Positions 1 through 64,000 of a stretch of DNA of 64,000 bases are shown here, piece by piece. The notes under the pieces are model-generated. The model was not told the DNA's origin and did not search any database. It was given only the letters and a program-made list of their open reading frames with translations. Made by a program: the position numbers and the translations under genes. The stretch comes from a plasmid. Within the stretch, counting starts at the first letter, position 1; each line of letters begins with the position of its first letter. Where the stretch lies: sequence record NZ_LC532224.1. One strand, written 5' to 3'.

Positions 1-21
1 TGCCCCCCGGCGTCAGGTTCA

Positions 22-603
22 TTAGCGAATAACCGCTGAAACGATATCGGAGTGCATATCGTCAATTGTGCGGCCGCGACAGGCATGGCCAAGGGCGGTA
101 AAGTCCCAGTTGCCGTTATTACGGCGCAGCGAAGAAATAACGATCCCGGTATGTGAGCCCTGCTCAGTCAGCTTGTAGCGAGCCAGCTCTTTGCCGGTTT
201 GATCGACAACGCGGCAGAACGCGTTTTCGACGTCATTGAACGACTGACCACGGAAGCTGTTTACCGTAAACGCCAGGTATTCAACGTTTGCAGGCAGTCG
301 GGAGAGGTTGACATTAATCACCTCATCGTCACCGTCACCTTCACCGGTCAGGTTATCGCCACTGTGCACAACAGCGCCGCAGGTGGATTCCAGTTTGCGG
401 AACCAGATGGTGTCAATTGTTTTACCGGTGCTGTCCATTAATACGCAGCCAGCATCGAGATCGATTGAGTCGTTGCCTCCAAACAATCCTCCAAGAAGAC
501 CTTTTTTCTTAACCGGATCCCAACCGAGACCGAAATGAAGCTGGCTTAATGCAGATGATTCTTTGCTGAGTGATACCGTCTGGTTCTTAACTAATGAAAC
601 CAT
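22..603 (-). CDS. terZ: TerD-family stress protein (TerZ-like), first gene of a ter operon continuing leftwards off-window
   Basis: 193 aa; TerD-domain hallmarks (GLGWD, GDNLTGEGDGDDE); divergently arranged from the Ter-linked biosynthetic operon. Confidence 0.7.
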   Translation of the reverse strand: MVSLVKNQTVSLSKESSALSQLHFGLGWDPVKKKGLLGGLFGGNDSIDLDAGCVLMDSTGKTIDTIWFRKLESTCGAVVHSGDNLTGEGDGDDEVINVNLSRLPANVEYLAFTVNSFRGQSFNDVENAFCRVVDQTGKELARYKLTEQGSHTGIVISSLRRNNGNWDFTALGHACRGRTIDDMHSDIVSAVIR

Positions 604-923
604 GTTTTATTCCTTAAAATGGTAATGACCGAGACAATCAAAGGTATATTTAGTAACTGACGAAGAAAATCATATCATGATGAAGTTCTCTGACAAGGGA
701 AATTTTGGTAGTTTTCTGTAAAAACACAAAAAGAAATCCTTTTCAGGGTGTTAATTTTCTAAGTTTAATTTAAATATCAATGTGTTATCAGGAATCCAAA
801 AAACCTGACGCACTCCATAACCACAGGAGTTATAAATCATATTATGATTGACATGTAGCTTAGACACTCATAGACTCACTTCTCAATCATAAATTTGCAT
901 GGCGTTCCGGATAATTAAAAAAA

Positions 924-1982
924 ATGAACAAGAAAATTTGGTTTATGGAAGGTTTATCCTCCCAGCGAGATATTATTCAGGGGGTAAAATCATTTGCAAA
1001 AAAAAATAATTTTGCCATTACCGTTTTTGCCTCCCACCGTAACGAAAGAAATGAAATCCTTTCCGTTGCCGACTATTCTTTGACTGAACCTGAAGATCCT
1101 CAAAAACGTCTTCAGTTTATCCAGGAAACCATTCAGTCCTACGGCATCCACCATATTCATACTGGCCGTAACAGCCAGTGGTTTGAAGAACACCGTTCAG
1201 CCATTGAATCGACCGGTGCCACCCTTACTACCGGTGCAACGGGCGTCGACTGGTTAACTCTGGCTGACGAAAAAGTTACTTTTGCTCAGTTTATGGAGCA
1301 AAAGGGTCTCCCGGTCGTACCATCCTGGCGGGTGAATACGCTGGCAGAATTAAAAACACACCTCGCGGCCCCGCCGTTCACTGACAGCCCGGTATGCGTG
1401 AAGCCGGTGACGGGTATCTATGGCATGGGATTCTGGCGCTTTGATGACAGTGCTTCGCCTATGGCCGTCTTTAATCATCCCGAACATCGTCTGGTCAGTC
1501 CGCAACAGTATATTGCAGCAGCATCAGCTGCTGAGTCGTTTAAACCCCTTGTTTTGATGCCGTACCTGCCAGGCCCGGAATTTTCCGTCGATATCCTCGC
1601 GGATAAGGGCGAAATACTCGCAGCCGTGGGACGCCGTAAGGAAGGGGTTATCCAGTATCTGGTAAACGAAGGAAGCGCCTGGGAACTGGCGTGTGACTGC
1701 GCCAGGGTTATGAAGGCCGACGGGCTGGTGAATGTTCAGACGCGAAACGATGTGAATGGCAACCCGGTGCTGCTTGAAACCAACATGCGTCCGTCAGGGG
1801 GGGTGGGTTATACCCTTCACAGCGGGGTGAACCTTCCTGGGTTATTTGCTGCCTTTAAGCTCGGTCTGATGTCTGAAGATATGGTGCGCCAGAGCGCTAA
1901 AAACACCTTTTCTCCGGTTGCGGTGAGATCCATTACGGATGTAATTGCATACCCGGAATCACTCTCTAACCTTCTGAATTAA
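924..1982 (+). CDS. ATP-grasp domain protein of Ter-linked biosynthetic operon
   Basis: 352 aa; position and size match the ATP-grasp member of ter islands; A-rich leader with SD. Confidence 0.65.
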   Translation: MNKKIWFMEGLSSQRDIIQGVKSFAKKNNFAITVFASHRNERNEILSVADYSLTEPEDPQKRLQFIQETIQSYGIHHIHTGRNSQWFEEHRSAIESTGATLTTGATGVDWLTLADEKVTFAQFMEQKGLPVVPSWRVNTLAELKTHLAAPPFTDSPVCVKPVTGIYGMGFWRFDDSASPMAVFNHPEHRLVSPQQYIAAASAAESFKPLVLMPYLPGPEFSVDILADKGEILAAVGRRKEGVIQYLVNEGSAWELACDCARVMKADGLVNVQTRNDVNGNPVLLETNMRPSGGVGYTLHSGVNLPGLFAAFKLGLMSEDMVRQSAKNTFSPVAVRSITDVIAYPESLSNLLN

Positions 1983-1991
1983 GGCGTATTT

Positions 1992-3134
1992 ATGTCTGAT
2001 ATCCTCGAAGATATGATTTATCGCCGTACCCTCTCATGCGGTACGATTCAGGTAACCCGCGACCAGGGTGAAGTTTCGCTCGATGACCTGTTTGACATCG
2101 CTGAAAGACGTAACCCGAAACGCGCCTTTCTGTTTGTCAGCAAAGTACTCGGCAGGCACATTCCCGTGCCACCCTCAGTCATGCGGCAGGCCTACAGACA
2201 GCTTGCCAGCCAGTTCCCCTCGACACTGACAGGACCCGTACTGTTTATCGGTATGGCTGAAACCGCCGTTGGGCTTGGGGCCGGTGTATTTGATGAAGTG
2301 CGCCACCAGCATCCTGAATCTGTCTATCTGACCTCTACCCGTCACCCGGTTGATGGCACGTTGCTTTGCGAGTTCAAGGAAGAACACAGCCACGCCACCG
2401 ATCATCTGATCTATCTGCCAGATGATGAAGAGAAAAGACGTCGTGTTACCAACGCACGAACGCTGGTTTTGATTGATGACGAGGCAACCACCGGTAATAC
2501 CTTTATTAACCTGCTTTCAGCCCTGCGTAATACCGGCAAGCTTCAACATATTGAACAGGTTATAGCCGTTACGCTTACCGACTGGAGTGGCAAAGCCTTG
2601 TCCGAGCGCAGCACCTTACCAGTCACTTCGGTTTCTCTTGTAAGCGGTAAGTGGGGATGGACCCCATTACCTGATGCACCTGTCCCGGACATGCCGAAAG
2701 TCAACGTAACTTCACGAGGAGAATGGGACATCCAGGGAAAACAGTCCTGGGGCCGACTGGGGATGCTCGCACCTGCGGCCGATCTCGGCCATGAGGTCTC
2801 CGTCCACAAGGGGGAACGTATTCTGGTTCTCGGGACCGGGGAATTCGTCTGGGAGCCGTTCCTGCTTGCTGAACGGCTCGAAGCTGCCGGAGCACAGGCA
2901 TTTTATGGATCGACCACCCGCTCCCCTATCGCCGTTGGTTATGCCATTGAGTCCGCCATTTCCTTTACGGATAACTACGGGCTGGGCATCCCCAATTTTG
3001 TCTATAACGTCGCCCACCAGCAGTTTGACCGCATTCTTGTGTGTACTGAGACACCCGCAGAAAGTATTGACACGCAGCTTCTTAAAGCGCTGGCTGAGGT
3101 TGCGGCCGTCGTGGAGATTGTTACCTATGAATAA
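1992..3134 (+). CDS. phosphoribosyltransferase-domain protein (Ter-linked)
   Basis: 380 aa; PRTase-like VLIDDEATTGNT motif; tightly spaced after ATP-grasp gene. Confidence 0.6.
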   Translation: MSDILEDMIYRRTLSCGTIQVTRDQGEVSLDDLFDIAERRNPKRAFLFVSKVLGRHIPVPPSVMRQAYRQLASQFPSTLTGPVLFIGMAETAVGLGAGVFDEVRHQHPESVYLTSTRHPVDGTLLCEFKEEHSHATDHLIYLPDDEEKRRRVTNARTLVLIDDEATTGNTFINLLSALRNTGKLQHIEQVIAVTLTDWSGKALSERSTLPVTSVSLVSGKWGWTPLPDAPVPDMPKVNVTSRGEWDIQGKQSWGRLGMLAPAADLGHEVSVHKGERILVLGTGEFVWEPFLLAERLEAAGAQAFYGSTTRSPIAVGYAIESAISFTDNYGLGIPNFVYNVAHQQFDRILVCTETPAESIDTQLLKALAEVAAVVEIVTYE

Positions 3135-3900
3135 ACCCGTTGTTCTGAGCGACCTTGACGACACGCTCTTTCAGACCCGTCGTAAAATGGTGGACGAGCT
3201 GGCCCTGGAGCCATTCCGTACCGGTGCCGTTGATCGCACCCTGAATCCACGAAGCTTTATGACGGAAGAACAGTCCATGTTGGTGGACTGGCTCCTGGAG
3301 CAGGCTGAACTCATACCCGTTACCGCACGGGGAACTGAAGAAATCAGCCGCGTACGGATCCCTTTCCACTCCTGGGCAATCACCACTCACGGGGCCGTCA
3401 TTCTCACGCCAGAAGGCAAACCCGACGAGGAGTGGAAGGCCCATATGCTCGGCCAGCTGGCTCCCTATCAGGAAAAGCTGACATCGATGCAGCGTCTGAT
3501 CACTGAAATGATGGACGCAAAAGGGATCAATGCCTGGGCAAGGCTGAACTTCGAATACGGTGAAACGGCGGTTTATATGGTGATGAAGCACCGCGACAGC
3601 ACCCGCCTTGACGAGCTCAATGCCATTGCAGATGAGATAGAAACGGTGTTTCCGACCGAGGGCTTCTACATCCACCGCAACAGTAATAACGTGGCCTGGC
3701 TTCCCACCGCGGTTGAGAAAGGGCTGGCAGTCAGATGGCTTCTTGAAAAACTTCGGGCTGAACGCGGAGTCTTCCCCGTAATTGGTCTGGGCGACAGCCT
3801 GAGCGATCATCGTTTTATGAAACTGTGCAGCTGGTTTGGCATCCCGCGTCAGAGTCAGTTTGCAGATGCCATTTCACAGCGAATTTTTGGAGAAAATTAA
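3127..3900 (+). CDS. HAD-superfamily hydrolase
   Basis: N-terminal VVLSDLDDTLF (DxDxT) HAD motif I; ATG at 3127 overlaps upstream stop (ATGAATAA); the 2791 start in the ORF track is an unsupported extension. Confidence 0.75.
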   Translation: MNKPVVLSDLDDTLFQTRRKMVDELALEPFRTGAVDRTLNPRSFMTEEQSMLVDWLLEQAELIPVTARGTEEISRVRIPFHSWAITTHGAVILTPEGKPDEEWKAHMLGQLAPYQEKLTSMQRLITEMMDAKGINAWARLNFEYGETAVYMVMKHRDSTRLDELNAIADEIETVFPTEGFYIHRNSNNVAWLPTAVEKGLAVRWLLEKLRAERGVFPVIGLGDSLSDHRFMKLCSWFGIPRQSQFADAISQRIFGEN

Positions 3901-3901
3901 A

Positions 3902-4981
3902 ATGCAGCCACATGACACATTTACCGGCTCATACCAGCCCGGTGACGTGGAATTTCTGCTAAAGCCGGTAGTCATTGAGATGACGCCGGTTGAGCAAAAA
4001 GAAGAGCTGATTCAGTCAGGGAAGAAACATTATTCGGACATGCTCAGTCAGGAGCCAGCGCCAACACAATGGCATCTTGATTTGTTTCACCGGGCGCTGG
4101 ATCGGGGCGCAGAGAGACTTGCAAAAGAAGTCACACAGCTCGCTATTGCTCTGGCCGAACGCTTCGGTGATGAGCCCATTGTACTGGCCAGTCTCGTCAG
4201 AGCTGGCGTGCCGCTCGGCGTTATGCTGCACCAGGCCCTGCGTGACATGGGGAAAACCTCATGGCATTACGGTATCAGCATTATCCGGGATCGTGGAATT
4301 GACGGTGCAGCCCTCGACGTCATTGAAGAGCGCCATGGTACCAGCGGTATTGTCTTTGTTGACGGATGGACAGGTAAAGGCGCAATTACCGGAGAGCTTG
4401 TACGCGCACTGAAAGATCGCCCGGGCTATCCTGAGCAGCCGCGACTGGTTGTCCTGGCCGATCCCTGTGGCTGCTCCTGGCTTGCAGCCAGTGATGATGA
4501 CTGGCTCATTCCTTTTGGCATCATGGGTGCGCCGGTATCAGGCCTGATCTCCCGGTCAGTATGGTCCTCTGAAGGATTACATGGGTGCATGGTTTGCGAG
4601 CATCTCAGTGAATTCGAATGCAGCCGGATGCTTGTCGATACCGTCGCCCATTTCCGTAAGAAGTTAACCCCGTCATCCCTCGCTACCCTGAGCTGGAATA
4701 TGGAGTCAGCCCGGGTCTTATGGCAGACAAGTCGCGACGTTATCGCGTTCCTGGCCGATGAATTTAAAGTGGACAGCGTCAATCGTATTAAACCCGGTAT
4801 TGCTGAAGCAACCCGGGCTGTATTACGTCGGGTACCGGACCATGTATTTGTGCGTTCTATTGACGACCCGGACGTTGCCTTGCTTGTAGGGCTTGCTCGT
4901 GAAAAGGGAATAGTTGTTACAGAAATGGGGGGAACCCTCGGCCAGTATCGGGCTGTAACCATTATCAAGAAGGTACTCTGA
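3902..4981 (+). CDS. PRTase-like / StiP-family protein (Ter-linked)
   Basis: 360 aa from ATG 3902 directly after upstream TAA; IVFVDGWTGKGAITG PRTase-type motif; stop overlaps next start (TGATG). Confidence 0.55.
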   Translation: MQPHDTFTGSYQPGDVEFLLKPVVIEMTPVEQKEELIQSGKKHYSDMLSQEPAPTQWHLDLFHRALDRGAERLAKEVTQLAIALAERFGDEPIVLASLVRAGVPLGVMLHQALRDMGKTSWHYGISIIRDRGIDGAALDVIEERHGTSGIVFVDGWTGKGAITGELVRALKDRPGYPEQPRLVVLADPCGCSWLAASDDDWLIPFGIMGAPVSGLISRSVWSSEGLHGCMVCEHLSEFECSRMLVDTVAHFRKKLTPSSLATLSWNMESARVLWQTSRDVIAFLADEFKVDSVNRIKPGIAEATRAVLRRVPDHVFVRSIDDPDVALLVGLAREKGIVVTEMGGTLGQYRAVTIIKKVL

Positions 4982-5937
4982 TGAAAAATCGTCTTTCTCC
5001 CTGGAATCTGGGAGCCACGCTATACATGCCTGCAACACGGGAAGATATTGCTGATGCCGTCCTGCACGGGAAAATCCCGGGTTTGCGCTCTCTGGTGATT
5101 TGCCTGGAGGATGCTGTCAGTGAAGCAGACATCCCCATCGCCCTCAAAAATCTGGAGCACCTGCTGCACGAGCTCAGTAACAGCATGCGTAGCCTGGGTA
5201 AAAATGACTGGCCTCTGGTGTTCATTCGCCCTCGGCATGCCGAAATGGGCAGATGGTTAAAAGCGCATTATGATCTTTCCGCTGTCGATGGGTTTGTGTT
5301 GCCGAAATTTACCCTCAGTTCGTTAGCTGAATGGTGGGATATCATGGGCGGGACTCACCTGTGCATGATGCCAACGCTGGAAACAGAAGACGTCTTTGAC
5401 GTGGTTCAGATGCGCGAGCTGGCCACTCGCCTGGTGGAACATCCCTGCCACGACCGCATTATTGCGCTTCGAATCGGCGGCAACGATCTTATGAACGTTG
5501 TGTCGCTTCGCCGCCCCCGGGACCTGACGCTGTATGACAGCCCGATGGGCTACGTCATCAAAATGCTCGTTTCAGTCTTCGGCCCGCGTGATTTTGCCCT
5601 GACCGCGCCCGTATGTGAGCATATTGACGATCATGCCGTTATGGCCAGAGAGCTGGCTCTTGATATGGCACATGGGCTTGTTGGGAAAACGGCCATTCAC
5701 CCGGGTCAGATAGAGGTCATTCAAAACGCGCTGATGGTCACTCAGGGTGAGTATTCTGACGCTCTGCGGATCCTGAACTCTACCCAGGCCGTGTTTAAGT
5801 CGCAGGGAGCAATGTGTGAACCCGCCACACATCGCCGCTGGGCGGCTGGCATTCTGGACAGAGCTCGTTTTTATGGGTTACAGAACGAGCAAAGCGCTGA
5901 TGGAATCAGATTACTTACCGTGACCCAGCATCATTAA
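4981..5937 (+). CDS. HpcH/HpaI aldolase / citrate-lyase beta-like protein
   Basis: 318 aa; family-typical motifs (LVICLEDAV, RIGGNDL); translationally coupled to upstream gene. Confidence 0.6.
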   Translation: MKNRLSPWNLGATLYMPATREDIADAVLHGKIPGLRSLVICLEDAVSEADIPIALKNLEHLLHELSNSMRSLGKNDWPLVFIRPRHAEMGRWLKAHYDLSAVDGFVLPKFTLSSLAEWWDIMGGTHLCMMPTLETEDVFDVVQMRELATRLVEHPCHDRIIALRIGGNDLMNVVSLRRPRDLTLYDSPMGYVIKMLVSVFGPRDFALTAPVCEHIDDHAVMARELALDMAHGLVGKTAIHPGQIEVIQNALMVTQGEYSDALRILNSTQAVFKSQGAMCEPATHRRWAAGILDRARFYGLQNEQSADGIRLLTVTQHH

Positions 5938-5947
5938 GGAAATCATA

Positions 5948-7156
5948 ATGGGGTTCAGGTTCAGAAAGTCGATCAACATTATTCCTGGCGTTCGCCTCAA
6001 CCTGAGTAACGGTGCACCGAGCCTGAGTGTCGGGCCGAGAGGTGCTTCCGTTTCTTTTGGTAGCCGGGGGACCTATGCCAATCTGGGCTTGCCCGGTACC
6101 GGGCTGAGTTACCGTACCCGGCTTGACCGGGCCGCGCGTTCCGGAGGTGGAAACCGGACGGCAACCGACCCGGGGCTCAGACAGGCGCTTGAGCAGGAAG
6201 CCGCTGAACTCATGTCAGCGGTAACCGCAATCCGTAATATTCACGAGCTGACGCCGGATCCAAAAACAGGCATCAGCTGGGCAGAGCTGGAAGCAGTATA
6301 CCTGCATAACAGAACGTCGCCTTTTCAGGTTCCGGCACCGGTGCGTCCAGAAAAGCCAGACTACCTTGCATTGCCGGAAAAGCCTGCCGAGAGCGAAGGC
6401 ATTAGTTTTCTGGGTAAATGGTTTGAATCGGAATCAGCTAAAGCTGAGCGCCACGCCGAAAATCTTCGCCGGTGGCAGCAGGAGCTGATTGATGTGGAGC
6501 GTGAGAATACCCTTCGACAGCACCGGTACCAGCAACAACGGACGGCCTGGGCCGAACAGTATGCAAACTGGAAGTTTGAAGCAGAAGAACATGAAAAACG
6601 GCTCGCCACGGCTCAGGCAGATGCCCGGCAGCAGTTCCGGACAGACGCCGCGTTTTTCGAATCATACCTGGCGGGTGTGCTGGCAGAAACTGAATGGCCG
6701 CGTGAAACGATTGTTGCATTTGAAGTAAAGCCGGAGCTATCAGCAGTCCTGCTGGACGTTGATTTAGCTGAGATTGAAGATTTCCCTGATAAGATTTACG
6801 GCGTTAATGCCCGGGGCACGGAGCTGACGGAAAAAGCCATGACGCAAAAAGCCGTACGCGAAAACTATGCCCGCCACGTCCATGGCTGCTTGTTCCGCCT
6901 GGTCGGTATCGTTTTACATACGCTACCTTTCGACAACGTGATTGTGTCAGGCTTTACGCAACGGGTCAGTAAGCGGACCGGCTATCTGGAGGATGAGTAT
7001 ATCCTGTCCTGCAAATGCACTCGCAGCCAGATGTCGTCAGTAAATTTTGCAGGCATAGAACACATTGATCCGGTTGAAGCGTTAGGCGATCACCCGGTTA
7101 TTCGAAAGATGAGCAGTACCTTCATTTTTCAGCCTATTGAACCACTAACCCTTTAA
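5948..7156 (+). CDS. DUF4236-like hypothetical protein of ter island
   Basis: 402 aa; Gly/Ser-rich N-terminus (RKSINIIPGVRLNLSNGAPSLSVGPRG) typical of DUF4236. Confidence 0.5.
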   Translation: MGFRFRKSINIIPGVRLNLSNGAPSLSVGPRGASVSFGSRGTYANLGLPGTGLSYRTRLDRAARSGGGNRTATDPGLRQALEQEAAELMSAVTAIRNIHELTPDPKTGISWAELEAVYLHNRTSPFQVPAPVRPEKPDYLALPEKPAESEGISFLGKWFESESAKAERHAENLRRWQQELIDVERENTLRQHRYQQQRTAWAEQYANWKFEAEEHEKRLATAQADARQQFRTDAAFFESYLAGVLAETEWPRETIVAFEVKPELSAVLLDVDLAEIEDFPDKIYGVNARGTELTEKAMTQKAVRENYARHVHGCLFRLVGIVLHTLPFDNVIVSGFTQRVSKRTGYLEDEYILSCKCTRSQMSSVNFAGIEHIDPVEALGDHPVIRKMSSTFIFQPIEPLTL

Positions 7157-7173
7157 GCAGGCTAAATCTTACG

Positions 7174-7641
7174 ATGCAATTAAATACCAGACAGGCCCGG
7201 ATTTTTAAGCTTGCCAACTTACTGGGCACCGGCAAGCCCGTTTCCGCTGCCGACATTATAACCAGTCTGGAATGCTCAGAGCCGACATTAACCCGGGCCC
7301 TCAAAGAGCTACGCGAGTCATATTCTGCGGAGATCAAATACAGCAAGGCAGGTCATTCCTACCATCTCGTTAATCCGGGCCAGCTGGATAAAAAGACCCT
7401 TCGCCGGATGAATGAAGCGCTCGCACAGAATGCTGAACTGAAAACCGGTGAGTCTACAGGGAAGGTCGTACTCGATAAGGATAAAAAAACAGCCGTGTCC
7501 TTATCGCTACGCATGCGGATCTTAAGAAAAATTGACCGTCTGGCTGCGCTGAGTGGCTCGACCCGAAGTGAAGCGGTAGAGAAGCTGGCTCTGCACTCCG
7601 TTGACGAACTGATAAAAGAATACAGCGCTAAAAAGTCCTGA
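7174..7641 (+). CDS. terW: TerW-like small DNA-binding regulator
   Basis: 155 aa; HTH-like segment; position between biosynthetic operon and terY/terX cluster. Confidence 0.55.
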   Translation: MQLNTRQARIFKLANLLGTGKPVSAADIITSLECSEPTLTRALKELRESYSAEIKYSKAGHSYHLVNPGQLDKKTLRRMNEALAQNAELKTGESTGKVVLDKDKKTAVSLSLRMRILRKIDRLAALSGSTRSEAVEKLALHSVDELIKEYSAKKS

Positions 7642-8103
7642 CGCTAAATCTCAGACCGGGGTGAAAACCCCGGTTTTGTCATATTTTACCTCTGTATTGG
7701 CGTGACGTAGTTTTGATCTATTCTCCTCCCGCAATGCCAGCAGCGCCTTACTGACTACAAAACCTGGTGTCTTGACATCCTCTTGTGCTACACATCAATC
7801 TTTGGGCGTTTTACACTCCATTCATGCAGATCTGTGATGTATGATGAATTTCATACATAAGACAGTTTATTTGTCCGAGTTTTTTCAGAAATCTTATATT
7901 CCAGTCCGGTCTGAATTATTTTTCTGTTGATAAGAGGCCATTCACATGTCGGTAATTCTATGGTGGTTAACTTATTTCTTTAATGCCGCTTCTGAGTATT
8001 TAATCTCCACCCGACAGATGTCGTGCCGTTTTATCAAATCAACAAACCCTGGCCTCTTCCTGAAACTACTCTCCTCTTCCGATCTCTTAAGAAGGAATTA
8101 CAT

Positions 8104-8742
8104 TTGAGACGCTTACCCGTATATCTGCTACTCGACACGTCCGGCTCTATGCACGGAGAGCCTATCGAAGCGGTTAAAAATGGCGTTCAGACGCTGCTTA
8201 CCACGCTGAAACAGGATCCGTATGCACTCGAAACGGCTCACGTGTCAGTGATCACCTTTGATTCTTCAGCCCGACAGGCAGTCCCCCTGACAGACCTCCT
8301 GAGTTTCCAGATGCCAGCACTAACAGCCAGCGGCACCACGTCTCTTGGCGAAGCGCTTTCCCTCACGGCCAGCTCCATTGCCAAAGAAGTACAGAAAACG
8401 ACGGCTGACACTAAAGGTGACTGGCGTCCCCTTGTATTCCTGATGACGGATGGAAGTCCGAATGATGACTGGCGTAAAGGCCTGAATGACTTTAAAGCGG
8501 CCAGAACCGGCGTTGTTGTGGCATGTGCAGCCGGGCATGATGCCGATACCAGCGTCCTCAAAGAAATCACTGAAATCGTGGTTCAGCTCGATACAGCTGA
8601 CAGTTCGACGATTAAAGCTTTCTTTAAATGGGTCAGTGCGAGCATTTCGGTAGGCAGTCAGAAAGTGGAGTCCAGCAAAAAAGAAGTGATCGGTCTTGAA
8701 GACCTGCCACCGCCGCCGCCAGAAGTAAATGTGGTCTTATAA
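8104..8742 (+). CDS. terY: vWA-domain protein TerY
   Basis: vWA MIDAS motif (DTSGSM ... TDG); probable TTG start at 8104 behind AAGGA SD gives 212 aa, matching the 9406 paralog; alternative ATG at 8023. Confidence 0.75.
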   Translation: MRRLPVYLLLDTSGSMHGEPIEAVKNGVQTLLTTLKQDPYALETAHVSVITFDSSARQAVPLTDLLSFQMPALTASGTTSLGEALSLTASSIAKEVQKTTADTKGDWRPLVFLMTDGSPNDDWRKGLNDFKAARTGVVVACAAGHDADTSVLKEITEIVVQLDTADSSTIKAFFKWVSASISVGSQKVESSKKEVIGLEDLPPPPPEVNVVL

Positions 8743-8764
8743 TTTTATTGATTAAGGGGATATC

Positions 8765-9406
8765 ATGTCTGTCAGTCTGAGCAAAGGCCAGGGCGTAAGC
8801 CTGAAAAAAAATGAATACGATCTCTCGTCCGTTACTATCGGCCTCGGTTGGGATATTAATGAGGAAAAGAAAGGTTTTCTCGGCGGGATCTTTGGTAAAA
8901 AAGAAGAAGAATACGACCTTGATGTGATCGCTTTCCTGTGTAATTCAGCCGGAAAGGTGACCGATCTCGGCAATGTGGAAAATGGTAAACCAACGCTTGT
9001 GAATGGCGATATCATCTTTTTCAACAGCCTTCGCCATAAGTCAGGCAATATCTGGCTGACGGGCGATAACCGAACCGGAGCCGGTGACGGTGACGATGAG
9101 CAAATTATTGTGCGCCTGAATTCCCTTGACGCTCAGTACGAGAAAATTGTGTTCATCGTTCAGATCTACAATGGTGAAAAGCTCCAGCAGCACTTTGGTA
9201 AAGTTCAGAATGCCTTCATCCGGGCAGTAGATGCCCGTAATATTGAAATGGCACGATTCGATCTTTCTGGCGGACCCGCCTTCGCCAGCCAGCGCTCCAT
9301 GGTCTTTGCCGAGCTGATACGCGAGGCTACAGGCTGGAAACTCAGGGCAATTGGTGAGCCTTCAGAATCAGATTCGTTTGTCTCGCACCTGAGGAATTAC
9401 ATGTGA
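8765..9406 (+). CDS. terX: TerD-family protein TerX
   Basis: 213 aa; TerD motifs GLGWD, GDNRTGAGDGDDE. Confidence 0.8.
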   Translation: MSVSLSKGQGVSLKKNEYDLSSVTIGLGWDINEEKKGFLGGIFGKKEEEYDLDVIAFLCNSAGKVTDLGNVENGKPTLVNGDIIFFNSLRHKSGNIWLTGDNRTGAGDGDDEQIIVRLNSLDAQYEKIVFIVQIYNGEKLQQHFGKVQNAFIRAVDARNIEMARFDLSGGPAFASQRSMVFAELIREATGWKLRAIGEPSESDSFVSHLRNYM

Positions 9407-10044
9407 TGCGCCGCCTGCCTGTTTACCTTGTTATCGACACATCCGGCTCGATGCGCGGTGAGTCAATCCATTCCGTTAACGTTGGAATTCAGGCGATGCT
9501 TAGCGCTCTTCGCCAGGATCCCTACGCCCTCGAAAGCGTTCATATCTCCATTATCACCTATGACAATGAGGCGCGTGAGTTCATTCCTCTCACGCCGCTG
9601 GAAGACTTCCAGTTTTCTGACATCGTTGTGCCAAGCGCAGGCGGGACGTTCACCGGTGCTGCCCTTGAATGTCTGATGCAGTGTGTTGAACGGGATGTAC
9701 GTCGCTCAGATGGTGATACCAAAGGAGACTGGCGTCCTCTGGTATTCCTGATGACTGATGGAACCCCTTCTGATGCCCTGGCGTACGGTGAAGCGGTAAA
9801 AGCGATTCGCGGCCGGGGATTCGGATCCATCATTGCCTGCGCCGTTGGTCCTAAAGCAGGCCATGAGCACTTAAAACAGCTCACCGATAAGGTTGTGTCT
9901 CTGGAGACGCTAGATTCAACCGCGTTTGCAGGTTTCTTTAAATGGGTATCGGCCAGCGTGTCTTCCGGCAGCACAAGCGCGGGGATTAATAACGGAACTG
10001 ATACCCTTCCCCCTCCTCCACCAGAAATCCAGCTGGTGCTCTGA
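9406..10044 (+). CDS. terY: vWA-domain protein TerY paralog
   Basis: MRRLPVYLVIDTSGSM; ATG 9406 overlaps terX stop (TGATG). Confidence 0.8.
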   Translation: MRRLPVYLVIDTSGSMRGESIHSVNVGIQAMLSALRQDPYALESVHISIITYDNEAREFIPLTPLEDFQFSDIVVPSAGGTFTGAALECLMQCVERDVRRSDGDTKGDWRPLVFLMTDGTPSDALAYGEAVKAIRGRGFGSIIACAVGPKAGHEHLKQLTDKVVSLETLDSTAFAGFFKWVSASVSSGSTSAGINNGTDTLPPPPPEIQLVL

Positions 10045-10128
10045 CAGACAGAAAGGTGCTGTTTCCGGGCAGCACCTTTCTGTACAGCAACGTTTTCTGC
10101 TGGCCGTACCAGCCGTACGAGGAAAATT

Positions 10129-11169
10129 ATGAGACGCCTTCCCGTGTTTTTTGTCCTGGACTGTTCAGAGTCCATGATTGGTGAAAACCTGAAAAAAATG
10201 ACTGATGGTCTGCAAATGATCGTCGGAGATTTAAGAAAGGATCCACACGCACTTGAAACAGCCTGGGTCTCGGTAATCGCATTTGCCGGTGTAGCCCGTA
10301 CGATTGTACCTCTTCACGAAATTGCCTCGTTCTACCCTCCCCGCCTTCCCGTTGGCGGCGGTACGAGCCTTGGAGCTGCATTGCGTGAGCTGACCGTGCA
10401 AATTGATACCCAGGTCAGAAAAACCACTCATGAGGCTAAAGGCGACTGGAAACCCGTCGTGTATCTCCTTACCGACGGACGTCCGACTGACGACACAACC
10501 GCAGAAGTGAAGCGCTGGAAGGATCACTACGCGAGTAAAGTGAATCTCATTGCCGTTGGCCTGGGGCCGTCAGCGGACCTGAATATCCTGCGGCAACTGA
10601 CAGAGAATGTCATGCTGTTCACCGAATCTCAGGAAGGGGACTTTACCCGCTTCATCAAATGGATCACGGCCTCGGTTACGGCGCACAGCCGCAGCGTCGG
10701 GGACGACAAACAACCTGAGCTCAGCCAGACTGAATACATAGTCCGGCTGGCCAAGGACGAGCCAGTAAAAGCGTACGACGAAAACTGCGTTACGCTTACC
10801 GGCCGTTGCAGCAAGACCCGTCGTCCGTACCTGATGAAGTATGAACGGCCACCAGCAAGGGTTTCCGGGCTCGATTTCAGTCTGAACCTGAACAGCTTTA
10901 ATATTGCCGGATGCTATCCCATCGATGAGGACTATTTTGCGTGGTCAGATGCCACCGCTACCGGTTTGCAGGTAAATACCAGCGAACTGCATGGCGTACC
11001 GGGTTGCCCCCACTGCGGTAATGCCAGTGCGTTTGCCCTGTGCTCATGCGGAAAGTTGCTGTGTATTGACGGCCCGGATGACGTGATCTGCCCGTGGTGT
11101 GAAACAGGCCTGTCATTCAGCAATGATGGCGGAAACACTAACTTCGACGTAAACAGAGGGAGAGGTTGA
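10129..11169 (+). CDS. terY: vWA-domain protein TerY paralog with C-terminal zinc ribbon
   Basis: MRRLPVFFVLDCSESM vWA start; C-terminal CPHCG...CSCGKLLC...CPWCE. Confidence 0.8.
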   Translation: MRRLPVFFVLDCSESMIGENLKKMTDGLQMIVGDLRKDPHALETAWVSVIAFAGVARTIVPLHEIASFYPPRLPVGGGTSLGAALRELTVQIDTQVRKTTHEAKGDWKPVVYLLTDGRPTDDTTAEVKRWKDHYASKVNLIAVGLGPSADLNILRQLTENVMLFTESQEGDFTRFIKWITASVTAHSRSVGDDKQPELSQTEYIVRLAKDEPVKAYDENCVTLTGRCSKTRRPYLMKYERPPARVSGLDFSLNLNSFNIAGCYPIDEDYFAWSDATATGLQVNTSELHGVPGCPHCGNASAFALCSCGKLLCIDGPDDVICPWCETGLSFSNDGGNTNFDVNRGRG

Positions 11170-12806
11170 TGTCGCAAAATGCTTTACTTGAAGAGAAGAT
11201 TATCCGCTTAGTTCTGTCTGAGCTGGGCCACCCTGTTGAAGGTGAGCGGCTTTTACTTCTATCGCAGGACCCATCCCTTACCGAAGAAATTATGCGGCTT
11301 AAAGAGCGGATTGAGAGCCTTGCACAGGGTTTATCTGCGCGGGTTAGCGAAGGTGATAACGACGCAGAGATTGCCGCCTCGTCAGCATCCAGTCTTTCCG
11401 ATCAGCAACAAACGGTCGTAAGTGTTGCTGATAACCCGGGCATTGACGCTACCGATACATCAGCACTGCAACCCCTGCCAGAAAATGAGCCTCATCCTCC
11501 GTTCTGGAAGCTGATGCCTTATTACGAATTTGATAAACCAGCACAGAGGGAAGACGAAAACCTGTCTTCCCTGGTATTAAAACCCGGGCAGATACCGACA
11601 GGCCAGCAGCGGGCCAGCTTAGCTGTGCCACCTGCCGTTCCCCCGAGAGCTAAAATAACGATCCCCAACGCCCGCGCAGGCGAACGTTTCTCTTCGCCGG
11701 TTGCTATCGTTCTGGGTGAGGGCCAGCAGGCTACTGTCAGGGACGTTGTCTTTCCCCGGAACATTGGCCTGTCTTTTGACAAAGAACAGGAGTTGCTGAC
11801 AGGTACTCCCACCGAAAGCGGCGATATAGAGCTTTCAGTAATCTGGTCATGCACGTCGCACGACGAATGTGAAACAAAACAGCTATTTATAATCAATCCC
11901 GATCCGAGAAGCCTGTGGAAGGTGGTAGAGCCACCAGCAGACGCTCCCTACCCTAAGTCCCATCTGGACGCTGCTGGCCTGGTCAGGGGTGATATACGTA
12001 TTGCTGCCGCCAGTCGCCGGGGACGCTCTCATGAGCATGCCGGAAGCTTCAGAGATGACGACTTCTACATCAACCACTGCCAGGAAACAGGATGGTCTGT
12101 CATGCTGGTCGCAGACGGAGCCGGTAGTGCGGTAAATTCCCGGGAAGGCTCCCGGATTGCAGTCAAAACGGCTGGCGATTACCTTTTAAATCAGCTCAGT
12201 GGTGTGAAAGGCGTCCATTTAAAGCAGCACATCACGGCGTGGGAAGGGAGCGATCAGCAGGCAACAATAAACGCCATGCTTCATCATTTTAAACAGGCAG
12301 CTACGCTCGCGGTCAACAGTATCCAGAACGAAGCCATTTGTGCAGAACAACCTGTGAAATCCTATTCAACAACCCTTCTGGCAACTGTAGCGCTACGAAC
12401 TGATAACGAGCTGTTTGCGACTGCATTCTGGCTTGGTGATGGTGCGATAGGTGCATACAGCCCTTCCGGTAAAGTCAGGATACTGGGAAATCCCGATAGC
12501 GGAGAATACGCAGGACAAACCCGTTTCCTTGACCAGAGCATTATCGCAGACCCCTCGTTTAGCGGCCGCATCAGCGTGGGTAAATGGAATGATGTATCTC
12601 ACTTGATCCTCATGACAGACGGCGTCTCAGACCCTCTGTTTGAGACGGATAATGGGCTTCGCAGTGACGAAAAATGGACCCGTCTCGTTGATGAGCTCAA
12701 CCCTGTCCTTACAGACGCCAGTATTGCGCCTGAGAGGTTAGGCGACTGGCTTAACTTTTTCTCCACAGGGAACCATGATGACCGCACTATTGCGGTGTTG
12801 TGGTAA
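11166..12806 (+). CDS. PP2C-family Ser/Thr phosphatase of TerY-P triad
   Basis: 546 aa; PP2C-like LVADGAGS / LMTDGVSD motifs; overlaps flanking genes. Confidence 0.7.
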   Translation: MMSQNALLEEKIIRLVLSELGHPVEGERLLLLSQDPSLTEEIMRLKERIESLAQGLSARVSEGDNDAEIAASSASSLSDQQQTVVSVADNPGIDATDTSALQPLPENEPHPPFWKLMPYYEFDKPAQREDENLSSLVLKPGQIPTGQQRASLAVPPAVPPRAKITIPNARAGERFSSPVAIVLGEGQQATVRDVVFPRNIGLSFDKEQELLTGTPTESGDIELSVIWSCTSHDECETKQLFIINPDPRSLWKVVEPPADAPYPKSHLDAAGLVRGDIRIAAASRRGRSHEHAGSFRDDDFYINHCQETGWSVMLVADGAGSAVNSREGSRIAVKTAGDYLLNQLSGVKGVHLKQHITAWEGSDQQATINAMLHHFKQAATLAVNSIQNEAICAEQPVKSYSTTLLATVALRTDNELFATAFWLGDGAIGAYSPSGKVRILGNPDSGEYAGQTRFLDQSIIADPSFSGRISVGKWNDVSHLILMTDGVSDPLFETDNGLRSDEKWTRLVDELNPVLTDASIAPERLGDWLNFFSTGNHDDRTIAVLW

Positions 12807-12831
12807 GGGATACGCTTTTTCGGTGATCAAT

Positions 12832-14331
12832 ATGGCAAATATCGTTACGTGCAAAACAAAGGACGGCGAAACAGTCCAGTATGTTGACGAGGTAATTGGT
12901 TCGGGCTCGATGAAGGATGTTTACTTTTCGCCTGATAAATCATACGTCGTCGCTTTTTATCATAAACCGCAGAACGAGCAGGCCCGGGATCGGATTGATA
13001 TGATCACCGGACGCTACAGGCAAAACATTTTTGGCCAGTCCGGAGGTGAATACTGGAAGGACCTGTTTTGCTGGCCGACCCATGTTGTTGAGCATGGGCA
13101 TAAAATCGGCATCGTGGTTCCAACCTACAAAAGCTACTTTTTCTTTAAATACGGCTCTAAAAACGATGATTTTCTTGGCATAAAAGGTCGTGAAAAGGAA
13201 GGCAAATGGTTTGCCAGCGCCAGCAACCAGAACAAATTTCTCGACCCACGTGAACGAGGCAATACGCTTACCTATCTCAAGGTCTGTCTGCTGCTGACAA
13301 GAGCCGTCAGAAGGATGCATGCGGCAGGTCTCTGTCACAGCGATCTAAGCTATAAAAACGTGCTTATCGATCCAGAAATGGGACATGCCTGCATCATTGA
13401 CGTAGACGGCCTGGTTGTCCCTGGAAAGTATCCTCCCGACGTGGTGGGCACCCCGGATTTTATCGCTCCGGAAGTGGTGAAAACCAGTCATCTTTCCAAA
13501 GAGGATCCGAACCGCGTATTGCCAAGCATTACTACTGACCGTCATGCGCTGTCGGTGCTTATCTACATGTATCTGTTCTTCCGTCATCCGCTACGTGGCG
13601 GAAAAATACATGACATGTCGGATGAAGTACGTGATGAGACCTTATCTATGGGTGAGAAGGCACTCTTCATTGAACATCCGACAGACAAAAGCAATGCAGT
13701 CAAAGTCAGTCAGCTATCGTCCTTTTCACTGCCCTGGGCTGACCCGGAGAAAATTCCTTACACCATCATGGGCCCTTATCTGACACCTTTGTTTGAGCGC
13801 GCCTTTATAGATGGCTTACACGATGCCACTAAACGCCCGACCGCCGATGAGTGGGAAAGCGCCCTGGTTAAAACAGTCGATCTGATACAGCCCTGCCAGA
13901 ACAAGGCGTGTGAACAGAAATGGTACGTTTTCTCGGGTAAGACAAAGCCGGTTTGTCCCTACTGCGGTACGCCATACAAGGGTAAATTACCGGTTCTAAA
14001 TTTATATTCTTCCCGAAAGGAAGGCAGTTATCGTCCTGACGACCACCGGTTGATGGTGTGGAGCGGGCAGTCAATCTATGCGTGGCATGTGAATCGCCTC
14101 ATTGCGCCAAATGAGCGTACAACCGATTTGCAAAGGAAACGAGTTGGGTATTTTGTTTTCCATAACGATCAGTGGTGGTTAGTAAATGAAGGCATAAATG
14201 GGCTTATGTCATTACCGGATAAACGACAGATTGCCATTGGGGAAAAAATTGAACTGACGAATAACGCTCAGTTTGTTCTGTCAAAGGAGGAAGGCGGCAG
14301 GCTGGTCGTCGTTCAGTTAGTAGAAAACTAA
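12832..14331 (+). CDS. Ser/Thr protein kinase with C-terminal zinc ribbon
   Basis: catalytic loop HSDLSYKNVLID, DVDG; CxxC...CxxC; start at MANIV (12832) preferred over 12775. Confidence 0.7.
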   Translation: MANIVTCKTKDGETVQYVDEVIGSGSMKDVYFSPDKSYVVAFYHKPQNEQARDRIDMITGRYRQNIFGQSGGEYWKDLFCWPTHVVEHGHKIGIVVPTYKSYFFFKYGSKNDDFLGIKGREKEGKWFASASNQNKFLDPRERGNTLTYLKVCLLLTRAVRRMHAAGLCHSDLSYKNVLIDPEMGHACIIDVDGLVVPGKYPPDVVGTPDFIAPEVVKTSHLSKEDPNRVLPSITTDRHALSVLIYMYLFFRHPLRGGKIHDMSDEVRDETLSMGEKALFIEHPTDKSNAVKVSQLSSFSLPWADPEKIPYTIMGPYLTPLFERAFIDGLHDATKRPTADEWESALVKTVDLIQPCQNKACEQKWYVFSGKTKPVCPYCGTPYKGKLPVLNLYSSRKEGSYRPDDHRLMVWSGQSIYAWHVNRLIAPNERTTDLQRKRVGYFVFHNDQWWLVNEGINGLMSLPDKRQIAIGEKIELTNNAQFVLSKEEGGRLVVVQLVEN

Positions 14332-14496
14332 CGGACGCCCATAACGACTAAAACGTTCTGGCAGCATACTGAACCTGTTTAATGAATCACTATATTAAGC
14401 TGTGTCAAATTTAAGCTGCCAGAAAAACTGACTGTCTGTGCCGGATATGCGGTACACCTCCTGCGGCAAGGGTTTAATGCGCAAAGCCCAATTTAT

Positions 14497-15579
14497 TTAT
14501 AAGAGTGAATAGTTTTGTGGCTCTACCCTGCCGCTCTCCTTTCCTGTGTCATGGTTTTTAACATCTGAAATACTGACATTGTTAAGCCGGTGATTGTATA
14601 AGGCGATGCGGACAATCTCATGAAGATATTCAAGTTCGTTTTGTGTCAAGGACTGGCCTTCCTGGGTTTTTGAAATCATTTCCTGCCAGCAGATCAGTCT
14701 TTCGTAACTGACATGTTCGCTGTTTTCCAGGCAGTGCAACCTGAAATAGCGAAGGAACAAAGGAAATTCATCGGTCTGAGCGATGTCATAAGCCCGAACC
14801 GTTAACCGACACAGACATACAATCGTATCCTGCTGTAACCTGACTAACGCGTTATGACTGCCCGGAAGGATATCAGGCAATTTCATCTTACAGTCAGCAA
14901 GGCGCTGAAGAAGAGGCCCTTCCTCTGAAGGCTCCCGTCCCCGATACTCCTGAAGAGGTTCAGATTCAAGTTCATGCATTAATGGATGATATAGCCATTC
15001 CCGGGAACTGGTCTCATCAATGATCAGGCTTTCAATGCACTCACTGTATGTTGTTTTACGTCGCCCGAGCTGCACCTGACTGATTTCATATTCAATATCT
15101 GGAAGATCGATACGCAATGCGGCAACTCTTTCGGAAGGATGAAGGTGGTCAAAGGTTAACTTCGCAGAAATGCTACGATCCCTGTCCAGAAAGACGGCCA
15201 CACATAAATCATTAACCTTTACGAACAGATCAGCTGTGCCTCCGAACATACTGCCGCTTCCAATAACCTCATTCAGTGAAACCGGCCCACCATCGTCGCC
15301 AGCGAGAAGATTTGGGAAACCAAGAACCTGGTGCTCGTTGATGACTTCAATAATTTTTCCCCGGATGGCTTCCATCAGACCATCACAGTCACCGGCTACA
15401 GCAGTACTGTGTGAGAAATGCCAAAGCTTGACCTCCCCCTGCTTTGCTAACAGATCAGTTTTGCAAGCGGGGCAGATGCAGTTACAGTCGATACCCCGGC
15501 TGACCTCTGTAATATCTAAAAAGAGTCCTGATTCTCTCTGGAGTCCAAATGGAATACCAAATGTGTAACTCTTACGCAT
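14497..15579 (-). CDS. CoiA-like / nuclease-like protein
   Basis: N-terminal CPACKTDLLAKQGEVKLWHFSH resembles CoiA-family zinc-finger/HFxH region; start at MRKSY preferred over the extended ORF-track start. Confidence 0.4.
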   Translation of the reverse strand: MRKSYTFGIPFGLQRESGLFLDITEVSRGIDCNCICPACKTDLLAKQGEVKLWHFSHSTAVAGDCDGLMEAIRGKIIEVINEHQVLGFPNLLAGDDGGPVSLNEVIGSGSMFGGTADLFVKVNDLCVAVFLDRDRSISAKLTFDHLHPSERVAALRIDLPDIEYEISQVQLGRRKTTYSECIESLIIDETSSREWLYHPLMHELESEPLQEYRGREPSEEGPLLQRLADCKMKLPDILPGSHNALVRLQQDTIVCLCRLTVRAYDIAQTDEFPLFLRYFRLHCLENSEHVSYERLICWQEMISKTQEGQSLTQNELEYLHEIVRIALYNHRLNNVSISDVKNHDTGKESGRVEPQNYSLL

Positions 15580-15939
15580 GGCTGCACCCCGTTTTTGATA
15601 ATTATTCAAACTATATCCGAAATAACGGAGGAGGATTTCTGTAAAACGAATTAAAAGAAATGATTTTTTAGTTTTCCAGATTAATGTTTGACAAGAATCA
15701 AATGAGAGCCTTACAAATATGGAGAGAGAAGTTTAGGTAAAGTAACTTTTATCACAACTTCTAAAATTAAGGAGAATATCGGATGTATTTAGCAGTGGGC
15801 TTGGCTTATGATTAAAGTCTTTCTCCGAACTTAATAAGAAAGTTAAAAAGACAGGCTATTACAGTGCCTTTAGCCCCGAAAGGGGCATAAACTATTTTCA
15901 AATCCAGACACAGTCTTTTTGTTGTGCCAATATCAATAA

Positions 15940-16158
15940 TTACTCGCGAACAAAGGTCCACACACTCGCAGGAACTTTGTCATATAACTTTTTCATTGTC
16001 AGTTCAGCTTTACGATGATCATAAGCACCAGAAATTTCAAGAGAGGCGACACCCGAGTTTTTTTCACATAACCTTTCAAATACTTTTTCGAGCGTTTCGA
16101 ACGAACTACACTTACGGAATTTCATTAAATAAGACTGCTTTGTGTCAGACATAATCAA
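15940..16158 (-). CDS. hha: Hha/YmoA-family haemolysin expression-modulating protein (plasmid paralog)
   Basis: 72 aa; YLMKFRKCSSFETLEKVFE...DHRKAELTMKKLYDKVPASVWTFVR aligns along full length with Hha. Confidence 0.8.
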   Translation of the reverse strand: MIMSDTKQSYLMKFRKCSSFETLEKVFERLCEKNSGVASLEISGAYDHRKAELTMKKLYDKVPASVWTFVRE

Positions 16159-16312
16159 CCTTCTTTAGACAGGCCTCAACTGGCCAGGGATAATCTTAAT
16201 ATCATTTTTCACTTAAGCCTAACGATTTCACAACCTTTTTCGTTGTTTCCACCCTGTTCATAACCAGGTACATGAGTGCTAAAATGACTGTAAATAAAAC
16301 CAGTGTATCCCG

Positions 16313-17497
16313 GTGAGCAGGATGAAGAATCAATCAGTGATCAGACAGTTTTCGGAAAGCGAATTGCATCAGCAGCTGGAAACGTTCGGCAACCATGATA
16401 AACAGCTTTCACGCTTGATCCGTTACTTTTCCCATCTGAGATACAACACAGCTAAAACCTATCTGCACTGGCTACGAGTATGGAACGAATGGTATCAGGC
16501 GAATGCCCGGTTGCATACAGACTGGCCAGTAAGTTCGCTCCCCGTGTCTGAGGAAGCTCTGCTGGCGTTTATGGGGCATCTTGAAGGCAAATTGTCACGA
16601 AGCAGCATAAACAGCTGTCTTCAGGCCTTAAACAGTATCCATAAAAAAGGGCTTAACCTGCCCGGGATTATTACGTCTGAAGCATGGTACATGCTGGAAG
16701 CCTTAAAACAATCGGAAGCCCGGAAGCGAAAGACGACTAAACAGGCAACTCCCTTTCTTATTGGCGATCTCAAGGCTCTGATAAAGTTACGCAGTACTAC
16801 AAACTCAGTTCGTAAGCTTCGTGACCTGTGCCTGATCTGGACAGGCTTTGAAACACTGCTCCGTTCATCCGAAATTCGCCGTATACGTCTGAAAGATCTG
16901 TCTCTGGATAGTATGACCGGTGAATTTAACCTGACGGTATACCGTACAAAAACGAACATCAGTACACTTCTTACCTACCGGCTGACACGTCAGTTAACTA
17001 ACTGCCTCTTGAGATTGATGAACCTTGTGAAAATGGATCAGCACAGTCATCCGGATGAATACCTTTTCCAGGCCGTAAATTTCCATGATACAGGCTATAT
17101 GCCACCCGGCTGGAAGCTTCGGAGTAAAGGGAATGAGCTATCTGAGCTTCTTAAACGGCATAACCTGCCCTACCGTGCTAAACAAAGTCTTCTGAACGAT
17201 GAAGATGAGGAAGACACTGTGGACGATGCCGGTATGCTCAGCAAAAATTCCCTTTTACGGGCATTTAAAGAAATGTGGAATGAGCTTTATCCAAATGAGA
17301 CTAAAACCCGTTACTGGACAGGGCACAGCGTTCGTGTAGGCGGTGCGATACAGCTGGATATTGAAGGTTACTCGCTACCACAGATTATGGAAATGGGGAA
17401 CTGGTCGAATGAAGAAATGGTTATGCGCTACATTCGCAATATTGAAGCTGGTAAAAAAGCCATGATCAAGCTTATGCGAAATGCCTTTGATGAATAG
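16313..17497 (+). CDS. tyrosine site-specific recombinase
   Basis: 394 aa; C-terminal HSVRVGGA...RY catalytic box. Confidence 0.7.
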   Translation: MSRMKNQSVIRQFSESELHQQLETFGNHDKQLSRLIRYFSHLRYNTAKTYLHWLRVWNEWYQANARLHTDWPVSSLPVSEEALLAFMGHLEGKLSRSSINSCLQALNSIHKKGLNLPGIITSEAWYMLEALKQSEARKRKTTKQATPFLIGDLKALIKLRSTTNSVRKLRDLCLIWTGFETLLRSSEIRRIRLKDLSLDSMTGEFNLTVYRTKTNISTLLTYRLTRQLTNCLLRLMNLVKMDQHSHPDEYLFQAVNFHDTGYMPPGWKLRSKGNELSELLKRHNLPYRAKQSLLNDEDEEDTVDDAGMLSKNSLLRAFKEMWNELYPNETKTRYWTGHSVRVGGAIQLDIEGYSLPQIMEMGNWSNEEMVMRYIRNIEAGKKAMIKLMRNAFDE

Positions 17498-17518
17498 CGC
17501 CCTCACGGGCGCATAACT

Positions 17519-17869
17519 TTATTTTTTCTTGAACGGGTTAAGTCTGGTGAGATTAGAGAGTGCCCCTCCCGGAGGCAAAATTCCCGTCCTTTTATATTTG
17601 TACACGCCATTTAATTTCATTGTCTGGATTCCAAGATTAATAAGCGTGACAAGTTTAAGGGTATACAGGAGTGTAAATTGGGGAGCAACCTGAATAAAAA
17701 CTAATAACAAGCCTGCACACATTACACGTAGCCATGCCGCGTACTCCATGCTCAGCGGACGCTTGAAATAGAATCTTTCGAGCAAATCAACTGTCTTATT
17801 ACTGATCCACGCCGCCGCCACTGAGAGTAACAACACGATGCACACCATAATGCCCAGTTCCATTTTCAC
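17519..17869 (-). CDS. small membrane protein
   Basis: 116 aa, hydrophobic helices; overlaps 3' end of upstream gene in another frame. Confidence 0.3.
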   Translation of the reverse strand: MKMELGIMVCIVLLLSVAAAWISNKTVDLLERFYFKRPLSMEYAAWLRVMCAGLLLVFIQVAPQFTLLYTLKLVTLINLGIQTMKLNGVYKYKRTGILPPGGALSNLTRLNPFKKK

Positions 17870-18704
17870 TCCCTTCTCTTTTAGTCTGTTTAAGTTGAGG
17901 CTTAGCCACAGTAGTTTTGTTTTTTGCTTTTTTCTTAGGTTTGGTATGGTGAAACAGAAAACAATCCACCATTACCCAACCATTTTTATATCGAGCCACC
18001 AGCATCTTCTGGCTGGGGTAATGAGCATGAAACAGCATTTTCACGTCCATGGTGCCCATCAACGACTGTTTGCGCTTTAGCTCATCCTCAGCCATCTGAA
18101 ATTCTTGTAAGAATTCTGAAGACAGACGCTGACGCAGAATTCTTATGGCACTGGAGTTTTCATCATTCTTTGCCAGGTGCCCGAAGCGTACAAGTGCCTT
18201 GTGGGTTATCTGGATGGGTCCCAGATGAGAGCTGAGCTGTTCGTACTGCCAGAAGTAGGTCAAATCCACCTTAACCCAGCTGATGCTGTCCAGCAGAGCC
18301 TCGTTCATGATGGTTCCGGACATAGGTACCATTGTCAGCCTGGCCAGACGCATATGTATGTAGTCCGTAAGCAACCTCAGCGACTCAGGAACGTTTTTAT
18401 TGAGTAGGAGATGCTGAAGCACCGGGGTTGCGGTCTGCCAACACAGATTGCGCCCGTCAGGCAGGAAAGCAAACTTTTGATCGTCAGGCGCAGAGTTCGA
18501 AGCGTTTTCCTTACGAAGCAAAAAATAATGGCCGCACAGCAGCTCTGCTCTTACCTGGTCCTCGTCAGGGTCATGTCGGGCTTTACTTAGATCAACGGTT
18601 AGCACAACGCGGTTAATCGCATCAGCGTGATATTTTTTTACCCAGACGCAGACACGATAGAGACGCTCATCGATTTTCTGGCTGGCTGTGGAAATCCATT
18701 GCAT
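17799..18704 (-). CDS. hypothetical protein
   Basis: 301-aa ORF in co-directional AT-rich array. Confidence 0.45.
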   Translation of the reverse strand: MQWISTASQKIDERLYRVCVWVKKYHADAINRVVLTVDLSKARHDPDEDQVRAELLCGHYFLLRKENASNSAPDDQKFAFLPDGRNLCWQTATPVLQHLLLNKNVPESLRLLTDYIHMRLARLTMVPMSGTIMNEALLDSISWVKVDLTYFWQYEQLSSHLGPIQITHKALVRFGHLAKNDENSSAIRILRQRLSSEFLQEFQMAEDELKRKQSLMGTMDVKMLFHAHYPSQKMLVARYKNGWVMVDCFLFHHTKPKKKAKNKTTVAKPQLKQTKREGSENGTGHYGVHRVVTLSGGGVDQ

Positions 18705-18713
18705 TGTTGTTCC

Positions 18714-19709
18714 TTAATTTTCGGGGCTGACAATGAAAATGCCCAGCTCAGCCCCCGGCACGAGTTCTGTATATTTCAGGCTCAGCTTCCGTTGGTTGGA
18801 CGGACCCTGGCTGTTTTCAGGAGCCCAGTCAGAGAGCGTTTTTAATTGAGGTATGTTGCCTGCTGCGAAAATGGGCAAGGATGCTTTTACTACTGAATAA
18901 TCAGTCTCAGCATATTTATTCCCGTTTCGTTCCTGCCCTTCAGGCCTAAATGCAAAAATGTGAGCAATCGGAACAGGGAAAGAGTTAGTTCGACAAAGGC
19001 GATAAGATTCGCCCTGCTTCAGTGGGTGAAATTCAAGACGGTGTAAAGCCTTATCGATATTAGACACGACATTCAAATTGGTAGTTGCTACATTTTTTAC
19101 TTCTGAGGCTCTCCTGCGCTCCAACAAACTCACAAGTTGCTCTGCTGTTTTAACTTCCTGGTTTCGGTTTAGCCGCCATGAAAAAGTAACTTTTTTAAGC
19201 TGGGACTTGATGAAAAGGATATTTCTTGTTGAGTGCATAGCGACAAGGCCCGGGAGCTTCTTGTGCACTTTATCAAAACGGACATTCTTTTTATTATCGA
19301 TACGCCTCATTGCCGCAGCAAAATCATTTTTTGCTTCGTTTATAGAAGTGATCAAGCTTTCGAGAAGATCTGCTCTTTCGGGGACAATGATTAGACCCGG
19401 GTATTTAGTGGTTACTTTGGTGGAATCATGACTTAATGACTCTATGTCATCCACACAGATGTCAGTAAGTGCCTGAATAATTTCCTCAACCGAAGCATCG
19501 TCTTTAATACTAACCCTGATGGGTTTAACCTGCTTCAAGCGCTCTTCTGTTCTAGATACGGTGGAGACAGTCATCAGGTTTGCCATCATCGGGGGGGTGT
19601 TCGAAAGAAAACACTTGAGCGAGTCGATGCGTTCCAGAATCTGGTCACGAAAATAGGGCAAATCGTCATAACTCATACGTTTCTCCAGGCTCATGTTATT
19701 TCCAATCAA
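18714..19709 (-). CDS. hypothetical protein
   Basis: 331-aa ORF; exact start uncertain. Confidence 0.45.
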   Translation of the reverse strand: MIGNNMSLEKRMSYDDLPYFRDQILERIDSLKCFLSNTPPMMANLMTVSTVSRTEERLKQVKPIRVSIKDDASVEEIIQALTDICVDDIESLSHDSTKVTTKYPGLIIVPERADLLESLITSINEAKNDFAAAMRRIDNKKNVRFDKVHKKLPGLVAMHSTRNILFIKSQLKKVTFSWRLNRNQEVKTAEQLVSLLERRRASEVKNVATTNLNVVSNIDKALHRLEFHPLKQGESYRLCRTNSFPVPIAHIFAFRPEGQERNGNKYAETDYSVVKASLPIFAAGNIPQLKTLSDWAPENSQGPSNQRKLSLKYTELVPGAELGIFIVSPEN

Positions 19710-19766
19710 TTTTGCTGCCCAGGCTGACCTTGCAGAACATAAATGTCATGTAAACCTCTAAAGAAG

Positions 19767-20213
19767 TCATTTTGAAACAGCTTTCACAGCATGCGATTTA
19801 TGTTCGATAGGGCTCATGAACAAAGGATGATAATGGAGACGCCATGGATAGTGGATAGTCTTACCCACCTGGGTGATCCGATTGAGGCGAAAACGACCAT
19901 TTATACAGTCAACTGACCAAAGCCCGGGAGAAACTAACCTCTTCCAGCGGTAAAAAGAGAAACCTGCAACACAGAGGTCATGCTCCAGGAAATGTTGAGT
20001 TTCGACGACGCGAACTTTTATCAAAAACCCCAGCATTGGCGAAAACCAGATCAACAACCATGTTGGCGGCAGGATGACTTTGTTCAGGAGATGATCTGTC
20101 ATAAGCAAGGCAGATAACATCAGAAAACTGATAGTCAACCACAGGGCCATCCAACCGGCCCATACGCGGCTCTGACAGGGTTTCCATTCGAGAAGAAAAA
20201 GTTTTTTATGCAT
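19767..20213 (-). CDS. hypothetical membrane protein
   Basis: 148 aa, Trp/Leu-rich hydrophobic. Confidence 0.35.
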   Translation of the reverse strand: MHKKLFLLEWKPCQSRVWAGWMALWLTISFLMLSALLMTDHLLNKVILPPTWLLIWFSPMLGFLIKVRVVETQHFLEHDLCVAGFSFYRWKRLVSPGLWSVDCINGRFRLNRITQVGKTIHYPWRLHYHPLFMSPIEHKSHAVKAVSK

Positions 20214-20229
20214 TCTGCCCCGCCTAATT

Positions 20230-20766
20230 TTAATGTATTGCCGAAGTATGCTGCATCATGATGGTGGTGCGGGGAAAGATTTCAAACTTCCACAATTCTG
20301 AAGCCGTGTTCCAACCATGAAAGATCCCGTCTCCACAGCGAGTGTTAAAAGCAAGAATTTCATCCCTGACCTGGTAAGCGAGCACTTCTGGCATATCAAT
20401 AAACTCAGGTAAGGAAAGAAGAATTCCATGGATAACTTCTCCGGTTAACTTACTCATAACCTCTTCCTCAGACAGGGCAGCGTCCGGGAACAAACACAAC
20501 GGAAGTGAAAAACAACATAGGTCAAGACCAATAGCAGCCCTTCCTGCGTCGTAGCCTTCTTCATTAACGACAAAACGAAAGAATTTTTCTGTCTCACCCC
20601 GTAATGATGACGGTCCTTCAGACGGAACTTCAATACCACTGAAGACTTTATCGGTCCAGTTGGTAAAAGGACTGGTGAAAACCCAACAAATTAAGGATAA
20701 CGCCAGCTCTTCCTTAAACATACGTTCAGTGCCGGTAGTTCTGGAAAGTTGCTTTTGAGTACTCAT
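20230..20766 (-). CDS. hypothetical protein
   Basis: 178-aa ORF. Confidence 0.4.
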   Translation of the reverse strand: MSTQKQLSRTTGTERMFKEELALSLICWVFTSPFTNWTDKVFSGIEVPSEGPSSLRGETEKFFRFVVNEEGYDAGRAAIGLDLCCFSLPLCLFPDAALSEEEVMSKLTGEVIHGILLSLPEFIDMPEVLAYQVRDEILAFNTRCGDGIFHGWNTASELWKFEIFPRTTIMMQHTSAIH

Positions 20767-20839
20767 GTTTTACCTGTTGCATGAAATTATTGATGTTATA
20801 TAAACACAACCGGCATTTTATCTAATAGGTTTGAAAACA

Positions 20840-21097
20840 CTAAAAATCGCAAATGCTGGTACCTTTCTGTTTTAAGAGATTTTCAAGGTAAAGTGAGGCT
20901 AGATCAATTGGCTGGTTCTCTTCAAGACAGGCTCGCACAAGATCTTCAATAGAGACCGAATCAACCCCCCTTCCCTGTAAAATTTCTTTAGCAGATGCCA
21001 GCGTTTTATGAACGCTTCGACTTAGTTGTAATCTGACTTGTGTGCGGGTATCAAAAAGACAATCTTCTGTGACACTTTGTGAAACGGTTCTACTCAT
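20840..21097 (-). CDS. hypothetical small protein
   Basis: 85-aa ORF. Confidence 0.35.
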   Translation of the reverse strand: MSRTVSQSVTEDCLFDTRTQVRLQLSRSVHKTLASAKEILQGRGVDSVSIEDLVRACLEENQPIDLASLYLENLLKQKGTSICDF

Positions 21098-21104
21098 TGA
21101 AAAA

Positions 21105-21695
21105 TCACTCCATTTCTGGGATCGAATGAAAATTAACAGCTATAGATGTATCAGGTTTCCCATTTTCTACGATACTCAACCACGTACGCGCTGAGATTTG
21201 TTGTTCACAGACGAGTATGTAACCTGTTCCCTGTTGATGATGTAGCTCAAGAGCTTTTAGGATAGGCTCTGAATGAGGTCCGAGAGCATCACGCGTGTGA
21301 ATAAGCGTTTGCTCTGGCAATACGTTGCTAAGCATAGACAGCAGAACATTACGCTCATCCTCATTATCCGACAAAACAAGAATTATACGAAAACCCGTTT
21401 TTATACGAAATCTGATTTCTGAAACTAACTTTCTTAATCTTAATTTATATATGACCAGGCGGAATCGAGTCATCAGTAAAGAGACCACTGTGAAGATAAC
21501 GATTACTGCGCCATATTTTGACCTGTAGAACCACCAGTTAAGGCCTCCAGCAACTATCAGGATTAACATTAAAATTAAACTCCCATAGAAAAAAAGTGCT
21601 GGGTAGCGAGTTGTCTTTCCTTCAATTAGTGCTGAGGCAAATATCAAAATGGATATTCCGTAAATTACCCAGTCAAAAATACTTTCTCCAATCAT
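21105..21695 (-). CDS. membrane-anchored hypothetical protein
   Basis: 196 aa; N-terminal TM helices, soluble C-terminal domain. Confidence 0.4.
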   Translation of the reverse strand: MIGESIFDWVIYGISILIFASALIEGKTTRYPALFFYGSLILMLILIVAGGLNWWFYRSKYGAVIVIFTVVSLLMTRFRLVIYKLRLRKLVSEIRFRIKTGFRIILVLSDNEDERNVLLSMLSNVLPEQTLIHTRDALGPHSEPILKALELHHQQGTGYILVCEQQISARTWLSIVENGKPDTSIAVNFHSIPEME

Positions 21696-21739
21696 TCTTT
21701 AGTGAACATCCTTAAAAGTGGAAATGTAGGTTTATGGGT

Positions 21740-22045
21740 TTATGCATTTTCCTGATGGCCTTGACAACCAAGGATTTCACAGAAATTGTCACAGTGTGAA
21801 GCTGTAACAAAGCGCTCTCCACGTTCGAATCGCTCAACCAAATCCTTTCTTACTTCACTTCCAGGTTTCTGGAAGATGTACTCAAGCTGGAGATCCTCGG
21901 CCGTTGAAAGTAGTCGTTCTATGCTGAAATCAACATGGTAAAAGCAAAACTGATTATCAACCGGGGGAAAGTTGCTTTTGGTACTGTTCTCGTTTTTGGA
22001 TTTTAGTTCATTCATGAGCTCTCCTTGGTTGAGAACAGTATACAA
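21740..22045 (-). CDS. hypothetical Cys-containing small protein
   Basis: 101 aa; C-terminal CDNFCEILGC. Confidence 0.35.
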   Translation of the reverse strand: MYTVLNQGELMNELKSKNENSTKSNFPPVDNQFCFYHVDFSIERLLSTAEDLQLEYIFQKPGSEVRKDLVERFERGERFVTASHCDNFCEILGCQGHQENA

Positions 22046-22278
22046 ATCTCTTTAGGGATTTTTTTTCGTTAATAGCACTTTTTTGAGTTTAAAGAGTATG
22101 TTCATACCAGAGCATTAGAGGCTACGAAAAGGATAATGGAATTAGAAAGATAGATTTTAAGTGGTGATGTAAGGTGGGATAGGTAGAAGAGGAGTAGACG
22201 CTTGTAAGCGAGGCAAAAAAAAGGCACGGAAACCGTGCCATAAGAGTATGTGAGAAAAAATCAAAATCAGGGAAAGAA

Positions 22279-23235
22279 TCAAGCAGCTTGTGAAACTGAA
22301 TCTCCAACTGCAAGATTTAAATTTCTTAGGTTATCGAAAACTTCAGATACTAAGTCATTACGGTCGTGGATTTTAATCCGCCCACCGGTTAACTCTGAAA
22401 CATAAACGGTATGGCAGAGGTCAGTAACCACTTCGCCGTATTCATCAACGACTTCCAAAGATGCAATCATCGGAATATAAGAAGCCGCAGCATAGCTCTC
22501 ATAAATACTTATTATGGAGTCATTGTTGCGTCGAGAAATTACCCTACCAGAAGGTAAAGCCTCATCTTCCATATAGCAATCAGATAGGTCCTCACAGAAG
22601 TCATTTTCTTTAAGTGAAATATTAAGGGTCAATTCACTGTTGATAGAGCGTGAATAAGAATATTCACTCAGTTTATAGCAAGCCAAACTTATATCACTAA
22701 AAGTTTCATAAGCTTTATAGAGGCTCGATGTTATAGACTCAGATACAAATGTTATTAGTCCAATAAAATGAGTATCCCAGAACTGTTGCAAAGCAAAACG
22801 GGCAATCATAACCTGACCATCAACCTGCATCAGTCTGTTATATTCATCCCGGTCATAACCTTTCGACTGAGAAACATCATTAGACATGCTAAGAACTTCA
22901 CTACAAACATCATCATATTCAAAACGGCTAGTTGCAAAGTGTTTTCCTGAAATCTCAAGGTACTGACCAGAGACTGCGTCAAACACCTCAAGAAAGTAAC
23001 AGAGTCGAGATTTTAAAGATTCTCTGTTTAAAGCTTCTATTTCATTCTCAGAGATACTATCGACATATAAATCAACAGCATTCTTGAGTTCAATAGCTTT
23101 GATATTACAGGTAAAAGAAAGCTCGTCACTTTGACAATGGCAAACACTTAATACTATATCCGCCTCATCAAAATCTATGCCAAGATAGCTCAGAACTGCT
23201 CGGACATAGTTTTTATCATCAGATGAATGTGTCAT
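22279..23235 (-). CDS. paralog-family protein A (unknown function)
   Basis: ATG at 23235 behind GAGGTAGTGTAT; clear similarity to 23407..24345 product. Confidence 0.55.
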   Translation of the reverse strand: MTHSSDDKNYVRAVLSYLGIDFDEADIVLSVCHCQSDELSFTCNIKAIELKNAVDLYVDSISENEIEALNRESLKSRLCYFLEVFDAVSGQYLEISGKHFATSRFEYDDVCSEVLSMSNDVSQSKGYDRDEYNRLMQVDGQVMIARFALQQFWDTHFIGLITFVSESITSSLYKAYETFSDISLACYKLSEYSYSRSINSELTLNISLKENDFCEDLSDCYMEDEALPSGRVISRRNNDSIISIYESYAAASYIPMIASLEVVDEYGEVVTDLCHTVYVSELTGGRIKIHDRNDLVSEVFDNLRNLNLAVGDSVSQAA

Positions 23236-23406
23236 ATACACTACCTCAAATTTGAGAGGAAGTGCCCCAGAAGGGAAGCGACTTCCCCACTGGGTTAGAT
23301 AAAAGTTTGGTTAAGCTAAAAGAAGATGCCAGCGACAGATTTTACATTGTCATAGACAAGTGTCTTCAGCCAACCAAAGTTACTTTTTTGGACTGAAGCA
23401 AAAGGA

Positions 23407-24345
23407 TCATTGAGACGCGTTACGAAAATCGTCAAAAGCTTCAGTTATTAGTAATGTGCGATCAGTTACTCTGTATCGGTCATTACTTTCGAGAGATACG
23501 TAAGTTGAATGCGAAGAATCACAGACAACACGCCCTCTTTTATTGATCAATCTTACTTCCATCATCACCGGCACATTGATAATTGAAGCAACATCGGTAT
23601 AGAGGGATATGAGGGCATCATTGTCACAATATAACGCCCCGTTCCCATCAAATGTATCGTTAAACTTAATATATATATCTGGCATATTTGCCGGATAATC
23701 ATCAGTATTGAAATCAATGCATAACTTTAAGTCATCATTAATACGGCGATTAATCTTATGCTGCCCAACACGTACAAAGCCATGTTCAACAGCTTTGATA
23801 ATCCTTAAAGTTTCATTAAGACAATCTGTAATTCTTTTCTCGACAAATGAGATAAAGTCACCAAAGTCGGAATGAAAAAACTGTTTAAGTGCAAATTTCG
23901 CAACTAACACTTTCCCATCCACCTTCATTTTATCGAGATAAAGATTTCTTATAGCATCAGTAGAAGAATTAGCTTTAGATAACTCTTCACAGTCATTAAT
24001 AATCATTGAAACAATATCAATAACTTTAACTGGGCTTAAAGTATTACTATATCCGCGAATATCAAACGTAAAAAATCCGAAATTCTTAAATACTCCAAGA
24101 AAATAAATTATTTTTTGTTTCAAAAGAATAGAATCGGAGTAAGATGCGTTGTGCTTTATTAGTTCAGATATGTAGAGATCCAACATACAATTTAAATTAT
24201 CGATATCTACATCGTAATCAAAGGTTACTTTGTCGAACGAAGTATCAGATAATTGAACGGTTATATCGTCAGCGGGAACATTAAGGCCTAAATTTTGATA
24301 AAGAAAGGCACTAACAAATTCCACGTGGTCAGATTCTTTAAACAT
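23407..24345 (-). CDS. paralog-family protein B
   Basis: 312 aa; aligns with 22279 product (VDGKVLVAKFALKQF vs VDGQVMIARFALQQF); SD GAGG 8 nt upstream. Confidence 0.55.
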   Translation of the reverse strand: MFKESDHVEFVSAFLYQNLGLNVPADDITVQLSDTSFDKVTFDYDVDIDNLNCMLDLYISELIKHNASYSDSILLKQKIIYFLGVFKNFGFFTFDIRGYSNTLSPVKVIDIVSMIINDCEELSKANSSTDAIRNLYLDKMKVDGKVLVAKFALKQFFHSDFGDFISFVEKRITDCLNETLRIIKAVEHGFVRVGQHKINRRINDDLKLCIDFNTDDYPANMPDIYIKFNDTFDGNGALYCDNDALISLYTDVASIINVPVMMEVRLINKRGRVVCDSSHSTYVSLESNDRYRVTDRTLLITEAFDDFRNASQ

Positions 24346-24361
24346 TTACACTACCTCATGA

Positions 24362-24411
24362 CTAAAAAGGAAGTGCTTCCCACCGGGAAGCAAGTTCCCG
24401 GATGGGTTAGA
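24362..24411 (-). repeat. intergenic hairpin pair
   Basis: GGAAGTGCTTCC + CCCACCGGGAAGCAAGTTCCCGGATGGG; sense strand reads stop, ATCTAACCCA box, hairpins, T5, GAGGTAGTGTAAATG. Confidence 0.65.
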
Positions 24412-25332
24412 TTAATTATAAAAGAGTTCTTCAGAAGGTACATGCATTTCTGGTTTGAACTGTTTTAAGGAGTTGTTTATAGCTTTTCGATATAACCCTG
24501 AAGAGTGTGGCTTAAACATTTGATATTCCGTAACGAGCAGAGGAGACGTAAAGCATCCTAAGTTCACTAGTGAAATATTTGATGTTTCTTCACAAACATC
24601 TAATTCAGCGTATATCCGCCTCTTCATTACCCTGCCTGCTAAATAGCGACGAACATGATTTATAAACTTGTCCGCATCTGATATAGAATTAACTATATAA
24701 TCAGATGTGACTATCTGATTAGATACAGTTTCAGGTATAGCTTCGGCTATTATTTTTACGTTCATTTCATAATCAACACTATGGAAGCAAGCAAGAATTT
24801 GTGGCTTCGCGCTTTCTAAAATCTTTTCAAGAACAGAAAAAATCAGAGAGAACTCGTTTAAAATTCGCTTTTGTATAAGTCCATGTAGATGTTTTATGAA
24901 AGGAGAACCGTGTTCAACAAGGCCTAGTATAAGATCCTTAGAGGCCAAATCTGAGCGGTAATAAACGTATTCTAGATTATCCCGGTTAAATCCTTTGATA
25001 AGCAAATCAGGCTGCTCTGAGACCAGTCGTAAATGAGTTGAAGCTATAGAAACTTCAAAACGAAAGTTCGCGAGATTTACAGGGCCTGCTTTTAATGTAG
25101 CCGCTTCGGAAAAATAAATGAAAAGAGGATGCAAATCATCGTTACCACAGTAAAGATGGTCTGCGCCCTTAAGATATTTCACCAAATGAGGTAGAAAAGA
25201 TATTACTGGAATATCAGCCACAAATCGAATATGCCGAAATGGTTTTGAATCCAAATATATATTTTCCACTACAGCGCCAACAAAACCCATTTTAACAAGA
25301 ATAGATTCAACTAACTTTTGTATCGCATTCAT
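24412..25332 (-). CDS. paralog-family protein C (more distant)
   Basis: 306 aa; same size class and organisation; SD AGAGGG. Confidence 0.5.
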   Translation of the reverse strand: MNAIQKLVESILVKMGFVGAVVENIYLDSKPFRHIRFVADIPVISFLPHLVKYLKGADHLYCGNDDLHPLFIYFSEAATLKAGPVNLANFRFEVSIASTHLRLVSEQPDLLIKGFNRDNLEYVYYRSDLASKDLILGLVEHGSPFIKHLHGLIQKRILNEFSLIFSVLEKILESAKPQILACFHSVDYEMNVKIIAEAIPETVSNQIVTSDYIVNSISDADKFINHVRRYLAGRVMKRRIYAELDVCEETSNISLVNLGCFTSPLLVTEYQMFKPHSSGLYRKAINNSLKQFKPEMHVPSEELFYN

Positions 25333-25339
25333 TTAAATA

Positions 25340-25379
25340 CCCTCTTAATAGAGGGATTTCTCCCAAAGGGAGAAATCCC
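25340..25379 (-). repeat. intergenic hairpin element (CCCTCT-TAAT-AGAGGG plus GGGATTTCTCCC-AAA-GGGAGAAATCCC)
   Basis: 12-bp perfect stem; SD of downstream gene lies in the smaller stem. Confidence 0.7.
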
Positions 25380-25400
25380 TATGGGAGAAAATAATTTTAA

Positions 25401-26337
25401 TTAATAATTGTAGCGAAGCGCATGTTCTTTTTCACTAAGATGGTTTTCATATTCCGACTTACCAGAACTTAAACACTCTTTGAAAAAGACCTTTGAAAAA
25501 TTCTTCAAGTCACTTCGGTTGTTAATTTCTTTGTCAGACATCAACTTAGCTGAGTGTGAGGTATCCACAGGCCCCAACCACCATTCATATTTAATATAAA
25601 CACAATTGGTTTTTGTATGTCCATTTAGAAATCGTTTTGCATTTCTAAGTATTTTTCTACAACCGTTAAGGTCTGAAAGTAAGATATCTGGAGCAATGAG
25701 CTCTTCCAGAATATGACCAGGTAAGCCTTTCCTAAAAAGCTCAACATCGTAACTACAATACCAGTCACGATAATTAAAAGCTTTAATAAGTCTTTCAGGT
25801 GTATCCAAAGATATCTTATTCAGGATTTTTAATGCAAAGCATACAGCATCTTTTAACAACTCGTGCACCTCAACATTGATAAATGAGAAAAACGAGCTTA
25901 ATTCTTTCTCTAAGGAATTATACAACTTACCGTAAATATCCTGAGAAAAAAGATACTGCAATCTTTCTTTATTATAAGTGCAATTCGAAATTGAATAGAC
26001 TTCTCCTCTTTCGATTTTGCACCCTTCCCTTAAAACTATAGGAAACCTCAAATGGTTAACAATGAAAGAATGATTCTTTCTTTGCTTCAAAGCATCTAAT
26101 TGAAATTTCGTAATTTCCTCCAGATTTGCATCTTCAAAACCTGGAAAGGGAATATCACAGAAACAAGAACTATATGCTTTTGCTGATTCATACATAAACT
26201 CCAGTGAAACATCAGCATCAAAAGACATACCAGAGAACATGCCCTGCCCATTGTCTAAAAATGTAATGTTTTTAACCTGTATTTTTTTATGTTGAACAAC
26301 CAAAAAGGCATTAATGATTTTTTCGATAATTTTCATG
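25401..26337 (-). CDS. paralog-family protein D (more distant)
   Basis: start reassigned to ATG 26337 (MKIIEK) with SD GAGAGG; the longer ORF-track start reads through the intergenic hairpins. Confidence 0.5.
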
Positions 26338-26351
26338 TGATCCTCTCTCAA

Positions 26352-26395
26352 TAAAAAAGGGATCACTCCCATATGGGGTGTGATCCCCACATGGG
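26352..26395 (-). repeat. intergenic hairpin pair
   Basis: A6, GGGATCACTCCC, ATATG, GGGGTGTGATCCCC, CCCACATGGG. Confidence 0.65.
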
Positions 26396-26405
26396 TATAA
26401 TTTAA

Positions 26406-27284
26406 TTAAAAATCTGTAAGACCTAAATCTTTATTTCTACCACAAACTGTAGAAGATATAAGACGTTTTACTCGCTTTCGAGCACTTCGGCCTGACGTAT
26501 CTTTCAAGTACATCGGTAATGACAATGATGAGATTTGATTACTTCGCTTATGATGGCAGACTATATAGCCCTGCCTCCACCCCGAACGCACAAACTCACG
26601 GATGCGGTTAATATATGCCGAAGCTTGAGATTTTGTACTTATCGATTCAGAACACTTTAAGTTCTGTTCGATAGAGTAAAGCTCAGCCGCCATTAATTTC
26701 ACCTCATACAGGTCATCCCCATAACTTATAGTTTTCAACAGCTCTTCCTTTTCCCGAATGAAAAATACTTGCTGCATTCCAAGGATCAGGTCATAGGCCT
26801 CTCGAAAGAGGTCGATAAGCTTATTACGAACATAAATCATAAACTCCTCAAAGTGCTGAAGCCAGAAATAAGCCGCATTACTTATTTGTGAATTGTGAGA
26901 ACAAACAAGCCCTTTAGCAAGCTCGACCTCTTCCTCCCGAAAAGTAAAGTTACTTTTCTTAAACCGACTTTGTTCAAAAATGCTTTGATGCATTTCTATC
27001 CATACAGAAACAAAACCGAGGGATTCAAATTCTTCGTTTAACAAATGTAAACTTTCGAAGATTTTCTGAATTTCGATCCCGATGTCATATGACAGTGGAC
27101 ATTCTTTTATAGAATAAACATAACCGGGTAGGAAGTGAGATAAATGCTCAGTTCGCAAATATAAACTGAATTTAAGTTCTGTCAGTGGTTGTTTCAAAGA
27201 TAATTTAGATGATTCGCTTATATTTACTGGTTCAACACCATTTCTAATCAAAATAGCTTTTACCAGGTCCGTAGCTAACTTCAT
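26406..27284 (-). CDS. paralog-family protein E (more distant)
   Basis: 292 aa; SD GGAGG. Confidence 0.5.
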   Translation of the reverse strand: MKLATDLVKAILIRNGVEPVNISESSKLSLKQPLTELKFSLYLRTEHLSHFLPGYVYSIKECPLSYDIGIEIQKIFESLHLLNEEFESLGFVSVWIEMHQSIFEQSRFKKSNFTFREEEVELAKGLVCSHNSQISNAAYFWLQHFEEFMIYVRNKLIDLFREAYDLILGMQQVFFIREKEELLKTISYGDDLYEVKLMAAELYSIEQNLKCSESISTKSQASAYINRIREFVRSGWRQGYIVCHHKRSNQISSLSLPMYLKDTSGRSARKRVKRLISSTVCGRNKDLGLTDF

Positions 27285-27362
27285 ACAGCCTCCAGTCGTT
27301 ATTGAGGCCTCCCTGATGCAGGTTGGCCATCAGGGAAAATATGTAAATCAATTAGCAACCAA

Positions 27363-27884
27363 TCAGACCGTTGCCATTACATTGTCAATGTATCTGACAA
27401 GGGATGGGCGGTCGTCCTGTAAGGCAAAACGGCGAAGGTCATCAAGATTATACGCAGGAAGATAATCAGCGTAACCTCGAATACGAAGGTCCTCAACCAC
27501 AACTTTTATATACTCAAATCGTCCAAGATTTCCTTTTAATGGGGGTTTTCCTGGACTAGACAGCATATCGTCTGCTTGCTCCCATGTGATTTCTTTAGCT
27601 TCACCACTATGTAGATCAAGATGGACATATATGAATGACTTATAATCTCCACGGCAACGAAGATAATATTTCGGATAGAAATATTTGTCACAACGCAACA
27701 AACACGTTCCTGAAGGACGAACTACGTACAACAGGTTTCTGTCATTTTCTAATATGCCATGTTTCAAAATCGTTATATCTATCTCATTATCATGCAGCAA
27801 ATAGCATGACGATGGTTCATTGACGATGCGCGATTTTATAACAGCAGCAAATTTATTAAAAACTTCGTTAGTTTGAAAATTCAT
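27363..27884 (-). CDS. hypothetical protein
   Basis: 173 aa; SD GGAGAG; preceded (in its sense) by 270-nt spacer with palindrome. Confidence 0.45.
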   Translation of the reverse strand: MNFQTNEVFNKFAAVIKSRIVNEPSSCYLLHDNEIDITILKHGILENDRNLLYVVRPSGTCLLRCDKYFYPKYYLRCRGDYKSFIYVHLDLHSGEAKEITWEQADDMLSSPGKPPLKGNLGRFEYIKVVVEDLRIRGYADYLPAYNLDDLRRFALQDDRPSLVRYIDNVMATV

Positions 27885-28077
27885 TAAAATGCTCTCCGAT
27901 GTAAAACGACGAGCATCACCATAACGGTAATACTCCCGTTATGGGTTTTAATAGTTTATGGAATAACCATGTCATACAACCGACCATAGCCAGTAGTACC
28001 GCACATTTATTTAACTGAGCAAGCATCTCAGCCGTGAAAAGACCTTAAAGGCAGGTAATTATCACGAAGGAAAGCGG

Positions 28078-28120
28078 TTATCTTATCAATACAATTTAAA
28101 AAATAATATTGATAAGATAA
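28078..28120. repeat. perfect 14-bp inverted repeat TTATCTTATCAATA / TATTGATAAGATAA with 15-nt AT spacer
   Basis: read directly; immediately followed by GC hairpin CCCCCGCAAAATGCGGGGG (28124-28142) at the primase 3' end. Confidence 0.8.
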
Positions 28121-28153
28121 CCCCCCCCGCAAAATGCGGGGGAGTTATCGTTG

Positions 28154-29386
28154 TTACAGCTGATTAAGACATTCAGGAGCCCAGTGAATCGGGAATCCAT
28201 CCTGCCCTGTTAACTGGAGAACATCGTTCCAGTCGATACCCTTTTTCCCATCAGGAATATCTTGTGCTGGTTCGAAGACTTCAATTGTCAGCTTTGATGC
28301 GGGATATCGTTTAGCCAAAAACTCAACCATGCGGCTTTGAAGTCGCTGAGCAGCTTCGATACCGGCACGAGTGCCTTGTGAGTTAGCAATATCCTTATCC
28401 GCCCAGATATAAAAGTTTATATATTTTACATCCGGCGGAGGCAGTAAAAAATCAGGAACAGTAACGTTTTCAAGGCACCATGCGGAGCTGGCTGCCCAGC
28501 ATGGTGTTGAAGTCGCTTCTACAACAGAAAGCGCATTCTCGATCCCTTCAGCCACTCCCAGTGTCCAGGTCGAACTACCTGAATCATAGTGAGGGTCAAA
28601 CAACTGAATTGAGCCACCTGTCATATCGGCAGGAGGCTTCATCATCAGCTTTGGATTTTCTACAGGTGCCTTATCACCGTTTTTGTCTACGTATGTTCTA
28701 TGGATAGTCAGAGGCCGACCTCGGGTGTCACGATAGATTGCAATCATTCCCGGATAGATAATCGATTTCTGCTTATCTTTATCCCAATAGTAGATCCGGT
28801 TATTAAAGCCTAAATCCTTTGGTAAGTGACTCAGTAAGCGGGAGATCCCACGATTACGGAGGTACAAAGCAACAGGAGTATTAGGCTTTATTTCACCGGT
28901 ATAGTGATACATCACATCAAGTTTTCGCATTCGCTTTGCCACTTCCTCTCGGTCAAGAGTTTCTGTGGCACGAACTGCTGATTTATAGCGTCGTTCATTT
29001 TCAATGTCGGCGTCAGTTAACGGAGCATGCAGATCCATCCCGAAAAAATCTGAGAGAATCTTTTTGCAAGTCTGCGTTTTACTTAATTCATAATATTTCG
29101 CCAGAACATCAATTCCGTCGCAAAACTCATTTACCGGAAAGTCATTATGGATCGCACATCCGGTATAAAGGTCTTTTTGCCGGAAACGAAACTTCGATTT
29201 CCCTGCGCCAGTAAACGGGCAAGGAACCTGGCTCGGGGCTTTTGCACAAGCGTCTTTGAAAGCAGGTATTCTTTCGAATATATACTTCCAGCCAGACACT
29301 TCAGCAATTCGAGCATGAACGAGTTTAATAAAGTGTTCAGATACTTCCTGTGGTTTACGACGAAGAGCCGGGGATGCATAAGTCAT
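28154..29386 (-). CDS. Toprim-domain DNA primase-like protein with degenerate N-terminal zinc-ribbon region
   Basis: CPFTGAGKSKFRF resembles primase zinc-binding motif with missing Cys; downstream Toprim-like E...YIWADKD; start at MTYASPAL with SD AAGAGAG. Confidence 0.5.
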   Translation of the reverse strand: MTYASPALRRKPQEVSEHFIKLVHARIAEVSGWKYIFERIPAFKDACAKAPSQVPCPFTGAGKSKFRFRQKDLYTGCAIHNDFPVNEFCDGIDVLAKYYELSKTQTCKKILSDFFGMDLHAPLTDADIENERRYKSAVRATETLDREEVAKRMRKLDVMYHYTGEIKPNTPVALYLRNRGISRLLSHLPKDLGFNNRIYYWDKDKQKSIIYPGMIAIYRDTRGRPLTIHRTYVDKNGDKAPVENPKLMMKPPADMTGGSIQLFDPHYDSGSSTWTLGVAEGIENALSVVEATSTPCWAASSAWCLENVTVPDFLLPPPDVKYINFYIWADKDIANSQGTRAGIEAAQRLQSRMVEFLAKRYPASKLTIEVFEPAQDIPDGKKGIDWNDVLQLTGQDGFPIHWAPECLNQL

Positions 29387-29499
29387 GATGATCTCTCTTA
29401 TCTGGCATTGTGAGTTTCTCAATGCCTTCTGCGGTGCAGAAGACAGGGAGAAACCCACAACGCAGAATTTAAGAAAGAGGGCCCGGGGGCCCTCAACAT

Positions 29500-29721
29500 T
29501 TATGCTTCAGTCGTGAAGCCATTATTCTCAAGACGCTGTATGTAGTTATCTACAAGTAACGCAGCCTGCTGGCTATTACCCTCCGCTATAGTGACTTCGC
29601 GGAAGATTCTTTCCTGAGGGCTATCATTGCTTATAACTTCACCAACACGTCCGAAAATACGGACTTTATGCATCGCACCGACTTTTTCATGTTCTACACG
29701 GTAAGTTTTTATCTGAGTCAT
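29500..29721 (-). CDS. small hypothetical protein
   Basis: 73 aa; SD GGAG. Confidence 0.35.
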   Translation of the reverse strand: MTQIKTYRVEHEKVGAMHKVRIFGRVGEVISNDSPQERIFREVTIAEGNSQQAALLVDNYIQRLENNGFTTEA

Positions 29722-29744
29722 ATTTTGCTCCTTATTCCTTCATG

Positions 29745-29790
29745 GAGCAAAAAGACCCACCGGGGCCTTTTTGCCCCGATTGGGTAGAGT
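29745..29790 (-). repeat. intergenic element with alternative folds
   Basis: GCAAAAAG..CTTTTTGC competes with ACCCA-CC-GGGGC-CTTTTT-GCCCC-GAT-TGGGT. Confidence 0.6.
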
Positions 29791-29793
29791 TTA

Positions 29794-31800
29794 TTAAGAA
29801 AGTATTTGATGAACTAGCTTACTGACTTCAATAGACAATAAAGAAGTATCATCAACTGTTACGAAAGTGTCCGTTTCAAAACCAATTATTTCATCAGTCT
29901 TAATACCAACACCAACGATTTCTATTCCATTACATTTAGCCTTTTCCATAACTTCGACGATAGTAAATTCCGATTTATTCGGATAACCATCAGTTATAAG
30001 AAAAATTATTTTCCTATCGAATTGGCTGTCAAGTAACAGATCAACAGCTGCCATTAAAGCAGATCCCGTAGGGGTATAATAACCCTTACATCCAAGAGTG
30101 AATTTCGATAGAGATTCCTCAACGCTTTGATCAAACGTTTTGATAATCTCAAATTCACTTTCCTTGAAGGGAAAAACTATATTGGAGACATGCATTTTTG
30201 ACAAACTTTCAGCGGCCATCGATAAAGCAAGATCTGACTTAATGGCATGAATATATCTTTCATCATTAGCCATTGACGCTGAAATATCACGAACTAATAC
30301 GAGGCCAACATGCCCTCTATTTTTAGATTCGCTTTGAGCTCTGAAGACATCACGAACTCCCATTTGTGACAGAATTAATCGATTTCCATCGAAGGTAATT
30401 CCACGCTCATGAGTTTTGTTTCGGCCACGCATTTTAACCTGCTGTAAAACAGACAAGTCGCTACCGATTGAATGACTCAGAGACAAAGCCTCATTGTAAA
30501 CATTCAAATCGATAAGGAGATCAGGGATATCCCATTCAGAAGCACCGAATTCGGCTTTCACGTCATCGGATACTTTTGATGCAATACCTTCAATCTCTTT
30601 AGCCAAAGCATCGTGATAATCTTCGCTATCCTCATCACTGCTAAGAAAGGCATCCAACAAATCTGCCAGTATCTCCCATTGAGCCGATGAAAAGTTACTT
30701 TCATCTTCAACGTTAGTCGAACTGGCTTCATCTGATTCACTCTCGGAAGGGTTAATCGCATCAGTATCGTCTTCAATAATGTTATCACCCGTGGGATTGC
30801 CACCGGTGGGTTCATTATTTCCCTCGTTATCTTCAGCAAGTTCTGAAGGCTCAGAACATCCCTCTTGAGCAAGATCAGCGTTATCGGAAGTATCTGCCTG
30901 ACCTTCACTATCGTCCTCAGAATCATCCTCACGACTATCAGTCGACGTAAGCGATTTATCTTCTGATTCGGTATCGGTATCGGTCTCGGATTCATCATAT
31001 GCCTCCTGCTCCTCCTGCTCTGTCTGCTGCTGTTGTTCCTTTGCCTCATCCCGCAGTCTCTCTAAAAGAGCCAGGGTCTTACGAGCAAGGGATTCACAGC
31101 CCTGAGTATTTTCACAACCAAGAGCATCATGAAAAATTTCCTCAACATCAGAAATTACTGGAGAAAGTATCTTTTGGGCATAGTCAAAAAACGGATCGAG
31201 GGTTTCTTTGTGACCTACCTGCTGAAGGACTTTTACTCGCAATGAGTTAAGCAGATACCACTCAATAAATAGGACAGGATTTTCCGGACGAGAAGATATA
31301 TCAGGAGTCATCCTTCCGGCTTTAACCATCAGTGCGTAAGTGGCTGCAAGCCGCCGCTTTGCATCCGGATAATCGTTACCAACCTTCTCTTCCATCTGTA
31401 CATCATCGAACAGATTTATAAGCCCGGTAAGACGTTTTGCCCTGCTATAAGCTTTACGTTTCTCAGCGAGGCTCTCAAACTCTGCATTCATTCCGTCATC
31501 GAAGCGTGTAAACCCTTCAGATGACATGAGAACACTATTAAAGGCGTCACTGTAAACCTCACTGACGGTATAGCGACCATGACCAGCTTCATGACAGGTA
31601 AAACCTTCAATCAGACTGACAAAGTCATCATCGCTATAATCGCCGTTTGGTAAAACACAAACTTTATTGACAGGATCAAAATACGGTCCTTTGGTATTGT
31701 CGTCTATTACAACTCTTACATCGCCTAAGCCGCTAATGACTTTTGCTATATTCTGTAAACGCTTAATATGGCGCGGCGATGATTTAAGATCTAATTTCAT
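29794..31800 (-). CDS. CobT-like protein: HExxH-containing N-domain, long acidic tract, C-terminal vWA domain
   Basis: 668 aa; CHEAGHGRY; about 150 aa D/E/S/T-rich; C-terminal vWA (LVLVRDISASM ... FLITDGYPN). Confidence 0.6.
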   Translation of the reverse strand: MKLDLKSSPRHIKRLQNIAKVISGLGDVRVVIDDNTKGPYFDPVNKVCVLPNGDYSDDDFVSLIEGFTCHEAGHGRYTVSEVYSDAFNSVLMSSEGFTRFDDGMNAEFESLAEKRKAYSRAKRLTGLINLFDDVQMEEKVGNDYPDAKRRLAATYALMVKAGRMTPDISSRPENPVLFIEWYLLNSLRVKVLQQVGHKETLDPFFDYAQKILSPVISDVEEIFHDALGCENTQGCESLARKTLALLERLRDEAKEQQQQTEQEEQEAYDESETDTDTESEDKSLTSTDSREDDSEDDSEGQADTSDNADLAQEGCSEPSELAEDNEGNNEPTGGNPTGDNIIEDDTDAINPSESESDEASSTNVEDESNFSSAQWEILADLLDAFLSSDEDSEDYHDALAKEIEGIASKVSDDVKAEFGASEWDIPDLLIDLNVYNEALSLSHSIGSDLSVLQQVKMRGRNKTHERGITFDGNRLILSQMGVRDVFRAQSESKNRGHVGLVLVRDISASMANDERYIHAIKSDLALSMAAESLSKMHVSNIVFPFKESEFEIIKTFDQSVEESLSKFTLGCKGYYTPTGSALMAAVDLLLDSQFDRKIIFLITDGYPNKSEFTIVEVMEKAKCNGIEIVGVGIKTDEIIGFETDTFVTVDDTSLLSIEVSKLVHQILS

Positions 31801-31814
31801 AGAATACCTCTTTA

Positions 31815-31863
31815 TAAAAAAGGGGTACTCACCCAGATGGTGAAGTACCCATCTGGGGTTTTT
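31815..31863 (-). repeat. A6-hairpin-T5 element with two mutually exclusive stems
   Basis: AAAAAA GGGGTAC..GTACCC versus CCCAGATGG..CCATCTGGG, then TTTTT; bidirectional terminator-like. Confidence 0.65.
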
Positions 31864-31877
31864 AATAAAGCAAACAG

Positions 31878-33005
31878 TTACCAGCCTTTGAGCTCGATAT
31901 CAAAACCATTTTCAGCATTGTCTTCCTGTTGCGAAACTGATTTCTCAGGTTCAGCTACAGAATCAGTGTTTGAAAACGTGCTGTTTTTTATATCGTTCTC
32001 TACGACAGGTTCAACCTGAAACACATTTGTTGAATCTAAAATAGCTTCAATACCTGTGTTCTGTAGCGCGTTCGGTTCTGTTTGTGAGCTTTGATTAAAT
32101 GATCTGGTAATAGATTCCAACCAGTCAGTAACCTTTTGCTCTCCTGAAATAATACGCTTTAACATTGAAGCATCACTCATGAAATAAAACCACTGCTGTA
32201 ACACCGCAACGTCGCGAGGTTCAGAAATGGCACCTTTAGGTAAATTATTCATTATGTGTTTTATAGCTTCTGCAAGTACTGCCGCCTCTTTATGTATAAA
32301 CATGAAGCTAATGATCTTATTTTGCATTTGCTTCAGTCGGTCAATAGTACTTGAGCGCAAATTATTATTTTTACTAATTTTTTCATAAACCCTCATTGCT
32401 TCTTCTGCCAGATCTGTTATCAATTGTTCCTGATAGTAGTCCTGGGTTTCATCACCTTCAACGCTAATAGGCGTAAAAGGAATAAAGTGAGCAATATTAA
32501 ATCTAAAGGATTTTATGAAATCATCTTTAGTTAATTTCAACTGATCAATCAAAGAAGACATTCTTGGGCTTCTATTTTTTTCAGCCTCAATATGCATCTC
32601 ATAATTGTCTACAACGTTTTGAATACCTGCCTGAAACTCTCGTTCAATCTCTTGGGCCCCTTCCAGAAACTCTTCCATACTGGAAACTGGTAAAATCCAC
32701 ATATTGCTATAGCGGATGCACAAGCGTGAGCAAAGGGTTGATATTCTGCTGGTAATCGTACTTTTGAAGCTAAGGGCTTTTATGTCAATCCAACGTACTT
32801 CGCTTTTAGATACGCTTTTTTGATCCGTAATATCATCTCCATCATAAGACAAATCGATTTTATCGGTTCGACGCGATCCTTGACAGCCACTTATTTCAAT
32901 TTTTGTTATAACTGCACCTTCCAGTAAATCTGGATATGATTTTGCAAAATTCTCAGAGATTTGTTTTGCAGATACTTTGTTAAGCATTGAAGTATTTAAA
33001 GTCAT
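31878..33005 (-). CDS. hypothetical protein
   Basis: 375 aa from ATG 33005 (SD GGAG); ORF-track start 33017 is non-ATG. Confidence 0.45.
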   Translation of the reverse strand: MTLNTSMLNKVSAKQISENFAKSYPDLLEGAVITKIEISGCQGSRRTDKIDLSYDGDDITDQKSVSKSEVRWIDIKALSFKSTITSRISTLCSRLCIRYSNMWILPVSSMEEFLEGAQEIEREFQAGIQNVVDNYEMHIEAEKNRSPRMSSLIDQLKLTKDDFIKSFRFNIAHFIPFTPISVEGDETQDYYQEQLITDLAEEAMRVYEKISKNNNLRSSTIDRLKQMQNKIISFMFIHKEAAVLAEAIKHIMNNLPKGAISEPRDVAVLQQWFYFMSDASMLKRIISGEQKVTDWLESITRSFNQSSQTEPNALQNTGIEAILDSTNVFQVEPVVENDIKNSTFSNTDSVAEPEKSVSQQEDNAENGFDIELKGW

Positions 33006-33373
33006 GGGTTTCTCCAAAAAAAAGGGGAAACCCTCCCCAACGGGAAAGATTTCCCGATAGGGTTGATATTAAAGCTTCTCTGGTGCAATTAAAAGAATAC
33101 CGGGAAACTCAGCGGCAACATCATCATTGCCCATTGCTCCCTGATACATATAACCTTTTAATTCCATTTCTTTAATTAGACCTTCCATATTTATTTTACC
33201 ATCATGATAAAACAATAAAGAATAGTCGTTATTCAGTTGCATAAGTCCAGTAAAATTAGTTCCGTTTTTTGCTATAGCAATGGTAGCAGCACCATCCGTA
33301 CTTAAAAACGCACTAAATTCAAGATGGGATAACTCTGAGATACAAATATCAGAGGTTTCATAACAAATCCCAT

Positions 33374-34432
33374 CTAACTCGACTTTTTTGCTGTGAAATA
33401 CTCCAGCGATTTATCCTTGTCTTCGCCAAGAGAAAGATCTATAGCTTGAAGAACAAGATCGACCACATGTAAAGGTAAAGCAGAAGCAAAAGCTATTTTG
33501 AAAGTGTCAAGAAGACTAAAGGTTTTTAACGTCATCGACGTGCCAACCCAAGCTACTAATTGACGAATATCCATCACACTGTCTTCTGTACCAGAGTCAT
33601 TTACTGCAATCGCTACTCTTACGAACTTCTCAATGACCTGAAAAGGCAAAGAGCTATATCGTTTAGTAAGCACATTGGTTAAAGCAACTTTGTCGGGCTT
33701 CTCCATTTCAACTATCAAGAACCGCTTTATAAAAGCTGCATCTTGACGTTGAGAAGAAACGAACCGGCGAGCGCCTCCACTCATGTTTGTGTTTGCAGTA
33801 CCAATAAATCGCGTGTAGCCATTAGCAGTTATAACCTCACCACCATTAGCACTGAGTGACCAGGGCTTACGTTCAATGGGCATGTGAAGTTTTGCTGCCG
33901 TATCAGGATCGATTTTGTCCACTTCATCCAGAAGAATGAGGTGACCATTACGAAATCCCGTTACCAAATCGCTGTGTACAAAACCTGTATTACCACCATT
34001 AAGACTGCGCTCACCTTCAAGCTCATCAACTCGAATATTGCTGTTGATCTGCTTAATTGTCAGCGGCCAATTCATCATGTGGCTAATGTACATTACCATT
34101 TCAGTCTTGCCAGAACCGGACTCACCTTTAAGACACACACTTAAATCTATATCCGGACTGATAAGCAGTTTAACCACTTGTTCAAGTATTCGGGGATTTG
34201 GTATGTAGTCTTTGTTCAGCGGAGCTCGATACGAGGTTTTAGTTTTGAAAACAGGCACAGCCATCTTTGGATCCATTTCTGGAATACCAAAAAGGTCCTT
34301 TGCTAGAACTAAAAGATACTCACCTTTATCCACATAATGTTTTAACTTTATAACATCCGGGGAAAGAAGAGCTTCTAATTTTTCATAAGCATCAGAAGAT
34401 GTTTCATTTAACTTCATAGCGGCATTAGACAT
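33374..34432 (-). CDS. AAA+ ATPase, MoxR/CobS-like
   Basis: Walker A GESGSGKT, Walker B LILLDEVD, AAA_5-like layout. Confidence 0.7.
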   Translation of the reverse strand: MSNAAMKLNETSSDAYEKLEALLSPDVIKLKHYVDKGEYLLVLAKDLFGIPEMDPKMAVPVFKTKTSYRAPLNKDYIPNPRILEQVVKLLISPDIDLSVCLKGESGSGKTEMVMYISHMMNWPLTIKQINSNIRVDELEGERSLNGGNTGFVHSDLVTGFRNGHLILLDEVDKIDPDTAAKLHMPIERKPWSLSANGGEVITANGYTRFIGTANTNMSGGARRFVSSQRQDAAFIKRFLIVEMEKPDKVALTNVLTKRYSSLPFQVIEKFVRVAIAVNDSGTEDSVMDIRQLVAWVGTSMTLKTFSLLDTFKIAFASALPLHVVDLVLQAIDLSLGEDKDKSLEYFTAKKSS

Positions 34433-34489
34433 TTTTAACTCCGGTAAAATGCAAACACCGCCCTCTGGCAGATGTTTGCCAGTGGCATT

Positions 34490-35467
34490 TTATTTGAGAT
34501 TCATTTGGCAAATAGTTGCCATCAGTTTCCTGATTTGAGGCACATTATAACCAAGATGATTTCCCACTATTTCAAAAGCTTCAGACATGATCCATTCAAA
34601 ATGATTTTCGAATATTGGATTTATTTCTAACTTGCCAAAAGCGTTTCGTTTAGTTAACAGATCACATGAAACAAGCTCGTCAAACAACTCTAATGTGGAT
34701 TTAAAAGCTTTTATGTAAACATCCATAATTTCCCTGTCAGTCCATTTAACAGCCAGTTTTTTTTCTGACATTAAATAATCCTGATCAAAGAAGATGTCCC
34801 AGCCCATATCGTCATTGCAATCATGCAAAATGATTTCATCATCATTCCTGCATTCAGCTAATTTCGTGTTTTCACTAATCGAACGATGCGAATGATAATA
34901 GAGCCATGATTTTAATTCCGCTCTAAATTCACATGCATCAAGTCCATGAGATAAACAAGTGTATTCAAATGATTTTGACATATACCACCGTGTTTCAGCT
35001 TCTAAAAGTGGATTCACTGTGATATTACCATTGTCATCTTTGAAGAATAACTTTCTCCTCAACACTAGTTCTTTAATGATTTCCAAAGACTCTTCCATAG
35101 CGGATAGAAAAACAACATACACATCCTCAGGGGTCCATTCTATTACCAGACCACCCAAATCTGGGTTATATTCTTCAACCGAATATAGATAATCTGTTTC
35201 TGCTGCAAAATTAATTGTATGCAAAATCTGATTTTTAAGTAATTTGGATTTTTCATAAAGGTGATTTTCACGCCTTTCAGAATCATAATTTATCTCAGAA
35301 ATGTTACTTTCATCTGATTTAAAGTTTAATCCGGACGTGTATGCATCATTTAAATGCTCTTTGGGTGAATCAACTATTTGCGTTATTTCATCTTCATCTA
35401 TATCGAATATAGAAAAAAAACTAAGTTGATTACTACTTATTGCAGTAGCCCTAAATTTTTGTTTCAT
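34490..35467 (-). CDS. hypothetical protein
   Basis: 325-aa ORF; SD GGAG. Confidence 0.45.
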   Translation of the reverse strand: MKQKFRATAISSNQLSFFSIFDIDEDEITQIVDSPKEHLNDAYTSGLNFKSDESNISEINYDSERRENHLYEKSKLLKNQILHTINFAAETDYLYSVEEYNPDLGGLVIEWTPEDVYVVFLSAMEESLEIIKELVLRRKLFFKDDNGNITVNPLLEAETRWYMSKSFEYTCLSHGLDACEFRAELKSWLYYHSHRSISENTKLAECRNDDEIILHDCNDDMGWDIFFDQDYLMSEKKLAVKWTDREIMDVYIKAFKSTLELFDELVSCDLLTKRNAFGKLEINPIFENHFEWIMSEAFEIVGNHLGYNVPQIRKLMATICQMNLK

Positions 35468-35479
35468 GGGGACTCCAAA

Positions 35480-35509
35480 AGGAGAAATCCCATGAAGGGA
35501 TTTCTCCCC
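35480..35509 (-). repeat. intergenic hairpin sharing the GGGATTTCTCC / GGAGAAATCCC arms with the 25353 element
   Basis: GGAGAAATCCC-ATGAA-GGGATTTCTCCCC, then T-run, SD GGAG, ATG. Confidence 0.7.
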
Positions 35510-35527
35510 TTTAGGGTGGGTTTAATG

Positions 35528-35905
35528 TCAGATCTGATTAAAGCTACTTTGTCCAAAACCTTTTAGAGGTTTAGGTATGTGAGCCAACTTACTTGTTGCT
35601 ACCACTCTCATGTAGTCAAGAGGATGTTCTCTCCCTTCAATCATAATAGTATCGACAACAATATAACCGGAGACCATCAACTCATCACCCTGATTTATAC
35701 CAGTGAAACAGGTTGAATACATTTCAGGCGACACCTTGATTTGAACTGAAAATTCTCTCTCAGTGATTTCACCATCAACTTCTGTCTTCATCCTATTTTT
35801 GAGCTTTATTAACAAACCTATACTCTGGTCAGTCATTTTTTTCTCCACAGCACTGATAACTATCCCGGACACTTTTACTTCATTGATATATTCAAGATAT
35901 GACAT
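35528..35905 (-). CDS. possible OB-fold ssDNA-binding (SSB/PriB-like) protein
   Basis: 125 aa; beta-rich pattern VKVSGIVIS...FSVQIKV...GDELMVSGYIV resembling SSB/PriB OB fold; weak. Confidence 0.3.
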   Translation of the reverse strand: MSYLEYINEVKVSGIVISAVEKKMTDQSIGLLIKLKNRMKTEVDGEITEREFSVQIKVSPEMYSTCFTGINQGDELMVSGYIVVDTIMIEGREHPLDYMRVVATSKLAHIPKPLKGFGQSSFNQI

Positions 35906-35962
35906 TTTCCGCTCCTCGATTTGTTCAAAGAGAAGCCCCGTTAGGGTTCCCCCTTAACAGGA

Positions 35963-36835
35963 TTAAATAAATTTATTAGTTACATACATGAACGTGCAGA
36001 CTACCAAACAGGCAATTCCGGCAATATGTAACCAATTTCTTGTTGGTTTAGTTGGTGCAATCGCTAAAGAGTTCTCCAACTTCTCTGTTACAAGACGTCG
36101 ATTCTCTGCTTTAGCCGCATCATCTAAATATTGAGTTTCACGCTTAGCGAGAGTCTCAATTTTCGATTTTATTGCATGGTCCCATCCTTTAGTTTCAAAA
36201 ACGCTTAACTCACTAAAGGTGTGCGTCATGAGATCTTCTGGGAAACCCAGTTTTTTCATTAACGGACGAATGGTATCATACATTTTTTCTACATTTTCGT
36301 AGTGGGCCTTTACTGCGACATCAAAACGCTTACGTAAAGTTAATTTTTCACGTTTGCAAATGATGTCCGAAACCCAATTTATTAACTGCTCATTTTTGAG
36401 TTCACTGGCTTTTTCAAGTGAGTAATCCAGATTATCCACGTCAAGAAATGAATTTAATCCGTATTTTTCAAACTCCTCAACAAGATATTTATCCAGTTCA
36501 GTTAAGCTTTTAAAAAGTGGTACATCTGGGGAAGCTTTAAGAAGCTTATAAGCTCCTTCGAAATCAATTTTCTTGACCACGAGCTCCACAACATCCACAT
36601 GATAATAGCTTGAATAAGCAGAAAGCTTTTCGGCCAACAAAGACACAGGCTTAAGAGACTTAAGTTCAATGATATTTGGGCCGTCCTCATTCAAAATAAC
36701 AATCAGTTCATTATCACGTTCTGTATATTTCATCAGAACTTCTAAGAGCTGTTTGTTTAGCGCCTTATCCATCTCTGGAATAATTTCACTAAAGGTTTGA
36801 TGAAGGGCTTTACTGCGAGCTTTATTTTTAGACAT
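35963..36835 (-). CDS. hypothetical coiled-coil protein with C-terminal membrane anchor
   Basis: 290 aa; C-terminal IAGIACLVVCTFMYV. Confidence 0.4.
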   Translation of the reverse strand: MSKNKARSKALHQTFSEIIPEMDKALNKQLLEVLMKYTERDNELIVILNEDGPNIIELKSLKPVSLLAEKLSAYSSYYHVDVVELVVKKIDFEGAYKLLKASPDVPLFKSLTELDKYLVEEFEKYGLNSFLDVDNLDYSLEKASELKNEQLINWVSDIICKREKLTLRKRFDVAVKAHYENVEKMYDTIRPLMKKLGFPEDLMTHTFSELSVFETKGWDHAIKSKIETLAKRETQYLDDAAKAENRRLVTEKLENSLAIAPTKPTRNWLHIAGIACLVVCTFMYVTNKFI

Positions 36836-37229
36836 TTGGGGTCACCTATATATAGTAAGAAGGAAGAAACAAATTTTTGTTTCAACACGAAGGCAAAGCC
36901 TGTCATTCATCTCCCGTAAGCTATGAACCGCCTGATTTATACTATCTGGCATTAGAAGTACGCAACAAAAATAGCCCCAGGAGGAGCTAAATTAGTTACG
37001 GTTTGGTAAATTCAGATTGCCTTTTGCAGGCATGGGAAGTGCACCAGCGACAAAGGTGACATTTTGCCGGTGGTGTCTTACAGCTTGTTTAAGCTGGCCG
37101 CTTTTCACGGCTAAATCAACGCTTAACGCGAAAGTAACTTTAAGCAAAGTTACTCAAATTTGGGAGCTGATATTTAAGCTCATTGTTTTTATACTATAGC
37201 TTTAAGCATAAGTAAATGCCCATATCGAA

Positions 37230-39014
37230 TTATTCTGTATAAAGTGGAGAAATTCGAATATTAGCTGCTTCTTTTATCTTTTCTTCACTGCATTCTCTTA
37301 AAAAGAAAGAAGGATCACCATACCACATTACAAAAAGTTGCTTTTCTGCACGCGTAAATCCAACATAAAGCAAACGTCTTTCTTCTTCTATTGCCTCCTC
37401 CCCAACTGATCTTTTACTTGGTATCTGATCCGCATTACAACTCATTATTATTACTTTATTCCACTCAAGACCCTTTGAACCATGCAAGGTTGATAGGACT
37501 ACTTTCTCTGGGCTGTATTCCTCGTCCTTCTTCCTAGGGCCTAATGACATTGCAGCAGCACGATTTATCATATTCATCCAACCAGTCTTTTCTGCCCACT
37601 GTTTACAAGTGTCTAAAGCAATTTTTGTTAAGGTTGCTGTACCTTTATTACTCCTCATCTTGATTGACGACGATTCCATCCATTTCGTAAGGTTGGCGAA
37701 ACGTTTTGCTATCTCAACTTTATCAGAACTTTCCTGGGTAAAGCGCACGAAGTTTGAATGTAATGTTTTTGTTTCGAGAGAACTGTCCTCCGGGATGGCA
37801 AGGTCGCCAAAAGTAACTTTTCTTCCTCTCATACTCAATGCCACTTCATCCAAAACTGATTCCTGTTCTCCAAACAATGCCAATACTCTCTTCATTAAGC
37901 GAGGATCATTTGATTGTCGGAAAAAGGCCATAAGGCTTAACACATCGCTTGTTTCTTTTTCATCCCAGAATGATTTACCTCCGTAACGAATTACTGGCTG
38001 TTCGATCAAACTTTCTAGCTCATCCAAGTGAGCATTATTGCGGCTTAGAATTGCCCATCCATGTGGATCCTGATTTATAAGGCTTAAAATACCCTGTATC
38101 TGTTCCTCCATATCTACATATGAACGAAAAGTGACCTTTCCCCCTCCCTTTTTTGCCGAGCGTAACTCTTTGGCATAACGGTAAACATTCTTTCCTATCA
38201 GTGCTCCGGCCACCTCTAAAATTTCAGGTTCACACCTAAAGCATGTGTTTAAGTAAAATATGTTAGGTCTGAAGTGTTTTTCAAACTGTTGAAATATTTT
38301 GACTCCTCCTGAGGATCTGAAGGAGTAGATGGCCTGATCATCGTCTCCAACTATACTCGTATAGACTCCAGCTCTTGTATGCAATGCTATCCATGAGAAT
38401 TGTATAGAGTCAGTATCCTGAACTTCGTCTACTATCAAATGTGTCAAATCTAACGTGCGCATTTTTCCCGAATGCATTTGACCGACAACAAATTTTGAAA
38501 GAGCATTGAGGTCCGCCACATGGTCTTTCTGGCATAACGCCTGATAGGTATTAAACAAATGGATCTGTTGTCTGTTATGCCGAACTGAAATCACATCCGT
38601 ATCCATTTCTCTGCCGATAGCATCAATAACGAATTCAGCTTCAGCAAACTTCATCGTTACACCGGATTCTTTCAAAGCCCGGTGAATGACAGATCTCTGT
38701 GCTGGCCCTATCAACATCTTTCCCGGCCAGCGAATCATGTCCAGTTGCTTCTTAACGAGTCCGTGAAAAGTATCCACCAGCACCCGGTCAAGATCCTTCT
38801 TGCTCAATCGCTTTTGTAACTTTGCTGCAAGTGCGTTTGTTGCAGCGCGAGTAAAGGTCACCATCCCGATTCTTGCATATGGATACTTTTTGAGAATCGA
38901 TATAACCGCTTCTATCATGGTGAACGATTTGCCTGATCCAGGCGCTGCTATCACCATATTGTTTGCGCTAGCATTCTCGATAACAGGTCTTTGCTCTTCT
39001 GTTGGCTTACCCAT
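37230..39014 (-). CDS. UvrD/Rep-family DNA helicase
   Basis: AAPGSGKS Walker A, VDEVQDTD motif II, C-terminal TLHGSKGLEW. Confidence 0.8.
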   Translation of the reverse strand: MGKPTEEQRPVIENASANNMVIAAPGSGKSFTMIEAVISILKKYPYARIGMVTFTRAATNALAAKLQKRLSKKDLDRVLVDTFHGLVKKQLDMIRWPGKMLIGPAQRSVIHRALKESGVTMKFAEAEFVIDAIGREMDTDVISVRHNRQQIHLFNTYQALCQKDHVADLNALSKFVVGQMHSGKMRTLDLTHLIVDEVQDTDSIQFSWIALHTRAGVYTSIVGDDDQAIYSFRSSGGVKIFQQFEKHFRPNIFYLNTCFRCEPEILEVAGALIGKNVYRYAKELRSAKKGGGKVTFRSYVDMEEQIQGILSLINQDPHGWAILSRNNAHLDELESLIEQPVIRYGGKSFWDEKETSDVLSLMAFFRQSNDPRLMKRVLALFGEQESVLDEVALSMRGRKVTFGDLAIPEDSSLETKTLHSNFVRFTQESSDKVEIAKRFANLTKWMESSSIKMRSNKGTATLTKIALDTCKQWAEKTGWMNMINRAAAMSLGPRKKDEEYSPEKVVLSTLHGSKGLEWNKVIIMSCNADQIPSKRSVGEEAIEEERRLLYVGFTRAEKQLFVMWYGDPSFFLRECSEEKIKEAANIRISPLYTE

Positions 39015-39193
39015 TTCAACCTCATTACTTCGTTTTAATAATTATACATTTTTATAAAAGCGCTTTTCTTGTGTACTGCTGGTTCTACTGGAAATCACTT
39101 TTTTTCCTTTTTTATGCAATCAGGTTGTTTGTGAAACGCGTGACTATGGAATAATGGTTCCATCTCCAAAAGACATTACAAAAAGGGCTTTAA

Positions 39194-40066
39194 ATGAAAC
39201 TTTTACGTTTAGTATCTCTGGTCTCTTCTGTCGTCATTGGTTTTTCCCTATCGGGTTGTGCCGGTGACACCGGCACTACGCCAGGCACCGCTCTGAATGC
39301 GTACAGTCACGGCCAGTACTGGCATGCTAATGCAAATGATTCTGTCGCCAAGAATGCCTATTCGTTTGCTGGTTTCGACGTTAATTTTAAGGAGCAAGAG
39401 GTTACTCCTGGAGGGGATGCCGACAACTTTCTTTCTAAGTATCTCATCAATAGTTCGATGGGCTACGTAACAGGCGGTCTAAAAGGTTTTGGGATCATGA
39501 GCCTCAGCTCTTTGTACAGTTCTTCTGACGCCGAATACATCCAGGTCAATCAATACCTAGTGTTCGTCCCCAATCCAAAAAAATTGCCTTACAATGATGA
39601 AAGTTTGGTACGTGAGGGAGCTAAGTATGTTTTTGAGCATACAAAAGCAACTCAGGCCTCATTTGGATACAACCCTGAAAAACAGAAAGCAGCTCTGGCC
39701 ACATGTAAAATTGATATGGCAGTCGTCAATAAATGGAGTACCTGTGATCTGCCCTCTAAGCCTGATGCTGATGTTTTCCCTACAGATTCAATGTACAGCT
39801 TTCAGGCGATTCGCCCCGCAACAGGAACCGAAATTCCTGAGCTAAACCTTCCCGCTGGTGATTACGCTGTAATTCGTTATGTGTTCATCCCATTTAAAGG
39901 AAACGAAACAAGCGCTGATTTTTCGGGTATCATTTTCCGTTCTGATAGCCCAAATACAACAACTCCAGGGGGTGTTGCAGCCTCCATCAACGGAAAAGAT
40001 TATTACCTCTTTACCGGTGAATACGGTAAAAAAGGCTTCCCAGAAAAAACATTGAAAGCCAAGTAA
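39194..40066 (+). CDS. lipoprotein of unknown function
   Basis: signal peptide with lipobox LSGC. Confidence 0.55.
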   Translation: MKLLRLVSLVSSVVIGFSLSGCAGDTGTTPGTALNAYSHGQYWHANANDSVAKNAYSFAGFDVNFKEQEVTPGGDADNFLSKYLINSSMGYVTGGLKGFGIMSLSSLYSSSDAEYIQVNQYLVFVPNPKKLPYNDESLVREGAKYVFEHTKATQASFGYNPEKQKAALATCKIDMAVVNKWSTCDLPSKPDADVFPTDSMYSFQAIRPATGTEIPELNLPAGDYAVIRYVFIPFKGNETSADFSGIIFRSDSPNTTTPGGVAASINGKDYYLFTGEYGKKGFPEKTLKAK

Positions 40067-40094
40067 TTAAAAAAGGGGCCTAACGGCCCCTTCT

Positions 40095-43000
40095 TCAATA
40101 TTTCGGCAACTGCTTGCCCGTAACCGGATCCAGCGTAGTTGAACCTACCTCACATATGGCCGGTCGAGGTAAATAGCTACAATCTACATTTTCCTCTTTT
40201 ATAGCCTGAGCATTTTCTTGTCTGGCCTTTATCATATTTTCTTCACCGCCCATTGCTTCCTTGGTACGTTCTGATGGAAGTTGATAGTTCTCATTCTGGA
40301 ATGGTAAGTTTTCCACAATTGATTCTTCGGAGAATTTTGAATATTGATCAGGAACTTCTCCTACCTGAACTGCATCATTAATCCACTCCGTCAGATCAAT
40401 TTTATCGAAATCCAGTTGCTGTATTTGCTTTATTGATAGCCCCACGCAATTAGAGGCGACAGGGTCTATTCCTAATTGCGGATAAGCTTGTTGCATAATA
40501 ACGCGTGACAACATGGAATTATAACAGCACATGTCTGTTGCTTTTTTAACGCATTTCTTTGTGAAACCAACATTCAGATATTTGACGCATCGTTCCGTAT
40601 CTAATGTAAAACAGGATTTTTGATTCTTATGAATAGAAGCTTCCATCTCTTTCTGGTCGCATGCTACCAACATTTCTAAAAGCATTTTAGTGACCTGATA
40701 GGCTGTATAAATCCAACCGATCACGTTTAATGCAAGCATAAAGTTTTGAACCGCAGCCGAGAAGACAACCTCTCCTCCGGTAGTAGCAACGTTCTTAAAG
40801 ACAAAGTCACGAACTGTATCTGGTAGCAATTCGTAGGCTTTCTTCATTGCCATCTGCTTAAGCTGACCTATACCGAAGCTGGACATTGTTTCCTGTGCCA
40901 ACTGGCCAGCACCTCCTGCCCCTCCAGAAGTTGCGGAAGACCCAACTGCCCTGCTTAGATTACCAGCGACGTTTTCATATACGCTCGTTAAGGAGCTCGT
41001 GACGTTGTTCCACATTTGCCCTACTGTTTTACCAGCTGATGCAGTCCACTCTCCGACCGCATTAGACATAGAAGCCCATGTACCTGTATCACCGCCGGTC
41101 CATTTTATTAGCTGAGCATTAACTCTGGTCCAGTTTGTGTTTCTGATCATAGATCCGGCAAGCATGATACCTTCAAGTGCTCCTGCGGTTCCCTGTGGTG
41201 CTTCGCAGCAGTCCGTCTTTGCCAGGCCATTTACAAAGCCTACTGAACGACCACACCATTCAGGTTTTCCTTCAAAGACGGAACATGAATTGGCATCGTT
41301 AGGGTCTTCGCATTTGGCTTCGCCCTGCATGTACTGAACCATGTTTGAATAAGCCGCAACTTTTCCAAAATCGTTGTTCTCTTCCTTTGGCCCAGTTTCG
41401 CATGTTCCACCTGAACATGGGATCATGCCAACACAGGCATTTGTAGAAGATTCAACCTCCCGAACTACATCCTTCCCTCTGTCACAGGTGTATTTCTGTT
41501 CATACATGTAGCAACTGTTAGTGCCCTCATCGAACCAACCCTCTGCACATGTTTGTTTATCGAGTACACATGCTGCATCATTTTTATAAGCACTACATGC
41601 ATCAGGCATACTCTTTATTTCTTCATAGTTGTAACAGAGGTCCTTTCCATTAGCGTCTTTCATAATTTTTCCACTAGCGTCATAAGAGCAAATTTTGTCT
41701 TTGGCCAATGGATCACAAAAGTAGCCTTCAAGGTTTGTCTTCCAGGTAAGAAATCCTTTATCACCTTCATACAGAGGCTTTGCCAATGAAAGCACGCTTT
41801 CCGGAAGCCGTTTTGTGCCAACATCCATATCTTTAAACCGATCGAAACGGCAGAATGTATTCGGAGCTTGTACAGCATCGTAACAACCAGCTGGTTCCTG
41901 GACGTGCTTATCTTCGAGCTTCATATTTTCAAAAGTCAGCTCAACCTCAAAATACCCTTCACCCTTCCCACCAACCCATACTCTGGATGCCATTGTCACT
42001 TCTCGATCAGGCTCCTCATACACCGATTTTCTGACCTTATCAGTCACATCGTAAACCTTGTCGAGTTTCCACGATTTTTTTAACTCCCAAGATCCCTTAG
42101 GAGCCGGATAGTCACTTTCTCGATATGCACCATCTATGTGAGCAAAAATCTGCGTGCCATCAAGTGTTACCCGCATGTGGTCATCCCACTCCGCGTTAAC
42201 AATCTTTGCTGAGGCCAATTTTGCATCCGGATGGAATTTTAATGTCAGTTCGTTATCATATACCCCGTCACTCCAGTAGTTGTCATCACGGCGACCAAAC
42301 CATATACGCACACAATTATCGCCGCACATCGACATGTCTCCGTTTCCGCCTGAAATGTAAACAGGGACTGAAAAATCACGGGTTATCGTGCAGCTGCTGA
42401 AGTTATCTTGCTTAGGCGAGTTACAGTAGAACTCTTTGTAATCAGGATAGTGTGTGGTTACTGTTTTTTTAGAGGTCTCAACATTACAGTTCTGAAGCCA
42501 GTTTCCAGTACCAGCAACAGCATTTGTTATCTCATTTCTCCCCGCAGTAAACATGGGATCGTTAGGCTTTATAGATGATGCCGGGTTGTCCTTGTTAGCA
42601 TTTACGAGGGTGCGGTAGGCAACGCCATCATAACTTTGAGCATCAAATAACTGGCTTTTCCGATTCTTTATATCGTTTACAAAGCCATCCTCATCCCCAT
42701 AACGATCTGCGGCATTGAACTTAATATCGCTGTGCTTTTGCTCTGAGCTGAAAATCTCTCCGGTATTTGTTTTGGTTCCAGGAGTAGTATTGGGATTACT
42801 GCTTATACCAATGTTGCCATTAGCATCCCGAGAGAGCAGCTTTGCCCCTTCCTTGGTATAGTTTGAATTGATTGTCCCTCCAGACATACTCGGCAGTTGT
42901 ACGGCGCTACCAATGGACTTTCCATCGGATGCGGCATTTTTCATGACACTTTCATTTGAGTTCCCTGCCCCATACTTTCCAAGATTAAGATTAGCGGATT

Positions 43001-43283
43001 CGGCTTTACCCACGTATTTCTCGGTGATCTTCCCACTGACATTCTCGCCTGAATCCGCATTCTTGTACTTCTCAACAATGTCCTGAGCACTGGTTGTCGC
43101 ATTGCGATTTGCGTTAGGATTAGCAAGATTAAAGTTACTTTCGAGCTGGTCAAATATAGCGTCTGCCGCATAAATACGAGGAGTCATTACCATATTTATG
43201 AGAGAGATATAAAAAGCCCAACTCATAGTATTGGCAATCATTGATGCAATAATAGTTGAAGCTATCGTTTTTCTAAGTTTCAT
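40095..43283 (-). CDS. trhN: TraN-like mating-pair stabilisation protein (IncHI TrhN type)
   Basis: 1062 aa; signal peptide; very Cys-rich C-terminal half; followed by TraU/TraW/TraF homologs. Confidence 0.65.
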   Translation of the reverse strand: MKLRKTIASTIIASMIANTMSWAFYISLINMVMTPRIYAADAIFDQLESNFNLANPNANRNATTSAQDIVEKYKNADSGENVSGKITEKYVGKAESANLNLGKYGAGNSNESVMKNAASDGKSIGSAVQLPSMSGGTINSNYTKEGAKLLSRDANGNIGISSNPNTTPGTKTNTGEIFSSEQKHSDIKFNAADRYGDEDGFVNDIKNRKSQLFDAQSYDGVAYRTLVNANKDNPASSIKPNDPMFTAGRNEITNAVAGTGNWLQNCNVETSKKTVTTHYPDYKEFYCNSPKQDNFSSCTITRDFSVPVYISGGNGDMSMCGDNCVRIWFGRRDDNYWSDGVYDNELTLKFHPDAKLASAKIVNAEWDDHMRVTLDGTQIFAHIDGAYRESDYPAPKGSWELKKSWKLDKVYDVTDKVRKSVYEEPDREVTMASRVWVGGKGEGYFEVELTFENMKLEDKHVQEPAGCYDAVQAPNTFCRFDRFKDMDVGTKRLPESVLSLAKPLYEGDKGFLTWKTNLEGYFCDPLAKDKICSYDASGKIMKDANGKDLCYNYEEIKSMPDACSAYKNDAACVLDKQTCAEGWFDEGTNSCYMYEQKYTCDRGKDVVREVESSTNACVGMIPCSGGTCETGPKEENNDFGKVAAYSNMVQYMQGEAKCEDPNDANSCSVFEGKPEWCGRSVGFVNGLAKTDCCEAPQGTAGALEGIMLAGSMIRNTNWTRVNAQLIKWTGGDTGTWASMSNAVGEWTASAGKTVGQMWNNVTSSLTSVYENVAGNLSRAVGSSATSGGAGGAGQLAQETMSSFGIGQLKQMAMKKAYELLPDTVRDFVFKNVATTGGEVVFSAAVQNFMLALNVIGWIYTAYQVTKMLLEMLVACDQKEMEASIHKNQKSCFTLDTERCVKYLNVGFTKKCVKKATDMCCYNSMLSRVIMQQAYPQLGIDPVASNCVGLSIKQIQQLDFDKIDLTEWINDAVQVGEVPDQYSKFSEESIVENLPFQNENYQLPSERTKEAMGGEENMIKARQENAQAIKEENVDCSYLPRPAICEVGSTTLDPVTGKQLPKY

Positions 43284-43301
43284 TATTTTTACCCTTAGAA
43301 A

Positions 43302-44363
43302 TCAAGCGCCTGGTATATATCTGACGCAACAGTCATTGTAACGCCACAACATATAGACATAATTATCATTGCCTATTTTTTTGCGCCCACCTTTAAGGGT
43401 TGACCAGTCATGTACCGAATCACCAAGACGATGACAGCAATCCGGCCCTTTCGCCTCAGGAGTTGGGAAAAGCATTGAAAGCCGATACTGGGAACGAGGT
43501 GTAAAGTATTCCCACGTTTTCTCACACATTGCGTCTGCTCCCATCGTTCGCATCAGCATTCCCTGGCGATGTAGTTTAGTCAGAAGACGCTGGGTTATCA
43601 GTGAACTCGTCCTTACAGCGTCATCATTTGCGTAAATGTGGCCGGTTAATGGATAAAGGTTGCCATCGCATCCGGCACAAAAGTATGCAGCGAGATTATC
43701 CTTTCCTGCTGTTACTGCTACACAGTCAGCAGCGCACACCATTGAGGCAATTGGGTTTGCAAAAACTACTGCCTCTGGATTCAGGACGAGTGTAAGCAGA
43801 TCACTTTCCCACATAGGGTCCACTTCGCTTATATAGGTCAGGCTGGCATCTATATAGGGTTCAGCAGTGCACTCGCCAATAATCAGTAATTTGAGCATTG
43901 TCATGATTGGGAACTCCCAAAGATGAACATCGTAAAATCCGGCTTCAGTTGCTGTCATTGGCTGATTTGTGTTGCTTTTACCAATATCAAACTGCGATTT
44001 TTGAAGCATCGTGCCTTCAAGAAAGGGGCTGCACCAGGGGCTCTTTACAACTTCAACAATCTTCACCGGCTGAAAGAAGCTCAATTGCCAACCTATTTCC
44101 GGTACGCCGTTCTGATCTGTGCAGTAGCAACCCGGACGTGAAGGAGCAGCGCCTTCTGGAGCTGCCCCTATGCCCATTATCCTCATGGGAAAAATGCAGC
44201 TCCAACAGATATTCTTAATCAAGCCCTGCCACACTCCAGCTGACTGACACATAGCCCCAGGGACTCCAGCATCTGCTGCCATAGCCATACCCGGTATAGA
44301 AAGCGAAAGCATAACTGCTACAATGAACTCTAAAAGTAACTTTTTGAATTTTTTCACCATCAT
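43302..44363 (-). CDS. trhU: TraU-like conjugal pilus assembly protein
   Basis: NICWSCIFP TraU signature; start at MMVKKF (signal peptide). Confidence 0.7.
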   Translation of the reverse strand: MMVKKFKKLLLEFIVAVMLSLSIPGMAMAADAGVPGAMCQSAGVWQGLIKNICWSCIFPMRIMGIGAAPEGAAPSRPGCYCTDQNGVPEIGWQLSFFQPVKIVEVVKSPWCSPFLEGTMLQKSQFDIGKSNTNQPMTATEAGFYDVHLWEFPIMTMLKLLIIGECTAEPYIDASLTYISEVDPMWESDLLTLVLNPEAVVFANPIASMVCAADCVAVTAGKDNLAAYFCAGCDGNLYPLTGHIYANDDAVRTSSLITQRLLTKLHRQGMLMRTMGADAMCEKTWEYFTPRSQYRLSMLFPTPEAKGPDCCHRLGDSVHDWSTLKGGRKKIGNDNYVYMLWRYNDCCVRYIPGA

Positions 44364-44501
44364 GCTCACTTGGATGTAATAAATGTTGCAACACTTTCGA
44401 TATAGTCGACGGCTTTGGTAAAATAACTTCTCATCTGGTCCGGATAATTTAGCGTCAGCCATGTTGCAAAGAGAGCGCCTATAATAAATCCGAGTTTCAT
44501 C

Positions 44502-46025
44502 TTATTTTTCCTCTGAAAGATTTGGGGCTCCGATACCACGGACTTCTGCCTCGCTAAACAGGGTGATCCGGAATTTATCTTGGTCAGTAGTTATAAGCGC
44601 AGGTGTGTTTTTAATCTGAAAGCGTGAGATGATCTGTTCGTTAACTTTAAACACCTTACCGTTAAATTTTTCACGTAAATCATTTAGGTGATCCCATCCA
44701 TTATCTTTTTGGATACGGGTAAACATTGGCATTACTTTTCCACTACCCAGACGTTGTCGATACTGCTGCTCAGCCCATACCAGCTGGCCCGGATTGAGTG
44801 GATCGAAAATTATCATCGTCAGGTTTTGAGGAAATCTCGAAAGTGGATTAATCAACTCACCGGCGGAAGCTATTACACGGCCCTGCTTATCTTTTACGTC
44901 CTGAGTGACCCTCACTGTAGGGTCAATTAAAAATTCTTTGTGTTCCTGGGCAGGAGGGAGGTCGACCATCCATTGATTTTTCCATGTGTCAGAAACGGCC
45001 CTTTTTTTTGCACCTTCCCAGTCATATTTTTGTGCACGTTCTTCCAGTTCTTTAATGATGCTCTTTTCTTCAACGGGATAAGTGGTACCAGCAACCGGGA
45101 AAATATCCTGATCGGGTTTTTTAGCAAGTTCTCGCTGAAAAAACTCAACGTTGAAGGAGCCTACCATTTTTGCAAAACGAGCTTGCTCCCTAGAAATAAT
45201 TGTCGGTACTTGAGTTACTTGATACTGACTGAAGCTATCAGGATCAATTGTAATCAAAGGAGATTCAAATTTTCCTTTGACAATCATTTGGTTTATTGCT
45301 GCCTGTGTCTCTGGTAGCCGAGTAGTTCCTTTCTTTAGACCATTGAAAACTACACGAGCTTTATGCTCTGAGGCCGTACGTAGAAGGTCTTCCAGTACAT
45401 AATCCGGCAAGCTAAATGAAGCAAAGATCGTTATTCCATTTTCAGTTGATAGTGCTTCTTCACGTGTGCTATCCATTTTTCTTTCGAAGTCAGCAGCTGT
45501 GATGCCCGAGGAACCAAACAATTTTTCGATATTTTTAGATTGTCCTCGCATGACTTCCGGCTTATTTTCCACAGCTTTCAGAGCCGCTTCATTAAGGCTG
45601 GCGTTTTCTTGAATTTCATCACGTCTTCTAATTATATCGTTGACAGCTTCAGAGTTATTACTTTGGGCCCTGATAGCCTGGGTATGGTCTATAACTGCTT
45701 GAACACTATCCGCATTCATACCGGGGACGTAACCACGGTTTATTTGCTTGCTCAGGTCCTGGTTTTTTTGGAGTGCTTCAGCTTGCGCTATGTACTTCTG
45801 CACATCTGGTGATTTTAGCGTAGCATCAAGGCTAAGAGCCCCATCTGGCTGCTGTGCACCTTTAGCCTGTGCCCCAAGCCCTTTTGCTTGCTGAGCGATT
45901 AGGTCAGCATCATGTTGATACTCAGTGCTTGCATTTGTATTACTTAAAACTGCACATAACGCAAGTCCAGGAAGTATTGGTAAATATTTTTTATTTACAT
46001 TAAAAGATCGCATATGTTTTCCCAA
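44502..46025 (-). CDS. trhW: TrbC-TraW fusion-type pilus assembly protein
   Basis: central TrbC-like segment and C-terminal TraW-like segment (IDPTVRVTQDVKDKQGRV ... NPLSRFPQNL). Confidence 0.65.
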   Translation of the reverse strand: MGKHMRSFNVNKKYLPILPGLALCAVLSNTNASTEYQHDADLIAQQAKGLGAQAKGAQQPDGALSLDATLKSPDVQKYIAQAEALQKNQDLSKQINRGYVPGMNADSVQAVIDHTQAIRAQSNNSEAVNDIIRRRDEIQENASLNEAALKAVENKPEVMRGQSKNIEKLFGSSGITAADFERKMDSTREEALSTENGITIFASFSLPDYVLEDLLRTASEHKARVVFNGLKKGTTRLPETQAAINQMIVKGKFESPLITIDPDSFSQYQVTQVPTIISREQARFAKMVGSFNVEFFQRELAKKPDQDIFPVAGTTYPVEEKSIIKELEERAQKYDWEGAKKRAVSDTWKNQWMVDLPPAQEHKEFLIDPTVRVTQDVKDKQGRVIASAGELINPLSRFPQNLTMIIFDPLNPGQLVWAEQQYRQRLGSGKVMPMFTRIQKDNGWDHLNDLREKFNGKVFKVNEQIISRFQIKNTPALITTDQDKFRITLFSEAEVRGIGAPNLSEEK

Positions 46026-46512
46026 TTACTGAATTCAGCTTTACTGTTCCCCAAAAACGGGAATCCCATGAGTGATCGGTTTGCCCAATTAGGAAAACTT
46101 CGCCTTCAGGAATTATCAATTCTTTTTCAATCAAAATGGACGGAATATTGTATTTCTTCGAAATACGACGTGCATTAGCTTCAAAAAATTTGTCCCCGTT
46201 ATAAACCCCATCCATTGTTACTTTAAGTTTGTCACCGCCCACACCGGCAACAATTTTTATGACTCGTTCATTTTCTGGGATAAAACGTACCGATTTCGGC
46301 ATGTTAAATGCTATGAGTTCACCAGTTTTAATACTTTTATCCGAATGATCAATCATATAAAAATCAGCAGGCAGGCACCCATTCAATAAACCGTATCCAA
46401 ATGTATAACGGGTGAAAAAGACACACATAACGAGAATCAGCAATAAAATATTAAGGGGGACATACCAATCCAGTATAAGCAGCCCTCTCTTTTTAGGTAT
46501 GTAGTCGCTCAT
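46000..46512 (-). CDS. trhP: S26 signal-peptidase-like TraF/TrhP (pilin maturation)
   Basis: N-terminal TM; C-terminal GQTDHSWDSRFWG box like LepB GDNxxxSxDSRYWG. Confidence 0.65.
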   Translation of the reverse strand: MSDYIPKKRGLLILDWYVPLNILLLILVMCVFFTRYTFGYGLLNGCLPADFYMIDHSDKSIKTGELIAFNMPKSVRFIPENERVIKIVAGVGGDKLKVTMDGVYNGDKFFEANARRISKKYNIPSILIEKELIIPEGEVFLIGQTDHSWDSRFWGTVKLNSVIGKTYAIF

Positions 46513-46789
46513 ATTTTTCTCACTGGCACTGAAGAATATTTTTACTAGGCAGATGCACCTCTATCCAAGTAACTATTATCCATGTTTTTCAACGCTCGGA
46601 AGTCTGCAAACTAACCTAATATTCACCTATAAGAATGTTAATTCCTCAGCATGTATACGCAGCTTTGTTAGCGGCCATGAAAGATGCCTTTGGAGCAAAG
46701 TTACTTTCCGACATTAATTTTTCAAAGGTCCAATTATTGGGTATAAAAAAGCCGGGACATAATGTCCCGGCTTTATATTTAAAAATTAA

Positions 46790-49700
46790 CTACTCACTGC
46801 TTGGTATTGATACAGTGTTTTCAGACTTACTTGCCTCTTCAGCCGGTCCGAAAACTGTCACGTGCTGTGTTGCAAAGTCTCCACTATCATCATAAGCAAT
46901 TACTTTTATGTCCTGCTTACCACGGTTAAGGTTTTTAGAAAGTGTTGCCGTACTACCGAAAACGTTCCTTAATTCGCCGTTGATGAACCATTCATATCTA
47001 ACCATTTTTCCATCAGTATCATCACATTTATTGGTAAAGCTCCAGCTTAGGTTGGTTTCCGTGTAGCTCAATGTACAATTAGGCACTGCGTTTTTAACGA
47101 CATCAAACTCAACAGATGCTGAACCTCTCTGTCCAAGTTTACTAACAACATCAATTGTAATCTCGTATTTCTTTTCTTTTAAACCCGAGATCAGTTGAGC
47201 CCAATAATTTTTGCCGCTGGGTATTACTTCACCGTTCACCTTGTATGTGACCGTATCTATCGAGTCCGCCGAATGAGATAGCTTGATGTTTGACCTTAAG
47301 GTTACATCGAGTGGAGCTCTCATATATTTGTTAGAGAACTTGGGTGTCATCTCAACGTTCATTGGCGTTTGTTCATCGACAACAAAGGTATTTTCGATAC
47401 GCTGTTCATTGTTTCGGTTATCTTTGAAAACAACCATCAATGTATATTTGCCAGGATTTTCAATTGTAAATTCTTTGGTGTCACCTTCATCTTTAGTGAT
47501 TACCAGATTCTCTTTGTCGTAGATCCATTCACGGGAATAAGTAACACCAGGATAGTCTCCATCCTTAATACCGCTCAACGCAACGCGTAGGGTGGTCGGT
47601 GCCATGTCGTATTTAAGTTTGGAGCTTATTTTCATCTCGGGAAATTTATAAACCCACGATTTGACAGAAACTCTACGGGTAGAAACCGTATTCTCCTTAT
47701 TGTCCGCTAACCATGCACTGTATTCAAAAGCAGCATATCCCTGTTTATCCAACATTTGCTCAGTAAGGGTAACAGACAGTGAAGAGCCCTTAAATGTCTG
47801 GCCATCCGGTGTTTTCCATTCTTCAACTACGTTATTACCATTCTGGTACTTACTGTTAGGGTTCGTGAACTTACCTTCCAAAGTAACTTTTTGACCAACC
47901 TCTACCTTTGAAACCCCCGTTACCGAGACAGAAAGGCGCTTGGGTTTTGCGGCTGCCAACCGAGCAGACGTTTCCTTCCATGAAGACTCCTCTGCCAGTT
48001 CATCGGAATCAAGGTAACGCATCCGGGCATAAATCGTAGACGGTAGGGTATCAGCTGAAGCCACAGTGTAAGTTGTATCTCCCTGCACCCAGTTGACTTT
48101 ATCCTCTGACCAGAGAACCTCAGCGGTGCCTGCTGGTATAGGTTCATCGTTATCAAGCAGGGTTACAGGTATATCTGAGCCCTGAAGAATGTCTGTAACA
48201 TCTATACTGAGCTTAGGCTGCTTGTAGGTAACTACCGTTAAGGCATCTGTGTAGGAAATCTTGGATGTGAATTTATTAGTCATTTTTGCCCTATAAAGCC
48301 ACTTTCCTACTTCTGTCTTTTTGATACTTACACTTCTCTTTCCGGTCATGTCGGAAAGCATGGTCCAGGTTTGACCATTATCAGAGGACTGCTGCCATTC
48401 GGTGGGGGCGAGTGCATCAGAGTTAGCCGTACTGGCAGATTTGAAGCTTACCAGAGTACTAAGTGGGATCCTTCCGATAATAAGGCTTTTCGACAGGTTA
48501 CCCTCCAGTTCCTCACCTTTATAGATTCGAATGCCTACAGCACTGGTCTCACGTTTCATTTCAAAATCAGAGAATGGCGATCTGACCTTAGCCACACCAA
48601 CCAGACGCATATTACCCAGATCCATATTTTCAATTTTAATCTTGGTTTCGACAATGCCCGCATCATTGACCGGCAATGCTTCAGTCAGCGCAGTTCTTTC
48701 GTATGTAGTTTTATAACGGCCTGTTTCTGGATCTTTGCCGTATACACTTTTTTGAGAGTATATCGTGACGTCCCATTCTCCCATTGTTTTACGGTCAAAT
48801 GCACTTTTACGTGTGGAGTTGTTATAACGCCCCACTGTTACCTTTAAGGGCACTTCAAGAGATGTGGCTGTTTTTTTGTCATCCACTTCCATCGATGCTC
48901 GAATATTGAAATCAGGCACCGTATATACGTTGAGGGTGTCTGTAGTTCTTAATTCTGGATCCTTTGAGTATTCTACAGCTATGTCAAAGACGTTCTTTGT
49001 CCACAATGGTGCAGCAGCAACCTTGACCCTTTGTACAAAGGTCGTTGCATCGTTGTTTGAGGAACGATTTTTAAATGACGTTTTGACAGCCTCAGAGCCG
49101 TTTTGAGAGACGATCATCGTAACGTCAGCTGGTACCACCTTCGCTAATATTCGAGCGGCCTCCCCCCCGGTCGTATAAGCCAGAGCAGTGTTCGGATTGA
49201 TGCCTGCTATGACTTTATTCTTTTTGTAAGAGATGATCGGGTTGTATGGTAATTGTGTGGTCAGAGTACGGCGATTCCTTGCGGAAACCGCTTTAGAGCC
49301 CTTCCCGTTAATCATATAGACTTGATAGTCGAGCAGATTCTCACCTGTTTTATTAAAGAATCCAGTTAGACCCGGGGTACGTCCTTTAAAATAGAACTCC
49401 AACCCATCAGGGACATTGTTCCACTGAGGGTAGCATGCTGTAACATCTGATTTTTCCCCATACCAGGCGAGGTAAGCATTCGCATTTTCCTCTGTGGTAA
49501 ACAGAGTGCATTTATCACCAGCTGTTTGACTAAGCAGGTCCGTATACTGACGTACGCGCGAGTAAAGAGTTACGTTTTTTTCCAGATTCTTAAGAGTGAA
49601 TCCAGTAGGTTGATAAGTGAACACGGTACTGAAATTTACGTTTTTTCCATAAAGGTTTTCAGCCACCACAGTAATCTCGTGATCCGAATTAACTGCTAAA

Positions 49701-51094
49701 TCGTCTCCAACCGGCAGGTAGTAAATACCTTTATAATTTGTAGGTGTTAACGAAACTACTTTGTTGTCTATTGTTACTGATTTTATGTCAGCAACCCCAG
49801 CCTGCCCCTGGAAAGCTGCAACGATAATCTCGTTCAGGAAGTATACGGGTGCTCGTTTAGTTAATACCTGCCCATCTTTGAGAACCATAAGCGTTGGGTT
49901 ATCAGACAGCATCAGTTTGCTTTCAGGCTCAGTGTACGTAGAAGAGTTTTTGCTCGTATTTTCTACTGTAAAAGTCGCTGCGTAGGACCCGTTTATAAGA
50001 TCCGTTAAGTCAAAGATATAGAGGTACTCATCACCGACTTTTTGAGGTCCACTTACCGGCTGTAAAGTTCTACGTAAAGGGGTTGCCCAGGACTGTTTGA
50101 AATCAATCTCAGTGCCATCATCTAAAGTCACTTTAGTCGTCGGCTTAAACACGCCATCCGGAGTCATAGTGAGCGACATAGCTGTTGGGAGCCACCATTC
50201 ACCTTCTGTTTCTTGCTGGGGTACCTTAACGGCCACAGCAACGGTTTTGGCTCCGGTATAGATGTCCTGGCCACCTACTTTGATTGTTTTAGCCTCATCG
50301 GTAAAATTCCAAAGTGTATGGTCTACTACAGGAGGCCGATAATCCCAGTTAACAACAAGCTTTTTGGATTCAGGAGGTGCGAAATAATTATTCTTAGAGT
50401 TTGCTGTAATTGTGATATCACGTGAACCCAAAAGTTCATCTGTATCACTGGCCTTAATGCTTCCAACTTCAATGGTACAGGAAGTTCCGCCAATAGGTAC
50501 TTCACAGGCGGAGCCTGAACCTATTGAGATGTATTGAATATAATTGCGGGGTTCAACAGAAACAGCGATATCTTTGATCGCTTCATCCTTTAAATACGAT
50601 TTGAAAGAAAAGCCGTCATAGACTAATCCGTTCAGGGATGATTTAAGACCGGTGATAGTTGGTTTTACCGGTGCCACACTTTTGATTGAATATTCACCTT
50701 TTACTATTTCAACTTTTTTCCGTTCAGAACCAGAGAAGTAAGAAATCTTGTAAGGTAGTTTTAAATCACCGGTGGTGTTGGGAACGCCTGAAAGAGTGAA
50801 GCCGTTAGAAGTTAATCCCAAGGTATTGGGTAACCACTCAAAAAAACAAACGAGGTTATCAACAGAGGAAGTCGCTCGATCATCAACCGTTACATTACAG
50901 GCTGTGCCTGCACCTGAGGCAGTGATAGTGTTAGAATTAACGTATGCAACAAAGTCGCCCGGCCCCGGGTCAAAGGATACGGCTGGCAAATCAGCCTGTA
51001 GCTTTCCTGAAATCATAATCGCTTCAGCATAGACCGCTTTAATCGGAGCAATTAAAGAAAACAACAGGGCTAAACCTAAACCTGATTTTCTCAT
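46790..51094 (-). CDS. rsp: large secreted bacterial Ig-like repeat protein (RSP-like)
   Basis: 1434 aa; signal peptide; Thr/Ser/Val/Asn-rich beta repeats throughout; size and location match the Ig-like RSP protein of IncHI plasmids. Confidence 0.55.
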   Translation of the reverse strand: MRKSGLGLALLFSLIAPIKAVYAEAIMISGKLQADLPAVSFDPGPGDFVAYVNSNTITASGAGTACNVTVDDRATSSVDNLVCFFEWLPNTLGLTSNGFTLSGVPNTTGDLKLPYKISYFSGSERKKVEIVKGEYSIKSVAPVKPTITGLKSSLNGLVYDGFSFKSYLKDEAIKDIAVSVEPRNYIQYISIGSGSACEVPIGGTSCTIEVGSIKASDTDELLGSRDITITANSKNNYFAPPESKKLVVNWDYRPPVVDHTLWNFTDEAKTIKVGGQDIYTGAKTVAVAVKVPQQETEGEWWLPTAMSLTMTPDGVFKPTTKVTLDDGTEIDFKQSWATPLRRTLQPVSGPQKVGDEYLYIFDLTDLINGSYAATFTVENTSKNSSTYTEPESKLMLSDNPTLMVLKDGQVLTKRAPVYFLNEIIVAAFQGQAGVADIKSVTIDNKVVSLTPTNYKGIYYLPVGDDLAVNSDHEITVVAENLYGKNVNFSTVFTYQPTGFTLKNLEKNVTLYSRVRQYTDLLSQTAGDKCTLFTTEENANAYLAWYGEKSDVTACYPQWNNVPDGLEFYFKGRTPGLTGFFNKTGENLLDYQVYMINGKGSKAVSARNRRTLTTQLPYNPIISYKKNKVIAGINPNTALAYTTGGEAARILAKVVPADVTMIVSQNGSEAVKTSFKNRSSNNDATTFVQRVKVAAAPLWTKNVFDIAVEYSKDPELRTTDTLNVYTVPDFNIRASMEVDDKKTATSLEVPLKVTVGRYNNSTRKSAFDRKTMGEWDVTIYSQKSVYGKDPETGRYKTTYERTALTEALPVNDAGIVETKIKIENMDLGNMRLVGVAKVRSPFSDFEMKRETSAVGIRIYKGEELEGNLSKSLIIGRIPLSTLVSFKSASTANSDALAPTEWQQSSDNGQTWTMLSDMTGKRSVSIKKTEVGKWLYRAKMTNKFTSKISYTDALTVVTYKQPKLSIDVTDILQGSDIPVTLLDNDEPIPAGTAEVLWSEDKVNWVQGDTTYTVASADTLPSTIYARMRYLDSDELAEESSWKETSARLAAAKPKRLSVSVTGVSKVEVGQKVTLEGKFTNPNSKYQNGNNVVEEWKTPDGQTFKGSSLSVTLTEQMLDKQGYAAFEYSAWLADNKENTVSTRRVSVKSWVYKFPEMKISSKLKYDMAPTTLRVALSGIKDGDYPGVTYSREWIYDKENLVITKDEGDTKEFTIENPGKYTLMVVFKDNRNNEQRIENTFVVDEQTPMNVEMTPKFSNKYMRAPLDVTLRSNIKLSHSADSIDTVTYKVNGEVIPSGKNYWAQLISGLKEKKYEITIDVVSKLGQRGSASVEFDVVKNAVPNCTLSYTETNLSWSFTNKCDDTDGKMVRYEWFINGELRNVFGSTATLSKNLNRGKQDIKVIAYDDSGDFATQHVTVFGPAEEASKSENTVSIPSSE

Positions 51095-51189
51095 GACGAA
51101 TACCTGTTTTTCTGAGCAAAATTAAACTCACTTTACGATGAAAAACAGAAATATCCGTTCGTATAACATTTAAAAAAACCTGTATTTTT

Positions 51190-52532
<1,343 letters not shown>

Positions 52533-52894
52533 CTAGACTTAACGATGTTAAAATTTTGGTTGTATTAAAATCCTCCTGCGAAAGTGAAATCATCCATGTA
52601 TTATCTTTATGATAGTCGGTGATATAAATAAAATGAGATGTAAAAGGCGTTGAGTGATTGAACTCTCCTAAGTTCCATCCATACTGTCTCACTGTATTTG
52701 AGCTAAGTTCTTTGTCGGTAATGTTCATAATTCATACCTTTCGATAAAGTCTGTAATGATAATTAGCTATCTCAAAGGCCCAGAACAACTCTTGAAATAA
52801 CCTCACTCGAAGAATTTATCATATTGAACACCCCTACCTAATAACCTTGCCGACTTAATAAATCACAATAGCCCTCCCCTGTCATTTTAAAACG

Positions 52895-53386
52895 CTACTT
52901 GAATTTTTGATAGCTTATAGTTGTTTTACGTTCTTTGTGATACTCATATGTCATCTTCTCTTTCCAGTACCAATCTTGTAAATCCTGCAAGTCTAGCCCA
53001 TTTTTCTCACGTATGCTTTCGTGTAATTCGCTAAGCGCGAGTTTATCATTAGGTTTATAAATGGCTAATTTTTCTTCAAATAAATCCAGCCAACGTTTCC
53101 CCATCTTTCGACGCAAAACAAACACCATCGTGATAATTGTACTGAAATGCACAGCAATTAGTTCCAACTTATGCGATTGCTGACCAGATAAAATTACTAT
53201 TGTAACAACAGGGATGGCCGTATATAAAGCAATCAAAGCGACCATAAGTTGATATGGTTTTTCCCGTATTACCATGTCCATGGGTAAACCAGAGGACGCT
53301 ACTGCTTGCCAAAATCTTAAATACCTTCCGATGGACTTAAACCTTTTCCCGTTTTTATGCATAAACCTGTTTTTATTTACTATCAT
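52895..53386 (-). CDS. hypothetical membrane protein
   Basis: 163 aa; two hydrophobic helices. Confidence 0.4.
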   Translation of the reverse strand: MIVNKNRFMHKNGKRFKSIGRYLRFWQAVASSGLPMDMVIREKPYQLMVALIALYTAIPVVTIVILSGQQSHKLELIAVHFSTIITMVFVLRRKMGKRWLDLFEEKLAIYKPNDKLALSELHESIREKNGLDLQDLQDWYWKEKMTYEYHKERKTTISYQKFK

Positions 53387-53470
53387 GTTAGACCTCTATT
53401 TTTCTGTAATTCTAGAAGAATGTTACCTTAACCCTTAACAGGGATAACACCGCATGTATTATCTCCATAA

Positions 53471-53986
53471 TCAAAGCGCAGGGCCGGTAATAAAAAGTAC
53501 CATACCATCGATGTGTAGTTCGTTCAGTGCATCCCTGTCCGTGGATAGCTTTCTAATGTTGTCAGGAGTTGCATCAATCGGGTATAAATCTTGCGTCAGT
53601 TTGACGAGATTCTTCTCAGTGCAGGTAAGACCGCCTTCAGCGAGAGTGCGCAGGTAATCACTAAACACGACTTCTTTTTCATCAGAGGTAAGTCGCTCGA
53701 AGTACCCCATATGTTCGGACGTGAAATTCTCATCTGCAATACTTCTCACTACTGAGATGATATCCGACCTTATGACCAACTCCCGCACCGCAGCATAAAA
53801 AATCCTGCCGTAATGTCCTGACACGTTTTCCTTTGCGAGCCACCAGCGCTCATCCGTGGTAACGGGTACTGTGGTCGGGGATGCCAGTAGCAGAACGGGG
53901 CTTAAACCGGATCGCGATAACCCTTCAGCAAAAGCTTCTTCAGGAAGACTGCTAACAGGCTTGCCTTGATAACGTGCTTCTACCAT
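53471..53986 (-). CDS. hypothetical protein
   Basis: 171-aa ORF co-directional with the large ORF. Confidence 0.45.
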   Translation of the reverse strand: MVEARYQGKPVSSLPEEAFAEGLSRSGLSPVLLLASPTTVPVTTDERWWLAKENVSGHYGRIFYAAVRELVIRSDIISVVRSIADENFTSEHMGYFERLTSDEKEVVFSDYLRTLAEGGLTCTEKNLVKLTQDLYPIDATPDNIRKLSTDRDALNELHIDGMVLFITGPAL

Positions 53987-54093
53987 CTATGCTTCTCCTT
54001 TCTGATGTAGGCATGACTGCCTTCTATTTAAGCAATCAGTAAACCGGATTGAGCTGAGCAACGTTATCCTTCTCCCATCATTGCTTGCCACTT

Positions 54094-54405
54094 TTACCAT
54101 AAGCGCCAAACAATTAGCCCCATTATTCCGGTTGTAAACTGAACCTTAACACTAACCAGTATGAATCGGTCATCTGGGGCAAAGTGTCCACCGGGTTGAA
54201 GTAGCCAGGTTGTTAGCGGCGGATGGAAAGCCAGTACGAATCCGTAAACTATAAAAGCCAAGCTCAGTAAAAGAAGGAGCATGCGCCCAATACGTTTGAG
54301 TTGATAAGATAAACTCGCGCTAGTTTTTCGTGGGGGTACGATATGGTCTTTCAACACTGTCTCCTTGCCAGCAAATGCCGAAGCGCTGGCATAAAGATTA
54401 AACAA
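54094..54405 (-). CDS. small membrane protein
   Basis: 103 aa; central TM (LLLLLSLAFIVYGFVLAF). Confidence 0.4.
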   Translation of the reverse strand: MFNLYASASAFAGKETVLKDHIVPPRKTSASLSYQLKRIGRMLLLLLSLAFIVYGFVLAFHPPLTTWLLQPGGHFAPDDRFILVSVKVQFTTGIMGLIVWRLW

Positions 54406-54550
54406 TTTTTATGCCAGTTACTCCGGCGAGATGGGTGATAATCCTCGTTGCCATCATAAAGCCTTATCTCTTTCAAATTTGAGCGATAAGGGGTCTTTGA
54501 GCCTGTAATGGCTTTTTGTTTGATGTTTTGATGGCACCTGCCCCCGCGTT

Positions 54551-57500
54551 TTACCATGACCGAAGTACATAGCGGCTCACACCTTCTGCTGGCTGTTGCC
54601 ACTCGCTATTCTCCGTTGACGGTCTGAGGCGCGTCGAGCCCCGGGAGATGTTTTTCATCGCCTGCTCAAGAGTGTCCATCCTGTAGGTTTTGATGTTCAC
54701 CCCTTCTTCAGAAATAGGCCCCAGCAGTTCCGTAACCTCACGCTCACCCTGATAAATATCGACCCACTGTGTAATATTCACCTTATCACCATTCGCATCA
54801 ATGCCACGTCGGTTAAAGTGGTCAATTTCAAACTCACACACGGTTACCGGTACCAGCCCCTCCGGGCGCGGATACCCGAGTATTTCATCAAAACCAGGTT
54901 CCCCTTCATCAGTGACCAGATCAGGCGTCAAATAGAGTTTTCCGTTACGGGAAAAATGCGCAACATGGCAGGACCACTGGTCATTTAACATCGTTGGCAT
55001 GCTTGTGAACATTCCTGAATACCACCGTCTGGCATTATCAACTGATTTGGTGACGAGGATTTCATCTGGTACTTCCCCGTTGTCCATGGTGTAAAAACTG
55101 AGAGACAGAGCGGTATTTCTGCGTGAAAGTAGCTTTTCTTTATTGACCTCTTTATTTTCAAATTTGGACAGGTATTCCTCAAGGAACAGCGCCTGCAACT
55201 CGGGTGTCGGCGCTTTCTGATAAAACCAGTCGGCCAGGTCTTTAGTGCCAATATAGATGAGGCTGGCTTTACCTTTTTCGCTCTTGACCGCAACAGGAGC
55301 CATTAGGCTTACTTGCTGTACGTACTCACTGGTTTCATTGATACTTTCATAGGCCTCAATCCACTGGCCAAGCAGATTGGTGTAAATCACCGGATCGTTC
55401 AGCTTTAAAAACTGCTTAAGAGCCTGAGCGCCACGGGAGCATGTATCAAAATAACGCTGCTTCTCTTCGAAGCTTTTGAAAGCAGTCTTTTTGCCCGACC
55501 ATGTGGCCACCAGCTGTTCATCTTCGAACAGGGTGTTTTCAGCTGGTAAGAAGTGTTTCATTTTCGCAAAACGTTGATGAGTGACGTTTAAGACATTTCG
55601 GGATGTAGCAAGTACCATTCGATGAACCCAGGCATGCCCTTCCATCCGGTTGTCGCATTCAAAATTTGCTGGTGCGGCATATGCAACAAGTTTCCCTGAA
55701 GCATTTACCGATAACCTGACCAGCTCATAGCCTTTGCTGCTAATAAAATTACGAACCCCGGGAAGATGTTTGAGCCCCACATCAGCGAGCATATAGAGCT
55801 GGTTCAGGAGCTCTTTGGAGCCCTTCTCTGTACTCATGGCAGCTTCCAGCGTCGCCCCCCTGTTATCAGCTCGCCAGGCTACAATGCATCGATCTATCAA
55901 CTCTGATCTCAGATTAGGCTGGCCAATATTTCCATCGGCCAGAGCCTGGCTCAGCATCTGCCGGTAAGGTTCTTCTGCCTCACGCTCGGCACGAATATAA
56001 TTTAAAGCCATCTTGAAGAAGCGAATGTAAAACAGGTGATTAGACCTGAATTTACGTCTGTGAATGTACCATTCGAGCTCCTCCGCTTTAATGGTATCCA
56101 TGCACAGGAAACCCAGTTCAGCATCATTCCTGCTGGACTCCTTAAATAAAGACAAATTCACCTTACAATTGAAATCTCGATCCGTTGAGTATCTGTTTAC
56201 TGTTGCGTTGACACAGATATCGTCTCCCTGACGGAATGCAATAACCGGCTCATAGTTTTTATGGGTTCTCCCAAGCCATTTATAGCCAGAGTAGCTGTTG
56301 TCTTCCTGAACTGCTCCTGGTGCTGTCACTGGGTTCATCAACGAATCCCAGTTGCACATTACCCGGGATCCGGACTGAAGGCATGAGTTTGCCTGTTCAA
56401 GATAACTTTGCAGAGACGGCCGTGTCTCAGCCATACCCAAAAGGCCAGAACCGTCTTTGTCGTGCAGAAATTGGAAGTACCGTTCCTGGAACTCAAGGCT
56501 CAGAAAACTGTAAGGGGTATTGGTATCATAGAAATCACCAAATAGTTTGAGCCGGTGATCGAGGCCGCAGATAAGGATCAGGAAACGACGGTAGTGAAGT
56601 GCCATAAGATCATGCTGCTTCAGTCGGTCGGTATAACTGACGTCCTCAAACTTTATGGTGCTGCCATCAATCCCCTGGAAATGTGCTTCCTGTTCGCTGG
56701 CGGAAGGGAATAGCTGCGAAGCCCCAAGATGGCTTTCTACCGAAGAGTAAACCTGATGAATATTTTGACCGTCCCGGACCAGAAGGAATACAACCCGGTT
56801 CCTGTCATTGCGGACATGATTTTCCCAGGGATCGCGGTAATCGATATAACGTCGTGTTGTGGCCATACATACGATGGAACGTTCGGACGGAAAAATCTGC
56901 TCCACCAGCCCGGGGCTGGTTCGTAAAGTTTCATGAAATTTTTCCATATCAGAGAAGTCGAACCAGCTATCGAGATCGCACCATACGGCCAGCTCTTCAT
57001 CCACCATCAGCTTTGCCTGAACGACCTGGAGCGGGAGGTGTGATGGAGCGGATTCACCCTTCACGATATTCACTACCTCAACGTCTTTGCCGGTATACAG
57101 TTCCAGACTGCCAACGCCATCGTGGATTTTCTTCACATATTCCATGGCTTCTTCTGTAGTGGCCAGACTTGCCGCTGCAACTTCCTCGAAATAGGGCAGC
57201 ATTCTTTTGCTGGCATTAGCGATTGCCTGCGTTCGTTGTGTGATGATTTTGCTGATGGCTGTGCTGATCTGCCCTTCTTTTAAGGCCGCTTCTCTGATTT
57301 GTTCAATGCGGGTATCTGAAATACCAGAGGACAGAGCATTTTGAACTGATCCAATCGCCAGTGAGGTTACCGCCTGCTGCTCTTGTGGGGGCACTAACGC
57401 AACGCTAAGGCCCGTCACAGGGTTTTCACGGTCATCTGTACCTAATTGCTCAATCGCAAGGTCACGGAACCCCTGAGCATCGCTCACGAGGGCTGTAAGC

Positions 57501-57886
57501 GATGCCTGTAGGCTATTCACTTCTTCCTGAGCTTGTCTGAGTTCAGCATCCCGGATTACCTTATGGTCGGGTTCAAATACAAAACTGGACAGAAAATCCT
57601 TAACCAGGAAGCGATGCTCTCGCATTTCTTTGCCACGTTCCCTACGGTTGCCGCTGCTGTCTTCAGTGACAATAGCTACAGTCTGACCGTAAACGCGGGG
57701 ATGGGCGCGTAGAATCACTGTGTGCAGCTTATCTTCAACGTAACGCAAAGACGTAATGAGCAGCGTATCCCCTGCCACAATACCCTCTTCAGGGATGCTG
57801 TCAGTGGACGTCCAGTACTGACCCGCCAGCAAAGAATGAAATCGCTCTAAACGGTCAATGTTATTTTTGCTGACCAGGTCACCCAT
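54551..57886 (-). CDS. large hypothetical protein, no recognisable domain
   Basis: uninterrupted 1111-aa ORF; AT-rich upstream region; no P-loop or known catalytic motif seen. Confidence 0.6.
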   Translation of the reverse strand: MGDLVSKNNIDRLERFHSLLAGQYWTSTDSIPEEGIVAGDTLLITSLRYVEDKLHTVILRAHPRVYGQTVAIVTEDSSGNRRERGKEMREHRFLVKDFLSSFVFEPDHKVIRDAELRQAQEEVNSLQASLTALVSDAQGFRDLAIEQLGTDDRENPVTGLSVALVPPQEQQAVTSLAIGSVQNALSSGISDTRIEQIREAALKEGQISTAISKIITQRTQAIANASKRMLPYFEEVAAASLATTEEAMEYVKKIHDGVGSLELYTGKDVEVVNIVKGESAPSHLPLQVVQAKLMVDEELAVWCDLDSWFDFSDMEKFHETLRTSPGLVEQIFPSERSIVCMATTRRYIDYRDPWENHVRNDRNRVVFLLVRDGQNIHQVYSSVESHLGASQLFPSASEQEAHFQGIDGSTIKFEDVSYTDRLKQHDLMALHYRRFLILICGLDHRLKLFGDFYDTNTPYSFLSLEFQERYFQFLHDKDGSGLLGMAETRPSLQSYLEQANSCLQSGSRVMCNWDSLMNPVTAPGAVQEDNSYSGYKWLGRTHKNYEPVIAFRQGDDICVNATVNRYSTDRDFNCKVNLSLFKESSRNDAELGFLCMDTIKAEELEWYIHRRKFRSNHLFYIRFFKMALNYIRAEREAEEPYRQMLSQALADGNIGQPNLRSELIDRCIVAWRADNRGATLEAAMSTEKGSKELLNQLYMLADVGLKHLPGVRNFISSKGYELVRLSVNASGKLVAYAAPANFECDNRMEGHAWVHRMVLATSRNVLNVTHQRFAKMKHFLPAENTLFEDEQLVATWSGKKTAFKSFEEKQRYFDTCSRGAQALKQFLKLNDPVIYTNLLGQWIEAYESINETSEYVQQVSLMAPVAVKSEKGKASLIYIGTKDLADWFYQKAPTPELQALFLEEYLSKFENKEVNKEKLLSRRNTALSLSFYTMDNGEVPDEILVTKSVDNARRWYSGMFTSMPTMLNDQWSCHVAHFSRNGKLYLTPDLVTDEGEPGFDEILGYPRPEGLVPVTVCEFEIDHFNRRGIDANGDKVNITQWVDIYQGEREVTELLGPISEEGVNIKTYRMDTLEQAMKNISRGSTRLRPSTENSEWQQPAEGVSRYVLRSW

Positions 57887-58108
57887 ATACCTTTCCTTCC
57901 AGATTCGTATGTTAGGTGAATCATACCAGATTGCACTTACCGTCTAATAACTCAAAAAACACCAACTTCGGCATTCACTAGAAATGAATCCGTCCACTAT
58001 TATTCATTAATTAAATAGATTCTTAGATATGAATAGCGCATTGCTTTTAAAGCAGGTTTCGCAAAGGGTTAAAAAAGGCTTCTTAAGTGAAGCCTTTAAT
58101 AATAAATG

Positions 58109-58462
58109 CTACTTATCTTCAGAGGGATACATTTCCCAGTATTTATTACGTACATTAACAAGGCAATGGTCTGCTGTTTCTGAAGCGCCTTTGTCGCGGT
58201 TTACAAAGGCTTCTGCAACTTCATCCAACTTATCCGGTACCGTATTTAATGGTAATGCCTGCTTCAGGTTGGTGGTTACCAGTTCCTTTGCTTTATCATG
58301 ATTAAGTTCAGTTCGGATGCTTGCATCTTTACAAATATCATCAACCTTACCATCAAGAATAATGTTTGGGATAGGTTCGTTTTCAACTTTATGTGTAGTA
58401 TTAGCAGAGGAGCCAAAAGCGACTGACATCATCGCACACAGCAGAATATTTTTTAATTTCAT
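58109..58462 (-). CDS. small secreted/periplasmic protein
   Basis: 117 aa; signal peptide MKLKNILLCAMMSVAFGSSA; two Cys. Confidence 0.45.
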   Translation of the reverse strand: MKLKNILLCAMMSVAFGSSANTTHKVENEPIPNIILDGKVDDICKDASIRTELNHDKAKELVTTNLKQALPLNTVPDKLDEVAEAFVNRDKGASETADHCLVNVRNKYWEMYPSEDK

Positions 58463-58804
58463 AGTTCACTCCATTATGACTATTGATATCTACTTATGAA
58501 GTATTAGTTATATCATGTTTGCCGTCAAAACATAGAACCCACTGTTTTGACTTTAAACATATCATGCTACAACGTTTTTTTGCACGTGACTTTAGTAGGC
58601 ATGATTTATGAGGTTTCAGCAGGACGTCAGATTGTTGTCGATCCAGTATTGATGCAAGCCTACCGTCCATTTCTTCGATAAGGCCGAAAGTAAAAGCGCT
58701 AAACCACAGCAGTTACCAGGAGTAAAAATTCGTATGGGATCTGGAGAACCGACTTTAACACTCATAATGAACTCCAGAATGTTGCCATGGGTAATGACTC
58801 CAAC

Positions 58805-59308
58805 TTATTGATAGTGTTTTATGTTCAGATAATGCCCGATGACTTTGTCATGCAGCTCCACCGATTTTGAGAACGACAGCGACTTCCGTCCCAGCCGTGC
58901 CAGGTGCTGCCTCAGATTCAGGTTATGCCGCTCAATTCGCTGCGTATATCGCTTGCTGATTACGTGCAGCTTTCCCTTCAGGCGGGATTCATACAGCGGC
59001 CAGCCATCCGTCATCCATATCACCACGTCAAAGGGTGACAGCAGGCTCATAAGACGCCCCAGCGTCGCCATCGTGCGTTCACCGAATACGTGCGCAACAA
59101 CCGTCTTCCGGAGCCTGTCATACGCGTAAAACAGCCAGCGCTGGCGCGATTTAGCCCCGACGTATCCCCACTGTTCGTCCATTTCCGCGCAGACGATGAC
59201 GTCACTGCCCGGCTGTATGCGCGAGGTTACCGACTGCGGCCTGAGTTTTTTAAATGGCGGAAAATCGTGTTGAGGCCAACGCCCATAATGCGGGCGGTTG
59301 CCCGGCAT
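58805..59308 (-). CDS. insB: IS1 InsB (expressed as InsAB' by frameshift)
   Basis: [27 protein letters not shown]... canonical InsB. Confidence 0.9.
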
Positions 59309-59502
59309 CCAACGCCATTCATGGCCATATCAATGATTTTCTGGTGCGTACCGGGTTGAGAAGCGGTGTAAGTGAACTGCAGTTGCCATGTTTTACGGCA
59401 GTGAGAGCAGAGATAGCGCTGATGTCCGGCAGTGCTTTTGCCGTTACGCACCACCCCGTCAGTAGCTGAACAGGAGGGACAGCTGATAGAAACAGAAGCC
59501 AC
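59227..59502 (-). CDS. insA: IS1 InsA
   Basis: [39 protein letters not shown]... Confidence 0.9.
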
Positions 59503-59557
59503 TGGAGCACCTCAAAAACACCATCATACACTAAATCAGTAAGTTGGCAGCATCACC

Positions 59558-60371
59558 TGAAATGACTACCCTGCTGTCGCCTGATGAGCGTACGGCAATG
59601 CGTCAGGGGGTCATCAGCCAGCGAACTGCATGGATACGTGAACAAGCGAAATACTACATCGAAGCAGGGATCCCTCTGGAGATTAAAGTGGTCTGGCATA
59701 ACCGACCCTTTGAAGCCATCATCCAGGAAGTCATCAGTGCCAGGCATGATCTGGTCCTCAAGATGGCGCACCAACACGACCGCCTCGAAGCCGTAATATT
59801 TACACCAACCGACTGGCATTTATTGCGTAAATGTCCAAGTCCGGTATGGATGGTGAAAGACCAGCCATGGCCTGAAGGGGGTAAAGCACTGGTTGCCGTA
59901 AACCTCGCCAGTGAAGAGGCTTATCACAACGCGCTCAATGAAAAACTGGTCAAAGAGACGCTACAGCTTGCAGAACAGGTTAACCATACCGAAGTGCATC
60001 TGGTTGGCGCCTACCCTGTCACACCAATCAACATCGCGATTGAACTGCCTGAATTTGATCCCAGCGTTTATAACGACGCAATCCGTGGACAGCATCTGCT
60101 GGCCATGAAGGCGCTACGCCAGAAATTCAGTATTGATGAGAAAGTGACGCACGTTGAAAAAGGCTTACCTGAAGAGGTCATTCCTGATTTAGCCGAGCAC
60201 TTGCAGGCGGGTATTGTGGTATTGGGGACCGTCGGACGTACCGGTATTTCTGCTGCGTTTCTTGGTAATACCGCGGAACAGGTTATCGATCATCTACGCT
60301 GTGACCTGCTGGTCATCAAGCCGGATGAATATCAGACGCCAGTTGAACTGGACGACGAAGAAGACGATTAA
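59558..60371 (+). pseudogene. uspE: universal stress protein UspE, 5'-truncated at IS1 junction
   Basis: [25 protein letters not shown]...DDEEDD matches E. coli UspE from about residue 35; the open frame continues back into the IS1 end (ORF from 59544). Confidence 0.8.
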
Positions 60372-60419
60372 CCACACAATGAAATGCCGGATGGCGATAT
60401 CATCCGGCATTTTAAACGC

Positions 60420-60680
60420 CTAGTGTTGCTCCTCACCGCCGAGGAAATAGATACCAAGCGGGATAGCCAACAGAATCGTAAACACCATGCTGTAGACACA
60501 AATCATTGCAGATTGAATGGCGTACATTGAAGCGGTCCAGTCGGATAGCGGAATGTCATACTGTTCAATAACGCCACCGATCGTCGCTCGCGTCACGACC
60601 GACGCTGCGATAATAAACACTCCAAGCAGGCACAACAGAAACTTCCGTCCCTTCGCTGTTTTCAGCTTAGCCATGATCAT
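60420..60680 (-). CDS. ynaJ: YnaJ small membrane protein
   Basis: MIMAKLKTAKGRKFLLCLLGVFIIAASVV... 86 aa, E. coli YnaJ-like. Confidence 0.8.
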   Translation of the reverse strand: MIMAKLKTAKGRKFLLCLLGVFIIAASVVTRATIGGVIEQYDIPLSDWTASMYAIQSAMICVYSMVFTILLAIPLGIYFLGGEEQH

Positions 60681-60924
60681 AGTACTGTCCTTTTGCAGAT
60701 GAAAACCTTGTTACTTTGCGCTAACAATACCATGACATCAACTGACTGTCTGCTACATAAACCGCATACAGGGTTGACGTCAGCGTTATTTCGCTGAGAA
60801 TAGCGCTGATTGCATTATTTATCTCTCCTTTTGATTAATGATCTGACCGCCTTAACTGAGTAAAATATCTGGGGATTAGGATGTCAGATGATATTTAGCT
60901 AACACGGAGTTGCCAGGAAGAATC

Positions 60925-61956
60925 ATGATCGCTGAACTGTTTATGAATAATGCGTTTAATTTGACGGTAATTCTTAGCTGCTGTGCCGCGCTGGTCCTGA
61001 TGAGCGTCTGGTATCATCGTGGGGAGCGTCGCTGCAAAGGATTCATATTTCATGCCGCACAATTTTTTGTCTATGCCATTATCATTGGGACGTTTGGCAG
61101 CATTGCTAATAACGTTATCGAAAGTTACAGCCTGAAATTTATCTCCCCCAGCGTGGTCGACTTTATCTGCACCTCGTTGATTGCGTTGATCCTGACCATC
61201 AAACTTTTTCTGGTGATTAATCAGTTTGAAAAGACGCAGATTAATAAAGGCAGAGATATCACCAGCGCGAGGATCCTGTCGCGTATCATCAAGATCACCA
61301 TCGTGGTTGCCATCATTTTACTGTATGGCGAACACTTCGGTATGAGCTTATCCGGCCTGTTAACCTTTGGCGGTATTGGCGGTATCGCAGTGGGTATGGC
61401 GGGGAAAGATATTCTGAGCAACTTTTTCTCAGGCATTATGCTCTATTTCGACAGACCGTTTAGCATAGGCGATTGGATCCGCTCCCCGGACCGCAATATT
61501 GAAGGCACGGTAGCAGAAATTGGCTGGCGAATGACTAAAATAAACACCTTCGACCATCGTCCGTTGTATGTGCCAAACTCGATTTTCTCCTCCATCAGCG
61601 TAGAAAACCCAGGGCGCATGACCAACCGGCGAATTAAAACGGTGATCGGGTTACGATATGAGGATGCCGATAAAGTCGGTGCCGTTGTCGAGTCGGTCAG
61701 AGAAATGCTGCAAAACCATCCAGGAATAGACCAGAAACAAACTCTGTTGGTCTATTTTAATGAATTTGCCGATTCATCGTTGAATATCATGGTGTATTGC
61801 TTCACGAAAACCACCGTCTGGAAGGATTGGCTCGCGGTACAGCAAGACGTTTATTTAAAGATTATCACGATAGTCCAGGCAAACGGTGCCGACTTTGCAT
61901 TCCCCAGCCAGACGCTGTATATGGATAATCCTGAAGCATCGCCATCGACACACTAA
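60925..61956 (+). CDS. ynaI: MscS-family mechanosensitive channel YnaI
   Basis: [17 protein letters not shown]... aligns with E. coli YnaI; ORF-track start 60910 is an N-terminal extension. Confidence 0.8.
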
Positions 61957-61966
61957 CAAAAGAAAA

Positions 61967-61990
61967 GACGCGGAAATCCGCGTCTTTTTT
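61967..61990 (+). terminator. intrinsic terminator of ynaI
   Basis: GACGCGGAAATCCGCGTC hairpin followed by TTTTTT. Confidence 0.7.
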
Positions 61991-62093
61991 GTACTTATTT
62001 CAATGAAGCAATATCAATTACAAAGCGGTATTTCACATCGCTTTTCAACATCCGCTGCCAGGCACGATTAATATCCTGGGTAATGACTCCAAC

Positions 62094-62597
62094 TTATTGA
62101 TAGTGTTTTATGTTCAGATAATGCCCGATGACTTTGTCATGCAGCTCCACCGATTTTGAGAACGACAGCGACTTCCGTCCCAGCCGTGCCAGGTGCTGCC
62201 TCAGATTCAGGTTATGCCGCTCAATTCGCTGCGTATATCGCTTGCTGATTACGTGCAGCTTTCCCTTCAGGCGGGATTCATACAGCGGCCAGCCATCCGT
62301 CATCCATATCACCACGTCAAAGGGTGACAGCAGGCTCATAAGACGCCCCAGCGTCGCCATCGTGCGTTCACCGAATACGTGCGCAACAACCGTCTTCCGG
62401 AGCCTGTCATACGCGTAAAACAGCCAGCGCTGGCGCGATTTAGCCCCGACGTATCCCCACTGTTCGTCCATTTCCGCGCAGACGATGACGTCACTGCCCG
62501 GCTGTATGCGCGAGGTTACCGACTGCGGCCTGAGTTTTTTAAATGGCGGAAAATCGTGTTGAGGCCAACGCCCATAATGCGGGCGGTTGCCCGGCAT
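62094..62597 (-). CDS. insB: IS1 InsB
   Basis: identical to 58805..59308 product. Confidence 0.9.
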
Positions 62598-62791
62598 CCA
62601 ACGCCATTCATGGCCATATCAATGATTTTCTGGTGCGTACCGGGTTGAGAAGCGGTGTAAGTGAACTGCAGTTGCCATGTTTTACGGCAGTGAGAGCAGA
62701 GATAGCGCTGATGTCCGGCAGTGCTTTTGCCGTTACGCACCACCCCGTCAGTAGCTGAACAGGAGGGACAGCTGATAGAAACAGAAGCCAC
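62516..62791 (-). CDS. insA: IS1 InsA
   Basis: identical to 59227..59502 product. Confidence 0.9.
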
Positions 62792-63077
62792 TGGAGCACC
62801 TCAAAAACACCATCATACACTAAATCAGTAAGTTGGCAGCATCACCACCTCGCTGAACCTTGCCATATAAGCATCGTACTCAGCCTGGTCTTCAGGAGAT
62901 AAAAAATTTGGTGGGAGGAGCATCAGAATCCTTTCATCCTAGCTTGTATACCTTCTTCGTAGGCCAGCTCGCCATTATCGGTAAAAGATGGTTTTTGATG
63001 TTTATGATAAAGCTTAATTTTTCGTCAGGCTTGATAGCGTTACCGGAGAGATTTGATCTTTTCTCTTCAACTCGCAA

Positions 63078-63097
63078 TACTGTTTATACATACAGTA
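63078..63097 (+). promoter_or_regulatory. LexA (SOS) box
   Basis: TACTGTTTATACATACAGTA, CTGT-N8-ACAG, 20 nt upstream of umuD-like start. Confidence 0.75.
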
Positions 63098-63116
63098 CAA
63101 GAATTCGAGTGTAGCT

Positions 63117-63551
63117 ATGTCTGTTATCCTTGAGCACATTAGCAACAAGCCTTACGAAATGGCACCTTTTTTCAGTGATTTACTAAGCTGTGGAGTGATG
63201 AGTCCGTGCGCCGGGCATGAAGATAATGAATTAAATTTGCATGAATATGTAGTCCGCAACCGCCCCTCAACCTTCTTTGTCAGGGCGGCGGGCCTCAGTA
63301 TGATCAATGCCGGTATCAATGATGGAGCAATACTGGTTGTGGATCGGTCTTTAACAGCACGACACGGCTCTATCGTCGTTGCGCTGGTGGATGGAGAGTT
63401 TACGGTAAAGATCTTACACACGTATCCTGAGCTGCTTTTGATGCCTTCTAATCCAGCCTATAAGCCGATACGTGTAAATCCTGAATCCCTTGAGATATGG
63501 GGCGTCGTCACCTTTGCACTGAATCAGTTCAGCCATGTACATGCACGTTGA
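63117..63551 (+). CDS. umuD: UmuD/MucA-family S24 peptidase-like subunit of error-prone polymerase V
   Basis: 144 aa; LexA-like cleavage region CAGHED and Ser/Lys dyad context (GLSMINAGI ... VKIL). Confidence 0.7.
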   Translation: MSVILEHISNKPYEMAPFFSDLLSCGVMSPCAGHEDNELNLHEYVVRNRPSTFFVRAAGLSMINAGINDGAILVVDRSLTARHGSIVVALVDGEFTVKILHTYPELLLMPSNPAYKPIRVNPESLEIWGVVTFALNQFSHVHAR

Positions 63552-64000
63552 TATTAACGGAGCCTATGCGGCATTTGAGTGTGCGATGGATCCCAAGCTG
63601 TCAAAAAAGCCGCTCATCATAGCCAGCAATAACGATTCGTCCGTCATTGCAATGAATAAACTGGCTAAAAGCGTTGGTATTAAGCGTGGGACCCCAATTT
63701 TTAAGTGCAGGGATTTGATTCAGCAACACCGGATCGAAGTCCGGAGCTCTAACTTTACTTTGTATGAAGACTACTCAAATCGCTTCCATGAAACGCTGGA
63801 AAGCTTCGCGCCTCAATCGAGTCGATATAGCATAGATGAAAATTTCATGTTATTGAAAAACATGAACAAGATAATAGATTATGAAGATTACGGCCGGTTG
63901 ATCAGAAGTACACTTCTTCATAATCTGTCCCTTACCTGTGGTGTGGGTTGTTCAAGCACCAAAACCCTCGCTAAATTATGCACCTATGCGAGCAAACGAT
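63541..64000 (+). CDS. umuC: UmuC/MucB-like Y-family DNA polymerase, N-terminal part (runs off window)
   Basis: MHVDINGAYAAFECAMDPKLSKKPLIIASNNDSSVIAMNKLAKSVGIKRG... parallels UmuC N-terminus; overlaps umuD stop; alternative ATG at 63535. Confidence 0.6.
   Translation, partial: MHVDINGAYAAFECAMDPKLSKKPLIIASNNDSSVIAMNKLAKSVGIKRGTPIFKCRDLIQQHRIEVRSSNFTLYEDYSNRFHETLESFAPQSSRYSIDENFMLLKNMNKIIDYEDYGRLIRSTLLHNLSLTCGVGCSSTKTLAKLCTYASKR

Follow-up and report, generated by a model that had tools for sequence, protein, structure and literature searches.

The systems closest to the locus described here are the hde region of IncC plasmids and the s089 operon of the SXT/R391 elements, both located after traN in MOBH/MPF-F elements. 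The IncC gene order is traN, AAA, vcrx090, ssb, bet, exo, DUF3150 and VWA, with the hde operon spanning vcrx089-093 and ssb, bet and exo being vcrx091-093. The AAA+ protein Vcrx089 acts together with Vcrx090 against type I restriction. Deletion of vcrx089-090 raised EcoKI/EcoBI restriction 424-906-fold and reduced transfer into a restricting recipient, and it was complemented only when the genes were supplied in the recipient, not in the donor. According to the TnSeq paper, depletion was seen for vcrx089-093 only, a set that does not contain the DUF3150/VWA pair. The SXT counterpart, which starts with s089, carries the strongest SetCD peak. A second point of reference is provided by the leading-region anti-defence islands (Samuel et al. 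2024, PMC11541004), which our locus resembles as a co-directional cluster on a conjugative plasmid in which an SSB-like gene and genes related to anti-restriction stand among numerous uncharacterised ORFs. It differs from them in that no Frpo-like single-strand promoter was found and that classical ardA, klcA and psiB are all absent according to profile searches; oriT lies outside the window.

The analysed window is a 64,000-nucleotide stretch of an IncHI2 plasmid (NZ_LC532224.1). The block at 17519-39014 contains 24 genes rather than the roughly 26 counted earlier, namely the 23 CDS of the RefSeq record and o116 (17519-17869), which is unannotated there and annotated in IncHI1 (78-80% identity). 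Every ORF with a conserved ortholog lies on the minus strand, so the co-directional arrangement was borne out. The block is AT-rich, as had been noted, with a GC content of 0.398 (0.384 in its proximal and 0.432 in its distal part) compared with 0.514 on the ter side and 0.452 on the tra side. Copies at least 99% identical were found in 1,122 PLSDB plasmid records, and gene-for-gene synteny is kept in IncHI1A (R27) and IncHI1B, with ortholog identities of 45-87%. This distribution marks the block as conserved IncHI2/IncHI backbone, as the earlier note had thought possible, and dN/dS values of 0.06-0.24 indicate purifying selection on all of its genes. Six products contain Pfam domains (UvrD helicase, AAA_5, DUF3150, VWA, DUF7146 with Toprim_3, and Ter/Tus). 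The other 18, more than the dozen or so noted earlier, gave no Pfam match at E ≤ 0.01 and above the gathering score, and profile and fold searches left most of the ORFs without an assignment. The features, in the direction of transcription, are as follows.

37230..39014, minus strand: trhI (unit 1), UvrD/Rep-family SF1 helicase of 594 aa
36836..37229, minus strand: spacer after trhI, 394 nt, with a terminator-like hairpin at 36972-36989
22.2-36.8 kb, minus strand: unit 2, the proximal operon from o290 to p318, ~14.6 kb
35963..36835, minus strand: o290, orphan with a C-terminal hydrophobic tail anchor
35528..35905, minus strand: o125, candidate SSB-like OB-fold protein with the conserved tail PKPxxGFGxSxF
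34490..35467, minus strand: o325, IncHI-only orphan with a disordered N-terminal ~90 aa and a duplicated ~100-aa alpha/beta domain
33374..34432, minus strand: MoxR/CobS-class AAA+ ATPase, homolog of IncC Vcrx089
33069..33242, minus strand: o57, a small RefSeq-annotated ORF whose place in IncHI1 is taken by an 89-aa ORF
31878..33005, minus strand: DUF3150 protein whose disordered C-terminal tail ends in GW
29794..31800, minus strand: CobT-like protein with a HExxH domain, a ~150-aa acidic disordered segment and a VWA domain with intact MIDAS
29500..29721, minus strand: o73, small conserved protein
29387..29499, minus strand: primase leader, a small covarying hairpin and a long one of ~75 nt whose core is sequence-conserved
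28154..29386, minus strand: primase-like protein of the P4/TraC type, degenerate Zn ribbon, DUF7146 and Toprim_3
27885..28153, minus strand: spacer after the primase gene, 269 nt, with a GC hairpin (28122-28144) directly past the stop codon and a 16-bp perfect palindrome
27363..27884, minus strand: o173, conserved orphan
22279..27284, minus strand: p292, p311, p306, p312 and p318, five tandem ~300-aa genes, very diverged paralogs specific to IncHI1/IncHI2
22223..22239, minus strand: canonical intrinsic terminator, GGCACGG-TTT-CCGTGCC followed by T8, 40 nt past p318
17519..22015, minus strand: unit 3, the distal unit of o91, o196, o85, o178, o148, the Tus-like gene, o301 and o116, several products being small membrane proteins (transmembrane segments in o196, o148 and o116); in pSCE516-1 the mcr-1 unit is inserted at the o116/o301 junction
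18714-19676, minus strand: Tus-like protein, Ter Pfam E 2e-19

The block is not the single array that had been described, as it consists of at least three units that differ in regulation and spacer architecture. The comparison of expression at 25 °C and 37 °C proposed in the earlier note already exists for R27. There, R0198-R0210 and R0001-2, the orthologs of the proximal operon, are expressed 3.6-23-fold higher at 25 °C than at 37 °C, are mostly below detection at 37 °C, and rise 19-115-fold in an htdA mutant. The distal orthologs R0184-R0192 are constitutive and are not thermoregulated. The trhI ortholog, R0003, is not thermoregulated either and rises 8.7-fold in the htdA mutant; trhI is probably a transcription unit of its own. 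R-numbers were mapped to genes by gene order, which is exact for R0183-R0195 in the distal part and accurate to about one gene in the proximal part. Joint transcription of the proximal operon with the transfer genes is thus shown for its R27 orthologs. We place its putative regulated promoter within 36836-37229, going by the jump in R27 expression between R0003 and R0002/R0001. This spacer has a folding-energy z-score of -5.6 as RNA and -3.1 as DNA, and DNA folding showed no long Frpo-like hairpin in it. The terminator at 22223-22239 presumably ends the operon; it coincides with a shift both in spacer structure and in R27 regulation.

The spacers had been described as short and structured throughout. 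This holds from trhI through p318, where the z-scores range from -2.3 to -10 and 26 terminator-like sites were observed against 13.1±3.8 expected, and it fails in the distal third, where the spacers are unstructured (z about 0). Compared with the remainder of the window, the 22-37.2 kb interval is 3.5-fold enriched in strongly structured segments of 60 nt. A two-hairpin design with pairing of the SD sequence is common to IncHI2, IncHI1, pKLZT-1 and IncC. Hairpin 2 would pair the ribosome-binding site and so set translation or stability for each cistron, and such ribosome-site-occluding spacers may be new. The 27885-28153 spacer, folded as DNA, reached z -7.4 and is a possible terminator plus operator. 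No hairpin resembling a single-stranded DNA promoter was found in the spacers folded as DNA.

The core of the proximal operon is formed by the AAA+, DUF3150 and CobT-like genes, and the MoxR/CobS-like and HExxH-acidic-vWA assignments made for two of them were upheld. The AAA+ ATPase (AAA_5 E 5e-28) has intact Walker A (GESGSGKT) and Walker B (LILLDE) motifs and no CbbQ_C domain detectable with Pfam, and its PDB relatives, Midasin, NorQ, CobS and CbbQ, are all remodellers partnered with VWA/MIDAS proteins. It is 27% identical to Vcrx089 (E 4e-26). The CobT-like protein matches VWA (E 2e-7), phrog_1576 and the phrog CobT family, and is 22% identical over its full length to the IncC VWA protein (E 3e-21). 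Its HEAGH/HEAAH motif, acidic stretch and DxSxS..T..D residues are conserved as far as IncC. The DUF3150 protein (PF11348 E 4e-23) has a core predicted by AF2 with pLDDT about 85, no informative match in a PDB fold search, and uncharacterised relatives in tailed phages. Its gene always adjoins the CobT/VWA gene in the IncC, Comamonas, Marinobacterium and Pseudoalteromonas elements. The AAA/DUF3150/VWA set occurs beside TraN in Marinobacterium, and in Pseudoalteromonas it is accompanied by a primase of the same Zn-ribbon/DUF7146/Toprim architecture. Homology and synteny link the three genes to the IncC post-traN region that holds the hde operon, and together with the primase they match the post-traN supermodule of MOBH elements. 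The view that the block could be assigned to no described system was therefore revised.

The likeness to IncC hde and SXT/R391 extends to control by the element's own transfer regulators and to the intercistronic design. In contrast to IncC, the IncHI AAA gene lies directly 5' of DUF3150-VWA, and IncHI adds TrhI, o290, the OB-fold candidate, o325, a primase within the operon itself and the five tandem paralogs. No counterpart of Vcrx090 was found in IncHI (all profile-profile probabilities below 4%), and profile searches of the block products revealed no RecT/Bet, YqaJ/Exo or canonical SSB, so hde functions are not simply transferable to IncHI. Compared with the MoxR/VWA pairs CobS-CobT, NorQ-NorD, CbbQ-CbbO and Midasin, the locus shares an AAA_5 ATPase beside a VWA protein with an acidic linker, but its neighbourhood encodes no client enzyme such as CobN, NorB or Rubisco; the conserved N-terminal HExxH, the obligatory DUF3150 neighbour and the setting in a mobile-element transfer operon are further differences.

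The primase, correctly recognised earlier as a Toprim protein with a degenerate zinc ribbon (CPFTG for CPxCG), matched its two Pfam families at E 2e-19 and 3e-12 and phrog_510 DNA primase at E 3e-27. It resembles conjugative and P4-alpha-type primases, but the C-terminal helicase domain is missing, and in all IncHI-type loci the conserved hairpin precedes the gene. This leader (MFE -61.9 kcal/mol, z about -10) occurs once per IncHI-type locus, has a hairpin core ~90% identical between IncHI2 and pKLZT-1, and is absent from the IncC and marine loci. The OB-fold proposed for o125 gained weak support from its best PDB match (SSB 1se8, 98 residues, E 0.08) and from Pfam searches with its orthologs (OB-fold E 0.088, SSB E 0.094); identity to the IncHI1 orthologs is 85-87%. 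Orthologs of o290 are 60-63% identical in IncHI1A/B and 25% in pKLZT-1, and o290 has no Pfam, PHROG or PDB relative. The corresponding values are 66% in IncHI1 and 28% in pKLZT-1 for o73, and 69-70% and 28% for o173, which had no family match in profile searches. As to the five-member family, paralogy is certain for p312/p318 (E 1e-36) and probable for p311/p306 (hhalign 91.7%), while p292 bridges both pairs at only 57-64% probability. These genes, with 36 representatives among 1.84 billion, are absent from pKLZT-1, and their orthologs are the least similar of the block (45-64% identity).

Among the alternatives, an accessory module for vegetative replication and termination, in which helicase, primase, SSB-like protein and Tus serve a >200-kb replicon and the remainder are passengers, is unlikely but survives best. 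The Tus-like protein, the primase, the helicase and the OB-fold candidate fit it, as do the constitutive expression of the Tus unit and the initiator genes just past Hha in R27 and pKLZT-1. Yet expression of the primase, OB-fold, AAA and VWA genes tracks the HtdA/TrhR/TrhY transfer circuit and is all but absent at 37 °C, a temperature at which IncHI plasmids still replicate, and the primase/AAA/DUF3150/VWA set adjoins traN in elements, integrative ones among them, whose replicons are unrelated. This explanation may still apply to the distal unit alone. Next in standing, and rather improbable, is a requirement for the proximal operon in the donor, as a relaxosome or T4SS accessory in DNA processing or transfer, and not in the recipient. 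The designation 'IncHI-type conjugal transfer helicase TrhI' in RefSeq, regulation shared with the tra operons and the location directly after trhN/trhU point that way, and deletion of SXT s060-s073 cuts transfer >100-fold, chiefly because of s063. Against it, loss of bet, exo, s067, s068 or s070 in SXT alters transfer at most 10-fold. The recipient-side complementation of vcrx089-090 also argues against a donor role. Moreover, R27, in which IS2 splits p318, and pSCE516-1, which has a split p311, a short o173 and a truncated o301, are still conjugative or typed as conjugative.

A defence island against phages or competing plasmids, with a helicase akin to that of Gabija, a conflict system of the MoxR-VWA type and the paralogs as diversifying sensors, is quite improbable. 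TrhI, confirmed as UvrD-like (Pfam UvrD-helicase and UvrD_C, E 1e-32), matches the PADLOC GajB profiles at E 3e-42, but it scores higher against Rep/UvrD models, the resemblance is at superfamily level only, and PADLOC found no GajA/OLD nuclease partner. MoxR-VWA pairs do occur in conflict systems, the region shares its AT-richness with many acquired islands, and the paralogs evolve fastest within the block. Against this, PADLOC recognised no complete defence system, with other matches weak and generic (E at least 2e-4); the paralogs have dN/dS of 0.14-0.24 and no gene-wide positive selection; expression is coupled to conjugation, not constitutive; and the nearest characterised homolog is an anti-defence gene active in recipients. 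A true CobS/CobT cobalt chelatase carried as metabolic cargo, suggested by some automated annotations, by weak NCBIfam CobS (E 1e-8) and phrog CobT-family (E 1e-4) matches and by CobS among the PDB relatives of the ATPase, is effectively refuted by gene context, which always comprises conjugation or recombination genes, by the absence of CobN and cobalamin pathway genes from the window, and by the HExxH domain and DUF3150 partner, which to our knowledge are not part of that enzyme.

On balance, we lean towards the block being the IncHI version of a conjugation-coupled establishment and host-defence-evasion module, located in the proximal operon, plus trhI and a constitutive distal unit. The operon o290-p318 would then be the IncHI counterpart of the post-traN supermodule represented in IncC by the hde region and in SXT by the s089 operon. 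The original observation is confirmed and its interpretation partly supported; the establishment or anti-defence flavour suggested in place of housekeeping fits better. When transfer is induced, the proximal operon would supply proteins that act both on the single strand entering the recipient and on the defences it meets there. Conversion of the transferred strand to duplex would fall to the OB-fold protein and the primase, with TrhI perhaps assisting. An AAA+ hexamer with its VWA/MIDAS adaptor and DUF3150 would, like other MoxR-VWA pairs, remodel or disable a host protein complex, which by analogy with Vcrx089-090 could be a type I restriction enzyme, and the HExxH domain could contribute proteolysis. 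The five fast-diverging paralogs, o325 and o290 would be lineage-specific accessories, possibly specificity factors. By analogy with its described relatives, this run of mostly unnamed genes on IncHI resistance plasmids most likely aids plasmid establishment after transfer.

All real genes from 17519 to 39014 are carried by the minus strand of an IncHI2 (R478-type) plasmid backbone. RefSeq lists 23 CDS in this block, and one further gene, annotated in IncHI1 with 78–80% identity, was added (unnamed products are designated by o or p and their length in amino acids):

17519-17869, minus strand, o116, the 24th gene

The block is 100% identical to pENT-8a4, and its GC content (0.398) is lower than that of the ter side (0.514) and the tra side (0.452). 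Pfam domains were detected in six products: TrhI (UvrD helicase), AAA_5, DUF3150, VWA, DUF7146 with Toprim_3, and Ter/Tus. The remaining 18 gave no significant Pfam or PHROG match, and pooled PADLOC and NCBIfam scans added no family. In the literature the stretch is named [quoted passage not shown]. The co-directional, AT-rich array described in the earlier note was thus confirmed, with corrections to its gene count, its paralog family and the extent of its spacer structure.

That the block might be conserved IncHI backbone, as the same note had suggested, was borne out by at least 99% identity in 1,122 PLSDB records and by gene-for-gene synteny, from trhN/trhI to the integrase-Hha locus, in IncHI1A (pH226B, R27) and IncHI1B. 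The IncHI1 proteins are 45–87% identical to those of IncHI2. Because dS is saturated between IncHI2 and IncHI1, dN/dS was calculated for IncHI1B versus R27, and it was 0.06–0.24 for every gene of useful length. The IncHI-like Klebsiella plasmid pKLZT-1 carries orthologs (18–52% identity) of the helicase, o290, o125, o325, AAA, DUF3150, VWA, o73, primase, o173, o196, o85 (marginal), o178, Tus and o301; the five tandem ~300-aa genes, o91 and o148 are absent from it. In the stretch 33069-33373, which separates AAA from DUF3150, the small ORF varies by lineage: it has 57 aa in IncHI2 and 89 aa in IncHI1 (pH226B locus, 20062-20331), and is lacking in pKLZT-1. It may be no conserved gene.

Between trhN and trhI there is a single plus-strand gene (39194-40066), for which IncHI1 annotation gives a lipoprotein product; its pKLZT-1 counterpart is 40% identical, and its R27 ortholog (R0004) shows high, constitutive expression. 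In pH226B, the lipoprotein gene and trhN are separated by two extra, inserted genes, an "ATP-dependent helicase" and a hypothetical one (27597-30876 of that locus); SXT-family elements have their hotspot HS4 (traN-s063) at this site. On the other side, the neighbour of Hha is a 370-aa protein whose N-terminus resembles CoiA_N (14497-15609, minus strand); it is 32% identical beside Hha in pKLZT-1, so it is part of the conserved integrase-Hha neighbourhood outside the block.

The block consists of three units rather than one: trhI, a proximal operon from o290 to p318, and a distal unit from o91 to o116. From trhI to p318, most of the spacers (57–113 nt) form two strong hairpins (z −2.3 to −10), and the spacers from o91 to o116 are unstructured (z near 0). 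Terminator-type elements were found at two positions:

22223-22239, canonical terminator, 3′ of p318
36972-36989, terminator-like hairpin, 3′ of trhI

The boundary in spacer structure coincides with published array data for R27 (Gibert et al. 2020, PMC7366339, Tables S3 and S4). R0198-R0210 and R0001-2, whose places in the gene order match those of p312 through o290 (plus or minus one gene), are expressed at 25 °C at 3.6–23 times the level at 37 °C, where they are mostly undetected, and are derepressed 19–115-fold in an htdA mutant, only at 25 °C (PMC7366339). In the case of R0184-R0192, which map exactly to o116 through o91, there is no thermoregulation and a rise of just 2.5–10-fold in the htdA mutant; trhI (R0003) is likewise not thermoregulated and rises 8.7-fold (PMC7366339). 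This pattern of temperature and htdA response places about two-thirds of the block in the conjugation regulon, and in effect supplies the comparison of expression at 25 and 37 °C that the earlier note had proposed. Its interpretation is supported in part: it stands with respect to a conserved backbone in which most products are still orphans, and falls with respect to a single, unassignable unit. R27 also carries IS2 within the p318 ortholog (14238-16530 of its locus), a natural knockout in a conjugative plasmid, and with this insertion the distal genes are probably also cut off from the transcript that HtdA controls.

The proximal spacers share one design. In IncHI2, IncHI1B and R27, each keeps two hairpins: the first is GC-rich, of the nested CCC...GGG type, and the 3′ arm of the second holds the GGAG or GAGG (Shine-Dalgarno) of the next gene. 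Both stems are retained in three spacers at 44–49% identical columns. The same intercistronic design was found in pKLZT-1 and in the IncC host-defence-evasion (hde) operon, vcrx089-093, and its downstream genes, so that it is common to IncHI2, IncHI1, pKLZT-1 and IncC although their proteins are only 22–52% identical:

22279-36835 of the window, two-hairpin spacers
13856-23191 of the IncC locus (L004), two-hairpin spacers
16518-23837 of locus L005, two-hairpin spacers

A structure sequestering the ribosome-binding site before vcrx089 was noted by Roy et al. (PMC7498323). Predicted Shine-Dalgarno pairing is modestly higher here than elsewhere (median 0.78 versus about 0.63, p about 0.006), against imperfect controls, in which 12 "starts" are misplaced and effectively pseudo-random because the window and reference record differ beyond ~51 kb. 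The 5′ regions are much more stable, and structured 60-nt segments are enriched 3.5-fold in 22–37.2 kb. No Rfam family matched the spacers; the one RSV_RNA hit, at 24 bits, stayed far below the gathering score (105).

The earlier note could not, from sequence alone, assign the array to any described system. However, its core is homologous to, and syntenic with, the hde region of IncC. The AAA protein was found in IncC plasmids by tblastn (27% identity, E 2e-19), and in blastp it is 27% identical to Vcrx089 over 275 aa (E 4e-26); the VWA proteins of IncHI2 and IncC are 22% identical over their full length (E 3e-21). In IncC, the order after traN is two opposite-strand genes, two small genes, AAA (Vcrx089), Vcrx090, ssb, bet, exo, DUF3150 and VWA. 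In IncHI, too, the AAA gene follows traN within a MOBH/MPF-F element, and its operon answers to the transfer regulators, as synteny and R27 expression indicate. The SXT counterpart is SetCD-controlled and has the strongest SetCD peak. A Pseudoalteromonas supermodule comprises AAA_5/CbbQ_C, 211-aa and 145-aa products, RecT, YqaJ, DUF3150, a 617-aa product, small ORFs and a primase of the Zn-ribbon/DUF7146/Toprim type; the order is TraN ... RecT, YqaJ, DUF3150, CobT, VWA in Marinobacterium and DUF3150, CobT-VWA in Comamonas. These distant DUF3150 neighbourhoods, drawn from a protein database and contig look-ups, represent the same supermodule. In the IncHI AAA protein, Pfam detected AAA_5 and not CbbQ_C. 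Pattern-based scans for DUF3150 relatives returned none in viral contigs and, in genomes, only four close IncHI-type loci.

In IncC, vcrx089-090 protect against type I restriction, acting in the recipient, and ssb/bet/exo repair CRISPR-Cas breaks (Roy et al. 2020, PMC7498323). Deletion of vcrx089-90 raises EcoBI/EcoKI restriction 424–906-fold (Dimitriu et al. 2024, PMC11602122). Such recipient-side protection is known only for IncC pVCR94 and pKAZ3 (PMC7498323, PMC11602122). AntiDefenseFinder lists vcrx089-090 and ssb/bet/exo, each as a multi-gene anti-defence system. The hde operon has Vcrx090, RecT/Bet, YqaJ/Exo and a canonical SSB, whereas the IncHI block is without them and has TrhI, o290, o125, o325, an in-operon primase and the five tandem ~300-aa genes in their place. 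A Vcrx090 profile (11 sequences) gave an hhalign probability of at most 3.2% with every IncHI family and blastp gave no match; o325 and the paralogs were ruled out as Vcrx090-like by hhalign. RecT and YqaJ had no Pfam match in any block product, and no canonical SSB is present among them. We also considered o290, o125 and o325 as diverged exo, ssb and bet, and rejected this (hhalign below 1% against IncC Bet and Exo, IncC SSB negative).

The AAA protein (AAA_5, E 5e-28) has intact Walker A (GESGSGKT) and Walker B (LILLDE) motifs. Among relatives with solved structures are Midasin, NorQ, CobS and CbbQ, each of which remodels a client together with a VWA/MIDAS partner. The IncHI block shares both elements of this MoxR AAA+/VWA pair, since a VWA protein adjoins the AAA gene region with its MIDAS (DISAS...TPT...TDG) intact in IncHI2, HI1A, HI1B, pKLZT-1 and IncC. 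This protein also has a ~150-residue segment (54 acidic, 3 basic) and an N-terminal HExxH with a conserved acidic segment behind it; these features and the MIDAS are all kept from IncHI2 to IncC. In the AF2 model of DUF3150, an alpha/beta N-terminal part and long helices make up a core with a pLDDT of about 85, the tail is disordered, and no informative PDB match was obtained; its relatives in tailed phages are uncharacterised. Vcrx090 and most DUF3150 proteins end, after a disordered tail, in an acidic D-x-F-F tip, which is G-W in IncHI. The C-termini compared were:

31878 of the window, DUF3150
12947-13855 and 16803-18080 of the IncC locus (L004), IncC DUF3150 and Vcrx090

The tips appear to resemble the docking tips of SSB-type proteins, and their common occurrence hints at a shared binding partner. 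From the Walker, MIDAS, HExxH, DUF3150 and C-terminal tip features, we infer that AAA, VWA and DUF3150 may form a remodelling machine of the MoxR type that acts on some complex of the host; by analogy with IncC, type I restriction enzymes would be the leading candidate client. Against this counts the IncC TnSeq, in which only vcrx089-093, and not the DUF3150 and VWA genes, were described as depleted (Roy et al. 2020, PMC7498323).

Among the IncHI-specific products, o290 has a C-terminal tail anchor. The best-scoring PDB entry for o125 is an SSB, aligned along the full OB domain (E 0.08), and o125 orthologs match the Pfam OB-fold (E 0.088) and SSB (E 0.094); each match is weak, but they are consistent with one another. 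The IncHI-only orphan o325 (18 clusters) has an internal domain duplication (E 1e-11), and its confident AF2 domains gave no PDB fold match. As for the five tandem genes, sequence comparison makes p312 and p318 clear paralogs and p311 and p306 probable ones, and p292 bridges the two pairs (57–64% probability, collinear alignments from residue 1). The p312/p318 family has 36 representatives among 1.84 billion proteins. In the IncHI2 plasmid pSCE516-1, p311 is split and o173 shortened; with the IS2 in R27 p318, this indicates that individual members are dispensable for a conjugating plasmid.

The primase-like protein is of the P4/TraC type (Toprim_3, E 3e-12; DUF7146, E 2e-19). Its zinc ribbon is degenerate, with CPFTG...C/H where CxxC...CxxC is expected, and Zn_Ribbon_Prim gave no Pfam match, whereas the Pseudoalteromonas homolog keeps the ribbon. 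Its gene is preceded by a structured leader:

29387-29499, minus strand, primase leader with a ~75-nt hairpin

Between IncHI2 and pKLZT-1 the hairpin core is ~90% identical, far more than the proteins on either side of it (28% and 45%). Each IncHI-type locus has a single copy and the IncC and marine loci have none; the element may act as a signal for priming or as a leader for autoregulation. A near-match (3 mismatches) to its 18-nt arm lies inside o148 (19957-19974; chance expectation 0.02). At 28075-28144, a strong GC hairpin directly 3′ of the primase stop codon is followed by a 16-bp perfect palindrome (GGTTATCTTATCAATA / TATTGATAAGATAACC); together they might provide o173 and the paralogs with a terminator and an operator in front of them. 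The Tus-like protein of the distal unit was identified with PF05472 (E 1.9e-19) and NCBIfam Tus models (E 7e-15). In pSCE516-1, an ISApl1-mcr-1-pap2 unit is inserted at the o116/o301 junction (window ~17870; 1-4870 of that locus), with o301 truncated.

Taken as a whole, the block is, on balance, probably a conjugation-coupled establishment and anti-defence operon joined to a constitutive Tus-containing unit; this operon is a variant of the known MOBH post-traN/hde supermodule. Regulation, context and the missing partner genes make the other readings less likely. An accessory to vegetative replication is improbable, and a donor-side transfer function slightly more so. A defence island is less probable still: PADLOC found no GajA (OLD-family ATPase/Toprim nuclease) of Gabija among all other block products and ruled out other known defence systems. 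A true cobalt chelatase can be dismissed almost entirely, as no CobN or cobalamin-pathway gene is present in the window or related loci, where the neighbours are tra and recombination genes. Leading-region anti-defence islands have Frpo/ssi-type single-strand promoters with long hairpins; the two long spacers of the IncHI block form several short hairpins and no long mimic of such a promoter. Islands of this kind adjoin oriT in the DNA that is transferred first, with their genes on the T-strand; the oriT (Tra1 region) lies outside the window.

A bolder proposal, which we regard as a long shot, is that the AAA+/DUF3150/HExxH-acidic-VWA trio is a widespread, uncharacterised machine that dismantles or cleaves host defence complexes on entry. 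Conjugative elements of the IncHI, IncC, SXT-like and marine groups would all encode it, tailed phages having relatives of DUF3150, and it would combine a MoxR-type motor with a MIDAS adaptor bearing a metallopeptidase domain. In IncHI, the part of Vcrx090 would be taken by o325, o290 and the five diverging paralogs as interchangeable specificity factors; the two-hairpin spacers would be a translational control device dedicated to such operons, and the primase would find its own priming signal in the conserved leader hairpin.

IncHI2 and IncHI1 plasmids are major carriers of mcr-1, mcr-9, carbapenemases and multidrug-resistant typhoid, and the block, about a tenth of the IncHI backbone, has carried the label "hypothetical" ever since the sequencing of R27. 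Its membership in the transfer regulon, the homology of its core to the IncC anti-restriction region, and the missing partner and recombination genes raise two questions: whether these genes determine the host range of IncHI by counteracting the defences of the recipient, and what stands in for Vcrx090, which together with the recombination genes missing in IncHI explains the IncC phenotype. The spacers that occlude ribosome sites and the primase-leader hairpin are concrete candidate regulatory elements. Should the trio prove to be an entry machine general to mobile elements, it would offer a target through which to limit the spread of plasmids.

What the first reader, a model, noticed from the sequence alone, without database searches (positions are those of the whole stretch)
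23242..35962. Family of structured GC-hairpin elements in nearly every intergenic spacer, with a conserved ACCCA-N2-4-GGG box and SD-containing stems
On the coding (minus) strand almost every spacer reads the same way. It starts with the stop codon and an AT-rich run. Next comes a conserved box, as in ATCTAACCCAGTGGGG, ATCTAACCCATCCGGG, TCTACCCAATCGGGG, ATCAACCCTATCGGG, TATACCCATGTGGGG and AAAACCCCAGATGGG. One or two GC-rich hairpins follow, with arms of the type GGGAA/TTCCC or GGGA..TCCC. The spacer ends in a T-run, an SD, 5-8 nt and the ATG. Two spacers even share the identical 15-nt leader GAGGTAGTGTA(A/T)ATG. In several spacers the SD or anti-SD-like CTTCC/CCTC sits inside a stem, for example CCCTCT-TAAT-AGAGGG and CCTCTCAAATTTGAGG. 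Hairpin plus U-run resembles intrinsic terminators, yet there is no room for promoters. The elements could therefore be attenuators, processing sites, translational thermosensors or a plasmid-specific repeat family. The thermosensor idea is relevant because IncHI transfer is temperature sensitive. This regular punctuation is not explained by the gene calls.
Basis: seen in the sequence. Interest (0 to 1): 0.7.

Follow-up and report, generated by a model that had tools for sequence, protein, structure and literature searches.

The report
RBS-locking RNA switches between plasmid genes
Almost every gap between genes in one conserved operon of IncHI resistance plasmids encodes a two-hairpin mRNA element that hides the next gene's ribosome-binding site and carries its own built-in "key", so that each gene is probably translated only when the gene before it is being translated.

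Summary
The window is IncHI2 plasmid backbone. The region is a long minus-strand operon downstream of trhI.

In 11-12 of its 14 spacers the mRNA folds into two adjacent hairpins. H1 is a clamp with outer stem CCCA/UGGG and inner stem GGGnn/nnCCC. H2 pairs the Shine-Dalgarno/start region with an anti-SD strand.
- 10 of 13 spacers fold with z <= -4.
- The H1 motif occurs 7 times in the window against about 0.2 sites expected, and 7 of its 9 sites in the whole 311-kb plasmid lie in this operon.
- The same anatomy, with different sequences, recurs in ten IncHI-like lineages down to 38% protein identity.

New result: the 5' arm plus loop of H1 copies the ribosome-binding-site strand. The anti-SD can therefore pair with either partner. 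This is specific to cognate pairs (-10.4 vs -6.2 kcal/mol, p = 0.0004).

Masking the first 5-7 nt of H1 cuts the predicted cost of opening the ribosome-binding site from 9.3 to 5.2 kcal/mol.

Best reading: serial anti-SD/anti-anti-SD switches, most likely triggered by the ribosome finishing the upstream gene. The switch is shown; the trigger is inferred.

The thermosensor, dispersed-repeat and obligate-terminator readings are not supported.

The parts
35937..35961 (-). Module 1 (before the 125-aa gene): clamp hairpin H1, CCTGTTAAGGGGGAACCCTAACGGG. It starts 1 nt after the upstream stop codon.
   Evidence: Minimum-free-energy fold, (z = -4.0).
35911..35936 (-). Module 1: hairpin H2. The anti-SD strand GCUUCUC pairs with GAGGAGC, the SD.
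   Evidence: Seven anti-SD nt are shared between the two states.
35472..35517 (-). Module 2 (before the 325-aa gene), a variant: long hairpin GGAGAAAUCCC/GGGAUUUCUCC. The ACCC segment, 7-10 nt after the stop, pairs directly with the SD GGAGU.
   Evidence: (z = -2.4). The regex hit is at 35489-35516.
34462..34485 (-). Module 3 (before the AAA_5/CobS-like gene): H1 variant CCACUGGCA...UGCCAGAGG. Its loop GCAAACAUC is complementary to GGUGUUUGC downstream.
   Evidence: GCAAACA/UGUUUGC is present in every lineage printed.
34419..34461 (-). Module 3: H2. It sequesters the start codon and the first codons of the gene.
33035..33062 (-). Module 5 (before the DUF3150 gene): H1, CCCUAUCGGGAAAUCUUUCCCGUUGGGG.
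   Evidence: (z = -4.4).
33006..33033 (-). Module 5: H2, GGGUUUCCCC-U8-GGAGAAACCC. The SD and the bases up to the AUG are paired.
   Evidence: State B is a 14-bp hairpin followed by U8.
31832..31857 (-). Module 6 (before the VWA/CobT-like gene): H1, CCCAGAUGG-GUACUUCA-CCAUCUGGG. The loop carries the ribosome-binding-site mimic GGUACU.
   Evidence: z = -4.6; 94% of cells paired, 3 covarying pairs in this helix.
31802..31830 (-). Module 6: H2, GAGUACCCCUUU/AAAGAGGUAUUC.
   Evidence: 6 pairs with changes on both sides. State B is 95.9% paired in 10 lineages.
29755..29785 (-). Module 7 (before the 73-aa gene): H1, ACCCAAUCGGGGCAAAAAGGCCCCGGUGGGU. The mimic is GGGGCAAAA.
   Evidence: (z = -5.5).
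29723..29752 (-). Module 7: H2, UUUUGCUCC/GGAGCAAAA.
   Evidence: 94% paired; RNAalifold recovers H2.
29392..29494 (-). Spacer before the primase (Toprim) gene: a small GC hairpin at 29477-29494 and a different, 87-nt near-perfect hairpin at 29392-29478. This is not a standard module.
   Evidence: z = -9.2. The hairpin is conserved in all lineages.
27919..27944 (-). Module 9 (before the 173-aa gene): H1, CCAUAACGGGAGUAUUACCGUUAUGG. It lies 209 nt after the primase stop codon, downstream of a strong terminator.
   Evidence: (z = -5.3).
27888..27917 (-). Module 9: H2, GAUGCUC.../...GAGAGCAUU.
   Evidence: 10 shared anti-SD nt; X and X'' identical at 9 of 10.
27310..27336 (-). Module 10 (before the 292-aa gene): H1, CCCUGAUGG...CAUCAGGG. 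The three-way complementarity is weak here.
   Evidence: z = -1.75.
27287..27309 (-). Module 10: H2, GGCCUC/GAGGCU.
26368..26395 (-). Module 11 (before the 311-aa gene): H1, CCCAUGUGGGGAUCACACCCCAUAUGGG. The mimic is GGGGAUCAC.
   Evidence: (z = -6.6). The IncHI1 orthologue has AUUAC in all three strands.
26337..26366 (-). Module 11: H2, GUGAUCCCUUUU/GAGAGAGGAUCAC, ending at the AUG.
   Evidence: opening cost 12.8 falls to 3.7 kcal/mol when s1 is masked.
25357..25390 (-). Module 12 (before the 306-aa gene): H1, UUUCUCCCAUAGGGAUUUCUCCCUUUGGGAGAAA.
   Evidence: (z = -5.0).
25341..25354 (-). Module 12: H2, CCUCUAUUAAGAGG (SD in the stem).
24379..24406 (-). Module 13 (before the 312-aa gene): H1, CCCAUCCGGGAACUUGCUUCCCGGUGGG. 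It starts 5 nt after the stop codon.
   Evidence: (z = -4.45).
24348..24376 (-). Module 13: H2, GCACUUCCUU/GAGGUAGUGU.
   Evidence: (mask of 15 nt gives state B, SD 75% unpaired).
23265..23294 (-). Module 14 (before the 318-aa gene): H1, CCCAGUGGGGAAGUCGCUUCCCUUCUGGGG. It lies about 112 nt after the upstream stop codon.
   Evidence: (z = -6.0).
23239..23264 (-). Module 14: H2, CACUUCCUC/GAGGUAGUG.
28122..28144 (-). Terminator-like hairpin CUCCCCCGCAUUUUGCGGGGGGG after the primase gene. It splits the region into two transcription units (context, not a module).
   Evidence: conserved in other lineages.
22223..22239 (-). Terminator-like hairpin GGCACGGUUUCCGUGCC followed by U8, after the last module-bearing gene (context).

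Best explanation
Each spacer encodes a three-strand mRNA switch built from six alternating C-rich and G-rich segments: s1 (CCCA), s2 (GGGnn), s3 (nnCCC), s4 (UGGG), s5 (anti-SD) and s6 (SD/start).

Ground state A:
- s1:s4 and s2:s3 form the clamp hairpin H1.
- s5:s6 form hairpin H2, which hides the ribosome-binding site.
- Segment s2 plus the H1 loop is a near copy of the ribosome-binding-site strand (an anti-anti-SD) and is locked inside H1.

Switching:
- If s1 is held single-stranded, the register shifts by one segment.
- s3 pairs with s4 and s2 pairs with s5, giving one long hairpin (state B) that captures the anti-SD and leaves the ribosome-binding site free. The site is then often preceded by a U-rich single strand.

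Proposed trigger: the most plausible agent holding s1 is the ribosome finishing the upstream gene, especially while the RNA is still being made, because H1 begins a median of 9 nt after the stop codon. The operon would then be a chain of translational couplers. Each gene would be translated only on mRNAs whose preceding gene is being translated, across spacers of 50-80 nt that are too long and too structured for simple re-initiation.

Status of each step:
- Shown: the structures, their conservation, sense-strand specificity, cognate three-way complementarity, and the thermodynamic linkage between s1 and the ribosome-binding site.
- Inferred: that the ribosome is the trigger, and that the output is translation of the downstream gene.
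For: Structure is real:
- z <= -4 in 10 of 13 spacers.
- The motif occurs at 7 sites, against a shuffle mean of 0.42 counting both strands (observed 14), all in the spacers.

It acts as RNA on the sense strand:
- The sense fold is 4.3 kcal/mol more stable than the antisense fold in 45 of 57 modules (Wilcoxon p = 3.5e-8).
- 124 of 1433 pairs are G.U.

The ribosome-binding site is sequestered:
- It is paired in 130 of 131 spacers across 10 lineages.
- Median opening cost is 9.6 kcal/mol vs 5.15 for other genes of the window, p = 0.0008.

Conservation with covariation down to 38% protein identity:
- State A is 90.7% paired with 9 doubly changed pairs in one alignment, and 85.9% paired with 6 in the other. 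0 of 500 shuffles reach the covariation score in either.

The alternative pairing is specific:
- Duplex energy between the cognate H1 5' half and the anti-SD is -10.4 vs -6.2 kcal/mol for non-cognate pairs (window p = 0.0004; pooled p = 0.0002).
- 49 of 57 modules share at least 4 anti-SD nt between the two states (median 8).
- X and X'' are identical at 82% of 397 shared positions, and 192 of those X positions sit in the H1 loop, where nothing else constrains them.
- State B is 96% and 85% paired across lineages, against 35-70% in slid controls.

Thermodynamic linkage:
- Masking 5-7 nt of s1 lowers the opening cost from 9.3 to 5.2 kcal/mol.
- The coupling energy is 4.15 kcal/mol for cognate modules vs 2.10 for chimeras with a foreign H1 (p = 3e-6).

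Kinetics (findpath estimates):
- The barrier from A to B is about 24 kcal/mol, so state A needs an active opener.
- The barrier from B to A is about 11 kcal/mol, so state B would be long-lived.

Position:
- H1 starts <= 9 nt after the stop codon in 22 of 39 short-spacer modules.
- In module 2 the segment near the stop codon pairs with the SD directly.
Against: - In 12 of 39 modules H1 starts >= 12 nt after the stop codon. The spacer before the VWA gene has 8-20 nt in every lineage, beyond the reach of a terminating ribosome.
- Modules 9 and 14 lie more than 100 nt from the upstream stop. They may sit in 5' UTRs of internal transcripts with no upstream ORF. The only candidate is a possible leader ORF in module 9.
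- With s1 masked, opening the ribosome-binding site still costs about 5 kcal/mol, so the flip is not complete at equilibrium.
- Within orthologous alignments state B is mostly invariant, with 1-2 covarying pairs. Its support comes mainly from comparison between modules.
- Modules 10 and 12 show weak three-way complementarity.
- All energies are nearest-neighbour predictions. There are no expression, probing or end-mapping data.
Confidence: 0.45

Rival explanations
1. The elements are static punctuation. H1 is an intercistronic stabiliser or insulator that blocks exonucleases, or blocks sliding and re-initiating ribosomes. H2 is a fixed brake that sets a low translation rate for each gene. The complementarity between the mimic and the anti-SD is a folding aid or a by-product.
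For: - State A is 12.7 kcal/mol more stable than state B, and the spontaneous barrier from A to B is about 24 kcal/mol.
- A distantly related syntenic operon in Aeromonas plasmid pAeme5 has a quite different intergenic hairpin family, tandem C(UUCG)G mini-hairpins with no anti-SD. This suggests that plain hairpin punctuation is useful in such operons.
- The variable distance from stop codon to H1 fits this reading.
Against: - It does not explain why the H1 loop and 5' arm copy the private ribosome-binding-site sequence of each module. X and X'' are 82% identical at 397 positions, half of them in loops, and cognate pairs are favoured over non-cognate at p = 0.0002.
- It does not explain why that relation is kept while the sequences diverge between lineages.
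Confidence: 0.2
2. The same switch is operated by a trans-acting factor instead of the upstream ribosome. Candidates are an RNA-binding protein, helicase or cold-shock chaperone, host or plasmid encoded, that binds the AU-rich tract plus the CCCA strand, or that stabilises H1. All genes of the operon would then be switched together.
For: - This covers modules that lie far from any stop codon (modules 9 and 14, and the spacer before the VWA gene).
- The only features common to all modules are the AU-rich tract, the CCCA/UGGG clamp and the GGG/CCC inner stem.
- The operon encodes many proteins of unknown function.
Against: - The alternating C/G segment pattern is already explained by the register-shift design anchored on a G-rich SD, so no extra recognition motif is needed.
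- The internal loops and hairpin loops of H1 are not conserved between modules.
- No RNA-binding domain was found in the operon proteins by Pfam or PHROGs.
Confidence: 0.12
3. The elements are transcription attenuators or leaky intrinsic terminators. State B, or the s4:s5 hairpin, followed by a U-tract terminates transcription. H1 acts as the antiterminator. The result is graded polarity along the operon.
For: - The terminator scan lists 33055-33025, 33038-33024, 29780-29759 and 24392-24374 as hairpin plus T-run, and finds 26 sites vs 13.2 expected in the region.
- At least 5 T in the 8 nt after the state-B hairpin occurs in 5 of 8 window modules and 22 of 56 overall.
Against: - The U-tract is absent from most modules of the more distant lineages at the same junctions, whereas SD sequestration is near universal.
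- H1 itself is followed by H2 after 0-2 nt.
- In state A the U-run is the loop or 5' arm of H2.
- The logic would terminate exactly the transcripts that are well translated.
Confidence: 0.12
4. The elements are RNA thermometers linked to temperature-sensitive IncHI transfer.
For: - The SD is in a stem in every module.
- The predicted opening cost falls with temperature.
- R27 non-tra genes are reported to be more expressed at 37 C (PMC7366339, transcript level).
Against: - The predicted opening cost is still 8.4 kcal/mol at 42 C and 6.8 at 50 C, far above what melts in the physiological range.
- The direction is opposite to transfer being permissive at 25 C.
- Rfam gives no ROSE or FourU match.
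- A thermometer does not need H1 or the mimic.
Confidence: 0.05
5. The elements are a dispersed or mobile DNA repeat (REP/BIME- or MITE-like), or a DNA-level cruciform or protein-binding site.
For: They are palindromic, GC-rich, intergenic, and present in many copies.
Against: - They are confined to one operon of a 311-kb plasmid.
- They always have the same orientation relative to the genes.
- Copies share architecture, not sequence.
- G.U pairs make the sense RNA 4.3 kcal/mol more stable than the antisense.
- Each copy is tied to the start codon of the next gene.
- A viral-contig pattern scan found only scattered singletons in coding DNA.
Confidence: 0.03

Closest known systems
Translational attenuation leaders (ermC, cat)
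   Same: A chain of mutually exclusive helices in which the last helix hides the SD. A ribosome sitting on the 5'-most segment shifts the pairing register and frees the SD. (Own knowledge; the analogy between the RNA unfolding model and attenuation is drawn in PMC12548453.)
   Different: - There is no short leader peptide and no drug-dependent stalling; the upstream element is a full-length gene and its stop codon.
- There are 10 or more copies in series in one operon.
- The 5' segment lies after the stop codon, not inside the ORF.
Translational coupling by RNA unfolding (rpmI-rplT at +52 nt, MS2 coat-lysis, f1 genes VII-IX, atpHA)
   Same: [quoted passage not shown] This also works at spacings where re-initiation is unlikely (PMC12548453).
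   Different: In those cases the inhibitory helix includes sequence that the upstream ribosome actually traverses. Here both arms of the inhibitory hairpin lie at least 35 nt beyond the stop codon. The signal would have to be relayed through a clamp hairpin that carries a ribosome-binding-site mimic.
Riboswitch expression platforms with anti-SD and anti-anti-SD strands (e.g. thiM TPP)
   Same: The same three-strand logic of SD, anti-SD and anti-anti-SD, with the anti-anti-SD locked in an upstream structure (terminology as used in PMC2018614).
   Different: H1 is 24-34 nt long and differs in sequence between modules, so it cannot be a common ligand pocket. Rfam has no match.
repY/repZ (IncI-alpha, IncB) pseudoknot-dependent coupling
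   Same: It is plasmid-borne. The loop of an upstream hairpin is complementary to sequence at the structure that hides the downstream ribosome-binding site, and translation of the upstream ORF is required (summarised in PMC8053102; mechanistic details from own knowledge of Asano and Mizobuchi 1998).
   Different: - There it is a single locus for replication control, with an antisense RNA competitor and a true pseudoknot that leaves the upstream hairpin intact.
- Here the gap of 0-2 nt after an 11-bp stem makes a pseudoknot sterically implausible (inference), so H1 must partly melt.
- No antisense RNA is evident here.
Intercistronic C(UUCG)G hairpins of phage T4 mRNAs
   Same: Very stable small hairpins that punctuate the gaps between genes of a mobile element (own knowledge, Tuerk et al. 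1988). A family of this type is seen in the syntenic Aeromonas operon.
   Different: Those are single tetraloop hairpins without SD pairing and without alternative pairings.

Membership tests
Intrinsic (Rho-independent) terminator | GC-rich hairpin immediately followed by a U-tract | tested here: not met
   H1 is followed by H2 after 0-2 nt. Only the alternative state-B hairpin has a U-rich tail, in 22 of 56 modules, and this is not conserved between lineages.
Intrinsic (Rho-independent) terminator | Produces RNA 3' ends in vivo | not testable with these tools
   This needs Term-seq or Northern blots.
RNA thermometer (ROSE, FourU type) | SD/start paired in a hairpin | tested here: met
RNA thermometer (ROSE, FourU type) | The hairpin is marginally stable and melts between about 30 and 42 C | tested here: not met
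   The predicted opening cost is 10.9 kcal/mol at 30 C, 9.5 at 37 C and 8.4 at 42 C. This is a prediction only.
RNA thermometer (ROSE, FourU type) | Match to curated models | tested here: not met
   No Rfam hit at gathering score or at E <= 5.
REP/BIME/ERIC/MITE-like dispersed repeats | Many copies dispersed over unrelated intergenic loci of the replicon | tested here: not met
   7 of 9 motif sites in the 311-kb plasmid lie within 12 kb of one operon.
REP/BIME/ERIC/MITE-like dispersed repeats | Copies share a sequence consensus and occur in both orientations | tested here: not met
   The cores of the modules differ (GGUACUC, GGGGCAAAA, GGGGAUCAC and others). All copies are co-oriented with the genes.
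Translational attenuator (ermC type) | Alternative, mutually exclusive helices, the last one holding the SD | tested here: met
Translational attenuator (ermC type) | Short leader ORF whose ribosome occupies the first segment | tested here: not met
   The upstream ORFs are full-length genes, and s1 lies after the stop codon. A possible 29-36-codon leader ORF exists only in the spacer before the 173-aa gene.
Translational coupling by RNA unfolding | Downstream ribosome-binding site silenced by secondary structure | tested here: met
Translational coupling by RNA unfolding | The inhibitory structure includes, or is destabilised by, sequence covered by the upstream ribosome | tested here: inconclusive
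   - The arms of H2 are out of reach of the upstream ribosome.
- H1 starts <= 9 nt after the stop codon in 22 of 39 modules and >= 12 nt in 12 of 39.
- Masking s1 lowers the opening cost by about 4 kcal/mol.
Translational coupling by RNA unfolding | Downstream translation depends on upstream translation | not testable with these tools
   This needs reporter fusions with premature stop codons.
Riboswitch | Conserved ligand-binding aptamer upstream of the expression platform | tested here: not met
   H1 is 24-34 nt long and variable in sequence between modules. No Rfam family matches.

The most novel reading that the evidence does not exclude
A conjugative-plasmid operon is wired as a domino chain of ten or more ribosome-actuated RNA relays. 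Each spacer carries a clamp hairpin that hides a private copy of the next ribosome-binding site. The ribosome finishing gene n releases that copy during co-transcriptional folding. The copy captures the anti-SD, and gene n+1 is opened for a limited time. This would be a natural, modular, long-distance form of translational coupling, conserved across the IncHI1, IncHI2 and IncHI1B/FIB backbones.
Probability: 0.35. Interest if true: 0.8.

Novelty: new variant of a known kind. Interest (0 to 1): 0.66.

Why it matters
- Test bed for translational coupling. A 2025 review states that the mechanism of translational coupling is still not firmly established (PMC12548453). These modules are small (about 60 nt), come in many natural sequence variants with one architecture, and separate the stop codon from the ribosome-binding site by 50-80 nt. 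They therefore offer a clean natural system to test the RNA-unfolding model against re-initiation, with built-in compensatory variants.
- Clinical relevance. They sit in the conserved backbone of IncHI plasmids, which carry multidrug resistance in Salmonella Typhi and mcr-9 or carbapenemase genes in Enterobacter and Salmonella. This operon (CobS-like ATPase, DUF3150, CobT-like VWA protein, primase, and a set of unknown genes) has no assigned function. Tight all-or-none control hints that its expression is costly or must follow an order.
- Design value. The element is a compact natural template for programmable coupling devices in synthetic operons.

Tried and rejected
- Rfam at gathering scores on the whole window, and at E <= 5 on 22000-37500: no meaningful hit. 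The best relevant match was 23 bits to the ssNA-helicase RNA family on one H1, well below its threshold.
- Thermometer test by folding at 15-70 C: no melting in the physiological range.
- Simple 5' masking by fixed distance from the stop codon: a clean switch appeared only in some spacers and only for a narrow mask range. This led to the segment-based analysis.
- Whole-plasmid scan for the clamp motif: the family is operon-specific.
- Pattern scan of IMG/VR viral contigs for a 17-base clamp pattern: 120 scattered single hits, mostly in coding or GC-rich DNA, and no clustered intergenic family.
- Genome-contig scan with a DUF3150 alignment: only 4 loci, all already-known lineages.
- H-type pseudoknot between the H1 loop and the anti-SD with H1 intact: rejected on geometry, because an 11-bp stem is followed by a 0-2 nt linker (inference, not computed).
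- CsrA sites: the GGA motifs lie in stems, and several mimics lack GGA, so this was rejected.
- RNase III site: the helices are too short and interrupted (inference).
- Literature searches for IncHI intergenic stem-loops, DUF3150, anti-anti-SD and R27 transcript organisation found no description of these elements.
- BLASTP among the roughly 300-aa downstream genes: only the 312-aa and 318-aa proteins are clearly paralogous. Tandem duplication therefore explains at most some of the modules.

Full report
**Context**

The window is IncHI2 plasmid backbone. Bases 23000-36000 are 100% identical to more than a thousand plasmids of Enterobacter, Salmonella, Escherichia and Klebsiella. One of these, NZ_CP026661.1, is typed IncHI2A.

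The finding lies in a long minus-strand gene array that starts after the transfer helicase gene trhI (37230-39014). Its genes, in order, are:
- genes of 290, 125 and 325 aa;
- an AAA_5 (CobS-like) ATPase;
- a small ORF;
- a DUF3150 protein;
- a VWA (CobT-like) protein;
- a 73-aa protein;
- a Toprim primase;
- a strong terminator-like hairpin at 28122-28144;
- a 173-aa gene and five genes of about 300 aa;
- a terminator-like hairpin at 22223-22239.

Comparison with IncHI1 and with the RefSeq annotation moved four ORF starts, to 23235, 26336, 29386 and 33005.

Yes.
- The short box ACCC-N2-5-GGG is only mildly enriched in the window as a whole (26 vs 14.6 +/- 5.3). However, 10 of its 15 minus-strand occurrences fall in the 14 spacers, which make up 2.1% of the window (p = 5e-14).
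- The box is half of a larger motif, CCC-N-GGG-N-CCC-N-GGG. This occurs at 7 sites in 64 kb, all in these spacers. Counting both strands, that is 14 observed against a shuffle mean of 0.42.
- In the complete 311-kb plasmid the motif has 9 sites. Seven are in this operon and two are in GC-rich sil genes.
- Ten of 13 spacers fold with z <= -4, and none of 200 dinucleotide shuffles folds as well.

**Anatomy**

Read as mRNA, a typical spacer of 52-77 nt has the following parts in order:
- the stop codon;
- an AU-rich tract;
- hairpin H1, with outer stem CCCA/UGGG, a small internal loop, inner stem GGGnn/nnCCC and a 4-8 nt loop;
- a gap of 0-2 nt;
- hairpin H2, whose 3' arm is the Shine-Dalgarno sequence and the bases up to, or including, the start codon.

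Supporting measurements:
- The ribosome-binding site (positions -16 to +3) is paired with an upstream partner in the minimum-free-energy fold of 130 of 131 spacers from ten lineages.
- The predicted cost of opening it is higher than for the other 43 genes of the same window (median 9.6 vs 5.15 kcal/mol, p = 0.0008).
- G.U pairs make the sense-strand fold 4.3 kcal/mol more stable than the antisense fold, in 45 of 57 modules (p = 3.5e-8). The element therefore acts as RNA on the coding strand, not as duplex DNA.

**Relatives**

The operon, in the same gene order, was recovered from nine other lineages. DUF3150 protein identity to the window is:
- 93% (L014);
- 79% (IncHI1, L001);
- 78% (L002);
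- 68%, 66% and 55% (L009-L011);
- 45% (L013);
- 38-40% (Klebsiella IncHI1B/FIB-type plasmids, L003 and L004).

All have the H1-H2 arrangement at the same junctions, although the spacers are often no longer alignable by sequence. In the two junctions aligned with the tools:
- State A is 90.7% and 85.9% paired, with 9 and 6 pairs changed on both sides. No shuffle in 500 reaches the observed covariation score.
- RNAalifold recovers H2. For the H1 region it returns the two mini-hairpins s1:s2 and s3:s4, which illustrates that the four C/G segments are interchangeable partners.

**The new point: a built-in mimic of the ribosome-binding site**

The 5' arm plus loop of H1 (X) resembles the ribosome-binding-site strand of H2 (X''). 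The anti-SD strand (X') can therefore pair with either. Examples, written as X / X' / X'':
- GGGGAUCAC / GUGAUCCC / GGAUCAC-AUG (window 26337-26405);
- GGGGAUUAC / GUAAUCCC / GGAUUAC-AUG (the IncHI1 orthologue);
- GGGGCAAAA / UUUUGCUCC / GGAGCAAAA (29722-29793);
- GGUACUC / GAGUACC / GGUAUUC (31801-31877);
- GGGGAAUA / UAUUCCUC / GAGGAAUA (L013).

Quantitatively:
- The duplex energy between a module's own H1 5' half and its own anti-SD is -10.4 kcal/mol, against -6.2 for non-cognate pairs in the window (permutation p = 0.0004). The same holds in L001, L002, L011 and L013, and the pooled p is 0.0002.
- In 49 of 57 modules at least 4 anti-SD nucleotides (median 8) pair with the ribosome-binding site in one state and with H1-internal bases in the other.
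- X and X'' are identical at 82% of 397 such positions. 192 of the X positions lie in the H1 loop, where no other pairing constrains them.
- Across lineages the alternative helix is 95.9% and 84.8% paired, against 35-70% when the partner is slid by 1-3 columns. It is mostly invariant, however, with only 1-2 covarying pairs.

**Linkage between the two ends of the element**

The spacer can be written as six alternating segments: s1 (C-rich), s2 (G), s3 (C), s4 (G), s5 (the anti-SD, C/U-rich) and s6 (the SD, G-rich).
- State A is s1:s4 + s2:s3 + s5:s6.
- If s1 is made unavailable, the best fold becomes one long hairpin, [s2 s3]:[s4 s5], with the ribosome-binding site free. This is state B.

Predicted effects:
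- Masking the first 5-7 nt of H1 lowers the ensemble cost of opening the ribosome-binding site from 9.3 to 5.2 kcal/mol on average (57 modules; the reduction is at least 2 kcal/mol in 41 of them).
- The coupling energy is 4.15 kcal/mol in native modules and 2.10 in chimeras carrying the H1 of another module (p = 3e-6).
- Path estimates give a barrier of about 24 kcal/mol from A to B. State A therefore never opens by itself.
- The barrier from B to A is about 11 kcal/mol. State B, once formed, would last much longer than a helix fluctuation.

These numbers are nearest-neighbour predictions, not measurements.

**Most likely mechanism**

The design has its output at the ribosome-binding site and its input at the 5'-most strand, a few nucleotides after the upstream stop codon. 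A generic agent that holds RNA single-stranded exactly there is the ribosome terminating the upstream gene.

The effect would be strongest on the nascent transcript. There, s1 would still be inside the ribosome while s2 to s5 emerge, so state B would form before the SD is made. The U-rich stretch between the anti-SD and the SD would then be a single-stranded landing site.

On this reading the operon is a chain of translational couplers working across 50-80 nt. Module 2 (35472-35517) is a simpler version in which the segment near the stop codon pairs with the SD directly.

Which steps are shown and which are inferred:
- Shown: structure, conservation, strand specificity, cognate three-way complementarity and thermodynamic linkage.
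- Inferred: the ribosome as trigger, and translation as the output.

**Weak points**

- H1 begins <= 9 nt after the stop codon in 22 of 39 short-spacer modules, but >= 12 nt after it in 12. In the spacer before the VWA gene the distance is 8-20 nt in all lineages.
- Modules 9 and 14 lie 209 and about 112 nt after the previous stop codon. Module 9 sits behind a strong terminator, so it may be in the 5' UTR of an internal transcript.
- A possible 29-36-codon leader ORF that reads through H1 and stops in the anti-SD exists there in three lineages, but not in IncHI1.
- With s1 masked the ribosome-binding site still costs about 5 kcal/mol to open.
- A trans-acting opener or a purely static role therefore cannot be excluded.

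**Rivals**

- Thermometer. The opening cost is 12.0, 9.5 and 8.4 kcal/mol at 25, 37 and 42 C. Nothing melts in the physiological range, and the direction is opposite to cold-permissive transfer.
- Terminator or attenuator. H1 has no U-tail. State B has at least 5 U in the next 8 nt in 22 of 56 modules (5 of 8 in the window), but this is not conserved at orthologous junctions. Partial termination in IncHI2 remains possible.
- Dispersed repeat or DNA element. This is excluded by the operon-specific distribution, the single orientation, the G.U asymmetry and the module-specific sequences.
- Static stabilisers. These are plausible for H1 alone. They are also suggested by a different hairpin family in a distant syntenic operon of Aeromonas plasmid pAeme5. 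They do not explain the mimic.

**Comparison with what is known**

- The three-strand logic (SD, anti-SD, anti-anti-SD) is that of ermC-type translational attenuators and of riboswitch expression platforms.
- The proposed biology is the 'RNA unfolding' model of translational coupling (review PMC12548453; rpmI-rplT at +52 nt is the nearest spacing).
- The use of an upstream hairpin loop to hold an RBS-hiding structure open recalls repY/repZ of IncI-alpha and IncB plasmids (PMC8053102).

It differs from all of these in three ways:
- Both arms of the inhibitory hairpin lie beyond the stop codon.
- The signal has to be relayed through a clamp that carries a private copy of the ribosome-binding site.
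- The device is repeated at ten or more consecutive junctions and is conserved across the IncHI superfamily.

No Rfam family matches. Full-text searches found no description of these elements. I therefore rate it a new variant of a known kind.

**Verdict**

The best explanation is serial translational-coupling switches. Confidence that the three-state element exists as described is about 0.85. [quoted passage not shown] Confidence that the upstream ribosome is the trigger is about 0.45.

Noticed in passing
window 1272, 15739, 19183, 23376, 26946, 30691, 37131, 37810, 43131, 44333, 46697, 47880 (11-bp sites): The palindrome AAAGTWACTTT occurs 12 times in the window against 0.25 expected (0 of 100 shuffles). 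It occurs 47 times in the whole 311-kb IncHI2 plasmid, and none fall in two long stretches (79,943-119,849 and 243,750-286,509) that hold most of the resistance and transposon genes. Sites lie in genes and in spacers alike. There are 4-9 sites per 21-28 kb in every IncHI-like lineage examined (L001-L004, L009, L011, L013), one apparently at the corresponding place inside the VWA gene, and none in the Aeromonas relative. It looks like a dispersed binding site for a backbone protein, comparable to a global operator of the KorB-OB kind. No paper in the library mentions it.
   Followed up: partly
window 29392-29478 (minus strand), spacer before the primase gene: An 87-nt near-perfect hairpin gives the whole 119-nt spacer an MFE of -62.7 kcal/mol (z = -9.2). 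It is conserved in all lineages, including the Klebsiella plasmids. Its 3' arm contains an alternative AUG that some annotations use as the primase start. It is a different kind of element from the H1-H2 modules.
   Followed up: no
L017 (Aeromonas media plasmid pAeme5, NZ_CP038449.1), spacers between 6516 and 18648: A distantly related syntenic operon (helicase, primase, AAA ATPase, DUF3150, VWA and further genes) has its own, different intergenic family. It consists of tandem C(UUCG)G tetraloop mini-hairpins, consensus AATCCTTCGGGATATGACGCCTTCGGGCA, just upstream of most SDs. None of them pairs with the SD.
   Followed up: partly
window 27885-28153 (minus strand): After the strong terminator-like hairpin at 28122-28144 comes a roughly 200-nt stretch conserved at the nucleotide level across lineages. 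It holds a possible hydrophobic leader ORF (MLAQLNKCAVLLAMVGCMTWLFHKLLKPITGVLPLW in the window). This ORF reads through H1 of module 9 and stops at a UGA in the anti-SD. It is present in the window, L014, L009 and L011, and ends before H1 in IncHI1.
   Followed up: partly
window 36836-37229 (minus strand), spacer between trhI and the first operon gene: This spacer has a terminator-like hairpin at 36972-36989. It is followed by a conserved promoter-like TATAAAT, an invariant CAGGCGGTT, and two AAGTWACTTT-type sites. This is probably the operon promoter and operator region, and it is conserved from IncHI2 to the Klebsiella plasmids.
   Followed up: no
window 22279-27284 (minus strand): Five consecutive genes of 292-318 aa have similar N-termini. 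Only the last two (312 and 318 aa) are clearly paralogous (27% identity, E = 4e-37). The 306-aa and 311-aa proteins are weakly collinear (E = 7e-5 in a database of only eight proteins). Tandem duplication may explain the identical leader GAGGTAGTGTA(A/T)ATG of modules 13 and 14.
   Followed up: partly
window 33069-33373 (minus strand): The small gene between the AAA ATPase and DUF3150 genes is 57 aa here, after a 131-nt spacer without a module. It is 78-95 aa in other lineages (89 aa with a 38-nt spacer in IncHI1). The IncHI2 copy seems truncated at its 5' end, and a 23-codon ORF overlaps the upstream stop codon (TAGATG).
   Followed up: no
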